Source: Candidatus Atelocyanobacterium thalassae (GTDB lineage Bacteria; Cyanobacteriota; Cyanobacteriia; Cyanobacteriales; Microcystaceae). Taken from it: 64,000 nucleotides of DNA. The position numbers and the translations under genes are program-made. Position 1 is the first letter of the stretch; each line of letters starts with the position of its first letter. Below are positions 1 to 64,000 of this stretch, piece after piece. The notes under the pieces were generated by a model. The model was given only the letters and a program-made list of their open reading frames with translations. It had not been told where the DNA came from and did no database searches. The stretch spans positions 224,001 through 288,000 of the forward strand of contig JBFPLN010000001.1 in assembly GCA_051971635.1 (NCBI GenBank). The letters run 5' to 3'.

Positions 1-1291
1 TAATGCTCTAGATCTAGGTTGGTTTGATCAAACTTCTTACTTAATTAGTCAAGGGATTGAGCCCGTTGTTTCTTTTTCTGATAATCATATATTAGGAGAT
101 CACGCGGCAATTATTTTATATCCTTTATCGTTATTTTATATAGTTTATCCAGATATACATTGGTTACTTTTTATTCAATCGTTTGCTTTAGCAATTACTA
201 TCTTACCCTTATGGAAACTAGCGAAACAGGCTAATTTGTCTGATAATTCATCTTTAGTTGTCATATTTATATATTTACTTTATCCATTAACCTTTAATGT
301 TAATTTATTTGACTTTCATACAGAAATTATTGCTTTACCTGCAATTGTATGGTCAATCTTAGCAGCTAAAATAAACTCAAGATTACAATTTGTTTTCTCA
401 ATCATACTAATCTTAAGTTGTAAAGCAGTATTATCATTAACAGTAATTGGAATAGGTTTTTGGTTATTTTTTAATAAAAGAAAAAGAGAATATGGGATCT
501 TTGCACTATTTACAGGAGTAATATGGTTTGTATTAGCTACACAATTTATTATTCCTCAGTTTAATAATGGTGAAGTTGCGGCTGTAGGGAGATATTCATT
601 CTTAGGTAGTTCAGTTTTTGATATTGTTGTTAATTTATTTACTAACCCAAAAATCATTTTCAGCTATATTTGGAACTTGGCAAATTTAGAATATATTGTA
701 TTACTATTTATTCCCGTAGCTTGTTTTTTGAATCCTTATTATTTTAATGTTTTAATACCTGCTATTCCTAACTTGGCCTTAAATTTATTAACAGATTATC
801 AGCCACAAAAAGATTTAGTTCATCAGTATTCTGTTCCTATAATACCATTTCTATTATTACTAGTTATTAGTTGCATACAAAATAAGAAAGAAATAACTTT
901 CCTTACAAAATATGCTCTAATATGGTCATTGCTAAGTTTTTTAGTATTAGCAAAATATAATTTTTTTATTTTTAGATACATCAAACAGATGGGAAAAATA
1001 TCAGCCATGAAAGAAGCTGTAGAATTAGTACCTCCAAAAGTAAAAGTATTAACATCCCCTCAGTTCGCACCTCATTTGAGCCATCGTTCCGTCATCAAAT
1101 TAGCTATTGGAGATCATGATCCCATTAATATTGATAGTTATGATCATATATTACTAAATGTACGCTATCCAGGCTGGAGAAATTCTAGATATACAGTTGA
1201 CAAGTTAGTAAAAAAACTAAAAAATGACTCTGATTTTAGATTAGAATATAGCCGTAAAGATATAGTTTTATTCAAAAAAAAAGATAATTAA
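1..1291 (+). CDS. DUF2079-family multi-pass membrane protein (5' end outside the window)
   Basis: Frame is open from position 2 (NALDLGWFDQ...HILGDHA) into the listed ORF. Motifs NLFDFH, KDLVHQYS, APHLSHR. Paralogous to the gene at 54698-56088. Confidence 0.8.
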   Translation, partial: NALDLGWFDQTSYLISQGIEPVVSFSDNHILGDHAAIILYPLSLFYIVYPDIHWLLFIQSFALAITILPLWKLAKQANLSDNSSLVVIFIYLLYPLTFNVNLFDFHTEIIALPAIVWSILAAKINSRLQFVFSIILILSCKAVLSLTVIGIGFWLFFNKRKREYGIFALFTGVIWFVLATQFIIPQFNNGEVAAVGRYSFLGSSVFDIVVNLFTNPKIIFSYIWNLANLEYIVLLFIPVACFLNPYYFNVLIPAIPNLALNLLTDYQPQKDLVHQYSVPIIPFLLLLVISCIQNKKEITFLTKYALIWSLLSFLVLAKYNFFIFRYIKQMGKISAMKEAVELVPPKVKVLTSPQFAPHLSHRSVIKLAIGDHDPINIDSYDHILLNVRYPGWRNSRYTVDKLVKKLKNDSDFRLEYSRKDIVLFKKKDN

Positions 1292-1396
1292 TTTTCTTCT
1301 ATCTGAAAATATAAACAATTAGAAAGTGTAATTTATATTAGGAAATTCTGCCTTTTTTATTGACCATGCTATACTAAACTGACATTAACTATAAGA

Positions 1397-2017
1397 ATGA
1401 TGAAACCTTTATTTATTGTTTTAGAAGGTATTGATAAATCTGGAAAAACTACACAAGCAGAATTTCTTAAAGACTATTTAATTGAACATGGAAACTTAGC
1501 AATTGTTAGTTCAGAACCTACAAATAGCAGTATAGGAAAATTGATTAGACAAGGTATGCAAAATCAGTTTTTTTCCATTAAAGATAAAACAAGATTTGAC
1601 GAACAAATGGCTTATTTATTTGCTGCAGATAGGCATCACCATTTATACAATGATGTAGATGGAGTTTTTAAGTTAATTAAACAAGACAATTACACTGTAA
1701 TTTCTACTCGCTATTATTTTTCATCTCTTGCGTATAATAGCTCTACAGAATTTGATTTTGTTTATCAATTAAATCAAAAGTTCCCTAATCCTGATTTGGT
1801 AATTTATATAGATGTTTCACTTGATGTTGCTTTGTCTCGTCTGAAAAACTTTACATTTCAAGAAGTATATGAAACTAAAGGTAAATTAGATAAAGTACGA
1901 AAAAATTATCAAGCTATCTTTAGCAACTATAAAGGCAATATTCTAAAAATTAACGGAGAAAACTCTGTTGATGATATTCATAAAGATATTATTAATAGTT
2001 TAACAAAGCAAGTTTAA
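1397..2017 (+). CDS. tmk: Thymidylate (dTMP) kinase
   Basis: P-loop EGIDKSGKTTQ, EPT, LFAADR, RYYFSSLAY, PDLVIYID motifs. Confidence 0.92.
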   Translation: MMKPLFIVLEGIDKSGKTTQAEFLKDYLIEHGNLAIVSSEPTNSSIGKLIRQGMQNQFFSIKDKTRFDEQMAYLFAADRHHHLYNDVDGVFKLIKQDNYTVISTRYYFSSLAYNSSTEFDFVYQLNQKFPNPDLVIYIDVSLDVALSRLKNFTFQEVYETKGKLDKVRKNYQAIFSNYKGNILKINGENSVDDIHKDIINSLTKQV

Positions 2018-2297
2018 TTATTTAGAGAAAAAGTTGATAAGCATTAGTTACTTGAGCATGGGAAGTTATACATAAATTACTAATAGAAATTGGTTCATTT
2101 TTTGTCGATCACAATTAAATTTTTTAAGAATAATTAATATACAGAGTTAATACACAAAAGTAATAAGTCCTAATATTTATACTAGCTATATATTTGATTT
2201 TCGGGATAAGAATTATAAAAGTTATCTCTCAAATATTATAAAAAATGCGTTAGACTATTTTAAATTTAGTACTATTTTATTCAAAATTTTAAAAATC

Positions 2298-3224
2298 GTG
2301 TTTATAAGCATTGTCATCCCGACTTACAATCGTAAACCAATTTTAGAAAAATGTCTTTATGCATTAGAGCAACAAAAATTTACTGATACCAAAATTAATA
2401 ATTATGAAATAGTTCTTATCGATGATGGTTCTACGGATGGAACTTTACAGTGGTTAGATACAAACAAACATGATTTTCCTCATGTTTGTTCTTTTCTTCA
2501 AGATCATCTTGGTCCTGCATCGGCAAGAAATCTGGGTATAGAGAAAGCAAAAGGAGATGTAATAATCTTTATCGATAGTGATCTGGTTGTTACTGAATCA
2601 TTTTTACAATCTCATGCAAATTCATTAATAAAAGGTAGAGAAGAGTTGGGTAATGATCGTTTATTTACCTATGGTGCAGTCATTAATACATGTAATTTCG
2701 ATAATCCAACTTCAGCAACCTATAAAGTTACTGACTTTTCTGCTGCTTTTTTTGCCACTGGTAATGTGGCAATTTCTCGTAAATGGCTAGAAAAAGCAGG
2801 GTTATTTGATACAAATTTTAAGCAATATGGATGGGAAGACTTAGAGTTAGGCGTAAGATTAAAAAAATTAGGATTAAAGTTGATCAAGTGTCCTGAAGCA
2901 GTTGGCTATCATTGGCACCCAGCCTTTACTTTGGAGCAAATTCCTAATTTAGTTAATCAAGAAGTTCAAAGAGGTAAAATGGGAATTTTGTTTTACCAAA
3001 AGCATCCTACTTTTGAAGTCCGTCTTATGATCCAAATGACATGGTTTCATAAAACTTTATGGGGAATTCTTTCTCTAGGTGGAATTTTAAACGAGAATAC
3101 TCTATCACCTATTTTACAATGGTTGATTAATCGTGGGAAGTCACAGATAGCATTAGAAATCGCTCGTATTTTTCTTAACTGGTACAATGTAAAAGCTGTA
3201 TATAAAGCTTATCAAGATATATGA
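2298..3224 (+). CDS. Glycosyltransferase family 2
   Basis: SIVIPTYNR, IDDGSTD, GPASARNLG, FIDSD (DxD), YGWEDLELG; GTG start. Confidence 0.9.
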   Translation: MFISIVIPTYNRKPILEKCLYALEQQKFTDTKINNYEIVLIDDGSTDGTLQWLDTNKHDFPHVCSFLQDHLGPASARNLGIEKAKGDVIIFIDSDLVVTESFLQSHANSLIKGREELGNDRLFTYGAVINTCNFDNPTSATYKVTDFSAAFFATGNVAISRKWLEKAGLFDTNFKQYGWEDLELGVRLKKLGLKLIKCPEAVGYHWHPAFTLEQIPNLVNQEVQRGKMGILFYQKHPTFEVRLMIQMTWFHKTLWGILSLGGILNENTLSPILQWLINRGKSQIALEIARIFLNWYNVKAVYKAYQDI

Positions 3225-3367
3225 TATAGAGGATTTTTTGTTTCTACTACATAAATAACTTGCATTAAAAAAATTAATATTTTGAGAGTCTGTAAAACTA
3301 TTGATCCCAAATACTTAATCACTTTTTATATAACTATTAGTCATATCTTGTACAAATCACCTTAAAG

Positions 3368-3407
3368 AATTGTATTTATTAATAATTTTTTATTAATAAA
3401 TACAATT
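3368..3407. repeat. Perfect inverted repeat, 18-bp arms, 4-nt loop (probable bidirectional terminator)
   Basis: aattgtatttattaataa-tttt-ttattaataaatacaatt between the convergent GT2 gene and mutS. Confidence 0.85.
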
Positions 3408-3494
3408 ATTCTGCTATGGTAACTATTCTAATCAGTTTAGTTTGATAAAAAAGATTCATGACAAATACCCGAACCTTTTTTACTAAGTATTAAA

Positions 3495-6059
3495 CTAATT
3501 ATTCTCCAGTTCATTAAGTTTCAATATAATCCTACTAGATTGACTAACCCTATCCATAATTTTTTTAGCTCTTATAGTTACAGAGGAAGGTAATCCAGCT
3601 AATTTGGCAACTTCAATTCCGTAAGACTTACTTGCACCTCCTGGACGAATTTGGTGTAGGAAAACGAGACTATCAGCCTTTTCCTCTACTATAGTTTGAA
3701 AATTAGCTATTTTAGGGATTTTATGAGCTAATTCATTTAATTCGTGATAATGAGTTGCAAATATAGTTTTTCCTTTAATTTCTTTGCTTAAATATTCTGC
3801 TATGGCCCAAGCTATAGAGAGTCCATCAAAAGTTGATGTTCCCCTGCCAACTTCATCTAATAAAATTAATGACTTTTCTGTTGCATGGTTAAGAATATTA
3901 GCAGTTTCATTCATTTCCACCATAAAAGTTGATTGCCCAGTTGCCAGATCATCTACTGCACCTACGCGCGTAAAAATACGATCAGTAATACCTACTTTTG
4001 CAGAAGCTGCTGGAACAAAGCTCCCAGCTTGTGCTAACAATTGAATAACGCCTATTTGTCTTAAATAACAACTTTTTCCACTAGAATTTGGACCCGTTAA
4101 AATAATTAAATTAGGATTTTCTAGTAATTCTTCAGAACTTTCAAGAAAGACAGAATTAGGTACAAAAGAGCCCAATGGTAATAATTCTTCAACTACTGGG
4201 TGTCTACCATCAGTAATGTTTAATGACTGATTTTCTAGAATTTGAGGTCGACAATAATCTTTGTTAACAGCAGTTATCGCAAAACTTAATAAGATATCAA
4301 TAGCTGCTATTGATTTAGCAATTTGACAGATTGCATGCCCTTCTTTCGCTACTTCTGAACGTAGCTTTATAAAAATTTCATACTCTAGTTTTTTAACAGT
4401 TTTTTGTGCGCTTAAAATACGAACCTCTCGTTCTTTTAGTTCAGGAGTAATAAAACGTTCTTCATTAGCTAATGTTTGCTTTCTGATGAAATAGTCCGGA
4501 ACCTGTGCTGATTTACTACGAGGTAAGCTTATGTAAAAACCAAAAGATTTACTATAACCAACTTTAAGGCTACTAATTCCTGTTTTTTTCTTTTCTGTTA
4601 ACTCCAGATTCGATAACCATTTACGATCATCTTCCATCTGTCTTCTCATACTATCTAGGTCTGTACTAACTCCATCTTTAATAATTCCTCCTTCTTTTAA
4701 TTTTGTCGGAAGAGACTCTATTAGATGATCACGAATATATTTTCCTAACTTCTCTAATTTCTTAGGCATATTACGTAAAGATTTAAAATAAGAAGATTTA
4801 CCTCGGTTCGCGAACTGTGATAAATCTTTTAATATTAATAGTGAATTAGCTAAACAAGATAAATGTCTTGCATTAGCTGTTCCTGAAGTGATTTTAGTAC
4901 TAATTCTTTCTAGATCATGTATGTTTGCTAATAATTGTTTAAGATCATGTCTTAATGTAATGTCTTCTACTAACTCTTCAACAGTGTTCTGTCTTTCAGT
5001 AATTTTTTCAATATTCAGTAGAGGTTCTATCAACCAACGCTGTAAATCGCGGGCTCCCATAGAAGTTTCAGGTTTATGGATAATTGATAGCAAAGAACCT
5101 TTAAAAGTGGAGTCTTTAATAGTTTTAGTTATCTCTAAGTTACGACGTGTTTGGTAGTCTATGATAAGAAAATCATTTAAACTATAGCTTTTAGGTAATT
5201 GCAATGTAATCTGTTGACCAATTTGTGTATCTTCTATGTATTTCAGTAATCCCCCTGCAGCACTAATAGCTAGAGGTGAATTATGACAGCCCATTCCTTC
5301 TATAGAGCTAACATTAAAAACATTTAAAAGTTTTTCCTTTGCAGTATCTAAATCAAAAGTCTTTTTTGTTCTTAAAGAATAGCAAAAGCAATCTGGCAGA
5401 GTATTTATTAATAGTGAAGATTTTTCTCCAGGACGAATTATTTTGCCAGCATCTATATCATTTACTGAAATAATAATTTCGGCTGGTTGCAATCTAAGTA
5501 ACTCTGAGTTAAGGTCATGCATTTCTATACTTTGAGTAGTATAAAATTCTCCTGTCGATACGTCTGCATAAGCAAGACCCCATAAATTATTTTTTATTAT
5601 TAATGCTACTAAAAAATTATTATTTTCTGGTATGAGTAATTCATCATCCATTAAAGTTCCTGGAGTTAACAACCTGGTTACACGTCTTTCCACCATACGA
5701 CCTTGAGCAAATGCTTCTGAAGAGTCTTCTACTTGATCACAGATTGCGATACAGTAACCCTTATCTATCAACAACTTAGCGTAACGATCTAGTGAATGAT
5801 GAGGAAACCCTGTTAAAGTAATTCTTCCAACTTTTTTCCCTGCCTCTTTACTAGTCAAAATTGTTCCAACTTCCTTAGAAACAATGACAGCATCTTGAAA
5901 AAAACATTCAAAAAAATCTCCTACCCTATATAGCAGAAGGGCATGAGAGTACTCTGCTTTAATATTTACATAATGCTGATACATTGGAGTTAAATTTTTA
6001 AAATCAAGGAGACGATAATCATTATGGGGAGATGCAATTTCTGCTTTTAAATTGTTCAT
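3495..6059 (-). CDS. mutS: DNA mismatch repair protein MutS
   Basis: TPMYQHY, YRVGDFFE, TGPNSSGKS, GQSTFMVEM, DEVGRGTS, FATHYHEL, SYGIEVAKLAG. Confidence 0.97.
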   Translation of the reverse strand: MNNLKAEIASPHNDYRLLDFKNLTPMYQHYVNIKAEYSHALLLYRVGDFFECFFQDAVIVSKEVGTILTSKEAGKKVGRITLTGFPHHSLDRYAKLLIDKGYCIAICDQVEDSSEAFAQGRMVERRVTRLLTPGTLMDDELLIPENNNFLVALIIKNNLWGLAYADVSTGEFYTTQSIEMHDLNSELLRLQPAEIIISVNDIDAGKIIRPGEKSSLLINTLPDCFCYSLRTKKTFDLDTAKEKLLNVFNVSSIEGMGCHNSPLAISAAGGLLKYIEDTQIGQQITLQLPKSYSLNDFLIIDYQTRRNLEITKTIKDSTFKGSLLSIIHKPETSMGARDLQRWLIEPLLNIEKITERQNTVEELVEDITLRHDLKQLLANIHDLERISTKITSGTANARHLSCLANSLLILKDLSQFANRGKSSYFKSLRNMPKKLEKLGKYIRDHLIESLPTKLKEGGIIKDGVSTDLDSMRRQMEDDRKWLSNLELTEKKKTGISSLKVGYSKSFGFYISLPRSKSAQVPDYFIRKQTLANEERFITPELKEREVRILSAQKTVKKLEYEIFIKLRSEVAKEGHAICQIAKSIAAIDILLSFAITAVNKDYCRPQILENQSLNITDGRHPVVEELLPLGSFVPNSVFLESSEELLENPNLIILTGPNSSGKSCYLRQIGVIQLLAQAGSFVPAASAKVGITDRIFTRVGAVDDLATGQSTFMVEMNETANILNHATEKSLILLDEVGRGTSTFDGLSIAWAIAEYLSKEIKGKTIFATHYHELNELAHKIPKIANFQTIVEEKADSLVFLHQIRPGGASKSYGIEVAKLAGLPSSVTIRAKKIMDRVSQSSRIILKLNELENN

Positions 6060-6068
6060 AATATTTTC

Positions 6069-6142
6069 TTAATGTGATATAATATTATATTACATTAATC
6101 TCAAATTAAGTTTAATTATATAAATAATATAATTAAACTTAA
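6069..6142. repeat. Twin inverted repeats (6069-6098, 15-bp arms with 1 mismatch; 6106-6142, 16-bp perfect arms)
   Basis: ttaatgtgatataat/attatattacattaa and ttaagtttaattatat/atataattaaacttaa immediately upstream of mutS. Confidence 0.75.
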
Positions 6143-6385
6143 ACTAATTAATAAAATAACTACCCATCTTTTAACATATTAAAAATTTTTAACTTTTTAT
6201 TAATTTATATGAAGGATGAGAGGGAGGACGTTTAAATTTTAATTACTCTCTCTGCAAAGCTTTTAGGTATTTGCTGCTAGAATGTACTCGTAATAAAATC
6301 AGATAAGCAATTATAATATGTTGAAGAATTAAGCTTAACAAATTATCAATTAAAATATCCTTTAATAAATATAGAGAAAGCAACT

Positions 6386-7123
6386 ATGACAGACGAAAAA
6401 CAACGAATAGAAATGAATACAGAAACCTCTGAAGTAGAAGATGTATGTATTAGCTCTTCTGAAGTTGAAGTTAATGAACAAATTGAGACAAATTCTGATG
6501 CTGATAAAAAATTAGAAGTCAATGAAAGTATTAATTCAACAAATTCTGAAGCAGAATCAGAAAAAGACTTAATCTCTAGTCTAAATGAAACAATAAGTAA
6601 CTTAGAAACTAAGCTAAAAGAGCATAGTCAACAATATGAAACCCTTAATAATAATAATCTTCGGCTTAATGCAGAATTTGATAACTACCGAAAACGTTCG
6701 ATAAAAGAAAAAGAAGATTTAGAAGTTAAGGTTAAATGTAAAACAATTAGTGAATTATTATCTGTTGTAGATAATTTTGAGCGTGCTCGTAACTCGATCA
6801 ACCCAACTAGTGATGGAGAAGCAACAATACATAAAAGCTATCAGGGAGTATATAAGGCACTAGTAGACAGCCTTAAGCGCCTGGGTGTTGCACCTATGCG
6901 TCCTGAGGGAGAAAATTTTAATCCTTTATATCATGAAGCTATGCTACGAGAATATACCGATGAATACCCAGAAGGAACTATTATTCAAGAACTAATGCGT
7001 GGCTATATACTAGGCGAACAAGTTTTACGACACGCAATGGTAAAGGTTGCCGCTCCTAAAACTTCTGATTCTTCAGTCCAGGAAGAAAATCTAGTAACAG
7101 ATGAAAAAGATTTGAAGAAATAA
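6386..7123 (+). CDS. grpE: Nucleotide exchange factor GrpE
   Basis: [44 protein letters not shown]. Confidence 0.96.
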
Positions 7124-7126
7124 GAT

Positions 7127-7192
7127 AACTAAATTAACTTTATATAAAAGTTAAAAAGAAATTTTTAACTCTTATATAAAGTTAATTTAGTT
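7127..7192. repeat. Inverted repeat, 31-bp arms (1 mismatch), GAAA loop
   Basis: aactaaattaactttatataaaagttaaaaa-gaaa-tttttaactcttatataaagttaatttagtt, starting 4 nt after the grpE stop. Confidence 0.9.
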
Positions 7193-7243
7193 CAAGATAA
7201 GTATCATCTATTCTTTAAAAATTTACAAAATTTAAAAATTATT

Positions 7244-8311
7244 TTAGTGCCTTGGTGGTCTTAAAGTAGCGGAACGATTTATTGGTCCTAAAATTTGGTT
7301 TAACTGACGTAATTGTTCAGGTGTACCCATACAAATAAGTAAATCTCCTGCCATTAATTCAGTTTCTCCTGTTGGTCCACCTAATAAGGCACCATCAGAA
7401 CGCCGAATAGCCAAGACCAGTGAACCTGACTGAAGCCTAAGTCTTGCCTCACTTAAAGTTTGTCCAACACAAGGGCAATATTTAGGATCAACAAGGAATT
7501 CTTCCATATAAAATGTACGATCACTACCAGTTAGAATGCCATCTACAAAATCCATAACTTGAGGCCTTAAAGCAGCAGAAGCAAGTCTCTTACCTCCCGT
7601 AATGTAAGGTGAAACAACAGAATCGGCTCCAGCTCTTTGCAATTTAAGAACAGCTTCTTCTGTACTAGCTCTAGCAATTGCTCTAATTTTTGGATTCAAG
7701 GTTTTCGCAGAAAGTACAGTATAGAGGTTTTCTGCATCAGAGGTTAAAGCAGAGACCAAACATACTGCCTTATCTATTTTGGCATTTATTAGACATTCAT
7801 CAAGAGTAGCATCTCCTTGGATTACGATATAGCCTAATTGTTTTGCTTCTTCTACCTGTTCAGGTCGAGAATCAATAATAACAAAAGGAACTTCTTCTGC
7901 AGTAAACTCTAATGCAACTTGACGAGCAGTACGTCCATAGCCGCAAACAATACAGTGATGTTCTAAAGTATCTATCAAACGTTTCTCCTGTCTTTGTCGA
8001 ATTCCTTCTTGAAAATAGCCTTGAATCAAGGCTTCTGTTAAACGATTAACAATATAACCAATGGTAATAACCCCCATCGAAATAAGAACAATAGTAAACA
8101 GTTTGGAATTATCGTCTAGAGGATGAACTTCTGAAAAACCAACTGTTGAAAGGGTTATCATGGTCATATATGCTGCTTCTGTTAATGACCATCTCTCGAT
8201 CAAATAATACCAAATTGTCCCAGAAAGAAAAACTCCTCCTAAAGCAAACGCTCCACCAATTAACTCTTTCCGTAATCGTTGATATTTTTCTTCAAAAGAA
8301 TATAAAGCCAT
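7244..8311 (-). CDS. Potassium channel protein with TrkA-N/TrkA-C (RCK) domains
   Basis: Two TM helices with pore motif TLSTVGFSE, CIVCGYGR Rossmann motif, GDAT, C-terminal TrkA-C. ATG at 8311 preferred over TTG at 8320. Confidence 0.88.
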   Translation of the reverse strand: MALYSFEEKYQRLRKELIGGAFALGGVFLSGTIWYYLIERWSLTEAAYMTMITLSTVGFSEVHPLDDNSKLFTIVLISMGVITIGYIVNRLTEALIQGYFQEGIRQRQEKRLIDTLEHHCIVCGYGRTARQVALEFTAEEVPFVIIDSRPEQVEEAKQLGYIVIQGDATLDECLINAKIDKAVCLVSALTSDAENLYTVLSAKTLNPKIRAIARASTEEAVLKLQRAGADSVVSPYITGGKRLASAALRPQVMDFVDGILTGSDRTFYMEEFLVDPKYCPCVGQTLSEARLRLQSGSLVLAIRRSDGALLGGPTGETELMAGDLLICMGTPEQLRQLNQILGPINRSATLRPPRH

Positions 8312-8471
8312 AAGAAACAACGAGAAATATGAATACTTATCTCCAAAATATTTGATTAAAATTAAGTAATATTTAGAATAAAATTATCTAATACGTTACT
8401 TTATCTCTTGGTTAATTTTAAGAGTAAGAAGAATACTTATATAAAAATTCAATCATGACCATATATCAAGA

Positions 8472-10904
8472 TTAACTACGGAGAGTAACGTTGAATTGAT
8501 CTACTAAAGTCTTGCGAATTCGATTATGAGTAGTTATTACATCTTTATCAGTTAATGTACGTTCATCAGAACGATAAAGCAAACTAAAAGCTAAATTTCT
8601 TTGTCCTTTTGGTACACTTTCTCCCCGATAATCATCAAACAGCTCTATTTCTTTTAATAAGTTTCCTCCTGCTGTTTTCATTTTTTCAATTAGTCTAGCC
8701 ACAGGAATATCTAAAGAAACAAAAAAGGCTAAATCTAATTCTATAGGAGGATAAGAAGAAAAATGTTTAAATACAGGTGTTAAGAGAGCTTCTTGACTAA
8801 GAGTCTGCAGTAAAACCTCAAAATTTAGCTCAAATCCATATACAGTACTAATTAAATCTAGTTCTTGGCATAATTGCGGATGTAGTTGCCCAAATACTCC
8901 TAAGAACTCGTTATTTAGCCATAAAGAAGCTGTACGTCCTGGATGTAACCTTTTATCTTGTTCATAAGCTTTGTATTCAACTACAATTTTGAATTTTTTA
9001 AAAACACTATCCAAAATGCCTTTCGCCTCATACCAAGTCATGGGAGGTAACTTTCCACCTGTTATCCAGCGTCCCTCGGTAAGAAAGTCACCTCCCATGA
9101 TACCGGCTAAACTTTCTAATTCTTGGCTTTGACCTTCAATGTTATAAAAAATTTTACCAATTTCAAATCCATTTAAAGATCCGTTACCTTGCGATTGGTT
9201 ATAAGCGAATGTACTAATTAGACCATCTAGTAAATTATTTCTTAAAGCTGAGTATTCTGTTAGCAAAGGATTTGCGAGAACTATATCAGCTTTTTCTGGT
9301 TTAACAAGAGAGTATTGTACCAATTCATGTAGACCAACAGAACGAAATGTTTCCCTAAGCTTACGCTGGATATAATATTCTTGAGAAAGCTTTCCAGGCT
9401 CTGTTTTATAAGGTAATTCATCACAAAAATTTCCATATCCGTAAATACGAGCTATTTCCTCTATTAGATCAATTTCTCTATATAGGTCTCGGTAACGATA
9501 AGATGGAATAACAACCGACCAGACATTGTTTGCATTATTAACTAAGTTTAGCGTACATCCTAAGTTAGTTAGAATATCGTGCACTTCTTCTGAAGTTATA
9601 AGAGATTTAAGACCATTTTTCCAAACTGGTCCTAAAAATTTATGGATACGTTCTAAACGTAAAGTTATTTTAGGAATATTAGTTTGAGAACGATTGTCAA
9701 CTATATTTTGAGAGACCAGAACTCCTCCAGCTAATTCGTGAATTAGGTTAATAGCATGCTGACAAGCCACCTCTAATTCGAATTGATTAACTCCTCTCTC
9801 ATATCTTATAGAAGCTTCAGTACGTAAGTTTTGACTTTTTGAAGAATGGCGAATAGCTACCTGATTAAATAGAGCAGTCTCTAGAAAAATATCTTTAGTT
9901 TGCTTATCAATTTCTGTTTCTTTTCCTCCCATAATTCCTGCAAGGGCAACAGGAGTATCATTAGAAGTAATTATTAAATTACCTTCATTTAACTTTCTAC
10001 TACAACCATCTAATGTTTGCAAAGTTTCTTTATCACTGGAAGAACGTACCTTAATGGTTAACTTATCCTTATTGTCTTTTAACTTTCTTAAGTCAAAAGC
10101 ATGCATAGGCTGTCCCCATTCCAGTAGGATTAAATTAGTTATGTCCACTATGTTGTTAATAGGTTCAATTCCTGAAGCTTTAAGTTTTTGTTGTAGCCAT
10201 ACTGGAGAAGAAGTTACTGTTACATTTTGAATAATAGTTCCAATATAAATTGGACAAGCCTTAATATCTTCAGTTTCTATTTTCAAAAAATCATTTCTAT
10301 TATCAAAAATAAAATTTTTGATAGTTCTAGGAGAATTAACTATATTTCCTGTTAGAGATGCTACTTCTCTAGCAATTCCTATCATGCTCATTGCATCAGG
10401 TCGATTAGCAGTAGGCATGACGCTTAATATAGTATCGTTTACGCCTAATATAGAAGCAACATTTTGGCCTACTTCTATCGTATCTCCTTTAAAAATATGA
10501 ATTTCGGACGATTCTTCTGATAGTCCAATCTCTGATAAAGAACAAATCATACCTTCTGATTTAATTCCTTGTAATTCTATTGAGCTGATCTTTAAATTTA
10601 TTTTAGATAAGTATGTTCCTAGAGTTGCAACAGGTACATATTTACCAATTTCAACATTAGGTGCACCACATACGATATTGAGTAAATTTTCTGTTCCAAT
10701 ATCAACTTTACAGATATTTAATTTTTGAGTTTTAGGATGAGGTTGACAATCTTTAATTAGACCAACTACAACTCCATCAGCCCATTCATAAAGATTTTCA
10801 TATTCATCTACCTCTAAACCTACAACTGTTAAGATATCAGCTAATTCCTCATGGGAAAAATTAAAATTTATTAGTTCCCGTAGCCACTTAACGGATATTT
10901 TCAT
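8472..10904 (-). CDS. pheT: Phenylalanine--tRNA ligase beta subunit
   Basis: MKISVKWLRE, IVCGAPNV, SEGMICS, TANRPD, GQPMHAFD, RYERG, DLIEEIARIYGY, C-terminal anticodon-binding domain. Confidence 0.97.
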   Translation of the reverse strand: MKISVKWLRELINFNFSHEELADILTVVGLEVDEYENLYEWADGVVVGLIKDCQPHPKTQKLNICKVDIGTENLLNIVCGAPNVEIGKYVPVATLGTYLSKINLKISSIELQGIKSEGMICSLSEIGLSEESSEIHIFKGDTIEVGQNVASILGVNDTILSVMPTANRPDAMSMIGIAREVASLTGNIVNSPRTIKNFIFDNRNDFLKIETEDIKACPIYIGTIIQNVTVTSSPVWLQQKLKASGIEPINNIVDITNLILLEWGQPMHAFDLRKLKDNKDKLTIKVRSSSDKETLQTLDGCSRKLNEGNLIITSNDTPVALAGIMGGKETEIDKQTKDIFLETALFNQVAIRHSSKSQNLRTEASIRYERGVNQFELEVACQHAINLIHELAGGVLVSQNIVDNRSQTNIPKITLRLERIHKFLGPVWKNGLKSLITSEEVHDILTNLGCTLNLVNNANNVWSVVIPSYRYRDLYREIDLIEEIARIYGYGNFCDELPYKTEPGKLSQEYYIQRKLRETFRSVGLHELVQYSLVKPEKADIVLANPLLTEYSALRNNLLDGLISTFAYNQSQGNGSLNGFEIGKIFYNIEGQSQELESLAGIMGGDFLTEGRWITGGKLPPMTWYEAKGILDSVFKKFKIVVEYKAYEQDKRLHPGRTASLWLNNEFLGVFGQLHPQLCQELDLISTVYGFELNFEVLLQTLSQEALLTPVFKHFSSYPPIELDLAFFVSLDIPVARLIEKMKTAGGNLLKEIELFDDYRGESVPKGQRNLAFSLLYRSDERTLTDKDVITTHNRIRKTLVDQFNVTLRS

Positions 10905-11117
10905 AATTTATTTTGTTATCGTAATAAATTCAAGCTCTAGTCTATCAAAGAATTATATTGCTTGTTGGATATTCCTTTGCAGTATTAAAATTCATAATTT
11001 TCTTGTAATTTAATAAACATTAATTACTTTAAATATTATTAACTTAAAGAATATTTTTTAACCTAAAGTCATGTCCAACTATAGATCTAAAAATTAATTA
11101 AACATATTAAAATTTAT

Positions 11118-11903
11118 CTATATTAAGGATTTTTGTCTTTTAGCCTCATACAAAATCAAAGCTGTAGTAACTGCTACATTTAATGATTCTACATTTTGCT
11201 CTAATGGAACTTTTATTATTTCATCTGCCATATTAACTAAACTTTTTGATAGTCCAGAACCTTCGTTACCTAATAAAATAATTGTAGGCTTCGTCAGATT
11301 TAAGTTCCAATAAGTTTTCTCAGCATTCGGCAAAGTTGCAACGATGTTCACACCTTGATTTTTATAATTCTTGACTATATTTTCTAAATTAGATGTAATT
11401 ACTAAGGGGGCTTTAAACCAGGCACCAGCAGAAGCTCTTATAACTTTTGGATTATCAATATTTACACTATCGCTACTAACCCAAATACTGTCAACATTTG
11501 TAGCAACAGCTGTACGAACAATAGTTCCTAAGTTTCCTGGGTCTTGCAGTCTTTCTAAGATTAGACCTAATTTCAAACTGGAAATTTTAGTTTCGCAGAA
11601 AGATTTAGATAATGCTGTAGCAACTATCCCATCAGGATTTACAGTTGTTGTAATACTTTTTAAAACTTCTGGTGAAACAACTTCGTATCGTTCTGCAAAT
11701 TTAGAAGCTATTTTCCACAGTTCGGGATTTTGTATTTTCCACTTTTCAGTAGAAAGTAAGGTTATTAGGGAACAATTCTCTTCACAGGCTGTCATGAGAA
11801 GATGAGTTCCCTCGAAAAAAAATATTCCTTTTTCTCTTCGTTTCTTTACATTACGTAGTTCACGAATTTGCTTAATTAAAGGATTTTTAGTACTTGTAAT
11901 CAT
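11118..11903 (-). CDS. TrmH/SpoU family RNA methyltransferase
   Basis: LQDPGNLGTIVRTA, GNEGSG, VESLNVAV (SPOUT motifs). Confidence 0.92.
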   Translation of the reverse strand: MITSTKNPLIKQIRELRNVKKRREKGIFFFEGTHLLMTACEENCSLITLLSTEKWKIQNPELWKIASKFAERYEVVSPEVLKSITTTVNPDGIVATALSKSFCETKISSLKLGLILERLQDPGNLGTIVRTAVATNVDSIWVSSDSVNIDNPKVIRASAGAWFKAPLVITSNLENIVKNYKNQGVNIVATLPNAEKTYWNLNLTKPTIILLGNEGSGLSKSLVNMADEIIKVPLEQNVESLNVAVTTALILYEAKRQKSLI

Positions 11904-12236
11904 TAAAGATACGGAAAATATTAGTTTAATTTCATACTAGATTGGTATTTAACTCCAAAAAATTTAATAGATGCTAAAGATTCAATCTAGTTACCTAATA
12001 ATTTTATTGGTTTTATGTAGTAATATTTATTATTTAATTAATATTTATGATGGACTGAGAACTAGCTCTAGTTTTATTTTTATATTTAAAACTTAAGTCC
12101 AGTTTATAGGAATATCAACTTTTCAGAGTTTTTTGAACCAATGAAATTATACTGAAAATAATTTTAGAACCAGTGCTAATTTTCTTTATAGTATAAAAAA
12201 ATATAGTTATACAGCTTCATTGCGTATCGAAATTTT

Positions 12237-13568
12237 ATGACATCTTATATAGAAAAACAACAATCAGTTTTGGAAATCCAAGGTCAAAACTCTCTGAATG
12301 GCCAAGTTCGTATAAGTGGTGCCAAAAATTCAGCTTTAGTTCTCATGGCCGGCTCAATTCTGTGCTCCGAGGATTGTCGTCTTAATAATATCCCTGCTTT
12401 GGTTGATATTGATCGTATGTCTCAAATTCTTTCAGCTATTGGAGTACGACTTAAGAAAGATGGGGATAGCATAGATATCAACGCTCAGCACATAGGGCAG
12501 AACAAGGCTCCCTACGAATTAGTATCTCAACTTCGTGCTAGTTTCTTTGTAATTGGTCCTTTGTTAGCAAGGTTGGGTAAAACTCGTGTTCCCTTGCCAG
12601 GAGGTTGTGCTATAGGTGCTAGACCTGTCGATCTTCACGTACGAGGGCTACAAGCTATGGGAGCAGATGTTAAGATTGAACATGGGGTAGTCCACGCTTG
12701 TATTAAAAACAATTACAAGAGACTACAAGGAGCCAAAATCTATTTAGATTATCCTAGTGTTGGCGCTACAGAAACAATCATGATGGCTGCAACTTTAGCA
12801 GAGGGAGAAACTACTATTGAGAACTGTGCTCAAGAACCTGAAATTACTGATTTAGCAAATTTTTGCCGCTCTATGGGAGCAAAAATCAAAGGTGATGGAA
12901 CTAAACGCATTATTATATCGGGAGTAGATTATCTTCATAGCACTGAGTACTCTGTAATCCCTGATCGTATTGAAGCAGGAACACTACTTATAGCAGGAGC
13001 AATTACTCAATCAGAAATTAGCTTATATCCTGTCTTTCCTGAACATTTAGCGTCTATTATTGCGAAGTTAAAAGAAGTTGGCCCTAGGGTTGTAGTTGAA
13101 GGGACAGATTCTGTAAGGTTAATCCCTTGTCCTTTAAAAGCCACTAATTTAAAAACTCTTCCTTTCCCAGGTTTTCCTACAGATATGCAGGCCCAGTTTA
13201 TGGCTTTACTTTGCATTAGCAAAGGAAATAGTGTGATAACAGAAACTGTCTTTGAAAATCGTTTACGTCATATTGCAGAACTACAAAGAATGGGGGCAGA
13301 TATTCGAGTTGAAGGTAATATTGCTATAGTTCAAGGAGTATCTTTCTTGTCTGGCGCTCCTGTTATGGCAACTGATTTAAGGGCTTCTGCTGCTCTTGTT
13401 TTAGCTGGTTTGGCTGCTCATGGAAAAACAACTATACAAGGATTACACCATCTTGATCGTGGGTATGACAATTTAGAAGGTAAACTGCGTAAATTAGGAG
13501 CAAACTTACGTCGAGTCAGTATTTCTTGTGATGAAAAAAGCTCGACAGAACATCCTGTTCAATTTTAA
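12237..13568 (+). CDS. murA: UDP-N-acetylglucosamine 1-carboxyvinyltransferase
   Basis: [50 protein letters not shown]. Confidence 0.97.
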
Positions 13569-14194
13569 GATTCATTTTTTAAATTATTAATGATTAGAAT
13601 ATATAAGCATCAAATGGTCTAACTTATATTTTTTTGTAAGTTTAATCAATTGGTATCGTTTAGAACATTGCAAACAGGAAATTAAATCTTTATTAGTTGT
13701 GATTTAAATGCTAGATTTAAACAACAAAAATATACTTGTTCAAGTTACTAAATTATGTATACTCTAAAGAAAATAATATGAATCAATTTCTTATTAAACA
13801 AGTTCTTTTATATTGACTTGATTATATAGAGGCTTACGAGTTGTTGATAAGAAGATTATTTTATTTAAGATAATTTGTTTTTAAGCTTTATAAATTAGAA
13901 ATATCTAAGCCAGTAAGGAATAATGACAAAGGCAAGCCTTGTCTGTACTACATAAAAATTATAAATATTTAACTTAATTGTAGTTTGGTTTAGAAACTTA
14001 TTGTTTTTAACTTATATTTTTTAATCAATATTCGATTATTTTTTTATTCCCTGACTGGCCATTTACCGATAATATAAGTAATACTAAAAAGGCTTAGTAG
14101 TAAATTTAGATTTTAGGAAATGGTAAATTCCGCCCCATTTCCTACTCATCATAGTCATTTTGATGAGGTATTTAGCGGTTAATAGTAAAAATTA

Positions 14195-14443
14195 ATGAAC
14201 CAAGAAATATTTGAAAAAGTAAAAGTTATTGTTATCGATAAACTTGAAGTAAAAGAAGAACAAGTTACACTCGAAGCAAATTTTGCTAATGATTTAAGCG
14301 CCGATTCTTTAGATACAGTTGAACTAGTAATGGCTCTAGAAGATGAATTCGACATTGAAATTCCTGATGATGATGCCGAAAACATCAGTACTGTAAAAGC
14401 AGCTGTTGATTATATCGAACAGGCTAAGGGTAAGGACCTATAG
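14195..14443 (+). CDS. acpP: Acyl carrier protein
   Basis: [26 protein letters not shown] phosphopantetheine motif. Confidence 0.97.
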
Positions 14444-14526
14444 TTAAAATAATTTAAGTTTAAATTTCTCTATTACCTCTCCTAGCTATGATATGAGCTA
14501 AATTAGAGTTTTAATAATCGATAATC

Positions 14527-15786
14527 ATGATAAATTCACATTTAAAAAAAGTAGTTATAACAGGATTAGGTGCAATTACTCCTATTGGCAATAATCTTAA
14601 TGAATATTGGAATAGTCTAATGAACGGACGTAGTGGAGTCACCAAAATTAGCTATTTTGATGCTCAGTATCATGTTTGTCGCATTGCAGGAGAGGTTAAA
14701 GATTTCAACCCCTATGATTATTTAGATCGTAAAGATGTAAAGCGTATGGACCGCTTTTGTCAATTTGGGGTATCAGCTAGTTTACAAGCATTGGCTGATT
14801 CACAATTGGTAATTAATGAAGTTAATGCTGATCAAATAGGAATTATTATTGGTACCGGAATAGGTGGGGTAAAAGTTCTCGAAGATCAGCAAGAGATTTA
14901 TTTAAATCGTGGTCCTAGTCGTTGCAGCCCTTTCACAATTCCTACAATGATTGGCAATATGGCTTCTGGACTCACAGCTATTTATACAGGAGCTAAGGGC
15001 CCTAATACATGTACTGTAACAGCTTGTGCTGCCGGTTCTCATGCTATTGGTGATGCTTTTAGGCTCATACAACAAGGCTATGCTAAAGCAATGATATGTG
15101 GTGGAGCGGAAGCAGCAATTACTCCTTTATCATTAGCAGGATTTGGCTCTGCAAAAGCTTTATCCACCAGGAATAATAGCCCTGAAGAAGCTAGTCGCCC
15201 TTTTGATAAAGATCGGGATGGATTTGTTATGGGCGAAGGCTCAGGTATTTTAGTACTTGAAGAATTAGAGCATGCTCTTAAAAGAAAAGCTAAGATCTAC
15301 GGGGAAATTATAGGTTATGGTATGACATGTGATGCTTACCATATGACTGCGCCATCACCTGATGGTGATGGCGCTTCTCGAGCTATAAAACTTGCCTTAA
15401 AAGACGGTAATATTAATCCTGAACAAGTAGGCTATATTAATGCACATGGTACAAGTACTACAGCAAATGACATCATAGAGACGAAGGCAATCAAGAAAAT
15501 TTTTAAGGATCATGCTTATAATATTCCTATAAGTTCAACTAAATCAATGACAGGGCATTTATTAGGTGGCTCAGGAGGAATTGAGGCAGTGGCAACAGTT
15601 ATGGCTATTGCTAAACAAAAAATCCCTCCTACGATTAATCTCGACAATCCAGATCTTGAGTGTGATCTTGATTATGTTCCTGAAAGAAGTCGTTCGATAA
15701 AACTAGATATTGCATTATCTAATTCTTTTGGCTTCGGAGGACATAATGTTACATTGGCATTTAGAAAGTATAATGACAATGAGTGA
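14527..15786 (+). CDS. fabF: Beta-ketoacyl-ACP synthase II
   Basis: VVITGLG, TACAAG (catalytic Cys), INAHGTST, KSMTGHLLG, NSFGFGGHN; follows acpP. Confidence 0.97.
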   Translation: MINSHLKKVVITGLGAITPIGNNLNEYWNSLMNGRSGVTKISYFDAQYHVCRIAGEVKDFNPYDYLDRKDVKRMDRFCQFGVSASLQALADSQLVINEVNADQIGIIIGTGIGGVKVLEDQQEIYLNRGPSRCSPFTIPTMIGNMASGLTAIYTGAKGPNTCTVTACAAGSHAIGDAFRLIQQGYAKAMICGGAEAAITPLSLAGFGSAKALSTRNNSPEEASRPFDKDRDGFVMGEGSGILVLEELEHALKRKAKIYGEIIGYGMTCDAYHMTAPSPDGDGASRAIKLALKDGNINPEQVGYINAHGTSTTANDIIETKAIKKIFKDHAYNIPISSTKSMTGHLLGGSGGIEAVATVMAIAKQKIPPTINLDNPDLECDLDYVPERSRSIKLDIALSNSFGFGGHNVTLAFRKYNDNE

Positions 15787-15879
15787 TTAAAGTTTAAGAT
15801 ATTTTTTTAGAATACAAATAAAGCTTAACTAGTCAGTTAAGCTTTATTTGTATTCTAAAAAAATATCTTAAACTTTAAT
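15786..15879. repeat. Perfect inverted repeat, 45-bp arms, 4-nt loop
   Basis: 15786-15830 is the exact reverse complement of 15835-15879; begins on the last base of the fabF stop codon. Confidence 0.95.
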
Positions 15880-15969
15880 TATCTGCAATATAAACAAATT
15901 ATATCTTATATACTTTTTTAATCATATTAAAGATAGATTAAAATAAATTCGCAATATTATCTTAAATTT

Positions 15970-16974
15970 ATGAAAATAACTTCTAATACTTTAGAAACGG
16001 AGCTAAAATTACTCCAAGAAGAAGCTTTAAAAGAAATATGTTCTATCACAAATCTAAAAGATTTAGAACAGATTCGAATTTACTATTTAGGAAAAAAGGG
16101 GAAATTATCTCAAATTTTACGAGGAATGGGTCAACTGGATCCCCTAAAAAGACCTCATGTTGGTTTATTCGCAAACAAAGTTAAAGATGCTGTTCAAGAA
16201 CAGTTAGACAAAAAACTTGATAATTTAAGTTCTGCTGAATTAAAAACTAAAATTATCTCAGAAACTTTAGATGTTACGATGCCTGGGGAAAGTCGTCCTT
16301 TAGGTAGTATTCATCCATTAAATAATACTACAGATAGAATATTAGATATTTTTATTGGATTAGGTTATCAAATTTCTACAGGACCCCATATTGAAACAGA
16401 TTATTACAACTTCGAAGCTTTAAATATACCTCCCGACCACCCAGCCAGGGATATGCAAGATACATTCTTTCTAACAAATGGTGATTTAATGAGAACTCAC
16501 ACATCACCTGTACAAATTCACTATATGGAAAATAATACTCCACCTATTAGAATAGTTGCGCCTGGTAGAGTATATCGTCGAGATACCGTAGATTCAACTC
16601 ATTCTGCTGTATTTCACCAAATAGAAATCTTGGCAGTTGACAAAGAGTTAACATTCACAAATCTGAAAGGAACTGTTAGAGAGTTTTTGCGCCAAATTTT
16701 TGGAGAAGATTTACCAATCAAATTTCGCGCTAGTTATTTTCCTTTCACTGAGCCTTCTATAGAAGTAGATGTTCAATGGAAAGGAAAGTGGTTGGAAGTC
16801 ATGGGTTGTGGGATGGTAGATCCAAATGTTTTAAAAGCTGTGGGATACGATCCAGAAATTTATACTGGGTTTGCAGCTGGATTAGGAGTTGAAAGGTTTG
16901 CCATGGTACTACATAAGATTGACGATATTCGGCGTTTTTATACTAATGACTTACGCTTTTTGGAGCAATTCTAA
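15970..16974 (+). CDS. pheS: Phenylalanine--tRNA ligase alpha subunit
   Basis: [46 protein letters not shown]. Confidence 0.97.
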
Positions 16975-17083
16975 CTTTAGAATTATATTCTGAGTTGTAA
17001 ACTTAATTAAATACTAATGATTATTGAAATTAGTAGGAAAATACTTTTAAACACTAATATACTAGTACATATATAATTGATTT

Positions 17084-17455
17084 TCAATCCTGAATATACT
17101 CTGTTCCTTGAATCATAGCTATTTCAGCTTTCATAAACTCTCTACCAAGATAAGCAGCATGATCTAACATCGTAATAGAACAATTATCATTATTCTCAAT
17201 AATTTTGATACATAGTTCTTTTGCACTACGTGCTGTAAAAATTTGTGTAGCATTACGAACTATTTTATTTCTTACAGAAATAACCTCTCCACTTTCTGGA
17301 TCAATTGCTAGTCCTTTATCATTGATTTTATTTGTAAAATACTTAGCACAAATAAGATTTTGGCTACGATCAATATAAATTATGAAATACCCTCCTGGAT
17401 CAAGTTTTATGTAGCGTTTAGAAAGTTTTTCATCAAGCTGTTTAACTGTTTCCAT
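17084..17455 (-). CDS. DUF4346-like conserved cyanobacterial protein
   Basis: LDPGGYFIIY, LDHAAYLGRE, C-terminal YIQD. Confidence 0.75.
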   Translation of the reverse strand: METVKQLDEKLSKRYIKLDPGGYFIIYIDRSQNLICAKYFTNKINDKGLAIDPESGEVISVRNKIVRNATQIFTARSAKELCIKIIENNDNCSITMLDHAAYLGREFMKAEIAMIQGTEYIQD

Positions 17456-17554
17456 TAATCTATTTTATTTGTAATATTGTTTTGTTAAAGGTAAATATAT
17501 TTAAAATTTGAGTAATGAATAGTGTGTATAGGAAATATTCTATCTTAGCTGTAT

Positions 17555-19312
17555 TTATTTTTTAGCAGTACCAGAATATACTTGTCCCTTTTCAATATCT
17601 ATAGTAATAATTATTCCTTCAGATATATTCTTAGTTGCATTCTTAAAGTCAAGAATAACTGGTATACCTAAACGAGTTCCAATTACTGCAGCGTGACTAG
17701 TCAAGCTTGATTCCTCTGTAATAATTCCTGATGCTTTTCTCATAATTTCTACAAATTGTGCATCGGTTTTAGGTACTACTAAAATATCCCCTGATTCGAA
17801 ATTATTCAAGTCTTTAGCATAATTGGCAATTCTTGCTCTACCACTTGCCAAACCTTGTCCAACTCCGATCCCTTTACCTAATATTGCCCGAATTGTTTCT
17901 ATTTTTATCAAATCAGTCGATCCTGTTATTCCCTGAATACTTCCGGCTGTCATGACTACTAAATCTCCATCCTGAAGTAATTCTTTTTCTTGAGCTATAT
18001 TAATTGCAGATTGAAAAGTTTGAGTGGCTGATGGTGAATCAAGAACTAACAAGGTTTCTAATCCCCAAACTAACTGTAATTGTCTTGCAACATCTGCCCG
18101 AGGAGTTACAGCTAATATCGGAATACGAGGACGAAATTTAGAAACATTACGAGCAGTCAAACCTGTTTTTGTTAAAGATACTATAGCAGCTGCGTTTAAT
18201 TGTTCTGCAATTTGACTGACCGCTGCTGAAATTGCGTTAGTAATAGACTGTCTTCTTTCAGAAGAATTTTTTATAGTTGTAGGTTCTTTTTCTATACGTT
18301 CAGCGATAGTGGACATAGTTTCTACTGCTTGGACAGGATATTTTCCTACAGCTGTCTCATTTGATAGCATGACTGCATCAGTACCATCTAAAATAGCATT
18401 AGCTACGTCAGATACTTCTGCACGAGTAGCACGAGGATTATTCACCATGCTATCCAACATTTGAGTAGCAGTAATTACAGGAATTCCTAAACTATTTGCA
18501 GTAGAAATTAATCGTTTTTGTAAAATAGGGACATCTTCTGGTGGTAACTCAACTCCTAAATCTCCTCTAGCTACCATGACACCATCACATAAATTAAGAA
18601 TTTCTTTCATATTTTTGATAGCTTCATGTTTTTCAATTTTTGCAATTATCGGAACATTTTTCCCTGCATTTGTAATAATTTTTTTTACTTCTAAGATATC
18701 TTGTGAATTACGTACAAAGCTTAAAGCAATCCAATCTACTCCATTTTCTAAACCAAAAATTAAATCTTTTTTATCTTTATTTGTTAATGCTCTTACAGAT
18801 AGACAGATTCCAGGAAAATTGACACCTTTATTATTTGATAACGTTCCACCGACAATAACCCTACAATATAAATTTTTATTAGTAAAATCAACCTTTTCGA
18901 CTAGCATTTCAACTTTGCCGTCATCCATTAAAATTCTTGCCTGTTCCGGAACTTCTTCCACTAAATGCTTATATGTAACGTAACTAATTTCATTATTACA
19001 TTCTACTTCTCGGCTTGTAAGAGTAAAAGAATCACCATTCTCAAGCGTAATTGAGTTAGTCTTAAATAATCCAAGACGAATTTTCGGGCCTTGCAAATCT
19101 TGAAGAATAGCTACAGGCTTATTTAACTCAAAAGCAACCTGTCTAATAAGTTGAATACTGTGTGCATGGTACTCATGATCACCATGGGAAAAATTGAGAC
19201 GGAAAGTACTTGCACCGGCTAAAATTAACCTACGCAAAGTTTCTTTATCTTGAGTAGCAGGGCCAATAGTTGCTACTATCTTAGTTCGGCGAGGCATAGA
19301 ATAAGATCGCAT
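17555..19312 (-). CDS. pyk: Pyruvate kinase with C-terminal PEP-utilising domain
   Basis: RRTKIVATIGPA, RLNFSHG, DLQGPKIR, MVARGDLG, ATQMLDSM, TSHAAVIG. Confidence 0.97.
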   Translation of the reverse strand: MRSYSMPRRTKIVATIGPATQDKETLRRLILAGASTFRLNFSHGDHEYHAHSIQLIRQVAFELNKPVAILQDLQGPKIRLGLFKTNSITLENGDSFTLTSREVECNNEISYVTYKHLVEEVPEQARILMDDGKVEMLVEKVDFTNKNLYCRVIVGGTLSNNKGVNFPGICLSVRALTNKDKKDLIFGLENGVDWIALSFVRNSQDILEVKKIITNAGKNVPIIAKIEKHEAIKNMKEILNLCDGVMVARGDLGVELPPEDVPILQKRLISTANSLGIPVITATQMLDSMVNNPRATRAEVSDVANAILDGTDAVMLSNETAVGKYPVQAVETMSTIAERIEKEPTTIKNSSERRQSITNAISAAVSQIAEQLNAAAIVSLTKTGLTARNVSKFRPRIPILAVTPRADVARQLQLVWGLETLLVLDSPSATQTFQSAINIAQEKELLQDGDLVVMTAGSIQGITGSTDLIKIETIRAILGKGIGVGQGLASGRARIANYAKDLNNFESGDILVVPKTDAQFVEIMRKASGIITEESSLTSHAAVIGTRLGIPVILDFKNATKNISEGIIITIDIEKGQVYSGTAKK

Positions 19313-19848
19313 GATAATTTTAATAAAATATAATAACTAATAATTGATATTTGATGAAAAGTTAAGTCTTTCTTTAAAATTATACGAAAAATTGTTATTA
19401 TTTAAATATTTTTCTCGTATTCTTTGTATTTTCTAATTGTAGAATTAGATAATCAGCAAAGTTAAGATATGGTTAAATTAATCTTGTATTTTCTTTTAAT
19501 AAAATTGAGAGACAAATTTTTAAGATCCAAGATTTTTTAAAATACTTTACTGCTTATATTAAGCTTATAGATTAAAAGATGAATATCAATAAAAATAACT
19601 ATATGAGATATGAAACTTAATTTATAAATAGACATCAAGTTATTTTAAGTAAATAAATATTTTTACGATTAGATTTTATATAGATAATTTTTTTGAAACC
19701 TTTTTTCTGTATGATAATTACTTAAGAATATTTTATTTTAATAATTTTTCAATTAGATTCTTGAACTCATATATAATAAGTTTGAGTTAGAGTTATTTTT
19801 AATAATAACCGACAATAAATTAATATCACTTGTAAACTTACAGGCTAA

Positions 19849-20778
19849 ATGAAAATACTAGTTACAGGGGGTGCTGGTTTCATTGGTTCCCATCTTATTG
19901 ATCGTTTAATGGAAAAGGGACACGATGTCCTTTGCTTAGATAATTTCTATACTGGCAGCAAAAATAATATTTTGAAATGGATTGGCAATCCTTGCTTTGA
20001 GTTAATTCGCCATGACATAACTGAACCTATTCGTTTAGAAGTTGATCGAATTTATCACTTAGCATGTCCTGCTTCTCCAATTCATTACCAACATAATCCT
20101 GTAAAAACCATTAAAACTAATGTATTGGGAACGCTAAATATGCTGGGCCTCGCTAAAAGGGTTAATGCACGTATTTTACTGGCGTCCACTTCTGAAGTAT
20201 ATGGAGATCCGGATATACATCCTCAGAATGAAGAGTATAATGGAAATGTAAATTGCACCGGTTTAAGAGCTTGTTATGACGAAGGCAAAAGAGTAGCTGA
20301 AACTTTAGCATTTGAGTATCATAGAGAGCATAAAACAGATATTCGAGTAGCACGTATTTTTAATACATATGGACCTAGAATGGCAGAAAACGATGGTAGA
20401 GTTGTAAGCAATCTTATTGTGCAAGCTTTACAAAACAAGTTTTTGACCATCTATGGAAATGGATCTCAAACTCGAAGCTTCTGCTATATTTCTGACATGG
20501 CAGAAGGATTAATAAGATTAATGAATGGAAATTATATAGGTCCACTAAATCTAGGCAATCCTGATGAGTACACTATCCTAGAGCTGGCTAAAACTATTCA
20601 AAAGATGACTAAGTCTAAAGCACAATTAATTTATAAAGAATTACCTAAAGATGATCCTAAAAAAAGACAACCTGATATTGCAAAAGCTAAACTTTATCTT
20701 GATTGGCAACCAGAATTTTCTTTAGAGAAAGGTTTAGAATTAACAATTCAGCATTTTCAAAATCAAATATTTGAATGA
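19849..20778 (+). CDS. UDP-glucuronate decarboxylase (UDP-xylose synthase-like SDR)
   Basis: [56 protein letters not shown]. Confidence 0.92.
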
Positions 20779-20864
20779 TACTTGAATCTATTTAGAGGAA
20801 TTCTAAAGATCTATAAAAGAACAGTTAAATGTCAAACTTTAAATAAATTAAAAAACATAAAATC

Positions 20865-22214
20865 ATGCGTGTTTGTGTTATCGGGACAGGTTATGTTGGG
20901 CTAGTAACTGGAGTTTGCTTAGCTCATATTGGTCATCATGTTATTTGTGTTGATAATAACGAAGAAAAAATCAAATTAATGAAGGCTGGTCAATCTCCTA
21001 TCTATGAACCTGGACTCTCAGAACTAATGTATTCTTCTATGCAGGAAAAACGTTTAGAGTTTACATCAAATTTAGCTAGAGGTGTTCATCATGGAGAAGT
21101 TCTTTTTACTGCGGTGGGTACTCCTGCTTTGACTAATGGAGAAAGTGATACTCGTTACGTTGAAGCCGTTGCAAGAGGTATTGGAGAGAGTTTAAATTGT
21201 GGATACAAGGTGATAGTAAATAAATCTACTGTACCAATTGGTTCTGGAGATTGGGTAAGAATGATTGTCATGGAAGGATTAGCCAAACAAAATAATCCTT
21301 CTATGAAAGTAGAGTTTGATGTTATTAGTAATCCTGAATTTTTGAGGGAAGGATCTGCGGTACATGATACATTTAACCCTGATCGTATTGTTCTTGGAGG
21401 TAACAGCAAGCAAGCAATTGATCTAATGAAAGAGCTATATAAACCTTTAATAGAAAGAAAATTTTCTGAAGATAAAGGTTTACCTTTTGTTCCTTTAGTA
21501 GTAACAGACTTAAACTCTGCAGAAATGATAAAATATGCTGCCAATGCATTCTTGGCAACTAAAATTAGTTTTATCAATGAAGTTGCAAATATCTGTGATC
21601 GTGTAGGAGCAGATATCTCTCAAGTTGCACAAGGTATAGGATTAGATTCTCGTATTGGTAATAAATTTTTGAAAGCAGGTATCGGTTGGGGAGGCTCTTG
21701 TTTTCCTAAAGATGTTTCAGCTTTAATTCGTACTGCTAATGATTATAACTATGAGACACAACTATTAAATGCAGCTGTTAGGGTAAACAAAAAGCAAAGA
21801 TTAATAGTTATAGAAAAATTACAACAAGAATTAAAAATTCTTAAAGGTAAAACTATTGGTCTATTAGGACTGACTTTTAAACCAGATACTGATGATATGA
21901 GAGATGCTCCTGCATTAGTAATAATTGAAGAGCTTAACCGCTTAGGAGCTAAGGTAAAAGCGTATGATCCGATTGTTTCTCAATCTGGATTAAGTCATGG
22001 ATTATCAGGAGTTATTATTGAGACTGATGCCGAAATGCTCTCAGACAATTGCGATGCCCTAGTATTAATTACAGATTGGCAAGAATTTCTTAATTTAAAT
22101 TATCAAAAGATGGCTGAAGTCATGATCAATCCAGTTCTTATAGATGGTCGAAACTTTTTAGAACGTTCTAAATTACAAGTTGCTGGCTTCCATTATGTAG
22201 GGATTGGTCGTTAA
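20865..22214 (+). CDS. ugd: UDP-glucose 6-dehydrogenase
   Basis: GTGYVGL, VGTP, NKSTVP, NPEFLREG, GGSCFPKD, FKPDTDDMR. Confidence 0.95.
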   Translation: MRVCVIGTGYVGLVTGVCLAHIGHHVICVDNNEEKIKLMKAGQSPIYEPGLSELMYSSMQEKRLEFTSNLARGVHHGEVLFTAVGTPALTNGESDTRYVEAVARGIGESLNCGYKVIVNKSTVPIGSGDWVRMIVMEGLAKQNNPSMKVEFDVISNPEFLREGSAVHDTFNPDRIVLGGNSKQAIDLMKELYKPLIERKFSEDKGLPFVPLVVTDLNSAEMIKYAANAFLATKISFINEVANICDRVGADISQVAQGIGLDSRIGNKFLKAGIGWGGSCFPKDVSALIRTANDYNYETQLLNAAVRVNKKQRLIVIEKLQQELKILKGKTIGLLGLTFKPDTDDMRDAPALVIIEELNRLGAKVKAYDPIVSQSGLSHGLSGVIIETDAEMLSDNCDALVLITDWQEFLNLNYQKMAEVMINPVLIDGRNFLERSKLQVAGFHYVGIGR

Positions 22215-22413
22215 ATATTATCTCAAAAATATTAGTACTCAAGATCTTGATATTATCCTTTTTCTACCCATTTATTACTTCATAAATGAGTAAGTTATTA
22301 CTTTCAATATTTTTATTCAAATAGCAAAAATTAATATTCATATTTTATTTAAAGGGTAAGATGTAAATAGCTAACATAGAGTTTGCTTAATTATTTGTTA
22401 TTAGGATTAGTAT

Positions 22414-23400
22414 ATGATTTGGAGAAGACGTCATATTTTAAGTTTAGCTGATTGGGAGGAAGAAGAATATAACACACTAATCCAAACTGCTTCTAGTTTC
22501 AGCGAAGTTCTATTACGTCATACCAAAAAAGTTCCGGCTCTTCAAGGATTAGTTGTTACTAATATGTTTTTTGAACCGTCTACAAGAACTCGTAGTAGCT
22601 TTGAACTAGCAAGTAAGCGCCTTTCTGCAGATATATTAAATTTTTCTCCAGGAACCTCATCTTTAGCAAAAGGAGAAACGATTCTAGATACAGCTAAAAC
22701 TTATTTAGCTATGGGAGCAAATATTATGGTTATCCGTCATAAACAGGCGGGTGTTCCTCAAATAGTTGCTAATGAAATGGATCGTTTACAAACTGGTATT
22801 AGCGTTTTAAATGCTGGAGATGGAATGCATGAGCATCCTTCTCAAGGATTATTAGATTTATTTACTATTTGTTCTGAACTAGATTCTAATTATCCTAGAT
22901 TAGAATTATTACAAAATAAAAAGATCGTAATTGTTGGTGATATCTTACATTCTAGGGTTGCCCGTTCAAATATATGGAGTCTAACGAAAGCAGGAGCTGA
23001 TGTTCATTTGGTAGGCCCCCCAACACTCCTCCCTAGATGGTTTGAAGACATAAAGAATACACACAACAAAGGACAATTATTTATACATTGGGATTTGGAA
23101 CCTGCTTTAGAAAAAGCAGATTTTATTATGACATTACGCTTACAGAAAGAAAGAATGACAGATGCTTTATTACCTAGCCTGAGAGAATATCACAAATATT
23201 ATGGTATCACGTATAAGCATTTACAGCTTTGTAAGCCTAATGTAAAAATCCTACATCCAGGACCAGTTAACCGTGGAATTGAGATTACTTCTAGTCTAGT
23301 AGATGATCCTAATTTTAGCCTAGTTCAAAAACAAGTTACAAATAGTATTGCCGTTCGTATGGCTTTACTATTCTTACTTGGAACCTTTTCTGAACAATAG
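22414..23400 (+). CDS. pyrB: Aspartate carbamoyltransferase catalytic subunit
   Basis: [48 protein letters not shown]. Confidence 0.97.
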
Positions 23401-23490
23401 TAATAATATTTTAATTCTTTAAGTAAATCATTTATATTCTTTAAAAGATAAAAGTTCTTATGAATAAGATAAATTTTAAATACATTCTTA

Positions 23491-23533
23491 TCTTAACTTT
23501 TTTGATTAGTTTAAATAATTAAAAAAGTTAAGA
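23491..23533. terminator. Inverted repeat, 18-bp arms (1 G/T mismatch), between convergent pyrB and hemN
   Basis: tcttaacttttttgatta-gtttaaa-taattaaaaaagttaaga. Confidence 0.7.
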
Positions 23534-23561
23534 CTCTATTGAATTTTTTTAATTATTGAGT

Positions 23562-24965
23562 TCAAATAGATTTTGAAAATGTATTTTCTTTAGTTTTTTT
23601 AAGATATGGATCGAATATTGATGCAATATTTCTTATAAGCCAACGCCCTGAATTAGTTACTTCTATACGTTCATTATATATATTAATCAATCCATCATTT
23701 TCTAAAGGTTTTAAATCCATCAACTCTTGTGCAAAATACTCGTCAAAATTAAAATTTAAATTATACTTTTTCTTAATACGATTTTTATCAAGTTGAGATT
23801 GACACATTAATTCCATGATTATAGAACGACGAATAATATCATCTTGACTAAGAGCGAAACCTTTTTCAATAGGTAAAAGACCTTCCTCTATAGTACGGTA
23901 GTAATCTTTGATTTTTTTATGATTTTGAACATAAACATCATGAAGCATACTGATAGAGGTCATTCCAAAAGAAAGAAGATCAGATTCTGGCTTTGTCGTA
24001 TATCCCTGAAAGTTACGATGTAGATCGCCTTTTTCTTGCGCAATTGATAATTCATCATTTGGTTTGGCAAAATGATCCATGCCTATGTACATGTAATTGT
24101 TATCATTAAACTTATTGATAGCCATCTGTAAAATAGCAAGCTTTTCTGATGCACTTGGCAATTCACTAATGGGAAGATTTTTTTGGGCAGGTTTTATCCA
24201 TGGAATATATGCAAAATTAAATACAGCGATACGATCAGGATTTAACTCTATTGTTTTCTGAATTGTTTTCTCAAAAGTGTGTCGATTTTGGAAAGGTAGA
24301 CCGTAAATTAAATCAACATTTACACTCTCAAACTTTGCTTCTCTTATCCAGTTCATCACTTGAAATAACATCTTTTCAGGCTGAACACGATTGATAACAT
24401 TCTGTACTTTCTCTTCAAAATCTTGAATTCCAAAACTAATACGGTTAAAACCAATATCTCTCAGAAAAAAAATAAGGTTTTTGTCAACATACTTAGGATT
24501 AACTTCAATAGATATTTCTGCATTTTTATCTATGTTAAAGTTATCTTTTAACGTATTAAATAATTGTTCTATTTGAACCTGATTTAAATAATTAGGTGTC
24601 CCTCCGCCCCAATGAATTTGGTTTACCGAACGATTTAACGAAACAAGTTGAGAAGTTTTTTTAATATCATTTACTATATATTCTAAATAGGTAGAAGCAA
24701 CTTTTTTATTTCTTGTAATAATTGTGTTACACCCACAGAAGTAACATGCATTTTCACAAAAAGGAATGTGACAATAAAGAGAAAGTGGGGTTTCTTTCTT
24801 ATTACCTGATTCGAGACCTAATCTAAACTCTTTTTCTCCTGAATTTACCTTTAATTCAGTAGCAGGAGGATAACTTGTGTATCTAGGAAGAGATTTATCA
24901 TACTTTTTAAGTAATTCTTGGTCAAAAATCATGTCTTTTGGTGTTACTTTCATGGTTTTAGTCAC
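23562..24965 (-). CDS. hemN: Oxygen-independent coproporphyrinogen III oxidase (radical SAM)
   Basis: PRYTSYPPA, HIPFCENACYFCGC (CxxxCxxC), HWGGGTP, IGMDHFA, RNFQGY. Exact start uncertain (GTG 24965 or a downstream ATG). Confidence 0.95.
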   Translation of the reverse strand: MTKTMKVTPKDMIFDQELLKKYDKSLPRYTSYPPATELKVNSGEKEFRLGLESGNKKETPLSLYCHIPFCENACYFCGCNTIITRNKKVASTYLEYIVNDIKKTSQLVSLNRSVNQIHWGGGTPNYLNQVQIEQLFNTLKDNFNIDKNAEISIEVNPKYVDKNLIFFLRDIGFNRISFGIQDFEEKVQNVINRVQPEKMLFQVMNWIREAKFESVNVDLIYGLPFQNRHTFEKTIQKTIELNPDRIAVFNFAYIPWIKPAQKNLPISELPSASEKLAILQMAINKFNDNNYMYIGMDHFAKPNDELSIAQEKGDLHRNFQGYTTKPESDLLSFGMTSISMLHDVYVQNHKKIKDYYRTIEEGLLPIEKGFALSQDDIIRRSIIMELMCQSQLDKNRIKKKYNLNFNFDEYFAQELMDLKPLENDGLINIYNERIEVTNSGRWLIRNIASIFDPYLKKTKENTFSKSI

Positions 24966-25632
24966 TTTTTAATGATTAAGATGGTCCGGGAATAATAAGT
25001 TTTAAAAAGAAAATTCAGATAAAAGTCTTGATTTGACGTTTGAACTCTTTTTAACATAAGCAATAGCCTTAAGTTTTTAATTCTTAGTTATCAGATTCTA
25101 AATTGTTATGACACCAATTATTTTCTAGTAAACTAAAAATCTTCTATAAGCAGTTAAGTAAAAGTTTAAGTATCTATATGTCGATCTTAACCTTAAATTT
25201 TTAGGGTTGAGCGTATCACCTAATACATTCATGCTATAGCTACAGATTTCAATACATAAGTAAAGATCGGCGATAGAAAGTTACTTCAGGATATTTAGGT
25301 AGATTAAATTAAGAATATTCTACTTATTATGGAATTTAAGGCTACTACTTTGTAGTGTATTTCAATTCATTTCTATACAGTTATATTATCATTGAATTGT
25401 CAAATATGTTCAAGATTGATATTATCCTAAGCGAGAAAATTGTTATCATTAAAACCTTTATTTTATTCAACAATCAGGAATTTGAAAGTAAAGACTACCA
25501 AATAGTATGCATCTTTTTAAAAAACCACAACTAATCTATAAAAAAACAAATATAGTTCTTTTGTAGATCTAGGGATAGACAAACTACTTTCAACATAAGA
25601 TAATATAGCTATCAAGTTATATAAATATAATT

Positions 25633-26712
25633 ATGGTCACTACTTCAGTTAATCCACACACAAATCAGCTGAAACCTAATACGAAAGAAGTTTCTAAAGA
25701 AACTTTATTGACTCCACGTTTTTACACTACAGATTTTGAAACTGCAGCTACTATTTCTTTAAAGGATCAAGAAATTCAATTGCAAGCAATGTTAACAGAA
25801 ATGCGTAACGATTATAATCGTTATCATTTTGTTCGAGAAGAGAACTGCAAAGACGCTTCTTGGGATCACTTAGATCAAGATACAAGAGAAGGATTTGTTG
25901 AATATTTAGAAAGATCATGTATCTCTGAGTTTTCTGGGTTTCTACTTTTTAAAGAATTATCTAGAAAAATTAAAAAAAGCAATCCTTTAATGGCAGAAAT
26001 CTTTCATTTAATGGCAAGAGATGAAGCACGGCATGCTGGATATCTTAATAAAGCGATGTCCGACTTTAATGTCACATTAGATTTAGGAAAAATAACCAAA
26101 ACAAGAAACTACACTTTCTTTCCTCTAGAATGGGTAATTTATACAGTATATCTATCTGAAAAAATTGGATATTGGCGATATATTATTATCTTTCATCATT
26201 TGCAGAAACATCCTGAAAACAAATTCTACCCAATTTTTGATAAATTTGAGAGTTGGTGTCAAGATGAAAATCGCCATGGAGACATTTTTAATGCTCTATT
26301 ACGTTCACAGCCTAAGCTTTGGAATAATTGGAAAGCAAGGTTATGGAGTCGCTTTTTTCTTTTATCCGTGTTTGTAACACATACTTTAACTGTACATGAA
26401 AGAAGCAAATTCTATATATCTTTAGGAATAAATCCAACAGACTTTGATAAAGAAGTGATTCGTGAAACCAATAATACTTCTGCTAGAGCATTTCCTTCTA
26501 TCTTAGATGTAGAACATCCTGAATTCTACCCTCGTCTAAAAAGATGTTCAGATCGTAACTTACAAATTAAAGCTTTGGCGAATAGTAATAAACCAAAAGT
26601 TGTAAAAGCTTTAAATACGATTCTATTAATTGCTGGTATTGCTGGAGATTTCTTTAAAGCTTTTCTTATTAAACCTATTGATACAGAGTCTTTACGAGGA
26701 AATATTCATTAA
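25633..26712 (+). CDS. acsF: Mg-protoporphyrin IX monomethyl ester oxidative cyclase (AcsF/CycI family; probably the divergent low-O2 paralog)
   Basis: ETLLTPRFYTTDF, EFSGFLL, RDEARHAG, SEKIGYWRY, QDENRHGD di-iron motifs. Confidence 0.95.
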   Translation: MVTTSVNPHTNQLKPNTKEVSKETLLTPRFYTTDFETAATISLKDQEIQLQAMLTEMRNDYNRYHFVREENCKDASWDHLDQDTREGFVEYLERSCISEFSGFLLFKELSRKIKKSNPLMAEIFHLMARDEARHAGYLNKAMSDFNVTLDLGKITKTRNYTFFPLEWVIYTVYLSEKIGYWRYIIIFHHLQKHPENKFYPIFDKFESWCQDENRHGDIFNALLRSQPKLWNNWKARLWSRFFLLSVFVTHTLTVHERSKFYISLGINPTDFDKEVIRETNNTSARAFPSILDVEHPEFYPRLKRCSDRNLQIKALANSNKPKVVKALNTILLIAGIAGDFFKAFLIKPIDTESLRGNIH

Positions 26713-26746
26713 TAATGATTATATGACTCAATTAGATAAGACTATC

Positions 26747-26800
26747 TAACTTCTATTATTATGTTTAAATATTAATATTTAAACATAATAATAGAAGTTA
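26747..26800. repeat. Perfect 54-bp palindrome with no spacer
   Basis: taacttctattattatgtttaaatatt|aatatttaaacataataatagaagtta. Confidence 0.95.
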
Positions 26801-26906
26801 ATAAATATGTTTTTAATATTAGAATATCTTTCATTCTCATATATCATTAATTTTCTCAAGGAATATAAAAATATAACTTTTTCTTAGTTAGTTTTAACTA
26901 AAAACA

Positions 26907-27383
26907 TTACAATATATTGAGTTCAATTTTGTTAAAATTTTCATAATTTATAGATTTTTCAATAACCTTTTTACGAAAATTTTTAAATTCAGGCTTAATA
27001 TCAGAATAAAATAAATGCGATGTACAATTACAATCAGAGGCTCCAAAATTCTCTATGGGAACCTTGAAGAAATTGTGATTAAGCAATAATTGAGCCCATT
27101 GGTGTTCTTGCTTATTCGTGGAAGTGGAATACCAGACCTCTAATGGAATTAGATATTGTCTTAAATAATCAAGATGCCAGTGTTTATTTTTATAAATTTT
27201 TATATGCCTTTGTACTCTTGAGCTTAAACCACCTGACCCAAAAGCACTACCTATATATATATAATAGCCTAAGCTTATTGGATAAATGCCTAATTGACCT
27301 ATTCTGACTGATGTTGAGTTAAAACAAGAAAATAACAGGCAATAAGTCCCTTTTTCGCTAGTTGGTAATAATCCATAACTCAT
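26907..27383 (-). CDS. DUF123 / GIY-YIG (Uri superfamily) nuclease-like protein
   Basis: GTYCL...YIYIGSAFGSGG...RH...HWHLDYL...E...FGASDCNCTSHLF. Confidence 0.85.
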   Translation of the reverse strand: MSYGLLPTSEKGTYCLLFSCFNSTSVRIGQLGIYPISLGYYIYIGSAFGSGGLSSRVQRHIKIYKNKHWHLDYLRQYLIPLEVWYSTSTNKQEHQWAQLLLNHNFFKVPIENFGASDCNCTSHLFYSDIKPEFKNFRKKVIEKSINYENFNKIELNIL

Positions 27384-27433
27384 AATTATAAATATTAAAA
27401 TTTCTTAAAATTAATTAGTTATCTTAAAGTCTT

Positions 27434-29146
27434 CTAAAAAGTAAAAGTTGTTCTAATTGTTCCAATTACCAAATCATCATTAGCATTATCATAATCGGGT
27501 GACGTAATAACAACAATACCAGGAGTGATCTTGACATTGTTGTTAATCGTATATTCATAAAAAGCTTCTAGGTGAAATGAAGTATCTTGATCACTATTCT
27601 TTAACTTTCCAGGTAGGTTAATATTTGATTTAGCAACCCAAGGTTCCATGCCTATGACTATAGCTCCTATCCCACCTTCGATTAATGCATCTGGAAAGGC
27701 TAATGTGACTGCCCAATTCCAAATGTCTAAGTTTCCTCTATCAATAGAATTTTCTGATAATGTTATTGGACCAGTTTTTGTCGTTGTAAATCCTCCCCAA
27801 CCTCCTAAAATAAAATTAGGGGCGACACTCCACATAAATTCTATTCCATAAGCATTATTGACAGTATTTACGCTGGATGAAAATTCTTCGTGAATAAATG
27901 ATTGAAAGTTTGAGAGACGACTTCCTGTCCCGGAATCAAGATTGTTATAGCCATGAACATACGTAAAATCGACAGTAAAGTTTCCGTCAGTCCCATATGG
28001 ATACCATCCTATTTGACCAATAACACCATAAGGACCATTAAACATTCCTGCCTCTAAATCAGGATCATTACCATTCTTCGCTAAATACCCACCACTCCAT
28101 TCAAAAACCTCAAAAACAGTTCCTCGAAATCCTATTCCGGGTCCTCCAGCCATGAAATACAAGGGATTACGGCTACCAAACGAGGTTATTGCTCCGAATG
28201 CTCTATCTCCATCTAAAAAGTTAACTGTTGGTACAAAGTCATCAAATGCTCCACCTACTGGTTCTATAAACATTCTTATATTTTCTGCCAGATTAAATTG
28301 ATAAATAATCAACTGTATAGCTAAGTCAGAATTATCTGGTTGTTGAAAGCCTAGGTCTCCCTCAAATGTATCTGTGATTGTTGCATAAGAAGGAATTGTT
28401 CCAGTAGCAAGACGAGTATAAAGTGAATCATTACCATCAAAGCTAGTATTTAATTCAATTCGTCCTCTATAGCCCAAATTATTAGTATTATGTATATCTT
28501 CAGTCCCTTGCTTTTTTTGCCCACTAGCGATTCCTGTTAAACCTACGACAAATTGTCCACTTAAAGTTGTTGTTGTCGAAAACTGATGGTTTTCTATGTA
28601 AGCTACTCTTTTTTCTAAGTTTGATACTTTAGCACCTAAAATAATTAGTTCTGTTTCAAATTCCTTCATTAGTTGTTTAGATATTTCAATATCTTCTCTT
28701 AAAATTACAGCGTTTTTTCTTAGTAATTTTTCAATTGTATTAAAGCATGTATTTAATCCTGAAGTAAATTCATAACGAGATAAACTGTATCTTCCATTAA
28801 AAATCCTATTTGGATATCCTGAAATACATTCATAACGTTTAATCAATCTTTGTAAGGATTCGTAAGGCCAATCTGCAGGAGATATATCTTCTAATTTTGA
28901 AAGATCAGCAACTTTAGGAGTTAATTCTTTAGAGTTATTAAGAGAATTAAGAAATCCATCACGAAATTTCTGAAGTTTTAGATCTTGTGATGTTTCAGGT
29001 AATGCTTGAGCTGTAGTAGTTGACAAAAAAAATATTAACGCAGCGATGCCAGATGTTTTATACATAGAAAACAAATTAAACATCAGCTTTTTGTACTTCA
29101 TATAGAATGAAGTTTTGCAAAAAAGCAAAGAACAGAAGAACAACAT
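27434..29146 (-). CDS. Cyanobacterial outer-membrane porin (SLH domain plus OprB-type barrel)
   Basis: SLH-like DISPADWPYESLQRLIKRYECISGYP, coiled coil, FSTTTTLSG, terminal IRTTFTF; start codon uncertain. Confidence 0.9.
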   Translation of the reverse strand: MLFFCSLLFCKTSFYMKYKKLMFNLFSMYKTSGIAALIFFLSTTTAQALPETSQDLKLQKFRDGFLNSLNNSKELTPKVADLSKLEDISPADWPYESLQRLIKRYECISGYPNRIFNGRYSLSRYEFTSGLNTCFNTIEKLLRKNAVILREDIEISKQLMKEFETELIILGAKVSNLEKRVAYIENHQFSTTTTLSGQFVVGLTGIASGQKKQGTEDIHNTNNLGYRGRIELNTSFDGNDSLYTRLATGTIPSYATITDTFEGDLGFQQPDNSDLAIQLIIYQFNLAENIRMFIEPVGGAFDDFVPTVNFLDGDRAFGAITSFGSRNPLYFMAGGPGIGFRGTVFEVFEWSGGYLAKNGNDPDLEAGMFNGPYGVIGQIGWYPYGTDGNFTVDFTYVHGYNNLDSGTGSRLSNFQSFIHEEFSSSVNTVNNAYGIEFMWSVAPNFILGGWGGFTTTKTGPITLSENSIDRGNLDIWNWAVTLAFPDALIEGGIGAIVIGMEPWVAKSNINLPGKLKNSDQDTSFHLEAFYEYTINNNVKITPGIVVITSPDYDNANDDLVIGTIRTTFTF

Positions 29147-29593
29147 GATAACTCTATCCCAGGGTGCAGAAATTATAATACTTAACTTAGAGGAGACATA
29201 ATTATAACAATTTTTAGATTTTTTATATCATTAAATAGAGCCAAAGTACTAAGTATAAAATAATAACTTAAATATTTTTATAATCTTGACCATATACTAT
29301 GTTAGTTGTGTCCAACGATTTAAAAATATTTAAATCGTGTGAGAATATTAAGTATAGATATTTACTTAGTCTAAAAGTTCATATTCTTCTTTTAAGATTT
29401 TATTAAATATTTCTTCAAGTATTTTACTTTTTTAAACTAGCAATATCTAGTTTTCTATATTAAGTAATTTATTCTATTATTTTCAAAAATAATCCCTACA
29501 ATATTTAGTTTTACAAGAATACATATAACTTTTTTAATTTGTTAAGTTTAAAAGATTAAATATTAAGCTCACTAAAAGCAAATATTTACAGTA

Positions 29594-30568
29594 TTAGATG
29601 TTTAACAAGCCTTTTTCTTGTAACCATATTTCATTATAAATACGTGATTGATAACGTGCACCACCATCACATAAGACTGTAACAATAGTATGCCCAGGAC
29701 CGAGCTTTTTAGCTAAAGAAACTGCAGCACCTACGTTAATGCCTACTGATCCTCCCATAAATAAACCATCACAAGATAATAATTGATTAATTACTTGAAT
29801 CGCTACATGATCGTTAATTTGTATAGCATCATCTATGGGAGCTCCTTGCATATTAGCAGTAATACGACTATTCCCTATACCTTCTGTTATGGAACTACCT
29901 TCTGATTTTATTTCACCTGTTTTTACATAACTATACAACCCACTGCCCATTGGATCAGCTATTACGCATTTAATCTTGGGATCTTGTTCTTTAAAAAATA
30001 AAGCTGTTCCAGCATAAGTCCCACCTGTTCCTGTCGCTGATACCCAAGCATCTATTTTCCCATCTGTTTGATACCAAATTTCAGGACCTGTTGTCTGATA
30101 ATGCGCTTGACGATTTGCTAAATTATCAAACTGATTAGCCCAAATGGCATTATCCATTTCTTTTGCTATTCTGCCTGAAACTTTAACATAATTTTCTGGA
30201 TTTTTATAAGGGACTGCAGGGACAAGCCTAACTTCTGCTCCTAATGTTTTTAGAAGATCAATTTTTTCTTTTGATTGAGTTTCGGGAATAACAATAATAC
30301 ATTTATATCCTTTAGCATTACAGATATGGGCCAATCCAATACCTGTATTACCTGCAGTCCCTTCAACAACAGTTCCTCCAGGTTTCAGCAATCCTTTATC
30401 CTCCGCATCTTTAATAATATATAAAGCTGCTCTATCTTTAACAGAACCTCCAGGATTAAGAAATTCCGCTTTACCTAAGATATGACATCCTGTTTCTTCG
30501 CTAAAACTGTTAAGTCTAATAAGAGGAGTATTCCCAATAGTATTAATTAAACCTGTCTTAATATCCAT
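29594..30568 (-). CDS. cysK: Cysteine synthase (PLP-dependent)
   Basis: IGNTPLIRL, KAEFLNPGGSVKDR, EGTAGNTGIG, GTGGT, EGIG. Confidence 0.9.
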   Translation of the reverse strand: MDIKTGLINTIGNTPLIRLNSFSEETGCHILGKAEFLNPGGSVKDRAALYIIKDAEDKGLLKPGGTVVEGTAGNTGIGLAHICNAKGYKCIIVIPETQSKEKIDLLKTLGAEVRLVPAVPYKNPENYVKVSGRIAKEMDNAIWANQFDNLANRQAHYQTTGPEIWYQTDGKIDAWVSATGTGGTYAGTALFFKEQDPKIKCVIADPMGSGLYSYVKTGEIKSEGSSITEGIGNSRITANMQGAPIDDAIQINDHVAIQVINQLLSCDGLFMGGSVGINVGAAVSLAKKLGPGHTIVTVLCDGGARYQSRIYNEIWLQEKGLLNI

Positions 30569-30663
30569 AAATTAAAGTGATTAAATAAGTATTTAAAGCA
30601 TTCAGATATGCTACATTATATCCTAATGTTCATTGTAATCTGAATAAAAAAACTGTTGGATAG

Positions 30664-31983
30664 TTAAACCTTATTTAGAATGTTATAAGCATTGGTTAAA
30701 GTTTTAGCATTTCCTAGATTACCAGGAAATAAGATGATGAGTAACCCTGAATATAAAATATTGTTACTTTCTGTTTTTACAATTGAACAACCAGGTAAGA
30801 TTTGTCCTAATAAACGAATAGATTTTAACTTTAAAGCTTTACTTAAAAGAATATTAGAGGTGGTTCCTCCTTTACTAATTAGGAAACTAATATTATCAGG
30901 TAAATTTTGAATAATTTTTGCTAATAAAGACGTAACAAGTATCTCGAAATCAGATCTTTCTTGAAAAGAATTAAAAACTATTTGTTTTCTACTTGTATAG
31001 ATAACAACAGTCTTTCCATCATCATAAATAGCTCTTATTCGTTCAATCAATTTTTTTAGTACTTCACTTTCCCTATTCAGATATCTTTGTAATTGTTTAA
31101 GATTAATTTCAAGTCCTGATATATTATGTTGCTGTAATAAATCGTTTAATTGTTCAGTTGTCTTCTTTGCATATGAGCCAACTAGAATAACACCTGGATT
31201 TCTTTGAGACCTATATTGTTTTACATCTTCAGCTGTTAATAACTGTTTACTAGTTTTAGTTAATGAAGTTAGCATACTTGCAGCACCACAAAATAAAAAC
31301 TTTTTACCAAGTTTTAATGCTGCTTGCAAATCTCTAAAAAAGTAGTCTAAATCTAATTGAGATTCTGCATCAACTACAACACAACAGTCATTATTTAACT
31401 CTATCAACTTATCTAGACTACCTTCACGAATATCTTCTAACAAAAGTCGTTTTATATCGTTCGCTTTAAATAAGCCCTCTGTTTTTTCTTCAATGTAATA
31501 AGGTAAGTAGCTATGGGAATAACTAAAAATAGAATCTCTAGAAAATTCTGTCTTATGAACTGGACATAAAGAAACTTTATCGTCTAAGTATTGTATGCTA
31601 TTGATGGTTTTTTTCCCTCCCTCGAAAAAAGCAGGAATGAAAAAATGAGCATCAAATTTACCAAACTTGTCAGAAATAATTTTCATTTCTAAAGGATAGT
31701 GTCCACGAAGAGTAGAGTCGAAGCGACTATAAATTAAAAATTCTGTTATATTTTCACTCTCAAGAGCAATTTTTAAATTATGACAAACTTGTTGAGTAAC
31801 CTTTTTTGCTTTTTCTGAAATTAGTGCTCTTGTATTCGTTATTATGAAGATTATAGGAGACTTATCTCTCAATCCTGATCTAATTGTCTCTATATCCCAT
31901 TCCACTAGTAACAAGCAGTTACTCACAGTTTGTGAACCAGTAGGATCATCATCTAAAACAATAATTTTTGATATATCAACCAT
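30664..31983 (-). CDS. Four-carbon acid sugar kinase family protein (DUF1537)
   Basis: KIIVLDDDPTGSQTV, TNTR, DSTLRGH, PAFFEGG, SKGGTTS, FPGNLG. Confidence 0.88.
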   Translation of the reverse strand: MVDISKIIVLDDDPTGSQTVSNCLLLVEWDIETIRSGLRDKSPIIFIITNTRALISEKAKKVTQQVCHNLKIALESENITEFLIYSRFDSTLRGHYPLEMKIISDKFGKFDAHFFIPAFFEGGKKTINSIQYLDDKVSLCPVHKTEFSRDSIFSYSHSYLPYYIEEKTEGLFKANDIKRLLLEDIREGSLDKLIELNNDCCVVVDAESQLDLDYFFRDLQAALKLGKKFLFCGAASMLTSLTKTSKQLLTAEDVKQYRSQRNPGVILVGSYAKKTTEQLNDLLQQHNISGLEINLKQLQRYLNRESEVLKKLIERIRAIYDDGKTVVIYTSRKQIVFNSFQERSDFEILVTSLLAKIIQNLPDNISFLISKGGTTSNILLSKALKLKSIRLLGQILPGCSIVKTESNNILYSGLLIILFPGNLGNAKTLTNAYNILNKV

Positions 31984-32020
31984 ATTTATATCTATGGTAA
32001 ATAGTATTATTAATGAATTA

Positions 32021-32052
32021 CGGCGAAGCTTGTCTATATGAATGCTTCGCCG
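32021..32052 (-). terminator. GC-rich hairpin downstream of rpmI-rplT
   Basis: cggcgaagc...gcttcgccg, 9-bp stem about 50 nt after the rplT stop. Confidence 0.55.
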
Positions 32053-32103
32053 ATATGAATCTATTCAGAAACATTCTTGACCTTTCATTCAATGGATTCT
32101 TAA

Positions 32104-32457
32104 TTACTTGATAGTTTTGGCGGCTTCTACCACTTCAGTAAATGCTTCAGAATCAACAATTGCTAAATGAGCTAACATTTTTCGATTAATGTTAATACTA
32201 GATTTTTTCATAAGGCCAACTAATTTGCTGTAACTTATTCCATTTTGTCTAGCAGCTGCATTAATGCGTGTAATCCATAATCTACGAAAGTCTCGTTTAC
32301 GCTTACGGCGATCTCTATAAGCATTTCGTAAAGCTTTCATCACCTGCTGATTAGCAATACGAAATAACCGAGAATGACTTCCTCTAAATCCTTTGGCAAG
32401 TTTAAGAATTTTTTTCCGACGCTTACGGGCAACATTGCCCCGTTTTACCCTTGTCAT
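32104..32457 (-). CDS. rplT: 50S ribosomal protein L20
   Basis: [40 protein letters not shown]. Confidence 0.98.
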
Positions 32458-32498
32458 AGTTCAGCTTTAAGTGTTTTATATATTTGATATCAATTTGT

Positions 32499-32702
32499 TT
32501 ATAGATAAGGTAACATCAGCCGAACATTCGCTTCGTCTTGCTCACTTACTAAAGTGCTATGAGATAGACGACGACGTTTTTGTTCAGAACTCTTGTGATT
32601 TAACAGATGGTTCTTATAGGCTTTGCGCCTAACAATTTTTTTACCGCTTCCTGTTACCCGAAAACGCTTGGCAGCAGCTTTACGCGTTTTTAGTTTTGGC
32701 AT
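32499..32702 (-). CDS. rpmI: 50S ribosomal protein L35
   Basis: [14 protein letters not shown]; upstream of rplT. Confidence 0.98.
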
Positions 32703-33026
32703 AAATTTCGTAGAATTAAAAGATGCTTAACTAGCATAACATTAACTAATCAATAAACGCAAAAATTCAATAGGAAAATTTTATAAGATACTTTTTATGA
32801 TGACTGTAATTTTTTGTATTAGCTGACGACTCTTCACAAAAATCTTATTATTATATTCTTTAACATAAACAATTATAGATACTTATTAAAGCTATGCCTC
32901 ATTCATTAATTAAGAATATAAAGTAATTATAGCCAATATTTCAACTTCATTAATTGTTATAATTATAGCTTTACTCTTTAAAATAGAAAAATAGATACTT
33001 TGCAAATTGTTATGACTTGAAATAAG

Positions 33027-33099
33027 TGGAGCTAAGCGGATTCGAACCGCTGACTTTCACAATGCCATTGTGACACTCTACCAACTGAGTTATAGCCCC
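33027..33099 (-). tRNA. tRNA-Ala(GGC)
   Basis: Minus strand GGGGCTATAACTCAGTTGGTAGAGTGTCACAATGGCATTGTGAAAGTCAGCGGTTCGAATCCGCTTAGCTCCA: cloverleaf, G3:U70 Ala determinant, GGC anticodon, GTTCGA T-loop; CCA tail not encoded. Confidence 0.97.
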
Positions 33100-33296
33100 T
33101 TTTGTGATTTGTACTATATTTGTGAGTTAATTTAACTCCAGTACTAATAATGCAATGATTAGTACTATTTCGTCAAGCACCTAATCCCAAAATTCATGTA
33201 GAATTCCAATATCATATTGTATTGATAATAAAATTAATCTATCATACTTCTAAACTAGAATGTTAGATAACAATTACAAAAAAATCATATAAAAAA

Positions 33297-33929
33297 ATGG
33301 CATCTTATGTAACCTCGTCTGCCAGAGCAGAAATGAGTGAATTAAGGCGTTTGAGGACGCTATTACCGCTTGAATTACAAAACTGGGTCATGATAGAAGG
33401 GAGTACCGAAATTAATCCTCCTCTTATTCGATGTGAAGAACTCGGAAGAGATGAGGTTGAAATTCAGGTTGATTTAGCTAAATGGGAAAGCCTAGCTATA
33501 GATCAGCGAAACTTATTATTCTGGCAAGCAGTTGCTCGTATTCAAAATGATACTATCCCTCGAGAGGGATGGGAAATGGCAGCTTTAGCTATTGGACTAG
33601 GAGGAGCTGTAGGCGAACTCTGGGTTCAAGATGCTTTATTACTTATTCTAGCTATAGGTCTATGTGGTATTTCTGGTTATAGATTATGGCAAAAAAATAA
33701 TGGGGGACGTAAACTCAAAGAATCTATCGAAGCAGATGAAAAAGCAATAGTTTTAGCAACACGCTTTGACTATACACTCCAGAACGCTTATAAAAGTTTA
33801 GGTAGTGCTTTTAAAACACTTATTGAACAAACTCCGAACCGTCGTCAGCGGAAAGAATATGAATCACGACTACAAGCTTTAAGACGTAGTGCAAGTAAAG
33901 CGAAAGAAAAAATGCAAAGAGAAAAATAA
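33297..33929 (+). CDS. DUF3318-like conserved cyanobacterial membrane protein
   Basis: ELRRLRTLLP, DQRNLLFW, GWEMAALAIGLGGAVGELWVQD. Confidence 0.8.
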   Translation: MASYVTSSARAEMSELRRLRTLLPLELQNWVMIEGSTEINPPLIRCEELGRDEVEIQVDLAKWESLAIDQRNLLFWQAVARIQNDTIPREGWEMAALAIGLGGAVGELWVQDALLLILAIGLCGISGYRLWQKNNGGRKLKESIEADEKAIVLATRFDYTLQNAYKSLGSAFKTLIEQTPNRRQRKEYESRLQALRRSASKAKEKMQREK

Positions 33930-34028
33930 TGATAATAAATTAATTTTTAATTAGTATAGTTAATAGAATCTTAAATAGTAGAGTTAGTAAATCTGAATTA
34001 AAAATTATTGATTTATTTTAGTGCAGTT

Positions 34029-34082
34029 ATTTAAAAAGAAAGAGGGACAATTTATATAAATTGTCCCTCTTTCTTTTTAAAT
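34029..34082. repeat. Perfect 54-bp palindrome with no spacer
   Basis: atttaaaaagaaagagggacaatttat|ataaattgtccctctttctttttaaat between the convergent DUF3318 gene and glnA. Confidence 0.95.
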
Positions 34083-34161
34083 TTCTCTTAATAACTTTTA
34101 TAGTTTCTAAAAATAAGAAGCAAGAACACCGTCATATAAATGGCATCTTGTAAAGGATTAA

Positions 34162-35583
34162 TTACACATCATAATAAAGAGCAAATTCGTAAGGATGAGG
34201 ACGTAGACGCATAGGCTGAATTTCATTATCAAATTTATATTGAACCCAATTAGTAATGAAATCTTCTGTGAACACACCACTACTAGTCAAAAATTCATGA
34301 TCCTTTTCTAAACTTTCTAATGCTTTCTCAAGAGAAGGAGGTGTGGAAGGAATTTTATTCATTTCTTCAGGAGATAAATCATATATATCAATATCCAAAG
34401 AATGTCCCGGATCAATTTTATTTTTTACGCCATCAATTCCTGCGCATAGAATAGCTGAAAAACCTAAGTAAGGGTTACATGTTGCATCAGGACAACGAAA
34501 TTCTAGTCTTTTCGCTCTAGGATCAGGACCTGATATAGGAATACGAATGGATGCAGAACGATTTCCTTGAGAATAAGCAAGATTTACAGGAGCTTCAAAC
34601 CCAGGTACAAGACGTTTATAGGAGTTCGTAGTAGGATTAGTTATGGCTAAAAGTGCAGGAGCATGCTTTAAAATACCACCAATGTAATGTAATGCAGTTT
34701 CACTTAAATTTGCATAGCCATCGCCCCAAAAAAGAGGCTTTCCTTCTTTCCATATTGAATGATGAGCATGCATCCCTGAACCGTTATCATTAAATAAGGG
34801 CTTAGGCATAAATGTTACCGTTTTTCCATATTTTCTAGCTACATTTTTAATAACATACTTATAGATCATTAGATAATCTGCTGCTTCAATTAAAGGAGCA
34901 AATCGAAATCCTAATTCGTTTTGTCCCCCTGTAGCAACTTCATGATGGTGTTGCTCAATGGGAACACCACACTTTGCCATAGTTAATAGCATTTCTGTTC
35001 TCATGTCTTGCATAGTATCAGTTGGAGCAACAGGAAAATATGCTTGTTTGTAACTTGGCTTATAGCCTAAGTTACCTCCCTCTTCTTTTTTCCCTGTATT
35101 CCAGCGTCCTTCTATACTGTCAATATAGTAATAGGCTTGGTTCTCAGTTTGGTCAAAACGTATATCATCAAAAACAAAAAATTCTGCTTCTGGTCCAAAA
35201 TATGCAGTATCTCCAATACCTGTATCTTTTAGATAATTCACTGCTTTTTGGGCAATTGTACGAGGATCTCGACTATACCAATCTCCAGTGCGCGGTTCTT
35301 TAATTCCGCATGTAAGACTTAATGTTGGTTCTTTATAAAATGGATCAATCCAAGCTGTCTTTGGATCAGGAACCATACACATATCAGATTCATTAATGGT
35401 TTTCCAACCTCTAATGCTGGAGCCATCAAAAGGGACTCCTTCACTAAAAGAGTTTTCGTTAATTTGATTATGATAAAAAGAACAGTGTTGCCAAGTTCCA
35501 GGCATATCAATGAATTTAAGATCAATAATTTTAATATTTTGATCTTGCACCATTTTCAAGATTTCTTGAGCTGTTTGGGCCAT
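34162..35583 (-). CDS. glnA: Glutamine synthetase type I
   Basis: [55 protein letters not shown]. Confidence 0.98.
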
Positions 35584-35855
35584 GTAAAACTCCTTAGAAT
35601 ACTAAAATATATACAGTAGCTTGATATGAGGTTTCGAACAACTGATAATACTGAGAGCTTTTTAAAGATTTTATGCAATCTGGTATTTGTCAGAGTTATT
35701 AAACTTATAGATAATATTAAATTGTGACAAAAATAAGAAAAAAAACCTATTTTCGTCCCATATGCCATATCTCTAAACTTAGAAAAAGTAGTTTAATCTA
35801 ATTAGATTAGCGATATAGTACAATTTGAAATAAGTTTATTGAATGTCTTTTATTA

Positions 35856-36533
35856 ATGCAGGTTTTATTCCAATTCAAATCCATTATTCGGCTTATTTCA
35901 ATCATATCTTTGAAACATTTCAAATATGATGTTAAACATTTCCTTACAAAAAAGCAATGGCAAAGTGTGATTGTTTATTTACTAGTATCTATAATAATTA
36001 CTTTTATGCTTGCTTGGAACTGGGAATTAATTTGTGCAACCTTGATAGGTATTAGCTTAATGATATTTATACAGAAAGCCCAAAATAAAAACTTTCAAAA
36101 CATTGTATTAAATTCGTATACATTCTTTAATAGCCCTAAAGGTAAATTAACTTTAGCTGCTATAGGTGGTTGTTTAGGAATACTTGGAAGCTATATAACT
36201 TTATCTATGTTATCTAGTATTAAAAATCGTTGGTTAGCGAGTGAACTAATTTTCCAAAATATAGGAATTTGTACAATATTGGCAATTCTTTTTTTACAAT
36301 TATTTGGTTTATCAGAGAAAAAACAAAATACTGAATATAAAAGATTAGTGTCTCAATTGACTGAAACCAATCCTTTAAAACGTTTAATTGCTGTACAGAA
36401 CATATCCTACTTACTTAAAAGGAAACAATTAACCACCAGTCAAGAGGAAGAAATATTAGAATACTTCGGAATTATTTTAAATCAAGAAGAAGAAATAATT
36501 ATTCGCCAAAATATCTTGAAAAGCTTATCTTAG
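35856..36533 (+). CDS. Hypothetical membrane protein
   Basis: 225-aa ORF with several hydrophobic segments and LTETNPLKRLIAV, resembling conserved cyanobacterial hypotheticals. Confidence 0.65.
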   Translation: MQVLFQFKSIIRLISIISLKHFKYDVKHFLTKKQWQSVIVYLLVSIIITFMLAWNWELICATLIGISLMIFIQKAQNKNFQNIVLNSYTFFNSPKGKLTLAAIGGCLGILGSYITLSMLSSIKNRWLASELIFQNIGICTILAILFLQLFGLSEKKQNTEYKRLVSQLTETNPLKRLIAVQNISYLLKRKQLTTSQEEEILEYFGIILNQEEEIIIRQNILKSLS

Positions 36534-36542
36534 GTCGGGTTT

Positions 36543-37226
36543 TTAAAGTTGTTTTGCAAAATGGTTAAGTTGTTTAAGATTAGTTAACGATAAGACTTGG
36601 TGGATAGTATTTATTTCAATACAACCTTGGTTCTGTAGCCGTATCATAATGTCCTGACATTCTTCATGAGAGATATTGGCAACGTCAGCTAGATCCTGAT
36701 TATTAATCTGTAAGATTTCTAATCCTTCGGCAGTTAATTTACCATAAGTTTCGGCAAATCTAATTAAGGTTTTAATTAATCTTATTTTTGGCTTTTGTTG
36801 GCGTAATTGAAATCGGCGATATAAATAGCGATATCTTTTAACGCTTAGTTGTAGCATCTTATGATGTACTTGAGGATCCTTAAATAGCATTTGTAAAAAG
36901 CGCTGAGCCGAAATACTTATCAAGTGAACTTTAGATAGAGCGATAACATCTATACATTTCAGAGGTTCGTCAAGTATCTCCATTTCTCCCCAAAAATCTC
37001 CTTTACTGAGAATTTCCAAAGTTAGCTCTTGGTTAGAATCGCGAGAACGGACTTTGACCCAACCAGAAACTATAAAGCAGATTGCTTTTCCACAGTCATT
37101 TTCCTTTATAACTTCTTCACTTTGGACATAGTGTTCTTCATCGGCGACGGATAATATCCATTCTATAGTTTCTGGACTTGCTACACTAAATAGGGGGAAT
37201 AGCTCTATGATTGCTTGAGTTTCCAT
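36543..37226 (-). CDS. Crp/Fnr family transcriptional regulator
   Basis: cNMP-binding barrel (FIVSGWVKVR, GDFWGEM) and C-terminal HTH (QDLADVANIS). Confidence 0.9.
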   Translation of the reverse strand: METQAIIELFPLFSVASPETIEWILSVADEEHYVQSEEVIKENDCGKAICFIVSGWVKVRSRDSNQELTLEILSKGDFWGEMEILDEPLKCIDVIALSKVHLISISAQRFLQMLFKDPQVHHKMLQLSVKRYRYLYRRFQLRQQKPKIRLIKTLIRFAETYGKLTAEGLEILQINNQDLADVANISHEECQDIMIRLQNQGCIEINTIHQVLSLTNLKQLNHFAKQL

Positions 37227-37589
37227 TAAAGGTGCTTTAAGATGGCACTAAATAAAAGGTTAAGAGGTGTTAATTGATTGATTTTATCTTTTTGTTTCAA
37301 TCTTTTAATCAATGATAAACCCCATAGATACTCTAAGTCTAGAGTCACTAGAATAGTATAGCGAAGAAAATCTAGTAAAATTTAAAAAATATACAGTTTT
37401 TAAAGAAATATTAACTAGATTTATTTTTTAAATAAATGATTCAAAAGTATTGTCTAGTGAATAGTATTAATAAAATACTATGAAAATAATATATTTTTCA
37501 TTCTTTTTATATCTGTAGATGCTAGAATATCGTCTAAATATAATGTTATAAGATAACCTATAAAATTAAGTAGAGATAAATAAATACTC

Positions 37590-38279
37590 ATGATGTTAGA
37601 CCAATTCCGTAATTACTATCCTCAAGGAAGTTTAATTAGTGAGCTAATAACTATTGATCATGGAAAATATATCGTTAGAGTATTAGTTCAAATTAATGGT
37701 GTTATTTTAGGAACAGGTCTAGCTGCAGATAACATAATAGAAACAGCTGAAGATCGTGCTGTAGGTAGAGCCTTAAGAAGTATAGAACTAACAGTTAAAT
37801 CTTCAACTAAGCTTGAAACTGTTATTCATGAGAATAACTTAGACATAAAATCTAAAGATATTCTTCTAAATTCCTCAGAAAAACTAATAAAATCTTCAAA
37901 TATAGAAAAGAATAAGCAAGGTAGTGATAACTTTTTTGAACCAGATCTTAAAGCTTTAGCTGAAATAGAAGAATATGATCAAGAAGTTGCCAATTTTGAA
38001 GTGACTGACAAAATAAGCAACTTAAAAGAAGACGATATCTCTTCCTCTCATCTTAATGAAAATAATATTTCTTTTGAGTCTGAAACAAACGAAGAATCTC
38101 TTGACTTTTCAGAAATTATTGCCCGTTCCAATATAGAATTGAAACGAGTAAAATGGACAACAGAACAAGGTAGAGATTATTTAATCAAAACTTACGGGAA
38201 AAGATCTCGTCAAGTACTTTCTGACAAAGAACTTTTAGATTTTCTCCATTATTTAGAAAATCTTCCAACACCCACCTAG
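37590..38279 (+). CDS. Conserved cyanobacterial hypothetical protein
   Basis: N-terminal FRNYYPQGSLISEL and C-terminal WTTEQGRDYLIKTYGKRSR, joined by a low-complexity linker. Confidence 0.75.
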   Translation: MMLDQFRNYYPQGSLISELITIDHGKYIVRVLVQINGVILGTGLAADNIIETAEDRAVGRALRSIELTVKSSTKLETVIHENNLDIKSKDILLNSSEKLIKSSNIEKNKQGSDNFFEPDLKALAEIEEYDQEVANFEVTDKISNLKEDDISSSHLNENNISFESETNEESLDFSEIIARSNIELKRVKWTTEQGRDYLIKTYGKRSRQVLSDKELLDFLHYLENLPTPT

Positions 38280-38292
38280 TTAAATTACTTTC

Positions 38293-38332
38293 TATCAGAT
38301 AGAGGTAAATCATTAAGCACCCCTATCTGATA
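38293..38332. terminator. Hairpin between the convergent hypothetical gene and clpP
   Basis: tatcagatag...ctatctgata, 10-bp outer stem. Confidence 0.55.
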
Positions 38333-38337
38333 AATAT

Positions 38338-38946
38338 TTAAAGAAAAGAACTTGCAGAGTCAGTTGCTGAGGGACCACGACTAATGACTTGGTCAATTAA
38401 TCCATAACTTTTTGCTTCTTCTGAAGACATAAAAAAGTCTCGTTCTGTATCTTCGGCAATTTTGCTTAAAGGCTGTCCAGTATGATCGGCAAGATGATTA
38501 TTGAGAAGACTTTTAAGATAAAGGATTTCTTTAGCTTGTATCTCAATATCTGTAGCTTGTCCTTGAGCGCCGCCTAAAGGCTGATGAATCATGATACGAG
38601 AATTAGGTAAACTCATTCTTTTTCCTTTAGCTCCAGCGCTAAGAAGGAATGCTCCCATACTGGCTGCTAAGCCGATACAAATAGTACATACATCGGGCTG
38701 AATTTGATTCATTGTATCAAAAATTCCTAGTCCAGAAGATACAGAGCCACCAGGAGAATTGATATACAAATAAATATCTTTTTCAGGATCTTCTGCCTCA
38801 AGAAATAATAGCTGAGCTACAATTAAATTGGAATTTTCATCCCTAACTTCTTGTCCCAGAAATACAATGCGTTCTCGTAAAAGACGAGAATAAATATCAA
38901 ATGCGCGTTCACCACGGCCGGAGGTTTCAATAACGGTAGGAATCAT
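38338..38946 (-). CDS. clpP: ATP-dependent Clp protease proteolytic subunit
   Basis: [37 protein letters not shown]. Confidence 0.97.
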
Positions 38947-39177
38947 GGGGCCTTTTTTTATGTTTGTTATGATCTTAGCGATTTTATCTACACAAGACCA
39001 TAATAAATTATGACGATGTTTAAATTAAATTATTAAAGTTAACAAAAAAAGGTATTTGATAAATTTATAAGATATAAGATTAAATTTATTATGTAATTAC
39101 ATACATTCTATTAAGTATCAGTTTGCTAATGACTTAATCTTAAATTTAATATTTGAATTATTTTTATTAGCTTCCAT

Positions 39178-39594
39178 CTAAAATATCTTTTGGAATGTCT
39201 TTATAGACTCTAGTTGTTGATTTTTTTGCTGTAATTGTATAGCAACAGAGTTACATACTAAATCACATAATGAGAAAACTAATGGATTTGCGATCGCATA
39301 AAATACATTAACACCTTCTTGAGTTCTCGTAACAATACCAGCTTGAGATAATACTTTTAAGTGCTTAGAAACATTAGCTTGTCCTAACTCAGTAATCTCA
39401 ATAATTTGAGAGACATTTTTACCTCCATTTTTTAGCGCGCAAATGATTTGCAACCTGCTAACTTCTGATAAAACCTTAAAAAAGTCTGCAATTATTGTTA
39501 AAACAGCGGGAGATAAATTAGATATTTCTCCTTTTTCCAAGAAATTCATCTTAGGAGTGTATTGGGAGTAGGTCATTTCTAATATACTTTCCAT
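39178..39594 (-). CDS. ArsR/SmtB family transcriptional regulator
   Basis: FFKVLSEVSRLQII, GQANVSKHLKVL winged HTH. Confidence 0.9.
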   Translation of the reverse strand: MESILEMTYSQYTPKMNFLEKGEISNLSPAVLTIIADFFKVLSEVSRLQIICALKNGGKNVSQIIEITELGQANVSKHLKVLSQAGIVTRTQEGVNVFYAIANPLVFSLCDLVCNSVAIQLQQKNQQLESIKTFQKIF

Positions 39595-39723
39595 GGAAGC
39601 AATAAACTGTGTAAATACTTGGCAAGCCCCATTATAGTCTAATTAGTCTCAATTTCCTATATTACCAAATAGTTATTGACTAAGCTAAAAATAGTTATTC
39701 TTTGAATAATCAAGACTAAAATA

Positions 39724-40473
39724 ATGAAGCTATTAGACGATGAGGAAGTAATGAAGTTAGAACAGTTATTAACTAAATATAATTTAGGAGAAAGAGATTT
39801 TCAAAATATATGTTTAAGAGAAGTAGATTTAACAGAGGTTAATCTTCCCAATATTAATTTAGAAGCCGCTGATATGAGACAAAGCCGCTTTGGAAAAAGT
39901 AATTTTAATGAGGCAATATTTAAAAAAGCTGATTTAAGTGAATCTATTATTTGGGGAACTAATTTAAAAAATTCTAATTTGTCTAAAGCTATTTTAAGAG
40001 ATACAGACCTCAGTGGAGCAGAGCTTACTAGTACAAATCTTACAAATGCATATTTATGTAGAGCTAGTTTATGCGGAGCAAATCTAGCAAAAGCAAACTT
40101 ATCATATGCTGTACTATATGAGGTAGATTTACGTCCTCTTTCTAATAGGAGAACTAATTTAGGACAAGCAAATTTAAGTCATACTGATTTATGTTATGCC
40201 AAACTAAGTTCAGCTTTGCTCTTTAGAGCTGATTTATCAGGAGCAAAGCTATGTCGGGCAGAACTAAATCAAGATCCTTATAAGTTTCCGTTCTCAACAG
40301 ATTTAACAGAAGCTAATTTACAAGGAGCGGATTTAAGTTATGCAGACTTAAGCAATGCTATTTTAGTTAATGCTAATTTAAAAAATGCAGACTTAACTGG
40401 TACTAATCTTAAGGGAGCAAAATTGCAAGGAACTATTATGCCAAATGGAAGTACATATAACTTATCCATTTAG
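39724..40473 (+). CDS. Pentapeptide repeat protein
   Basis: Tandem A(N/D)LxX repeats; N-terminal GERDF and C-terminal MPNG. Confidence 0.92.
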   Translation: MKLLDDEEVMKLEQLLTKYNLGERDFQNICLREVDLTEVNLPNINLEAADMRQSRFGKSNFNEAIFKKADLSESIIWGTNLKNSNLSKAILRDTDLSGAELTSTNLTNAYLCRASLCGANLAKANLSYAVLYEVDLRPLSNRRTNLGQANLSHTDLCYAKLSSALLFRADLSGAKLCRAELNQDPYKFPFSTDLTEANLQGADLSYADLSNAILVNANLKNADLTGTNLKGAKLQGTIMPNGSTYNLSI

Positions 40474-40701
40474 TTTAAGTAAATAATATTTTTTGAGGAT
40501 TGCATAAAATTATTTTTCATAAATTCTCCGTAAGATTTTTTCAAATATTCGAAAAATAATATGATAAAGTCTAAATTTTTAATAAAAGTATCATATGAAC
40601 AAGACAAGTATCATATTAACTTGTCATATTTTTAATCTATTGTAAAATTAAAAGTTGGTGTAAAAAACATTTTGTAGTAAATGTAAATCAGGATAGCTAT
40701 T

Positions 40702-41160
40702 ATGTCTAAACGAGTTCCAATGGTCCTAAACGAGTCTATTAGTAAACTAGGAAAGAGCGGTGATCTAGTAGAAGTTGCCCCAGGATATGCTAGAAACTAC
40801 CTTCTTCCTAAAAAATTAGCTGTTATTGCTACCAATAGCATTCTTAAGCAAGTTGAACAACGTAAGGAAAAAGAAGCTCAAAGACTTTTATTAGTAAAAA
40901 AAGTAGCAGAAGAACAGAAAGTTTCTTTAGAGACAATTAAATGTTTTACCATTAACAAGCAAGTTGGAGAAGGAGAAGCAATTTTCGGAACTGTAACTAA
41001 TCAAGAAGTCGTAGAGATTATACAAAAAACAACTAATCAAGAAATAGATCGCCGAGGTATCAACTTGCCTGAGATTAGTCAAATTGGCTCTTATGAAGCA
41101 ACTATAAAACTTCATCCAGAAGTAATTGCTACTATTGAAATTAAAGTAATACCTTCTTAA
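40702..41160 (+). CDS. rplI: 50S ribosomal protein L9
   Basis: [33 protein letters not shown]. Confidence 0.97.
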
Positions 41161-41523
41161 GAATATATTCTTTAGTTATTAGAGCTTTTTAAAAAGCTGG
41201 CTTAAATCAAGCAAGTATATAAAAGCTTCAGTATAATACTCTAAAATCTTGTAGCACTTAATTTTACCCTAAAGATTACTCATAATTATTTAAAAAATCA
41301 TTTAACTTTCTTTATTGAGAATATTCTAAATGAGAAAATTATTAACTACTTTTTGTTCTTTTACAAATTACTAAATAAAATTGTTTCTAAGGGTTAAATT
41401 GAAAATAATATTTTTCATTTTAGTCAATTCTTGCTTATTTATTTGAATAGGGAATTAAAAGTTACTTAGGTTTCTAAAATAACTTTATTTTTATTAAATA
41501 AAATATTTAAAGAATAATCTTAT

Positions 41524-41610
41524 TTAAATTTTAAAGCTACTAATTTTGACCTTTAGATTTATTTTAACAATATAAATCTAAAGGTCAAAATTAGTAGCTT
41601 TAAAATTTAA
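41524..41610. repeat. Perfect inverted repeat, 39-bp arms, 9-nt loop
   Basis: 41524-41562 is the exact reverse complement of 41572-41610; ends about 170 nt upstream of zwf. Confidence 0.95.
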
Positions 41611-41777
41611 CCATATGGGTAGAGAATATATTAAGACTTAAAATTTGACATTGGAAAGAAGCTACTGATGAATTACACAGTTTATTATTATCAAAGCTTA
41701 ATTTTGTGTAATAACTTCGCTTCCTTCAGAAAAGTTTTAGTTAGACTGAAAACTATTGAGGAGGCAAAGTAAAGCTT

Positions 41778-43307
41778 ATGGTAACATTATTAGAAAATCC
41801 ATTTCGCATTGGACTACGCCAAGAGAGAAACCCACAACCCTTAATACTAGTAATTTTTGGTGCATCTGGTGATTTAACCCAGCGTAAACTTGTTCCTGCA
41901 CTCTACAAAATGAAACAGGAACGAAGATTACCTCCAGAGTTAACTATAGTAGGGGTTGCTCGTCGGGATTGGAGTCACGATTATTTTAGAGAGAAGATGC
42001 TGGAAGGAATTGAAGAATTCTCTGATGGCATTGGGAATAAAGAATTGTGGGATGATTTTGCTGAAGGTCTATATTATTGTTCAGGTAATATGGATGAACC
42101 AGAAAGTTATCAAAAATTAAAAACTTTCTTAAAAGAGTTAGATAACAAGAGAGGTACTAGAGGCAATCGCGTATTTTATTTATCTGTTTCTCCTAGCTTC
42201 TTTCCACCTGGTATTAAGCAATTAGGTGCAGCCGGGATGTTAAATGATCCTTTAAAGCATAGAATTGTTATTGAAAAGCCTTTTGGTAAAGACTTAAGTT
42301 CAGCTAAAGTCCTAAATCGTATAGTCCAAAATGTTTGTAAAGAAGAACAAGTCTATCGAATTGATCATTACCTAGGAAAGGAAACTGTACAAAATTTATT
42401 AGTTTTTCGTTTTGCTAATGCAATTTTTGAACCTTTATGGAATCGCCAATTCGTAGATCATGTTCAAATTACAGTAGCTGAAACTGTTGGAGTAGAAGAT
42501 AGGGCAGGTTATTATGATACTTCTGGAGCTTTGCGAGATATGTTACAAAACCATCTCATGCAGCTCTTCTGTTTAACTGCCATGGAGCCTCCTAATGCTT
42601 TAAATGCTGATAGTATACGTAATGAAAAAGTTAAAGTGCTACAAGCAACTAACTTAGCTGATACTCATAATTTAGAGAATTCAGCTATTCGTGGACAATA
42701 CAAAGCAGGTTGGATGAAAGGCAAGCCTGTTCCAGGATATTTAGAAGAATCAGGAGTTCCTTTAAATTCTTCAACACCTACCTATGTAGCCATGAAACTA
42801 ATGGTAGATAATTGGAGATGGAAGGGAGTACCTTTTTACCTCAGAACTGGGAAAAGATTACCTAAAAAGGTAACTGAAATATCTATTCAATTTAAAGATG
42901 TACCATTTCTTATTTTTCAATCAGCAGCTTACCAAACGAATCCTAATATTCTAAGTATGCGTATTCAACCGAATGAAGGTATAGCTCTGAAATTTGAAGC
43001 AAAGATGCCAGGTTCGGAACTCCGTACTCGTTCAGTAGAAATGGATTTTAATTACGGCTCTTCATTCGGTATGACCACATCAGATGCATATCATCGTCTT
43101 TTATTAGATGCCATGCTAGGAGATCAGACTTTATTTACTCGTGCTGACGAGGTTGAAGAGGCATGGCGTGTTGTTAGCCCTGTTCTTTCTGTATGGGATA
43201 GTCCAGCTGAGCCTAACAGCGTTCCTCAGTATGAAGCTGGAACATGGGAACCTACAGAAGCAGAATTGTTAATGAATCGTGATGGTCGTCGTTGGCGACG
43301 CTTGTAA
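41778..43307 (+). CDS. zwf: Glucose-6-phosphate 1-dehydrogenase
   Basis: [43 protein letters not shown]. Confidence 0.98.
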
Positions 43308-43380
43308 TAGAAATTAGGAATTTTTCCTGCTTAGTTGATTTCTTACCCAACCAATAACTTCCTCCCATAACAGAACAATT

Positions 43381-44739
43381 ATGACTACTCAAACCCTCCC
43401 AATCGTTTCCTTGCAAGATCCCAAGGATGTTTCTATAAATGTCATTGAGGCGGAACTAAGCAATATTTGGCAAAGTTATAATAATAGCGATGATGGAATC
43501 ATAGCTACCCGTGCTAATACATTTACCTTTATTATTTATGAGCCTGGACCTACTCAGTATCTATTAGCTGTTCTTGGTTTCTATACAGGTACTATTGATG
43601 GTATAGTTGGTCCTCGTACTATCGCTGCAATTAAATCTGCAGAAGAAACATACAATCTAAAAGTAACAGGCAAATCTAGTGAAGAGTTTATTCTTAAATT
43701 GCAATCAGAATTTAAACAAGCTAAAACTAAGGGACAGCTTAGTGATTTGCAAAAGATTACTGCTCAGTCCTATTCTCCTGACTTAGAAGAAACAGGTTTA
43801 GCCAATTTTAATCCATGTAGAGTAATAACAATTCGTCCTACTGTTGATGGTAATGATGAAGTTAAGGCACAAGTGTCTGCTTCCTGTCCTATTAATAAGC
43901 AAGGTAACCATACTCTAGCTTGCTGCGAATACATTACATTACAAGGAAGTGCTGATGCTTTAGAAAAGATTAGTGATGTTATCTCAAGCTTAAGTATTGA
44001 TGGATTACCTACATGTACTTGGTGGAAAGCTATTCCTGAACCAGAATATGAACTTTTTAAAAAGTTAGCTTCCCAAAGCAATACTTTAGTAGTAGATTCT
44101 AGCACCTTTAGTAATTCAATAACCCAATTAGCAAAATTAGGCAAAATGTTAGAACAAAATTTGCCTCTAGCTGATTTAAACTGGGTAAGGCTTAGTCCAT
44201 GGCAAGAGCTAACAGCTGCCGCTTTTGACCCTCCAGAACGTCGTAATGCTGTTTTAGAAATTGACCGTATTGCTATTGATTATGAGAAAGGAAATTCAGC
44301 TCAAGCATTAATGTACTTAGGTTGGGTTGCTAGTCGTTTACAATGGCAGCCTATCGCTTATGAATATGAAGAAGGTGATTACAACATTTGTAGAGTTAAG
44401 CTTCTTAATAGTGAACAAAGAAGCATAGAAGCTGAATTATCTGGAATTCCTCTAGCAGATTGGGGTGATGTGTTAGGAGATCTAATTAGCTTGAAATTAA
44501 GCTCTACAAATTCACAAGCAGACTGTTGTACAGTATTATGTTCTGGTACCACTGGATGTATGCGAATGGAGGCATCTGGTGGTGCTCAAGCTTGTCGCAT
44601 AGAGCAAGTAACATCTCTAGCAGATCAAAAGACCGATAATTTGATTCAAAGACAACTTCAAAGATGGGGTACAGATGCCTTGTATAAAGAAAGCATGGAA
44701 GTTGTTTCTTCTATGCTTAAGTTAGCTCTCAATCAATAA
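43381..44739 (+). CDS. opcA: G6PDH assembly/activator protein OpcA
   Basis: Directly downstream of zwf; NPCRVI, CCEYITL, DLNWVRLSPWQELTA, CCTVLCS. Confidence 0.92.
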   Translation: MTTQTLPIVSLQDPKDVSINVIEAELSNIWQSYNNSDDGIIATRANTFTFIIYEPGPTQYLLAVLGFYTGTIDGIVGPRTIAAIKSAEETYNLKVTGKSSEEFILKLQSEFKQAKTKGQLSDLQKITAQSYSPDLEETGLANFNPCRVITIRPTVDGNDEVKAQVSASCPINKQGNHTLACCEYITLQGSADALEKISDVISSLSIDGLPTCTWWKAIPEPEYELFKKLASQSNTLVVDSSTFSNSITQLAKLGKMLEQNLPLADLNWVRLSPWQELTAAAFDPPERRNAVLEIDRIAIDYEKGNSAQALMYLGWVASRLQWQPIAYEYEEGDYNICRVKLLNSEQRSIEAELSGIPLADWGDVLGDLISLKLSSTNSQADCCTVLCSGTTGCMRMEASGGAQACRIEQVTSLADQKTDNLIQRQLQRWGTDALYKESMEVVSSMLKLALNQ

Positions 44740-44763
44740 TTAAAAATTAAGTGTTGTATTTAC

Positions 44764-44804
44764 AAGTGGGATTAGAAAACTTATATATTCTAATCCCACT
44801 TTTC
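44764..44804 (+). terminator. Rho-independent terminator of zwf-opcA
   Basis: aagtgggattagaa-10 nt-ttctaatcccactt followed by ttt. Confidence 0.75.
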
Positions 44805-45057
44805 ATCAATTTTAGAAATAATTTAAGTTACTAAATTCTATTATGGGAATATATTTTTATTAATAAGAATAGATCAATGCATAAGAATAACTGAAGCTTA
44901 AACATCTTCGTATACTAGCTTTTAGCCTAAGGGATTAAATGTTGTATACGTCACTAGATATTCAATCTTTAAAGTAAGATATAGTGTGATGTCTTTTTAA
45001 ACATAAGAATCATGAAAATGGTTCTACTTTATAAATGATAAGTGTATACTCAAATTT

Positions 45058-46197
45058 ATGTCTAAAATAGTTCAATTTTTTTATCCTTTTTTCTTTCACT
45101 TAGTTAAAAGTTATCCAGAAAAAGCTCATCAAGTTTTTATAAAATCCTTAAATTTTCTGAAACAAAAACGTCATACGTTTTTGGGAAGCTATCTGTTATT
45201 AAATATAAAAAATTCTTTTTGTTATCATGATATTCGCCTCAAACAAACTTTGTGGGGACTTGATTTTAATATTCCTGTAGGATTAGCTGCTGGATTTGAC
45301 AAAGACGGATTAGCAGCAAGTATATGGGATTGTTTTGGCTTTGGTTTTGTTGAAATTGGAGCTGCTACTCTTCACTCTCAAACTGGTAATCCGAAGCCAA
45401 GATTATTCCGCTTACCATTAGATACAGCAATCTTAAATAGACTAGGTGCGAACAACGAAGGTGCTTTATCTATTGCTAAAAGATTAAAAGTGGATAGTCA
45501 AATACAACCTTTTAGAATTCCAGTTGGTATGAATTTATGTAAATCGAAAATTACTCCCCTAAATTTAGCTGTTGATGATTATTTAGAAAGCTTTCATCAC
45601 CTTGAATCCTGCGTAGATTATTTTACCATCAATGTAAGTTCTCCTAATACGCCTGGTCTTAGACTATTACAAGAAGAAAAACATTTAGAAACTATTTTAT
45701 ACAAGTTACAGCTTCAAAATCAAAAAAATAAACCCTTATTCATTAAAATTTCTCCTGATTTAAGTTGGGAATCTATTAGGACTATTATCTCGTTATCTAA
45801 AACTTATAAACTATCAGGTATTGTTGCCACTAATACCACCACAAAACGTGAAGACTTAAAAACTGTTATTCTGAATTCAACGGGTAATTATCTTGAAACA
45901 GAGCCTGGGGGTATTAGTGGAAAACCAATTCGTAAAAGATCAACAGAAATAATTAAATTTATCTACGAGGAAACAAAAGGTACATTACCTATTATTGGAG
46001 TAGGAGGAATCTTCACTGCAAAAGATGCTTGGAGTAAAATTGCTGCAGGAGCTACATTATTACAGCTATACACAGGTTGGGTATATCAAGGACCTTGGTG
46101 CATACCAAAAATAGCAAGAGGGCTAACTCTTCAACTAGAAAAGCATAAGTTATCTCATATTTCCCAAGTCATCGGTAGTCAAATTCCATTTTCTTGA
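45058..46197 (+). CDS. pyrD: Quinone-dependent dihydroorotate dehydrogenase
   Basis: VGLAAGFDK, GNPKPRLFRL, NVSSPNTPGLR, KISPDL, TNTT, GGISG, IIGVGGI. Confidence 0.96.
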   Translation: MSKIVQFFYPFFFHLVKSYPEKAHQVFIKSLNFLKQKRHTFLGSYLLLNIKNSFCYHDIRLKQTLWGLDFNIPVGLAAGFDKDGLAASIWDCFGFGFVEIGAATLHSQTGNPKPRLFRLPLDTAILNRLGANNEGALSIAKRLKVDSQIQPFRIPVGMNLCKSKITPLNLAVDDYLESFHHLESCVDYFTINVSSPNTPGLRLLQEEKHLETILYKLQLQNQKNKPLFIKISPDLSWESIRTIISLSKTYKLSGIVATNTTTKREDLKTVILNSTGNYLETEPGGISGKPIRKRSTEIIKFIYEETKGTLPIIGVGGIFTAKDAWSKIAAGATLLQLYTGWVYQGPWCIPKIARGLTLQLEKHKLSHISQVIGSQIPFS

Positions 46198-46214
46198 AGA
46201 AAAAACTAATACTT

Positions 46215-46436
46215 TTAGACTTGCTTATTACTTTTTGCATAAGCTTTAGCCGATGCTTTGATCCAAGTAGTAGCAGCAATTCCAAGAGGAACTATCATGA
46301 CTCCAAGGCCTGTTATTAAAGAATTCTGACGAGCAAAAGTACTGTTCATTAACAATATAATAATACAACCACAGTACAATAATCCAAGTAAAGGTAACCC
46401 TATTACAAGAATGGAAAATTTAGTATCTTTATCCAT
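46215..46436 (-). CDS. Small two-TM hypothetical protein
   Basis: 73 aa, ATG start, two hydrophobic helices, C-terminal WIKASAKAY. Confidence 0.6.
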   Translation of the reverse strand: MDKDTKFSILVIGLPLLGLLYCGCIIILLMNSTFARQNSLITGLGVMIVPLGIAATTWIKASAKAYAKSNKQV

Positions 46437-47218
46437 AAAAGCCCTTATAACTAATTAAAATATTGATTTATTCAGAAATAATTATATATAAACACGTTAT
46501 TTTTTAATCTATATAAATTAAAAAATAATCTGCCTATATTGATAATAATTAAAGATAAAGCTATGTCAGTAATATTATATCCTGGAACTAAGATAAATTA
46601 TAAATTCAATGAATGAAAATCTGTTAATATTAAAATACCTAAAAATATCTTCTCTAATACAAATACACAACTACTGAAAGTTCTATTAAACTAGTTCGCA
46701 TTATTTCATTTTTAACGTAACGATGTTGTTAAATAATTACTCATAGAATATAAGTAAATTATCATTAATATCTTAGCTTTATCGCTGTAGTCATTATCAT
46801 AATACTCTTTTAGAGTCTTATGATAATTGAATATAAAATTTCTTTCATTTCATATCTTATTTATACTACTTCTCTTAGAATAATTGCTTCAATAAAACAA
46901 TATTATATTGTTTTATTTTTTAATTAGATTACTAATTTATTAAATTTAATTGTTTTTATTTTAAAAAAAATATAAAAAGATGTTTATTCCCTTACTCCAA
47001 GAAAAATATTTTTGAAATAGATTTAATTAACTTTAGTTAATGATCAAAATTATCAAAAAATATTTAGTAACTATATTATTTCTTAAATAACTAATCATCT
47101 ATAATAAAGGTTGAAGGTTTTTCGATATATAAATGAACAAACATAAAGTTTATCTATACATTAATAAACCTTATTTAAAATAACAATAATTCTTAACCAA
47201 CTTTGCTCTATTTATTTT

Positions 47219-48778
47219 ATGATTACTAACTTGTTTAAATTATTTTGTTTAATTGGTTATTCTCTCAGCATTATTTATATTTTCTCCTTTTTATATGGAA
47301 GCGGAGACAATTTTGCCTTTGCAAAAGATACTAATTCTAATTCATCTTCCTCTACCTTTCCTTATCTTGAAAATGCTGCTAAACAAATAAATGAATTCAC
47401 TCTTGACAATGGCATGAAATTCATCGTTATGGAAAATCATAATGCGCCTGTAATATCTTTTGTAACTTATGCCGATGTTGGAGGAGTTGATGAACCTAAT
47501 AATAAAACTGGAGTTGCTCATTTCTTAGAACATCTAGCTTTTAAAGGAACTACAGAAATTGGAACAACAAATTATACTGAAGAAAAAGAAATATTAGATA
47601 ATTTAGACAATGTTTTTACTCTTATAGAAGAAGCAAAAGATAAGAACGATAATGCTCAAATTCATTCATTAACTGAAAAATTCTATGCTTTACAGGCGGA
47701 AGCTCATAATTATGTTAAACAAAATGAGTTCGGACGCATTGTTGAAACAGCAGGAGGTGTTAATATTAATGCTGCGACCTCTCCAGATTCTACTATTTAT
47801 TTTTATAGTTTTCCTTCAAATAAATTAGAATTATGGATGTCTTTAGAATCACAGAGATTTTTAAATCCAGTATTTCGAGAATTCTATAAAGAAAAAAACA
47901 TTATCTTAGAAGAACGTCGTCTTAGAACAGAAAATAATCCCATTGGTAAAATGGTAGAGGCTTTCCTGGACACTGCTTTCATTAAACATCCTTATAAGCG
48001 TCCAGTAATTGGTTACAATAAAGATATTAATGGTTTAACTCGCAAAGATGTTCAAGATTTCTTCGACACTTACTATGGACCAAATAATTTAACAATTTCT
48101 ATTGTAGGAGATGTTAAATTTGAGCAAATAAAAAAACTAGCTCAAACATATTTTGGTCGTTATCCTTCTAAGGCAGAACCACCTAAAGTATCTATATTAG
48201 AACCAAAACAAACAGAAACTCGTGAGATTACATTAAGTCTAGATTCTCAACCTTGGTATTTAGAGGGATATCACGTACCTTCTTTGAACCATCCTGATAA
48301 TGCTGTTTATCAAATAATTTCTAACATATTAAGTTCTGGGCGTACATCTCGTCTTTACAAATCTCTAGTTGAGGATAAGCAGGTAGCCCTAGTTGCTCAA
48401 GGATTAAGTGGTTATCCATCGGACAAATATCCTAATTTAATGCTTTTTTATGCACAAACTTCTCCTCAAGCATCAGTGGAGGAAGTCGCGAAAGCTTTAT
48501 CACTAGAAATTGAAAAATTAAAAATACAATCTGTCTCTGAACAAGAATTAGAAAGAGCTAAAAATAAATTGAGAGCTAGTCTATTACGTTCCCTTGATTC
48601 TAATTTAGGGATGGCTCGTGCTCTAGTAGAATATGAGGTAAAAACTGGTAAATGGCATAATTTATTCAGTCAGGTTAAAGCGTTAGAAGCTGTAACTGCT
48701 GAAGACATACAAAGAGTTGCAAAAATTACTTTTAAGTCAAAAAACATGACTATCGGACGTATACTGCCTAAAGAATAA
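47219..48778 (+). CDS. M16 family zinc peptidase with N-terminal signal/anchor
   Basis: GVAHFLEHLAFKGT (HxxEH), NAATS, EERRLR, HPYKRPVIG. Confidence 0.93.
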   Translation: MITNLFKLFCLIGYSLSIIYIFSFLYGSGDNFAFAKDTNSNSSSSTFPYLENAAKQINEFTLDNGMKFIVMENHNAPVISFVTYADVGGVDEPNNKTGVAHFLEHLAFKGTTEIGTTNYTEEKEILDNLDNVFTLIEEAKDKNDNAQIHSLTEKFYALQAEAHNYVKQNEFGRIVETAGGVNINAATSPDSTIYFYSFPSNKLELWMSLESQRFLNPVFREFYKEKNIILEERRLRTENNPIGKMVEAFLDTAFIKHPYKRPVIGYNKDINGLTRKDVQDFFDTYYGPNNLTISIVGDVKFEQIKKLAQTYFGRYPSKAEPPKVSILEPKQTETREITLSLDSQPWYLEGYHVPSLNHPDNAVYQIISNILSSGRTSRLYKSLVEDKQVALVAQGLSGYPSDKYPNLMLFYAQTSPQASVEEVAKALSLEIEKLKIQSVSEQELERAKNKLRASLLRSLDSNLGMARALVEYEVKTGKWHNLFSQVKALEAVTAEDIQRVAKITFKSKNMTIGRILPKE

Positions 48779-49280
48779 TAAGTTAACTCCATACTTTTTA
48801 ATTAATTGTTAGAAACAATATAGTTAGTAAATTTTAATCAATCAAACTAGTTCACACTGTATGTATTTTTAGATATAAAAATACATTTCAGTGTATTATT
48901 TACTACAATATTTATAAGTTTTTTCATAGTTAAAAATTTGTAAGATTTACCTTGTTAAATTTATGCAAAAATTTTATATGATGATAAGCTTAGCAAAATA
49001 TTTACTGAATAAAAAACTTGCTAATTTGATCAATTATAGAAAATGTTTAATAGTTAGTGAAAATTAGTTAAGCCATAGTATAGTATCTCTTATACTAAAA
49101 GTTTTAAATATTGAAAGTGCAAATGTATCTCTAAATTTTAAAGCTTATTAAAACAATTTTTACAAAACTTAATGGTATTTAAGCTCAGTTAAACTTAGAT
49201 TAATTTAATAATTATTTCGTAGATATTCTTTTCATTAGCAGCTAAACTTCTTATAAAATAGTCTAATAAAATTAAAATTT

Positions 49281-50309
49281 ATGACGTCTCAAGCAAAAGT
49301 AAACTCTTCTTCCTATAAAATCTCTATGCCTCCTAAAGATGCAAAAACTAGAGTAAGTCAGTTTATGAAAAACCTGCAGGATGAGATTTGTTGCTCATTA
49401 GAAAAAGCAGATCACCGAGGTCAATTTCAAGAAGATAGTTGGCAGAGGGAGGAAGGTGGTGGTGGACGCTCTCGAGTACTTAAGAATGGTAGCTTACTAG
49501 AACAAGGAGGAGTCAATTTTTCTGAAGTTTGGGGCGACGAATTACCATTATCGATAATAAAGCAACGACCTGAGGCTCAAGGACATAAATTTTATGCCAC
49601 AGGAACTTCTATGGTATTACATCCTCATAGTCCTTATATTCCAACAGTTCATCTTAATTACCGCTACTTTGAAGCAGGTCCTGTTTGGTGGTTTGGAGGG
49701 GGTATAGATTTAACTCCTTATTATCCATTTGCTGAAGATGCAGCTTTTTTTCATAAGACTTTAAAAAAAACTTGTGATAAACATCATGAAGGATATTATC
49801 CAACTTTTAAATCTTGGTGTGATGAATATTTTTATCTTAAGCATCGTCAAGAAACACGTGGTATTGGAGGAATCTTTTTTGATTATCAAGATGGTAGCTA
49901 TCCTCTATATCGTGGTTCTAATAATGATAAGACAGCCAATAAATATGCGGATCAAATTTCTGAATTAGAACCACGTACATGGGAAGAATTATTTGCTTTT
50001 GTTAGTGATTGTGGAAAAACTTTTTTGCCAGCATATCTACCTATTGTTGAAAGACGTCGTAACTTAGAATATGGAGAAAAAGAACGTCAATTCCAGTTAT
50101 ATAGACGAGGACGTTATGTTGAATTTAATTTAGTATACGATCGTGGTACGATTTTTGGGCTACAAACTAACGGACGTACTGAATCTATTTTAATGTCTTT
50201 GCCACCATTAGTCCGTTGGGAGTATTCTTACGAACCAAAAGTTAATACTCCTGAGTTTGAGTTATACAAAACCTTTTTGAAGCCTCAAGACTGGGTTAAT
50301 TGGTTATGA
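49281..50309 (+). CDS. hemF: Oxygen-dependent coproporphyrinogen III oxidase
   Basis: [51 protein letters not shown]. Confidence 0.97.
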
Positions 50310-50489
50310 TAATTTTATAATTACCATGCTCTTTTTTTGTGTATTTTTGCTAGAGATTTTAAGATAAAAGATAATTTAAAAAAAAGAAGATATAAATAGT
50401 ATTTAACTATAGGTATCTTCTTTGAAAAAGTTTCAAGTATTCTAAATATTAAATAATCTTCTAAATAAGATATAGTAGTTTATTCAAAA

Positions 50490-52583
50490 CTAAGTAGTTT
50501 TTGATAAACCACTATATCTTAGTAAAGGTTCTGTTTTAGGTTCTCTTCCTCGAAAAGATTTAAAAATTTCCATAGGGCATTTACTTCCACCTAAGGCTAA
50601 GATATTATTTCTAAAACTTTTACCTACTTCTGAAAGCTTATCATTATTTTGTAAGCCAACTTCTTCAAACGCAGAAAAGGAATCTGCACTTAATATTTCT
50701 GACCATTTATAGCTGTAGTATCCAGCTGCATAACCACCAGCAAAAATATGACTAAATGCGCATAGAAAAGCATCTTCAGGTAAGATTTTAACTACTGTTG
50801 TTGTTTTTGCAACTTTATCTCTAACTTGATTCAAAGTTTGATCACTGTTTGGTTGATATCTATGGTGCAATTCTAAATCTAGAAAACTAAAATGAAGTTG
50901 TCTTAGCATAGATAATCCAGCTATAAAATTACGTGAATATCTCAATTTATCATAGTAGTATTCAGGTATTTTTTCTCCTGTTTTATAGTGTCTAGCTATA
51001 CTGAAAAAAGTATTCCTTTCATAGCACCAATATTCCATGAATTGACTAGGTAACTCTACAGCATCCCACTCTATATTATTAATACCTGATGCTCCAGGGT
51101 AGTTGATTGTTGTTAACATATGTTGTAAACCATGACCAAACTCGTGAAATAAAGTAGTTACCTCATCAAAAGTCATTAAGCTAGGTTCTTCTCCAAGCGG
51201 AGGGGTTTGATTGCAAATTAAGTATGCAACTGGTAACCGAGTAATAGTTTTTCCACCTTGATATGTTTGAGATCTTCCGATACAGTCACTCATCCAAGCA
51301 CCTCCACGCTTTTCTGCAGGGCGACTATAGGGATCTAGATAGAAGTATGCAATTACCTTTTCTGCCTCATCTTCTACCTGAAAAAATTGTACATCTTTAT
51401 GCCATGTTGATACTTGTTTATCTGCAAGAGTTATTTTAACTCCAAAAATACGTTCTACTAGGTGAAATAACCCTTTTAGAACTTGCTCTAAAGGAAAGTA
51501 AGCTCGTAATTCCTCGTTAGTAAAATCGAATAAGAATTCACGTTGTTTTTCTGTCCAATAACTTATATCCCAAGGTTCTAAATCAGAATTACAATTATTA
51601 AATGCAAATATCTTTAAATCTTTTAATTCTTCTTGTGCTGCTTCATAACTTACAAGTCTTAGCTCTTCTAAGACTTTCTCTACATCCTCAACACTAGAAG
51701 CCATTTTTTTACTTAAACTTATTTCGGCATATGATTGATAATCTAGAATTTTTGCCTGTTCCTTTCTTAAGGTTAGGATGCGCTCTATCAAAGGTTTATT
51801 ATCTAGCTTGCCAATTGATGCTCGAGATATAAAGGCTTTATAGACTTTTTCCCTTAAATTGTTTTGACTACTATATTTCATGAAAGGAGCGTACACAGGA
51901 TAGTCTAAAGTTATAATCCATGGACCCATTTCTGGAGTAGCATTACTATATCCTTCTAAAACAGCGTTATTTGAAGCAATTTTTAAAATACTGAGAGGTA
52001 GACCATCAGTTTCTGTTTTGTGTGTTAGCTTTAACTTAAAGTCTTTAGTTGAGTCTAAGACGTTATTAGAGAAATGTGTAGATAGCTCAGCAAGCTCTAA
52101 GTTAATCTCATTAAATTTATGACGTTTTTCTACTGTTAGATTAACACCGGAAAGCTCAGCTTCCTGAATAGAGCTTTCGACAATGCGTTTTTGACAATTA
52201 TCTAAAGCATTCCACAAGACAGAATCTTTTTGCAAATCTTTAAATGCTTGATAAACAGGCTTGCTCTGTCTTAACCTATTCACAAAGTTAATAATATCAG
52301 GCTGAACAGTTTGATAAATATCTCGAAGCTTTGAACTATTTTTAACTCCCATTAAATGATTAATAATGCCCCACGTCCATTTAATTTTTTCTTCAATAAT
52401 AGTTAAAGGTTCTACAAGACCTTCCCAAGTCGCAGTAACATTTTCTTCCAAGTAAGTTAATTTATTATCTGCTTGCTTAAGAAGCTCGACTATTGAAGGA
52501 ACAATATCATCCAACGTAATTTTTTCAAAAGCAGGTAAACCTTCTCCAACTAATAAATAATTATCAGTATATTGTTTTTTCAT
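50490..52583 (-). CDS. prlC: Oligopeptidase A (M3 family)
   Basis: KRGGAWM, LFHEFGHGLQH, WDAVELPSQFME, HIFAGGYAAGYYSYKW, FRGREP. Confidence 0.95.
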   Translation of the reverse strand: MKKQYTDNYLLVGEGLPAFEKITLDDIVPSIVELLKQADNKLTYLEENVTATWEGLVEPLTIIEEKIKWTWGIINHLMGVKNSSKLRDIYQTVQPDIINFVNRLRQSKPVYQAFKDLQKDSVLWNALDNCQKRIVESSIQEAELSGVNLTVEKRHKFNEINLELAELSTHFSNNVLDSTKDFKLKLTHKTETDGLPLSILKIASNNAVLEGYSNATPEMGPWIITLDYPVYAPFMKYSSQNNLREKVYKAFISRASIGKLDNKPLIERILTLRKEQAKILDYQSYAEISLSKKMASSVEDVEKVLEELRLVSYEAAQEELKDLKIFAFNNCNSDLEPWDISYWTEKQREFLFDFTNEELRAYFPLEQVLKGLFHLVERIFGVKITLADKQVSTWHKDVQFFQVEDEAEKVIAYFYLDPYSRPAEKRGGAWMSDCIGRSQTYQGGKTITRLPVAYLICNQTPPLGEEPSLMTFDEVTTLFHEFGHGLQHMLTTINYPGASGINNIEWDAVELPSQFMEYWCYERNTFFSIARHYKTGEKIPEYYYDKLRYSRNFIAGLSMLRQLHFSFLDLELHHRYQPNSDQTLNQVRDKVAKTTTVVKILPEDAFLCAFSHIFAGGYAAGYYSYKWSEILSADSFSAFEEVGLQNNDKLSEVGKSFRNNILALGGSKCPMEIFKSFRGREPKTEPLLRYSGLSKTT

Positions 52584-52903
52584 GAGTAAAAAGTAGTTAT
52601 GTTCTATGTATATGCAACGATCAGTTTATAGCTTAAAATAATTTTGCTTATTAGCAAAATTTAACGCAATCTATTATTTATGTAAAATATAAAGTTAATA
52701 TAAGACACAAGTATAAAATTATTAACATTCAAATAATTCTCATTATTTGAAATATTTAAAAAAGAACCAGCATCATATTCTGATAAGTAGATAAACTTTT
52801 AAAATACACAAAAGCTATCAATTTGATTTATATGATTTTAATTAAGAAAATGTATCATGTATTGTAATATATAAATATGATTTAGTTTTGGAAGTAAATA
52901 TTT

Positions 52904-52993
52904 ATGGATATTTTAGCTCTTGGTTGGGTTAGTGTATTAGCCTTGTTTAGCTGGTCTCTTGCCATGGTTGTTTGGGGACGTAACGGTTTTTAG
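52904..52993 (+). CDS. petN: Cytochrome b6f complex subunit 8 (not in the ORF track)
   Basis: Translates to [29 protein letters not shown] (29 aa), with the hallmark VVWGRNG. Confidence 0.96.
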
Positions 52994-53004
52994 GACTCTA
53001 TACT

Positions 53005-53139
53005 ATGCAAGTTCTCAACTTTCTTTTTTATACTGCTTTTGCTTTACTAGTCTTAGTGAGTATAGGTATTATTTATTTAACTGCTATGGATCGATATAGT
53101 CGTTATTTTCAAGAACAAACTAAAGAGAATAAGTTATAA
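53005..53139 (+). CDS. 44-aa single-TM small protein downstream of petN (not in the ORF track)
   Basis: MQVLNFLFYTAFALLVLVSIGIIYLTAMDRYSRYFQEQTKENKL*; 11 nt after the petN stop, AGGA upstream, hairpin at the stop. Confidence 0.7.
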   Translation: MQVLNFLFYTAFALLVLVSIGIIYLTAMDRYSRYFQEQTKENKL

Positions 53140-53177
53140 GATTTAAGGGAAAATTTTTTTCCCTTAAATCTTATAAC
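53133..53177. repeat. Perfect inverted repeat, 21-bp arms, 3-nt loop
   Basis: gttataagatttaagggaaaa-ttt-ttttcccttaaatcttataac; overlaps the stop of the 44-aa ORF. Confidence 0.9.
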
Positions 53178-53236
53178 ATAATGTAGCCAACATAAACAGA
53201 TTAAATCATATAATTTATTCATATTGTGTTCAACTT

Positions 53237-53280
53237 TAAAAATCAATAAGGCGAAATAAAATTCACCTTATTGATTTTTA
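53237..53280 (-). terminator. Inverted repeat, 19-bp arms (1 mismatch), just after the ycf54 stop
   Basis: taaaaatcaataaggcgaa-ataaaa-ttcaccttattgattttta; the C/A mismatch is a G.U pair in the minus-strand RNA. Confidence 0.8.
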
Positions 53281-53287
53281 GTTTTAT

Positions 53288-53623
53288 TTAGGTTCCAGAA
53301 GCAGAATTTACAGAAGCTAGTGGGTCTGGAATCGTAGAAGAAGGAGCTTGAAAATCTCCTTGAGCTACATATTCTAGTCGTAGTTTTAGCCAAGTGATAA
53401 AACCATGATCTGTTGAAATAATAGCAACACTTGGTTGAGGACACTGCGCTTTAATATTAGTGAACTCTGGAGCTTCAATAAAAGCAGGTTCTTTGACTAG
53501 CCAAAAATCAATTGCTTTATCTTTAGCTTGATGGTCTCTAACTCTTTCTCTCAATACTTCGTCTAAAGGTTCTTCTTCTAGAAGAAATTTTTGACTAGCT
53601 AAAACGTAATAATAGGTGTTCAT
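53288..53623 (-). CDS. ycf54: Ycf54, MgPME cyclase auxiliary protein
   Basis: YYYVLASQKFLLEEEPLDEVLRER, IDFWLV, FITWLKLRLEYV. Confidence 0.93.
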   Translation of the reverse strand: MNTYYYVLASQKFLLEEEPLDEVLRERVRDHQAKDKAIDFWLVKEPAFIEAPEFTNIKAQCPQPSVAIISTDHGFITWLKLRLEYVAQGDFQAPSSTIPDPLASVNSASGT

Positions 53624-53702
53624 TGCTTATTAATTAATCCTGATTGCCCAACTATTATTATTCAACTTAAGAATACTTTATTGGTCAAGATTAATTAATA
53701 AT

Positions 53703-54452
53703 TTATAATTCTCCTTTTATTGCTAGTTTCATTTCTTTAACAGCTTTTTCCATTCCTACTAATACAGCGCGACTTATGATTGTATGACCAATATTTAGCT
53801 CTCTAATTCCAGGAAGACAAGCAATAGGATGAACATTACTATAATTTAGTCCATGGCCAGCATTAATTTTTATACCCAGGTCGGTAGCTTTACAACATGC
53901 TAATTGCAACATTCCTAACTCGTCTTGACGTTGTCTATTATGAATAGAATTTGCATATTTTCCTGTATGTAATTCAATAAATTTTGCTTTAGTATTTTCA
54001 GAAGCCTGAATTTGACTCTCATCACTATCAATAAAAAGACTAGTAGGAATTCCATTATCTTGTATTTTGCCTACTATTTTTTTCAAGAATTCTAAGTTTT
54101 TTCGAACATCTAAGCCACCTTCTGTAGTTATTTCTTCACGTTTTTCTGGAACTAGAGTAATGTAATCAGGCTTGATATCAAGAGCAATTTTAACCATCTC
54201 TTCTGTGGCAGCAATTTCTAAATTCAAACGTGTTTGGATAATTTCTTTTATTAAGTATACGTCTCGGTCCTGAATATGTCGTCTATCCTCCCTTAGATGA
54301 AGAGTTATCCCATTTGCCCCACCCAGTTCTGCTAAAGTTGCTGCTGCAAATAGATTTGGCTCACTTGATTGTCTTGCTTGGCGAACAGTAGCAACATGGT
54401 CTATATTTACTCCGAGAGTTGGAAATTTAAGATTTGCTTTTTTATCAAACAT
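53703..54452 (-). CDS. pdxJ: Pyridoxine 5'-phosphate synthase
   Basis: [50 protein letters not shown]. Confidence 0.97.
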
Positions 54453-54480
54453 CTTATAATTAAGTAGAGAATTTGAACTT

Positions 54481-54522
54481 AAATAATAGTTAATATTATT
54501 TTTATAATATTAACTATTATTT
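54481..54522. repeat. Perfect inverted repeat, 19-bp arms, 4-nt loop
   Basis: aaataatagttaatattat-tttt-ataatattaactattattt upstream of pdxJ. Confidence 0.85.
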
Positions 54523-54605
54523 CTTAAAAAGAATCAGATATTAAATTTAAAATATAACTAAAATACTTTAGTATGTAATTTATATAGTCTTATTCAGTTG
54601 ATTAA

Positions 54606-54651
54606 AAAAGAAAGATAAATTATTACATAAAAAATAATTTATCTTTCTTTT
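54606..54651. repeat. Perfect inverted repeat, 19-bp arms, 8-nt loop
   Basis: aaaagaaagataaattatt-acataaaa-aataatttatctttctttt. Confidence 0.85.
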
Positions 54652-54697
54652 ATAAGATATTAGTTTAACGAATAAGAATTTTTAATCAAGATATACT

Positions 54698-56088
54698 TTG
54701 TCTCAAAATACCATTATGAATTTTTTATGTTTTCGGTATAATTTCATTTCTGTAACTATATTTTGTAGTACATTTATTTTTTTTATTTTCAGTAGTCTCA
54801 GACATATACTATTTCAGTCAACAGCTTGGGATTTAGCGATTTTCGATCAAGCAATTTACTTAATAAGTCAGGGTAAAGTACCAAATTCATCTTTTTTAAA
54901 TATTCATATACTAGGGGATCATGCCTCTTTAATACTTTACCCATTATCTTTATTTTATATACTTTACCCTTCAGTTTACTGGTTGTTTTTTATACAAGCT
55001 CTATCTCTAAGTCTTGGTATACTACCCATCTATTATTTATGTCAGAATCAAGGTTTAAATAAAAACTACTCACATACAATAAGCTTAGTATATTTATTTT
55101 ATCCATTAATTTTTAATATTAATTTATTTGATTTTCATCCCGATGTAATATTTGTTCCAGCAATTTTATTTGCTCTTTTAGCTATTTTTGAAGATAGATT
55201 GTATTTATTTATTTTGTCCATATTAGTTGCCTTAAGTTGCAAGAGTATATTCTCTTTGACAATTATTTTTATGGGTTTATGGCTATTAGTACTAAAAAAA
55301 AAAAATTTAGTTTATTTGCTCTAGGAAGTGGTTTTACTTGGTTTATTGTTAGCACTAACTTTATTATTCCTATTTTTAGTGATAACAAGGCCAATATTGA
55401 AAGACATCTTGAAAGGTTTAATCATCTTGGAAATACATTTCCTGAAATAATTTACAACTTAATCTTTAATCCTGTTTTAATTTTAGAAGGAATATTTAAC
55501 TTACCTAATCTAGAATATTTGTTACTGTTATTAGTACCTATCTTTTGGGGTATGTCTCTAGCTTCACTTTCTCCTTTGATACCTTGTATTCCTAGCTTTA
55601 CAATGAATCTACTATCCCAAAACATTTTACAAAAAGATCTTTTACATCATTATTCTTTACCAATTCTACCCTTTTTAATAATAGTTATCATTAAAACTAT
55701 AGCTCAAGAAAAAAAGTGGCCTTGGAAGAAATATGTTTTTTTATGGTCACTAATTTCTTTTATTATGTTTGCCAAATTAGGTAATTTTACATCTCGATAC
55801 TTAGTTTCTTTAGATACTTGGACAACAAATAAAGAAGCTATTAGTAAAATATCTAGCCAAAGTAGTATACTGACTCACTCCTATGTTGCACCTCATATTA
55901 GTCATCGCCCCACTGTAAAATTAATCGAGCAAGAAATGAACATAAATGTAGAACAATTTGATAATATTTTATTAAATGATCTTTTCTCACAAAGCGAAAA
56001 TATTAAAAAGCAAGTTCAGAAAAGTAATCATTTTTCATTAGTTTTTCAGAAAAATAATGTCTATCTTTTTAAAAAGCATAACATCTGA
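54698..56088 (+). pseudogene. DUF2079-family membrane protein split by a frameshift in an A12 tract (55294-55305)
   Basis: ORF 54698-55324 matches the N-half and ORF 55237-56088 the C-half of the paralog at 1-1291; A13 or A10 would fuse them in frame. Confidence 0.8.
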
Positions 56089-56251
56089 TTTTAGTAAATA
56101 GTATGTAAAGTTTTCAAAAATAAATATAATTTTGTTTACCAAATCAGCTCTCCTGAAGAATATTTAGATAAATATTTTTTATGTATTTAGTAGACATAGC
56201 TATTTTGAAAAATGTTCTTACTTAAATAATTATTAGTAATTGTAATTTTTA

Positions 56252-56455
56252 TTAGGAAATATTAGTTTTATTATTGGTGATAGATTTGTTGCTTGACTTA
56301 TCATGAGAATTCTCTTCAAAGAACACTGGTTTACTAGGGGTAACTGACATTTTATAAAAAATAGCATATGCTAAGAAAGAAATACCACCAAAAAAAAGAA
56401 AAACTCCGATCAATGCACCTGAAATAATCTGGGAAACTTTAGATAGACGATTCAT
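56252..56455 (-). CDS. Small membrane-anchored protein, probably the truncated N-terminus of a cyanobacterial SH3-domain protein
   Basis: MNRLSKVSQIISGALIG...TPSKPVFFEE: TM helix plus PxKPxFxEE motif, ending in a low-complexity linker. Confidence 0.55.
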   Translation of the reverse strand: MNRLSKVSQIISGALIGVFLFFGGISFLAYAIFYKMSVTPSKPVFFEENSHDKSSNKSITNNKTNIS

Positions 56456-56777
56456 ATTTATTTTGTAATACAATTATAAAAACTAGAATAGTAGTTAGCT
56501 ACATATTAATTATCTGAACTATATATGGAATTTGGTTAGAAATAAATCTGTTAGGACAAATTATAAGAATATTCTTTACTTTGCATTTAAGATATTACTT
56601 CTCACAACAGTCATTGCACATATAATCTCGATAGATATATCTTAGACTTAAATATAAAATTTTATATCTAATAAATGTAATCTTTATGATTTAGGTTTTT
56701 CATAAATTCATTAATTCAATATTTAACAATAAGTTCAATATAACAATTAAATCCTTGGTCCTAGTATTGTTAGTTTT

Positions 56778-57240
56778 TCAATGCCAAAAACTTTCTTACC
56801 AGATATTTCCCAACCAACACAATATCACTAATTGATAAAACCCTTTATCATAAACAAATACTAATTAGTAATATTGAACGTTGAGATAGTGTACTCTAGT
56901 GTTGAAGTTTGCTGCTTTGAATATAATCCTGTGTCTATTAAACAGAGAAAAAGGTCTTGTTCTTCAAAAATTTCGATAAAAATGACATATATATCTTTCT
57001 TATTATCCAAATTTCTCTAATAATGGTTCTAAAACATTTTTATATACAATTTTAAATTCTAAAAAACGATGAGCTTTTTCAGTAATCATTTTCAATGATT
57101 TTGAAGAATCAAAAGAATTTTTAGGTTATAAAAACTTTATTATCCATAATCTGTTCAACAGATATCCTACCCTCTAGCTCTCGAGATAAAAAAACTAAAT
57201 TATTACATCTAAAGAGTACTCTTAGATATTCATTCGCACA
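56778..57240 (-). pseudogene. Possible eroded gene remnant, identity unknown
   Basis: Protein-like segments interrupted by stops and a frameshift (e.g. AHRFLEFKIVYKNVLEPLLEKFG**ERYICHFYRNF*RTRPF...FKAANFNTRVHYLN) within a 1.5-kb gap lacking credible genes. Confidence 0.3.
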
Positions 57241-57982
57241 TAAAAAGTATTAGAAATGTAATTAATAAATAAAACGGCACTACAAATAATAGTATCTTGA
57301 AAATTTTATGTAATTATTTCTACTTTCTTTAATATATAAGATAATAACTGTTAACATCTCAGGCATTGAATTATTTTCTTAAAAAGAATTAAGATAATTT
57401 AGCTTTATTTATATATAGTAAGTAAGTTTAAACTTGTCTTAGTGGAATTTTTCTTAGTTATTAAAATCTCCTTTTTTAAAAATTATTAAATAAGTCTTCC
57501 ACTAAAATAAATATGTATAACTTTTATATTAAAAAATCTTGTCTAACTGTTTTAAAATTATTTTTTAATTTTTAAGGTACTTTATTACGATGTCTAAGTA
57601 CAATAAATTTATCATTTTCTTATCATGCTTGATGCCCATAAGTAAGTAATTAAAGATTCCACTATAAGTTAGTTTAATTCCAACAAAAATAACAAAGTTT
57701 GTACGAATAAAGCTAATTATCTTTTTTATACTATGAGATATTAAGAATAGAGTATTCAATATAGTCTCAGATAATTTTTAGGTTAGTAATTTAAATTTTT
57801 AGTAATTTCTAGTCTTTAGAAAAATAAAAGCAATATATTGTTATATTAAAAACTATGAAATCATAAATTTTGTACAGTATCTAAATAGTTAAGTCATTTT
57901 TATGATTGATTTTATTTAAATAAATTATTCTCTCCAGAAGATGAGAGAATAATATGTCCAGTAGTTGTGAGGAAAACTTTAA

Positions 57983-59803
57983 ATGCGGCTATCCCAAGTG
58001 TTGTTTGTGACTTTACGTGAAGATCCTGCTGAAGCAGAAATAATAAGTCATAAATTGTTGTTAAGAGCTTGTTATATTCGTCGTGTTAGTAGCGGTATTT
58101 ATTCTTACTTGCCTTTAATGTGGCGAGTATTGCAAAAAACTTCTCAAATAATACGAGAAGAAATGAATTTAGTTGGAGCTCAAGAATGTTTATTACCTCA
58201 ACTACAGATATCAGATTTATGGAAAGAATCAGGTAGATGGGAAACCTATACTAAAGCTGAAGGAATTATGTTTTCCCTAATAGATAGGCAAAAAAAAGAA
58301 TTAGCTTTAGGGCCAACTCACGAAGAAGTTATTACATCAATAGTTAGAGACATGATTACATCATATAAACAAATGCCTCTAAATCTATATCAAGTTCAGA
58401 CAAAATTTAGAGATGAGATCCGTCCTCGTTTTGGTTTAATGAGGAGTAGAGAGTTCATCATGAAAGACTCTTATTCTTTCGATGAAAATTTAGAAAATTT
58501 ACAGAAAAGTTATAGTGCAGTGAGCCAAGCCTACTGTAATATTTTTGAACGTTGTGAACTGTCTTTTCAAATTGTAGAAGCAGACTCTGGAGCAATAGGT
58601 GGTCTGGCTTCTCAAGAATTTATGGTTTTAACAGATGTTGGAGAAGATGAGATCTTATACACAGAAGATGGTAGTTATGCAGCTAATATAGAAAAAGCAA
58701 ACTCTATACCTTATCCAGAAAATATATCACCTTTTGATAGTTATGAAGAGAGAGAAACTCCAAACTGTAGCACAGTTAAAAAACTGTCTGAAATACTCAA
58801 TTGTTCTTGTAGCAATATTGTTAAAAACTTATTATATAAAGCAACTTATGATAATCAAAAAAGTATATTAGTTTTAGTAAGTATTCGAGGGGATCAAGAT
58901 GTTAACGAAGTAAAACTTAGTAATGAATTAAACTATTTAGCTTCTAAGTACGAAGCATTAACATTATTGACTTTACAAATCTTTGATCAAGAATCTATAT
59001 CAAAGTTAGCTGATAATATTCTACCATTAGGTTATATTGGTCCAGATATAGAAGCTACTTGCATTAGTTCTAAAAAAGATATCAAATTTTCTCTTTTAAA
59101 AATTGCAGATAAGACTGTTGTTAATCTTAAAAATTTTGTTACTGGATCTAATAAGTTAGAGCATCATATTGTAGGAGGAAATTGGGGGCAATCTCACAAA
59201 TTACCAGAGTTAATTTTTGATATTAGAAAAGCTAAAAAAGGTGATAGAGTTTCTGAAAATAATCAAGCAAAGTTAGTGAGTAAGAGAGGCATTGAAGTAG
59301 GACATGTTTTTCAATTGGGAACAAAATACTCAGAAAAAATGAGGGCTACTTTCACTGATAAGGATGGTGAGGAAAAACCAATTATGATGGGATGCTACGG
59401 TATGGGAGTTTCCCGTTTAGTTCAATCTGCTGTGGAACAAAATCATGATAAAAATGGAATTATTTGGCCACTTGCAATAGCTCCTTATCACGTCATTATT
59501 ATTGTTCCAAATATAAAGGAAAGAAAGCAGATAGAAGTTGCAGAAAGAATCTATCATGATCTAAACAATATTGGGATAGAAACTATTTTAGATGATCGTA
59601 ATGAACGAATAGGTTCTAAATTTAAAGATGCTGAGCTTATTGGAATTCCTTATCAAATAGTAACAGGAAGAACATTAAAGGTTGGTAAAGTGGAAGTAGT
59701 AGAAAGAAGAACAAAAAATTCACAAGAAATTATCATTGAAGAATTACCTAAATTTTTTAATGAAATTCTGAAAAATATTAAGTTATTACCAAAATTTATC
59801 TAA
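57983..59803 (+). CDS. proS: Proline--tRNA ligase
   Basis: MRLSQ...[46 protein letters not shown]. Confidence 0.97.
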
Positions 59804-59804
59804 A

Positions 59805-59862
59805 ATATATATTAAAGAAGTTATGTATAGTCTGAACTATACATAACTTCTTTAATATATAT
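59805..59862. repeat. Perfect inverted repeat, 27-bp arms, 4-nt loop
   Basis: atatatattaaagaagttatgtatagt-ctga-actatacataacttctttaatatatat, starting 2 nt after the proS stop. Confidence 0.93.
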
Positions 59863-59950
59863 AATTATGAATAGTAACAGTCAACTATTTGATATTTCAC
59901 CTTAGATTAGCTTTTATTGTTGCAAATTTTAACTATTTTTTGTAATTTCT

Positions 59951-60838
59951 ATGTATAAAATTACGAGGAAAACAAAGCTTTTAGGAATTATCGGAGATCC
60001 TGTCGAACATTCACTCTCTCCGATTATGCATAACACAGTTATTTCTGAGTTAGGAATGGATTATATTTATGTTCCTTTCTCTGTTAAACAAAAACATCTC
60101 AGTCGTGCATTAATAGAGCTTGCTAGTATCGGAGTAGTAGGCTTTAATGTAACAATTCCCCATAAACAAACCATTTTACCTTTACTTTTTAAGACTACTA
60201 AAATTGCTCAACTAATAGGAGCAGTAAATACTGTTTGGTATACAAATGAGGGCTGGAATGGTACTAATACAGATATTGTCGGTATTTTAGCATCGCTAAA
60301 ACCGTTAAATTATTGTTGGTCAAATGTTAAACCTATCATTTTAGGATATGGCGGGGCTGCTAAAGCAGCTATGGTTGCTTTAGCAGAACTAGGATGTACT
60401 GAGGTTATCATAGTAGGACGTAATTATGACCGATTAAAAAGCTTTAAAGAAAATTGGTCAACTTGTGACCTTTTTGATTCTATTAATATTTATTGCTTTA
60501 GTGAATTGCCAAAAATATTGCATGAGACCCAGTTACTTATCAACACTACTCCTGTTGGGATGTTTCCTAATATTAACCAATCCCCTGTTGAAGAAAAACT
60601 CTTAAGAATATTACCTGATACAGCAATTGTCTATGATCTAATTTATACTCCAAGTTCAACTATCTTACTTCAAAATGCCCATAGCTTAGGATTAGCAACT
60701 ATGAATGGTTCAACAATGCTAGTTCATCAAGGTGTCGCAGCGCTAGAGTTATGGATACAACAAAAAGTTTCAACTGATTTAATGTATCATTCATTAAAAA
60801 ACTGCTTAAAAAAAAATGAAGTTGTTAACTTAAATTGA
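59951..60838 (+). CDS. aroE: Shikimate dehydrogenase
   Basis: GDPVEHSLSPIMHN, NVTIPHK, GAVNT, NTD, GYGGAA, NTTPVGM, YDLIY. Confidence 0.96.
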   Translation: MYKITRKTKLLGIIGDPVEHSLSPIMHNTVISELGMDYIYVPFSVKQKHLSRALIELASIGVVGFNVTIPHKQTILPLLFKTTKIAQLIGAVNTVWYTNEGWNGTNTDIVGILASLKPLNYCWSNVKPIILGYGGAAKAAMVALAELGCTEVIIVGRNYDRLKSFKENWSTCDLFDSINIYCFSELPKILHETQLLINTTPVGMFPNINQSPVEEKLLRILPDTAIVYDLIYTPSSTILLQNAHSLGLATMNGSTMLVHQGVAALELWIQQKVSTDLMYHSLKNCLKKNEVVNLN

Positions 60839-60920
60839 TAGTATATTCAGAGCAATAATTTAAGATAAATATTCATACATCATCTTTTTATTACTCCAAA
60901 ATATTGTTTTAAGCTTAGCT

Positions 60921-62114
60921 TCAATTGTGATTATCAGTCATACTAACAAAAGAAATTTTTAAGTAGTCATTCTCCATTTTAGCTCCTGAAGGATTAAGAG
61001 AAGCCAGAGATTGTGGTAGAACTAAGTTACGCCTATGATTACCGATTCTTATATTTAATTCATCACCAGTTTTATTAAGTTGAATTTGTTCTTTTGGAAT
61101 TCCTGGTAAATATAATTCTAAACTACACATACCTTTTTCTTTGGTTATACGAATGGTATCTTCTTGGTAATAAACTTGAGTTGGATCTTCATCTTTATAA
61201 AGTATTTCCTTCAATCTTTCTAATGATTCCATTCCACATAACTCCTGAGAAAATAATGGAACTTCTTTAACAGGCAGAGGATGGAAGTTATCATGAATTT
61301 CTTGTTTATAGATACTTTGACTACTTTTCCACTTGTCAAAAAAAGAATCATTAACCGTATCAGGAATAATTCTATTAGCAATTACTAAATCAGTAGAAAC
61401 ATTATACAAGCTTAAATAAGCATGTGCTCTTAATGATTCTTTTATCACCATTTTTTCTGGATTAGTAACTAATCTAACAGAAGTTTGTTTGTTATTTGTT
61501 AAAACTTTTTCTAAAGCTTCAATTTGTTCATAAAATTCGTAAGGCGCATCCATAACTTCTTTATTGGGTAATGAAAATCCAGCAATTGGCCTAAAAAGAG
61601 GCTCTACCAAAGGACGTAAAGCCACAGACATTCCCTGTAAAGGCTTATAGAATCTTCTCATATACCATCCGCCAACTTCAGGAATACTTAATAGTCTTAA
61701 TGCAGTTCCTGTAGGAGCAGAATCAATAATTAAAACATCATATTCTCCTTCATCATAATGACGTTTCATTCTGACTAATCCAAAAATCTCATCCATTCCT
61801 GGTAATATAGCTAATTCTTCTGCCTGCACTCCATCTAAGCCTCTAGCTTGTAAAACTTGAGTAATATATCTCTTTACGGCTCCCCAATTTCCTTCTAGTT
61901 CCATGAGAGCATCTAATTCAGCTCCCCATAATTTAGGACGAATTGCAACAGGTTTATGTCCTAGCTCCAAATCAAAACTATCAGCTAAGGAGTGAGCAGG
62001 ATCAGTACTTAATACTAAAGTTTTATAACCTAATTCAGCACATTTCATGCCAGTCGCAGCAGCAACAGAGGTCTTACCAACTCCTCCCTTACCAGTCATC
62101 AAAATTACACGCAT
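60921..62114 (-). CDS. ArsA/GET3-family ATPase with C-terminal HSP20-like domain
   Basis: [23 protein letters not shown]-terminal alpha-crystallin-like domain. Confidence 0.93.
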
Positions 62115-62396
62115 AGTTCTTTAAAAAATTAACTTGTTTCTTATATTATGAAGTATTTCAAAAGATAATTTATATAGTATCCATAAATATTAGTATTAAT
62201 CTAATTTTTAAATCAAAAATTTAGATATATCATTTTTCATAAATAATTTAACTTTATGGAGTAGTCATGCTTTTATAGAAAAAAATTTATCAATATGTAC
62301 AAGAATATTGAGATAAATATCTTGTGAGATCCAAACAAAAACTAAAGAAACATGTCTTATTAATTAACTTCTTCGTTTCTGCTGAAATACAAATTT

Positions 62397-63182
62397 TTAG
62401 ATATTTTTATTTTTTTCAGGTCTAAACAGATGGCTATGATCAGGATGATACAGTCTAGAACGATTGTTAAAGTTAGCTTTTAGAGCAGGACTAATAATAT
62501 AAAGAGTGGTACGAATAAGCTTTTCTTTTTCAGTAATTTCTGCCATTTTCTCTAAAGGAACAATTCGAATTACTTCATCTGGCCAACCAACTCGGAAACA
62601 GATAGCAACTGGAGTATCTGAAGGATAATGTTTAAGTAGTTCAGCTTGTGATTTCACTGCATGACGTGCTGCTAAATACAGGCATAGGCTAGATTTGTGA
62701 GAAGCTAATTGATCTAATTTTTCTAAACTAGGTACTTTTGATGCAACACCATCTATGCGTGTTAATATAATTGTTTGGACGAGCTCAGGAATTGTTAGCT
62801 CTGCACCAATTTTAGCTGCTGCTGCCTGAAAAGCACTAATTCCAGGAACTAATTCAAATTTAATATTTTCTTTAACAAGGAGAGCAATTTGCTCATGAAT
62901 TGCACTATAAAGTGTTAAATCTCCTGAATGCAGACGTACAACAGAATAACCGTTAATAATTTTTTCTTTTATTAACTCCATTATACTTTCAAGAGTTTTA
63001 TTTCCAGTAGGAATTAGTTGTGCATCTTTCCGGACATCTTGTAATATCTGTTTTGGAATCAAAGAATCTGCATACAAAATAACATCAGCTTGAGTAATTA
63101 TTTTATATGCTTTTAAAGTTAATAGTTCTGGATCACCTGGACCAGCGCCAATAAAGTAAACTAATGGTTTTAAGAAAGTCAT
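62397..63182 (-). CDS. cobM: Precorrin-4 C11-methyltransferase
   Basis: VYFIGAGPGDPELLT, YADSL, RLHSGD, PGISAF, ELTIPELVQTIILTR. Confidence 0.92.
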   Translation of the reverse strand: MTFLKPLVYFIGAGPGDPELLTLKAYKIITQADVILYADSLIPKQILQDVRKDAQLIPTGNKTLESIMELIKEKIINGYSVVRLHSGDLTLYSAIHEQIALLVKENIKFELVPGISAFQAAAAKIGAELTIPELVQTIILTRIDGVASKVPSLEKLDQLASHKSSLCLYLAARHAVKSQAELLKHYPSDTPVAICFRVGWPDEVIRIVPLEKMAEITEKEKLIRTTLYIISPALKANFNNRSRLYHPDHSHLFRPEKNKNI

Positions 63183-63332
63183 TACGTCTAGTTTTTAATG
63201 AATTTTAATAATATTAAAATAAGGTATTATGGTCTCGTTATTTGATAATTCAACTAAAATATTGTTGAATTTGTTAAGGAAGAAAATAGGGTTTGATATT
63301 TTTAATCTTATAAACTGAAGTAGCTATTAAAA

Positions 63333-63872
63333 TTAGAAACATAGATAATGCATAAATTCTGATGCAAGTTTTCCATTTAACTTTAATCTTTTTTGTAGTT
63401 CAGCCAAATCTTTAAAGTCACCTTCTTCTAGTCGACTTTTTACAATCTCTTCTGCCATTAAATCACTTATGGGGTGAATCTCTTTAAGCTCTTCCAAGGT
63501 CGCAAGATTTATATTAATTCTTTGTGGCATCAATGTACTTTCAGGGTCATAATAAGAAAAAGCTAAAATTTTTGCTAGAGGTTGAAGACGCTGAAGAGGA
63601 ATTTTTAGCGCAGCAGACATATCTTCTACAGACAAAATTTCTACCCCTGAGTTAATTAATTCTACTAAACTACGAGCCTGATGAATTGATACTCCAGGCA
63701 ATCTCAATAAATCGTCGATATTAGCCTTATCAATTTCAATTTTAACTCCTAATTCTTCTGCAATAGATATTTCCTCAAAAGAAGTAAAACGGTAATATGG
63801 ATCATTTTTAATACGTTCTCGAAGACTTCTTTTTTGATAGTTTAATTTATTTGCTAAAAAAGAAAATATCAT
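63333..63872 (-). CDS. ComEA-like helix-hairpin-helix DNA-binding protein
   Basis: DPYYRF, DLLRLPGVS, ININLATLEEL HhH motifs. Confidence 0.85.
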   Translation of the reverse strand: MIFSFLANKLNYQKRSLRERIKNDPYYRFTSFEEISIAEELGVKIEIDKANIDDLLRLPGVSIHQARSLVELINSGVEILSVEDMSAALKIPLQRLQPLAKILAFSYYDPESTLMPQRININLATLEELKEIHPISDLMAEEIVKSRLEEGDFKDLAELQKRLKLNGKLASEFMHYLCF

Positions 63873-64000
63873 AATAAAAATAATTTGTATTTTAAATATA
63901 GATAAAATCTACATTTAAGTTTTTATAAAATATTCTGAATTAAATGCTTCATAATTATTACATCTAATTAATCCTATCTAATAACTGACGACGTTTTTGT

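Follow-up and report, generated by a model that had tools for sequence, protein, structure and literature searches.

Long palindromes of UCYN-A as likely products of template switching, with possible retention behind genes as RNA 3' stem-loops

The nitroplast-lineage genome of UCYN-A (G000; 1.47 Mb in six contigs) contains 131 long inverted repeats with arms of up to 61 bp, and the way in which these arms differ between sister lineages indicates that they have likely been rewritten from one another by template switching of the DNA polymerase. We think it rather probable that the palindromes arise in this manner and that those located just behind genes are kept as 3' stem-loops, which would end or protect mRNAs. 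Template switching and plastid-like 3' stems, proposed as two explanations in a preliminary description, are best combined as generator and filter instead of being opposed as rivals. Template switching, the palindromes of Blochmannia and the 3' repeats of plastids were known already; what is new is their occurrence in UCYN-A and the filter at gene ends. In the literature searched, there is no earlier report of palindromes or inverted repeats for UCYN-A, Atelocyanobacterium, diazoplasts or Paulinella, although subscription papers and supplements may mention them, and the available parts of PMC5101192, PMC11637426 and 10.64898/2026.03.19.712447 hold nothing on palindromes of this kind.

In the window, i.e., the whole stretch of 64,000 nucleotides analyzed, the 14 inverted repeats of the preliminary description were all recovered at their positions, with arms of 15-45 bp and loops of 0-9 nt, ten being perfect and four carrying a single transition mismatch, and one further repeat behind opcA was added (Table 1). 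Shuffled controls confirmed that their number is far above chance. With matches scored +1 and mismatches -3, the 15,986 bp of spacer in the window hold 12 repeats scoring at least 15, where 100 order-3 Markov simulations gave 0.01 on average and at most 1, and 20 scoring at least 11, where they gave 1.04 on average and at most 4, while genome-wide 110 repeats lie within spacers vs. zero or one per shuffle (12 dinucleotide and 6 local-block shuffles). The arms have no common consensus, as had been judged by eye: the longest word common to any two of the 131 arms measures 13 nt, against 12-14 nt in three shuffled sets, and among the BLAST matches listed there are 14-20-nt AT-rich matches and one duplicated 19-mer in G001. 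With neither common sequence nor dispersed copies, a REP/MITE or other repeat family was rejected, and Rfam at the gathering threshold returned only tRNA across the window and no RNA family on the repeats. They are perfect or nearly perfect reverse-complement copies of nearby unique sequence, beyond chance, as is characteristic of template-switch products. A promoter scan of 33-45.5 kb (45 sites vs. 54.7 in shuffles) was uninformative.

Table 1. Inverted repeats of the window, with their setting and their state in the sister lineages G001 and G002
Position	Repeat	Setting	Sister lineages and remarks
3368..3407	perfect, 18 bp	convergent spacer, glycosyltransferase gene (+) / mutS (-)	absent in G002; different 29-bp repeat in G001, copy of mutS coding 3' end
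6069..6098	15 bp, one transition	divergent mutS/grpE spacer	not in G002; G001 unaligned here
6106..6142	perfect, 16 bp	divergent mutS/grpE spacer	not in G002; likely young
7127..7192	31 bp, one transition	convergent spacer, 3 nt behind grpE stop	homologues that differ in their letters: 30 bp in G002, 21 bp in G001
15786..15879	perfect, 45 bp	begins at fabF stop codon	predicted RNA stem -55 kcal/mol; degenerate in G002 (15-bp core), deleted in G001
23491..23533	18 bp, one transition	convergent pyrB/hemN spacer	perfect 19 bp in G002; deleted in G001
26747..26800	perfect palindrome, 27 bp	convergent spacer behind acsF	overlapping but rewritten repeats with long loops in sisters
34029..34082	perfect palindrome, 27 bp	between DUF3318 gene (+) and glnA (-)	also perfect in both sisters, with paired changes; 23 or more pairs in common
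41524..41610	perfect, 39 bp	between rplI and zwf, 363 nt behind stop, 167 nt before zwf start	kept in all three lineages; three-way identity 85%
44764..44801	perfect, 14 bp	behind opcA	10-nt loop inverted between G000 and G002
53133..53177	perfect, 21 bp	overlaps stop of conserved 44-aa ORF (53005-53139) after petN	imperfect in G002, decayed in G001
53237..53280	19 bp, one transition	7 nt behind ycf54 stop	orientation of loop opposite to that in sisters
54481..54522	perfect, 19 bp	divergent pdxJ/DUF2079 spacer	homologous sequence imperfect in both sisters
54606..54651	perfect, 19 bp	divergent pdxJ/DUF2079 spacer	imperfect in both sisters
59805..59862	perfect, 27 bp	1 nt behind proS stop	differently extended, 20 bp, in G002; one arm only in G001

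Beyond the window, the sister lineages G001 and G002 have a repeat density equal to that of G000, and the same density was found in sampled stretches of two diatom-symbiont-like genomes (UCYN-A and diatom diazoplasts both having about 4-5 per 10 kb of non-coding sequence), whereas three free-living relatives have zero repeats in about 16 kb of non-coding DNA, the control samples comprising 100 kb each of free-living and diazoplast-like DNA. Turnover is high: 189 of 289 orthologous spacers with a repeat carry it in one lineage only, and each pair of lineages has 13-19 cases of non-homologous repeats in the same spacer.

The alignment of orthologous spacers supports a local origin with correction by template switching. 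Pair-preserving double changes, scored in the third lineage at pairs ancestral in the two others, amount to 62, 44 and 105 against upper expectations of 12, 8 and 29, that is 3.6-5.4 times the independent expectation. An A>G+C drift among the double changes was rejected, their ratio being that of the flanks. The arms have not been conserved for all that. Per-site change is similar in arms (0.115, 0.099, 0.176) and in plain spacer (0.131, 0.114, 0.190), and single mismatches (272, 225, 375) far exceed double changes, pairing being often lost. The idea that the repeats are kept perfect while the spacer erodes is only half right: the arms change as fast as the spacer, many repeats are decayed or deleted in a sister, and perfection is episodic. 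In the pdxJ/DUF2079 spacer, both repeats are quasi-palindromes perfected in the G000 lineage only. Of 114 homologous sites, moreover, 14 have the inner region in inverted and 33 clearly in direct orientation; 200 shuffles gave 4.4 inversions on average and never more than 9, and the controls with reversal only or complementation only gave 0 and 6, respectively.

Copying is also visible in coding sequence. Fourteen repeats at 13 loci have at least 10 pairs within a reading frame, all at coding 3' ends, and in 11 of these 14 the coding arm is more conserved than the spacer arm. Since repeats are defined by pairing, the mirroring of 33 of 34 coding changes is partly circular, and we rely instead on one locus (G000 C2:33541-33662, 61-bp arms) that is perfect in G000 and in its G002 ortholog (55 bp), where all five coding differences within 44 shared coding bases, counted by eye, are mirrored in the spacer arm. 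Fixes confined to one arm were found in 16 of 52 repeats vs. 8.6 expected, fewer than if every site had undergone a single clean copy, the count being blurred by recurrent events and noise in the alignments. Regarding copy direction relative to replication, derived arms split evenly without side bias, and there is no GC skew to orient by. Concerted arm changes without conservation, loops inverted between intact arms and copied coding 3' ends together form the signature of template switching.

The repeats are not evenly distributed with respect to genes. In promoter-free DNA, their centres reach 1.84 per kb at 30-60 nt behind the stop, vs. 0.16-0.24 per kb beyond 150 nt and 0.28 in divergent spacers (three genomes pooled, p-values on such counts being overstated because of shared ancestry), and proximal repeats outnumber distal ones by 234 to 159 in the three genomes. 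Convergent spacers contain a repeat in 46 of 227 cases, tandem spacers in 55 of 683 and divergent ones in 12 of 232. In G002, the corresponding site still has a repeat for 49 of 76 proximal but 13 of 40 distal G000 repeats (p=0.0016); under strict retention of the same pairs, the difference is weak from G000 to G002 (35/76 vs. 14/40), the reverse direction giving 40/84 vs. 6/61. Genes followed by a repeat in all three lineages, including glnA, dnaK, both groEL, petA, petE, psaF, hupS, pnp, gnd, tkt and rpmA, have a median protein identity of 94-95.5% vs. 87-88% for genes with none, their expression being judged here from protein conservation and gene names only. Moreover, two converging genes are each followed by a hairpin of their own in the spacer at 53.1-53.3 kb. 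The density peak and the three-lineage repeats behind highly conserved genes suggest retention as 3' stem-loops as in plastids, an idea that fits position, persistence and gene class.

As putative RNA, proximal repeats have a median arm of 21 bp and a median stem energy of -24.6 kcal/mol, and arms contain 19.5-20% G+C vs. 22% in the spacers. They are not canonical intrinsic terminators, which have short G+C-rich stems; in their long stems shortly behind the stop codon, they resemble the plastid type. Proximal left arms are A-rich (135 with A>T vs. 84 with A<T), which is the orientation of stems that finish with a U-run, and distal left arms also lean this way (83 vs. 61, p=0.08). An A-run is present in 97 and a T-run in 55 of the 234 proximal left arms, so that the U-run may lie inside the right arm; a U-tract outside the repeats was looked for and none was found. 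There is no G-U bias on the transcribed strand, either among mismatches of present repeats (34 G-U vs. 36 A-C) or among decay changes near stops (125 vs. 101). Rho is absent, and RNase III and PNPase are present. The palindrome between the DUF3318 gene and glnA, with its A-run, G+C core and T-run, resembles a two-way terminator and has a terminator-like match. The repeat between rplI and zwf is an exception: it lies within strongly conserved non-coding DNA, has only generic hairpin matches in Rfam, far below the gathering score, and is possibly regulatory for zwf-opcA.

From these patterns, a sequence of events can be proposed. A short seed repeat, present by chance or left by an old terminator, would let the growing strand fold back or cross the fork, and one arm would be copied onto the other, perfecting and lengthening the stem and sometimes flipping the loop; the pattern is in the alignments and the enzyme is presumed. 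Between copy events, the stem decays by point mutation, and one lineage or another has lost or deleted many of the stems. Repeats no more than about 100 nt from a stop are several times denser and more persistent, particularly when the gene is highly conserved. As the cause of this pattern we presume that, in a genome that lacks Rho and drifts toward AT, an A-U stem of 20 bp (about -25 kcal/mol) would stop 3' exonucleases or terminate transcription in both directions, whatever its letters. For the excess of symbionts over their free-living kin, drift and AT richness would be the default.

It is fairly unlikely, in our opinion, that the palindromes are neutral scars only, made and re-perfected by template switching and crowded behind genes by relic terminators or mutagenic transcription ends without selection. 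Unconserved arms, the lack of G-U bias, the lineage specificity of most repeats and the distal location of 22 of 26 intergenic repeats in 100 kb of diatom-symbiont-like genomes all agree with such scars, and old-terminator seeds or transcription-linked mutation would yield the same 3' bias, transcription raising quasi-palindrome correction in yeast according to the available text of PMC5941160. However, the persistence of proximal repeats and their link to highly conserved genes speak for a filter, as do the non-homologous repeats of shared spacers and the paired hairpins of converging genes at 53.1-53.3 kb. Selection on RNA alone, long A-U stems replacing G+C terminators by point mutation and stepwise compensation, as has been proposed for the Blochmannia palindromes (PMC3017870), is very unlikely: 3' position, A-run polarity, stem energy and the terminator-like palindrome near glnA are in its favor, but it is largely refuted by the inverted loops, and it cannot yield perfect arms of 45-61 bp or account for spacer arms that follow changes in the coding sequence and for the perfect repeats between divergent genes, nor are G-U pairs favored.

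Slightly less credible still is a lost enzyme or a changed replication mode, through loss of SbcCD or other repair, or DnaA-independent initiation with frequent fork restarts. The lack of GC skew would agree with it, and dnaA was not found in G000, G002, G078 and G072 while free-living G046 and G071 have it; likewise, recQ was not found in G000 and xseA not in symbionts. However, the supposed repair-reduced state does not hold, since sbcC, sbcD, mutS, mutL, recA, recJ, uvrD, polA, mfd, priA and RNase H are all intact. In G000, G001 and G002, sbcC (1011 aa) and sbcD (420-426 aa) are full-length open frames without stops, of predicted activity, the sbcC profile score of 445-455 bits being just below the curated cut-off of 478.5, so that palindrome tolerance through a lost or broken SbcCD was rejected. 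Every genome searched has sbcC, sbcD, recJ, mutL, polA, uvrD, mfd, RNase H, priA, recA and RNase III, and the common loss of one repair or RNA gene was rejected as a cause: absences are not symbiont-specific or not common to all, recQ being kept in G078 and G072, xseA missing also from free-living G071 and DEDDh exonucleases (PF00929) also from free-living G046. Loss of dnaA, common to both symbiont lineages, does not seem a sufficient cause, dnaA-less G283 (4.2 Mb, 34% G+C) having 0 repeats of score at least 12 vs. 5.3 expected at the symbiont rate in one small sample of 20 kb. Finally, fold-backs from assembly or amplification, or a degenerate REP/MITE family, are extremely improbable: the G000 assembly is in six contigs, but the orthologous sites of two other assemblies have repeats that are homologous although their letters have diverged (55 and 39 homologous spacer pairs), which argues against chimeras, as do the strong 3' bias and arms without common words.

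In any case, few natural records of template switching are clearer: perfect palindromes of great length coexist with an intact sbcCD, duplicate the tails of coding sequences and can affect the C-termini of proteins. They are also a warning that compensatory changes in such genomes are no proof of RNA structure. Should the repeats at gene ends indeed define the ends of RNAs, this young nitrogen-fixing organelle would illustrate how stem-loops of the plastid 3' type can arise and how stems can stay perfect without conserved sequence, which would be relevant to anyone expressing nitroplast or nif genes elsewhere. More tentatively, and as a possibility we regard as doubtful, organelle 3' hairpins might originate from replication error. 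Three stages of one convergent path would then be seen in diatom diazoplasts, where most repeats lie in deserts, in UCYN-A, where they are concentrated at gene ends, and in plastids, where a few 3' repeats have become fixed and their loops flip. The spare DNA of a captive cyanobacterium would receive sequence-free palindromes by template switching, deletion would clear the deserts, and selection would retain those behind busy genes, where they would form an RNA 3'-end signal able to repair itself.

Among known systems, template-switch or quasi-palindrome correction, as described in the available text of Lavi et al., 2018 (PMC5941160) and Monttinen and Loytynoja, 2022 (PMC8794818), shares with UCYN-A homogenised arms, one-step stem creation or extension, inverted loops and paired changes without conserved sequence. 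The scale differs, as all short perfect repeats found in E. coli MG1655 (4.6 Mb) have arms <20 bp in the accessible part of the former study whereas G000 has 44 perfect repeats of 20-61 bp in 1.47 Mb, the enzyme here being deduced from sequence. The Blochmannia ant symbionts, of a phylum unrelated to UCYN-A, are likewise reduced and AT-rich, with 6-20 palindromes of 62-136 bp per genome, nearly all intergenic; the text available ascribes them to selection and does not examine how they arose, whether they are orthologous, whether their loops flip or how they lie relative to gene 3' ends (Williams and Wernegreen, 2010; PMC3017870). REP/MITE families are also extragenic, palindromic and often 3' of genes, whereas UCYN-A repeats have no shared sequence or dispersed copies. 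Cyanobacterial intrinsic terminators resemble them in position behind stops, in the A-run/stem/U-run polarity of many and in the two-way layout of convergent spacers, but UCYN-A stems are long, of about 20% G+C and lack a U-tract beyond the repeat; according to the accessible text of Cascino et al. (PMC12642595), intrinsic terminators account for the ends of only 22% of units in free-living Synechococcus. Closest in dimension are the plastid 3' inverted repeats, 19-24-bp, often unbroken, low-G+C stems in 3' UTRs (vs. a median proximal arm of 21 bp here) that are linked to small inversions and shown to fold in vivo and set 3' ends, as stated in the part available of 10.1101/2025.08.06.668526, which cites Stern and Gruissem, 1987 and Kim and Lee, 2005; by comparison, the stem-loops of UCYN-A are predicted, and the repeats turn over fast between sister lineages.

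Regarding the genomes, the window spans C1:224001-288000 of an assembly (1,469,411 bp, 31% G+C, six contigs) that is probably a UCYN-A (Ca. Atelocyanobacterium) sublineage and agrees in size with the UCYN-A genome in PMC5101192 (in part), UCYN-A being the group to which the nitroplast belongs (PMC11637426, in part). The assembly carries nifH, psbA was not found in it, and the window genes form an ordinary cyanobacterial set (mutS, grpE, fabF, glnA, zwf, opcA, proS), some starts and small genes being uncertain because the calls come from a custom codon-score script. Two sister lineages of the same genus, G001 and G002 (1.44 and 1.49 Mb), are colinear with this genome, G000, at a mean protein identity of 86-89%, and their results cover 1.40 Mb each (97% and 94%, respectively). 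No more than 22 copies of the HIP1 octamer are present across the 1.47 Mb of G000, and the cumulative GC skew of G002 is flat.

All 14 window repeats of the preliminary description proved exact, ten being perfect and four carrying one transition, and their excess over chance was borne out: with matches scored +1 and mismatches -3, 12 repeats score at least 15 in 16 kb of window spacer (simulated mean 0.01), and 110 lie within spacers across G000 against 0-1 per shuffle. Genome totals at this threshold reach 131 (G000), 124 (G001) and 168 (G002), with perfect arms of at least 20 bp in 44, 41 and 71 repeats and a maximum of 61 bp. The arms are mutually unrelated, as had been claimed by eye, their longest common word being no longer than in shuffled arms, and a REP/MITE family is thus rejected; nor are the repeats canonical G+C intrinsic terminators. 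Some called reading frames on G000 contigs C3, C4 and C6 enclose a perfect 15-16-bp repeat from end to end (about eight cases), and template switching may have edited the encoded proteins there.

Of the 1,053 orthologous spacers, 289 carry a repeat scoring at least 14 in one or more lineages (all three in 40 cases, two in 60, a single one in 189). When only pairs ancestral in two lineages were scored and the third was read out, pair-preserving double changes numbered 62, 44 and 105, against at most 12, 8 and 29 for independent arms, with 272, 225 and 375 single mismatches at the same pairs. Change in the arms roughly keeps pace with that in plain spacer, being slightly slower in paired columns and slightly faster when loops are included. 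Pairing is thus re-established episodically as the letters drift, and the idea that repeats are kept perfect while the spacer erodes is half true.

Selected features in the window (plain positions) and on G000 contigs
Location	Feature	Observation	G001	G002
15786	45-bp repeat		deleted	degenerate
34029	repeat	perfect, letters differing among lineages	perfect	perfect
54481; 54606	repeats		imperfect	imperfect
41160-41778	rplI-zwf spacer	far better conserved across three lineages than other spacers; long invariant runs flank 39-bp repeat and precede zwf; may hold regulatory leader or small RNA	24-nt direct duplication	
41668-41772	open 34-codon frame	within rplI-zwf spacer		
52904-53139	petN (29 aa), then conserved membrane-like 44-aa ORF	no Pfam match for ORF at E 1e-12; its stop overlaps 53133 repeat		
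54698-56088	DUF2079 membrane-protein gene	split across two overlapping frames		40-bp palindrome overlaps and alters C-terminal codons of orthologous frame
236-1291	second DUF2079 gene			
56088-57983	spacer before proS	1.9 kb, AT-rich, 23% G+C; looks like decaying gene remnants		several lineage-specific palindromes
C3:554806; C6:77741	in-frame perfect repeats	examples		
C5:145909-147579	recJ paralog	256 bits vs about 500 for counterparts; frame open		

According to PMC8794818 and PMC5941160 (both in part), template switching can create or lengthen stems, bring about multi-base compensation and invert loops. At 14 of 114 homologous sites the inner region is inverted (null mean 4.4, maximum 9), at 33 it is clearly direct and the others are undecided; the window holds three loop inversions, in spacers near 38.3, 44.8 and 53.2 kb. 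Moreover, 14 repeats (13 loci) extend at least ten pairs into a reading frame, at its 3' end in every case, and C2:33541-33662 and its G002 ortholog are both perfect palindromes despite base differences at 5/44 coding-arm positions. The proposed template-switch origin is thereby strengthened by loop inversions, excess paired changes and spacer arms matching altered coding ends. An extruded hairpin undergoing gene conversion would leave similar signatures; one-sided fixes, found in 16/52 repeats (8.6 expected), are fewer than tidy template switching suggests, and no direction bias of copying is visible. On the DNA comparison, the repeats seem to work like template-switch products, three defining features of which were found, and we infer a template-switching enzyme behind them. 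The UCYN-A palindromes are real and genome-wide, and this mechanism is well supported.

As to why repeats are in excess, loss of SbcCD is not the cause, sbcC and sbcD both being whole, and the description of a repair-reduced symbiont does not fit, as mutS, mutL, recA, recJ, uvrD, polA, mfd, priA and RNase H are whole too. The one loss found common to the symbionts is dnaA, already known for them according to PMC7198777 (in part), but a dnaA-less free-living-type genome (G283) has no repeat scoring at least 12 in 20 kb. The default explanation would be drift with AT richness. Two closed genomes of 2.5 and 2.8 Mb (G078, G072), with nifH intact and psbA broken, look like diatom diazoplasts, an independent symbiosis (bioRxiv 10.64898/2026.03.19.712447, in part); 60 kb of the former yielded 14 repeats and 40 kb of the latter 11, densities of 5.4 and 4.7 per 10 kb non-coding DNA, UCYN-A having 4.2-5.2. 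Three genomes presumed free-living from their size and, in the first two, an intact psbA (G046, G071, G283) have none in 16.5 kb non-coding DNA, where 7.4 would be expected (Poisson p=0.0006), in samples that are small and confounded by their higher non-coding G+C (31-35% vs 22-26%). Separately, recQ was not found in G000 and is kept in the diazoplast-like genomes, and dnaA was not found in sampled genomes of the cyanobacterial families f17 (0/15), f48 (0/22) and f8 (0/2), f48 being a possible addition to the free-living clades already known to lack dnaA.

Repeats occupy 46/227 convergent, 55/683 tandem and 12/232 divergent spacers, and 54/73 tandem-spacer repeats lie nearer the upstream stop. 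With promoter zones (120 nt before starts) excluded and spacers above 2.5 kb dropped, density 30-60 nt behind the stop is 1.84 per kb vs 0.16-0.28 elsewhere, so promoter avoidance is rejected as the cause of this crowding. The diazoplast-like sample has a slight 3' excess (0.93 vs 0.57 per kb), 22/26 intergenic repeats being distal. At least 80% of pairs are retained in a sister in 166/466 comparisons for proximal repeats (within about 100 nt behind a stop) and 42/270 for distal ones, comparisons not mutually independent, and in 35/76 and 14/40 from G000 to G002 alone. Median protein identity is 94-95.5% for genes followed by a repeat in each of the three lineages vs 87-88% for genes with none; 37 upstream genes of the former kind were scanned, and many of them are typically abundant, namely glnA, dnaK, two groEL, petA, petE, psaF, hupS, pnp, gnd, tkt, rpmA and nifT. 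In proximal repeats the left arm is A-rich and G+C peaks in the middle of the stem, and predicted stem energy has a median of -24.6 kcal/mol; RNase III and PNPase genes are present and Rho was not found in the genome. Yet the transcribed strand shows no preference for G-U pairs (34 vs 36 in one count, 125 vs 101 in another), and no U-tract was found after stems; a function of gene-end repeats is thus an inference, its chances being a shade above even. Their retention at gene ends would be the new aspect here, and it is testable.

Finally, Blochmannia is already known to have long intergenic palindromes (PMC3017870, in part), and no prior report for UCYN-A was found in a literature search that took in few subscription papers and no supplements. 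In position, the UCYN-A repeats resemble plastid 3' repeats, described in bioRxiv 10.1101/2025.08.06.668526 (in part) as stems of 19-24 bp with low G+C and a link to small inversions.
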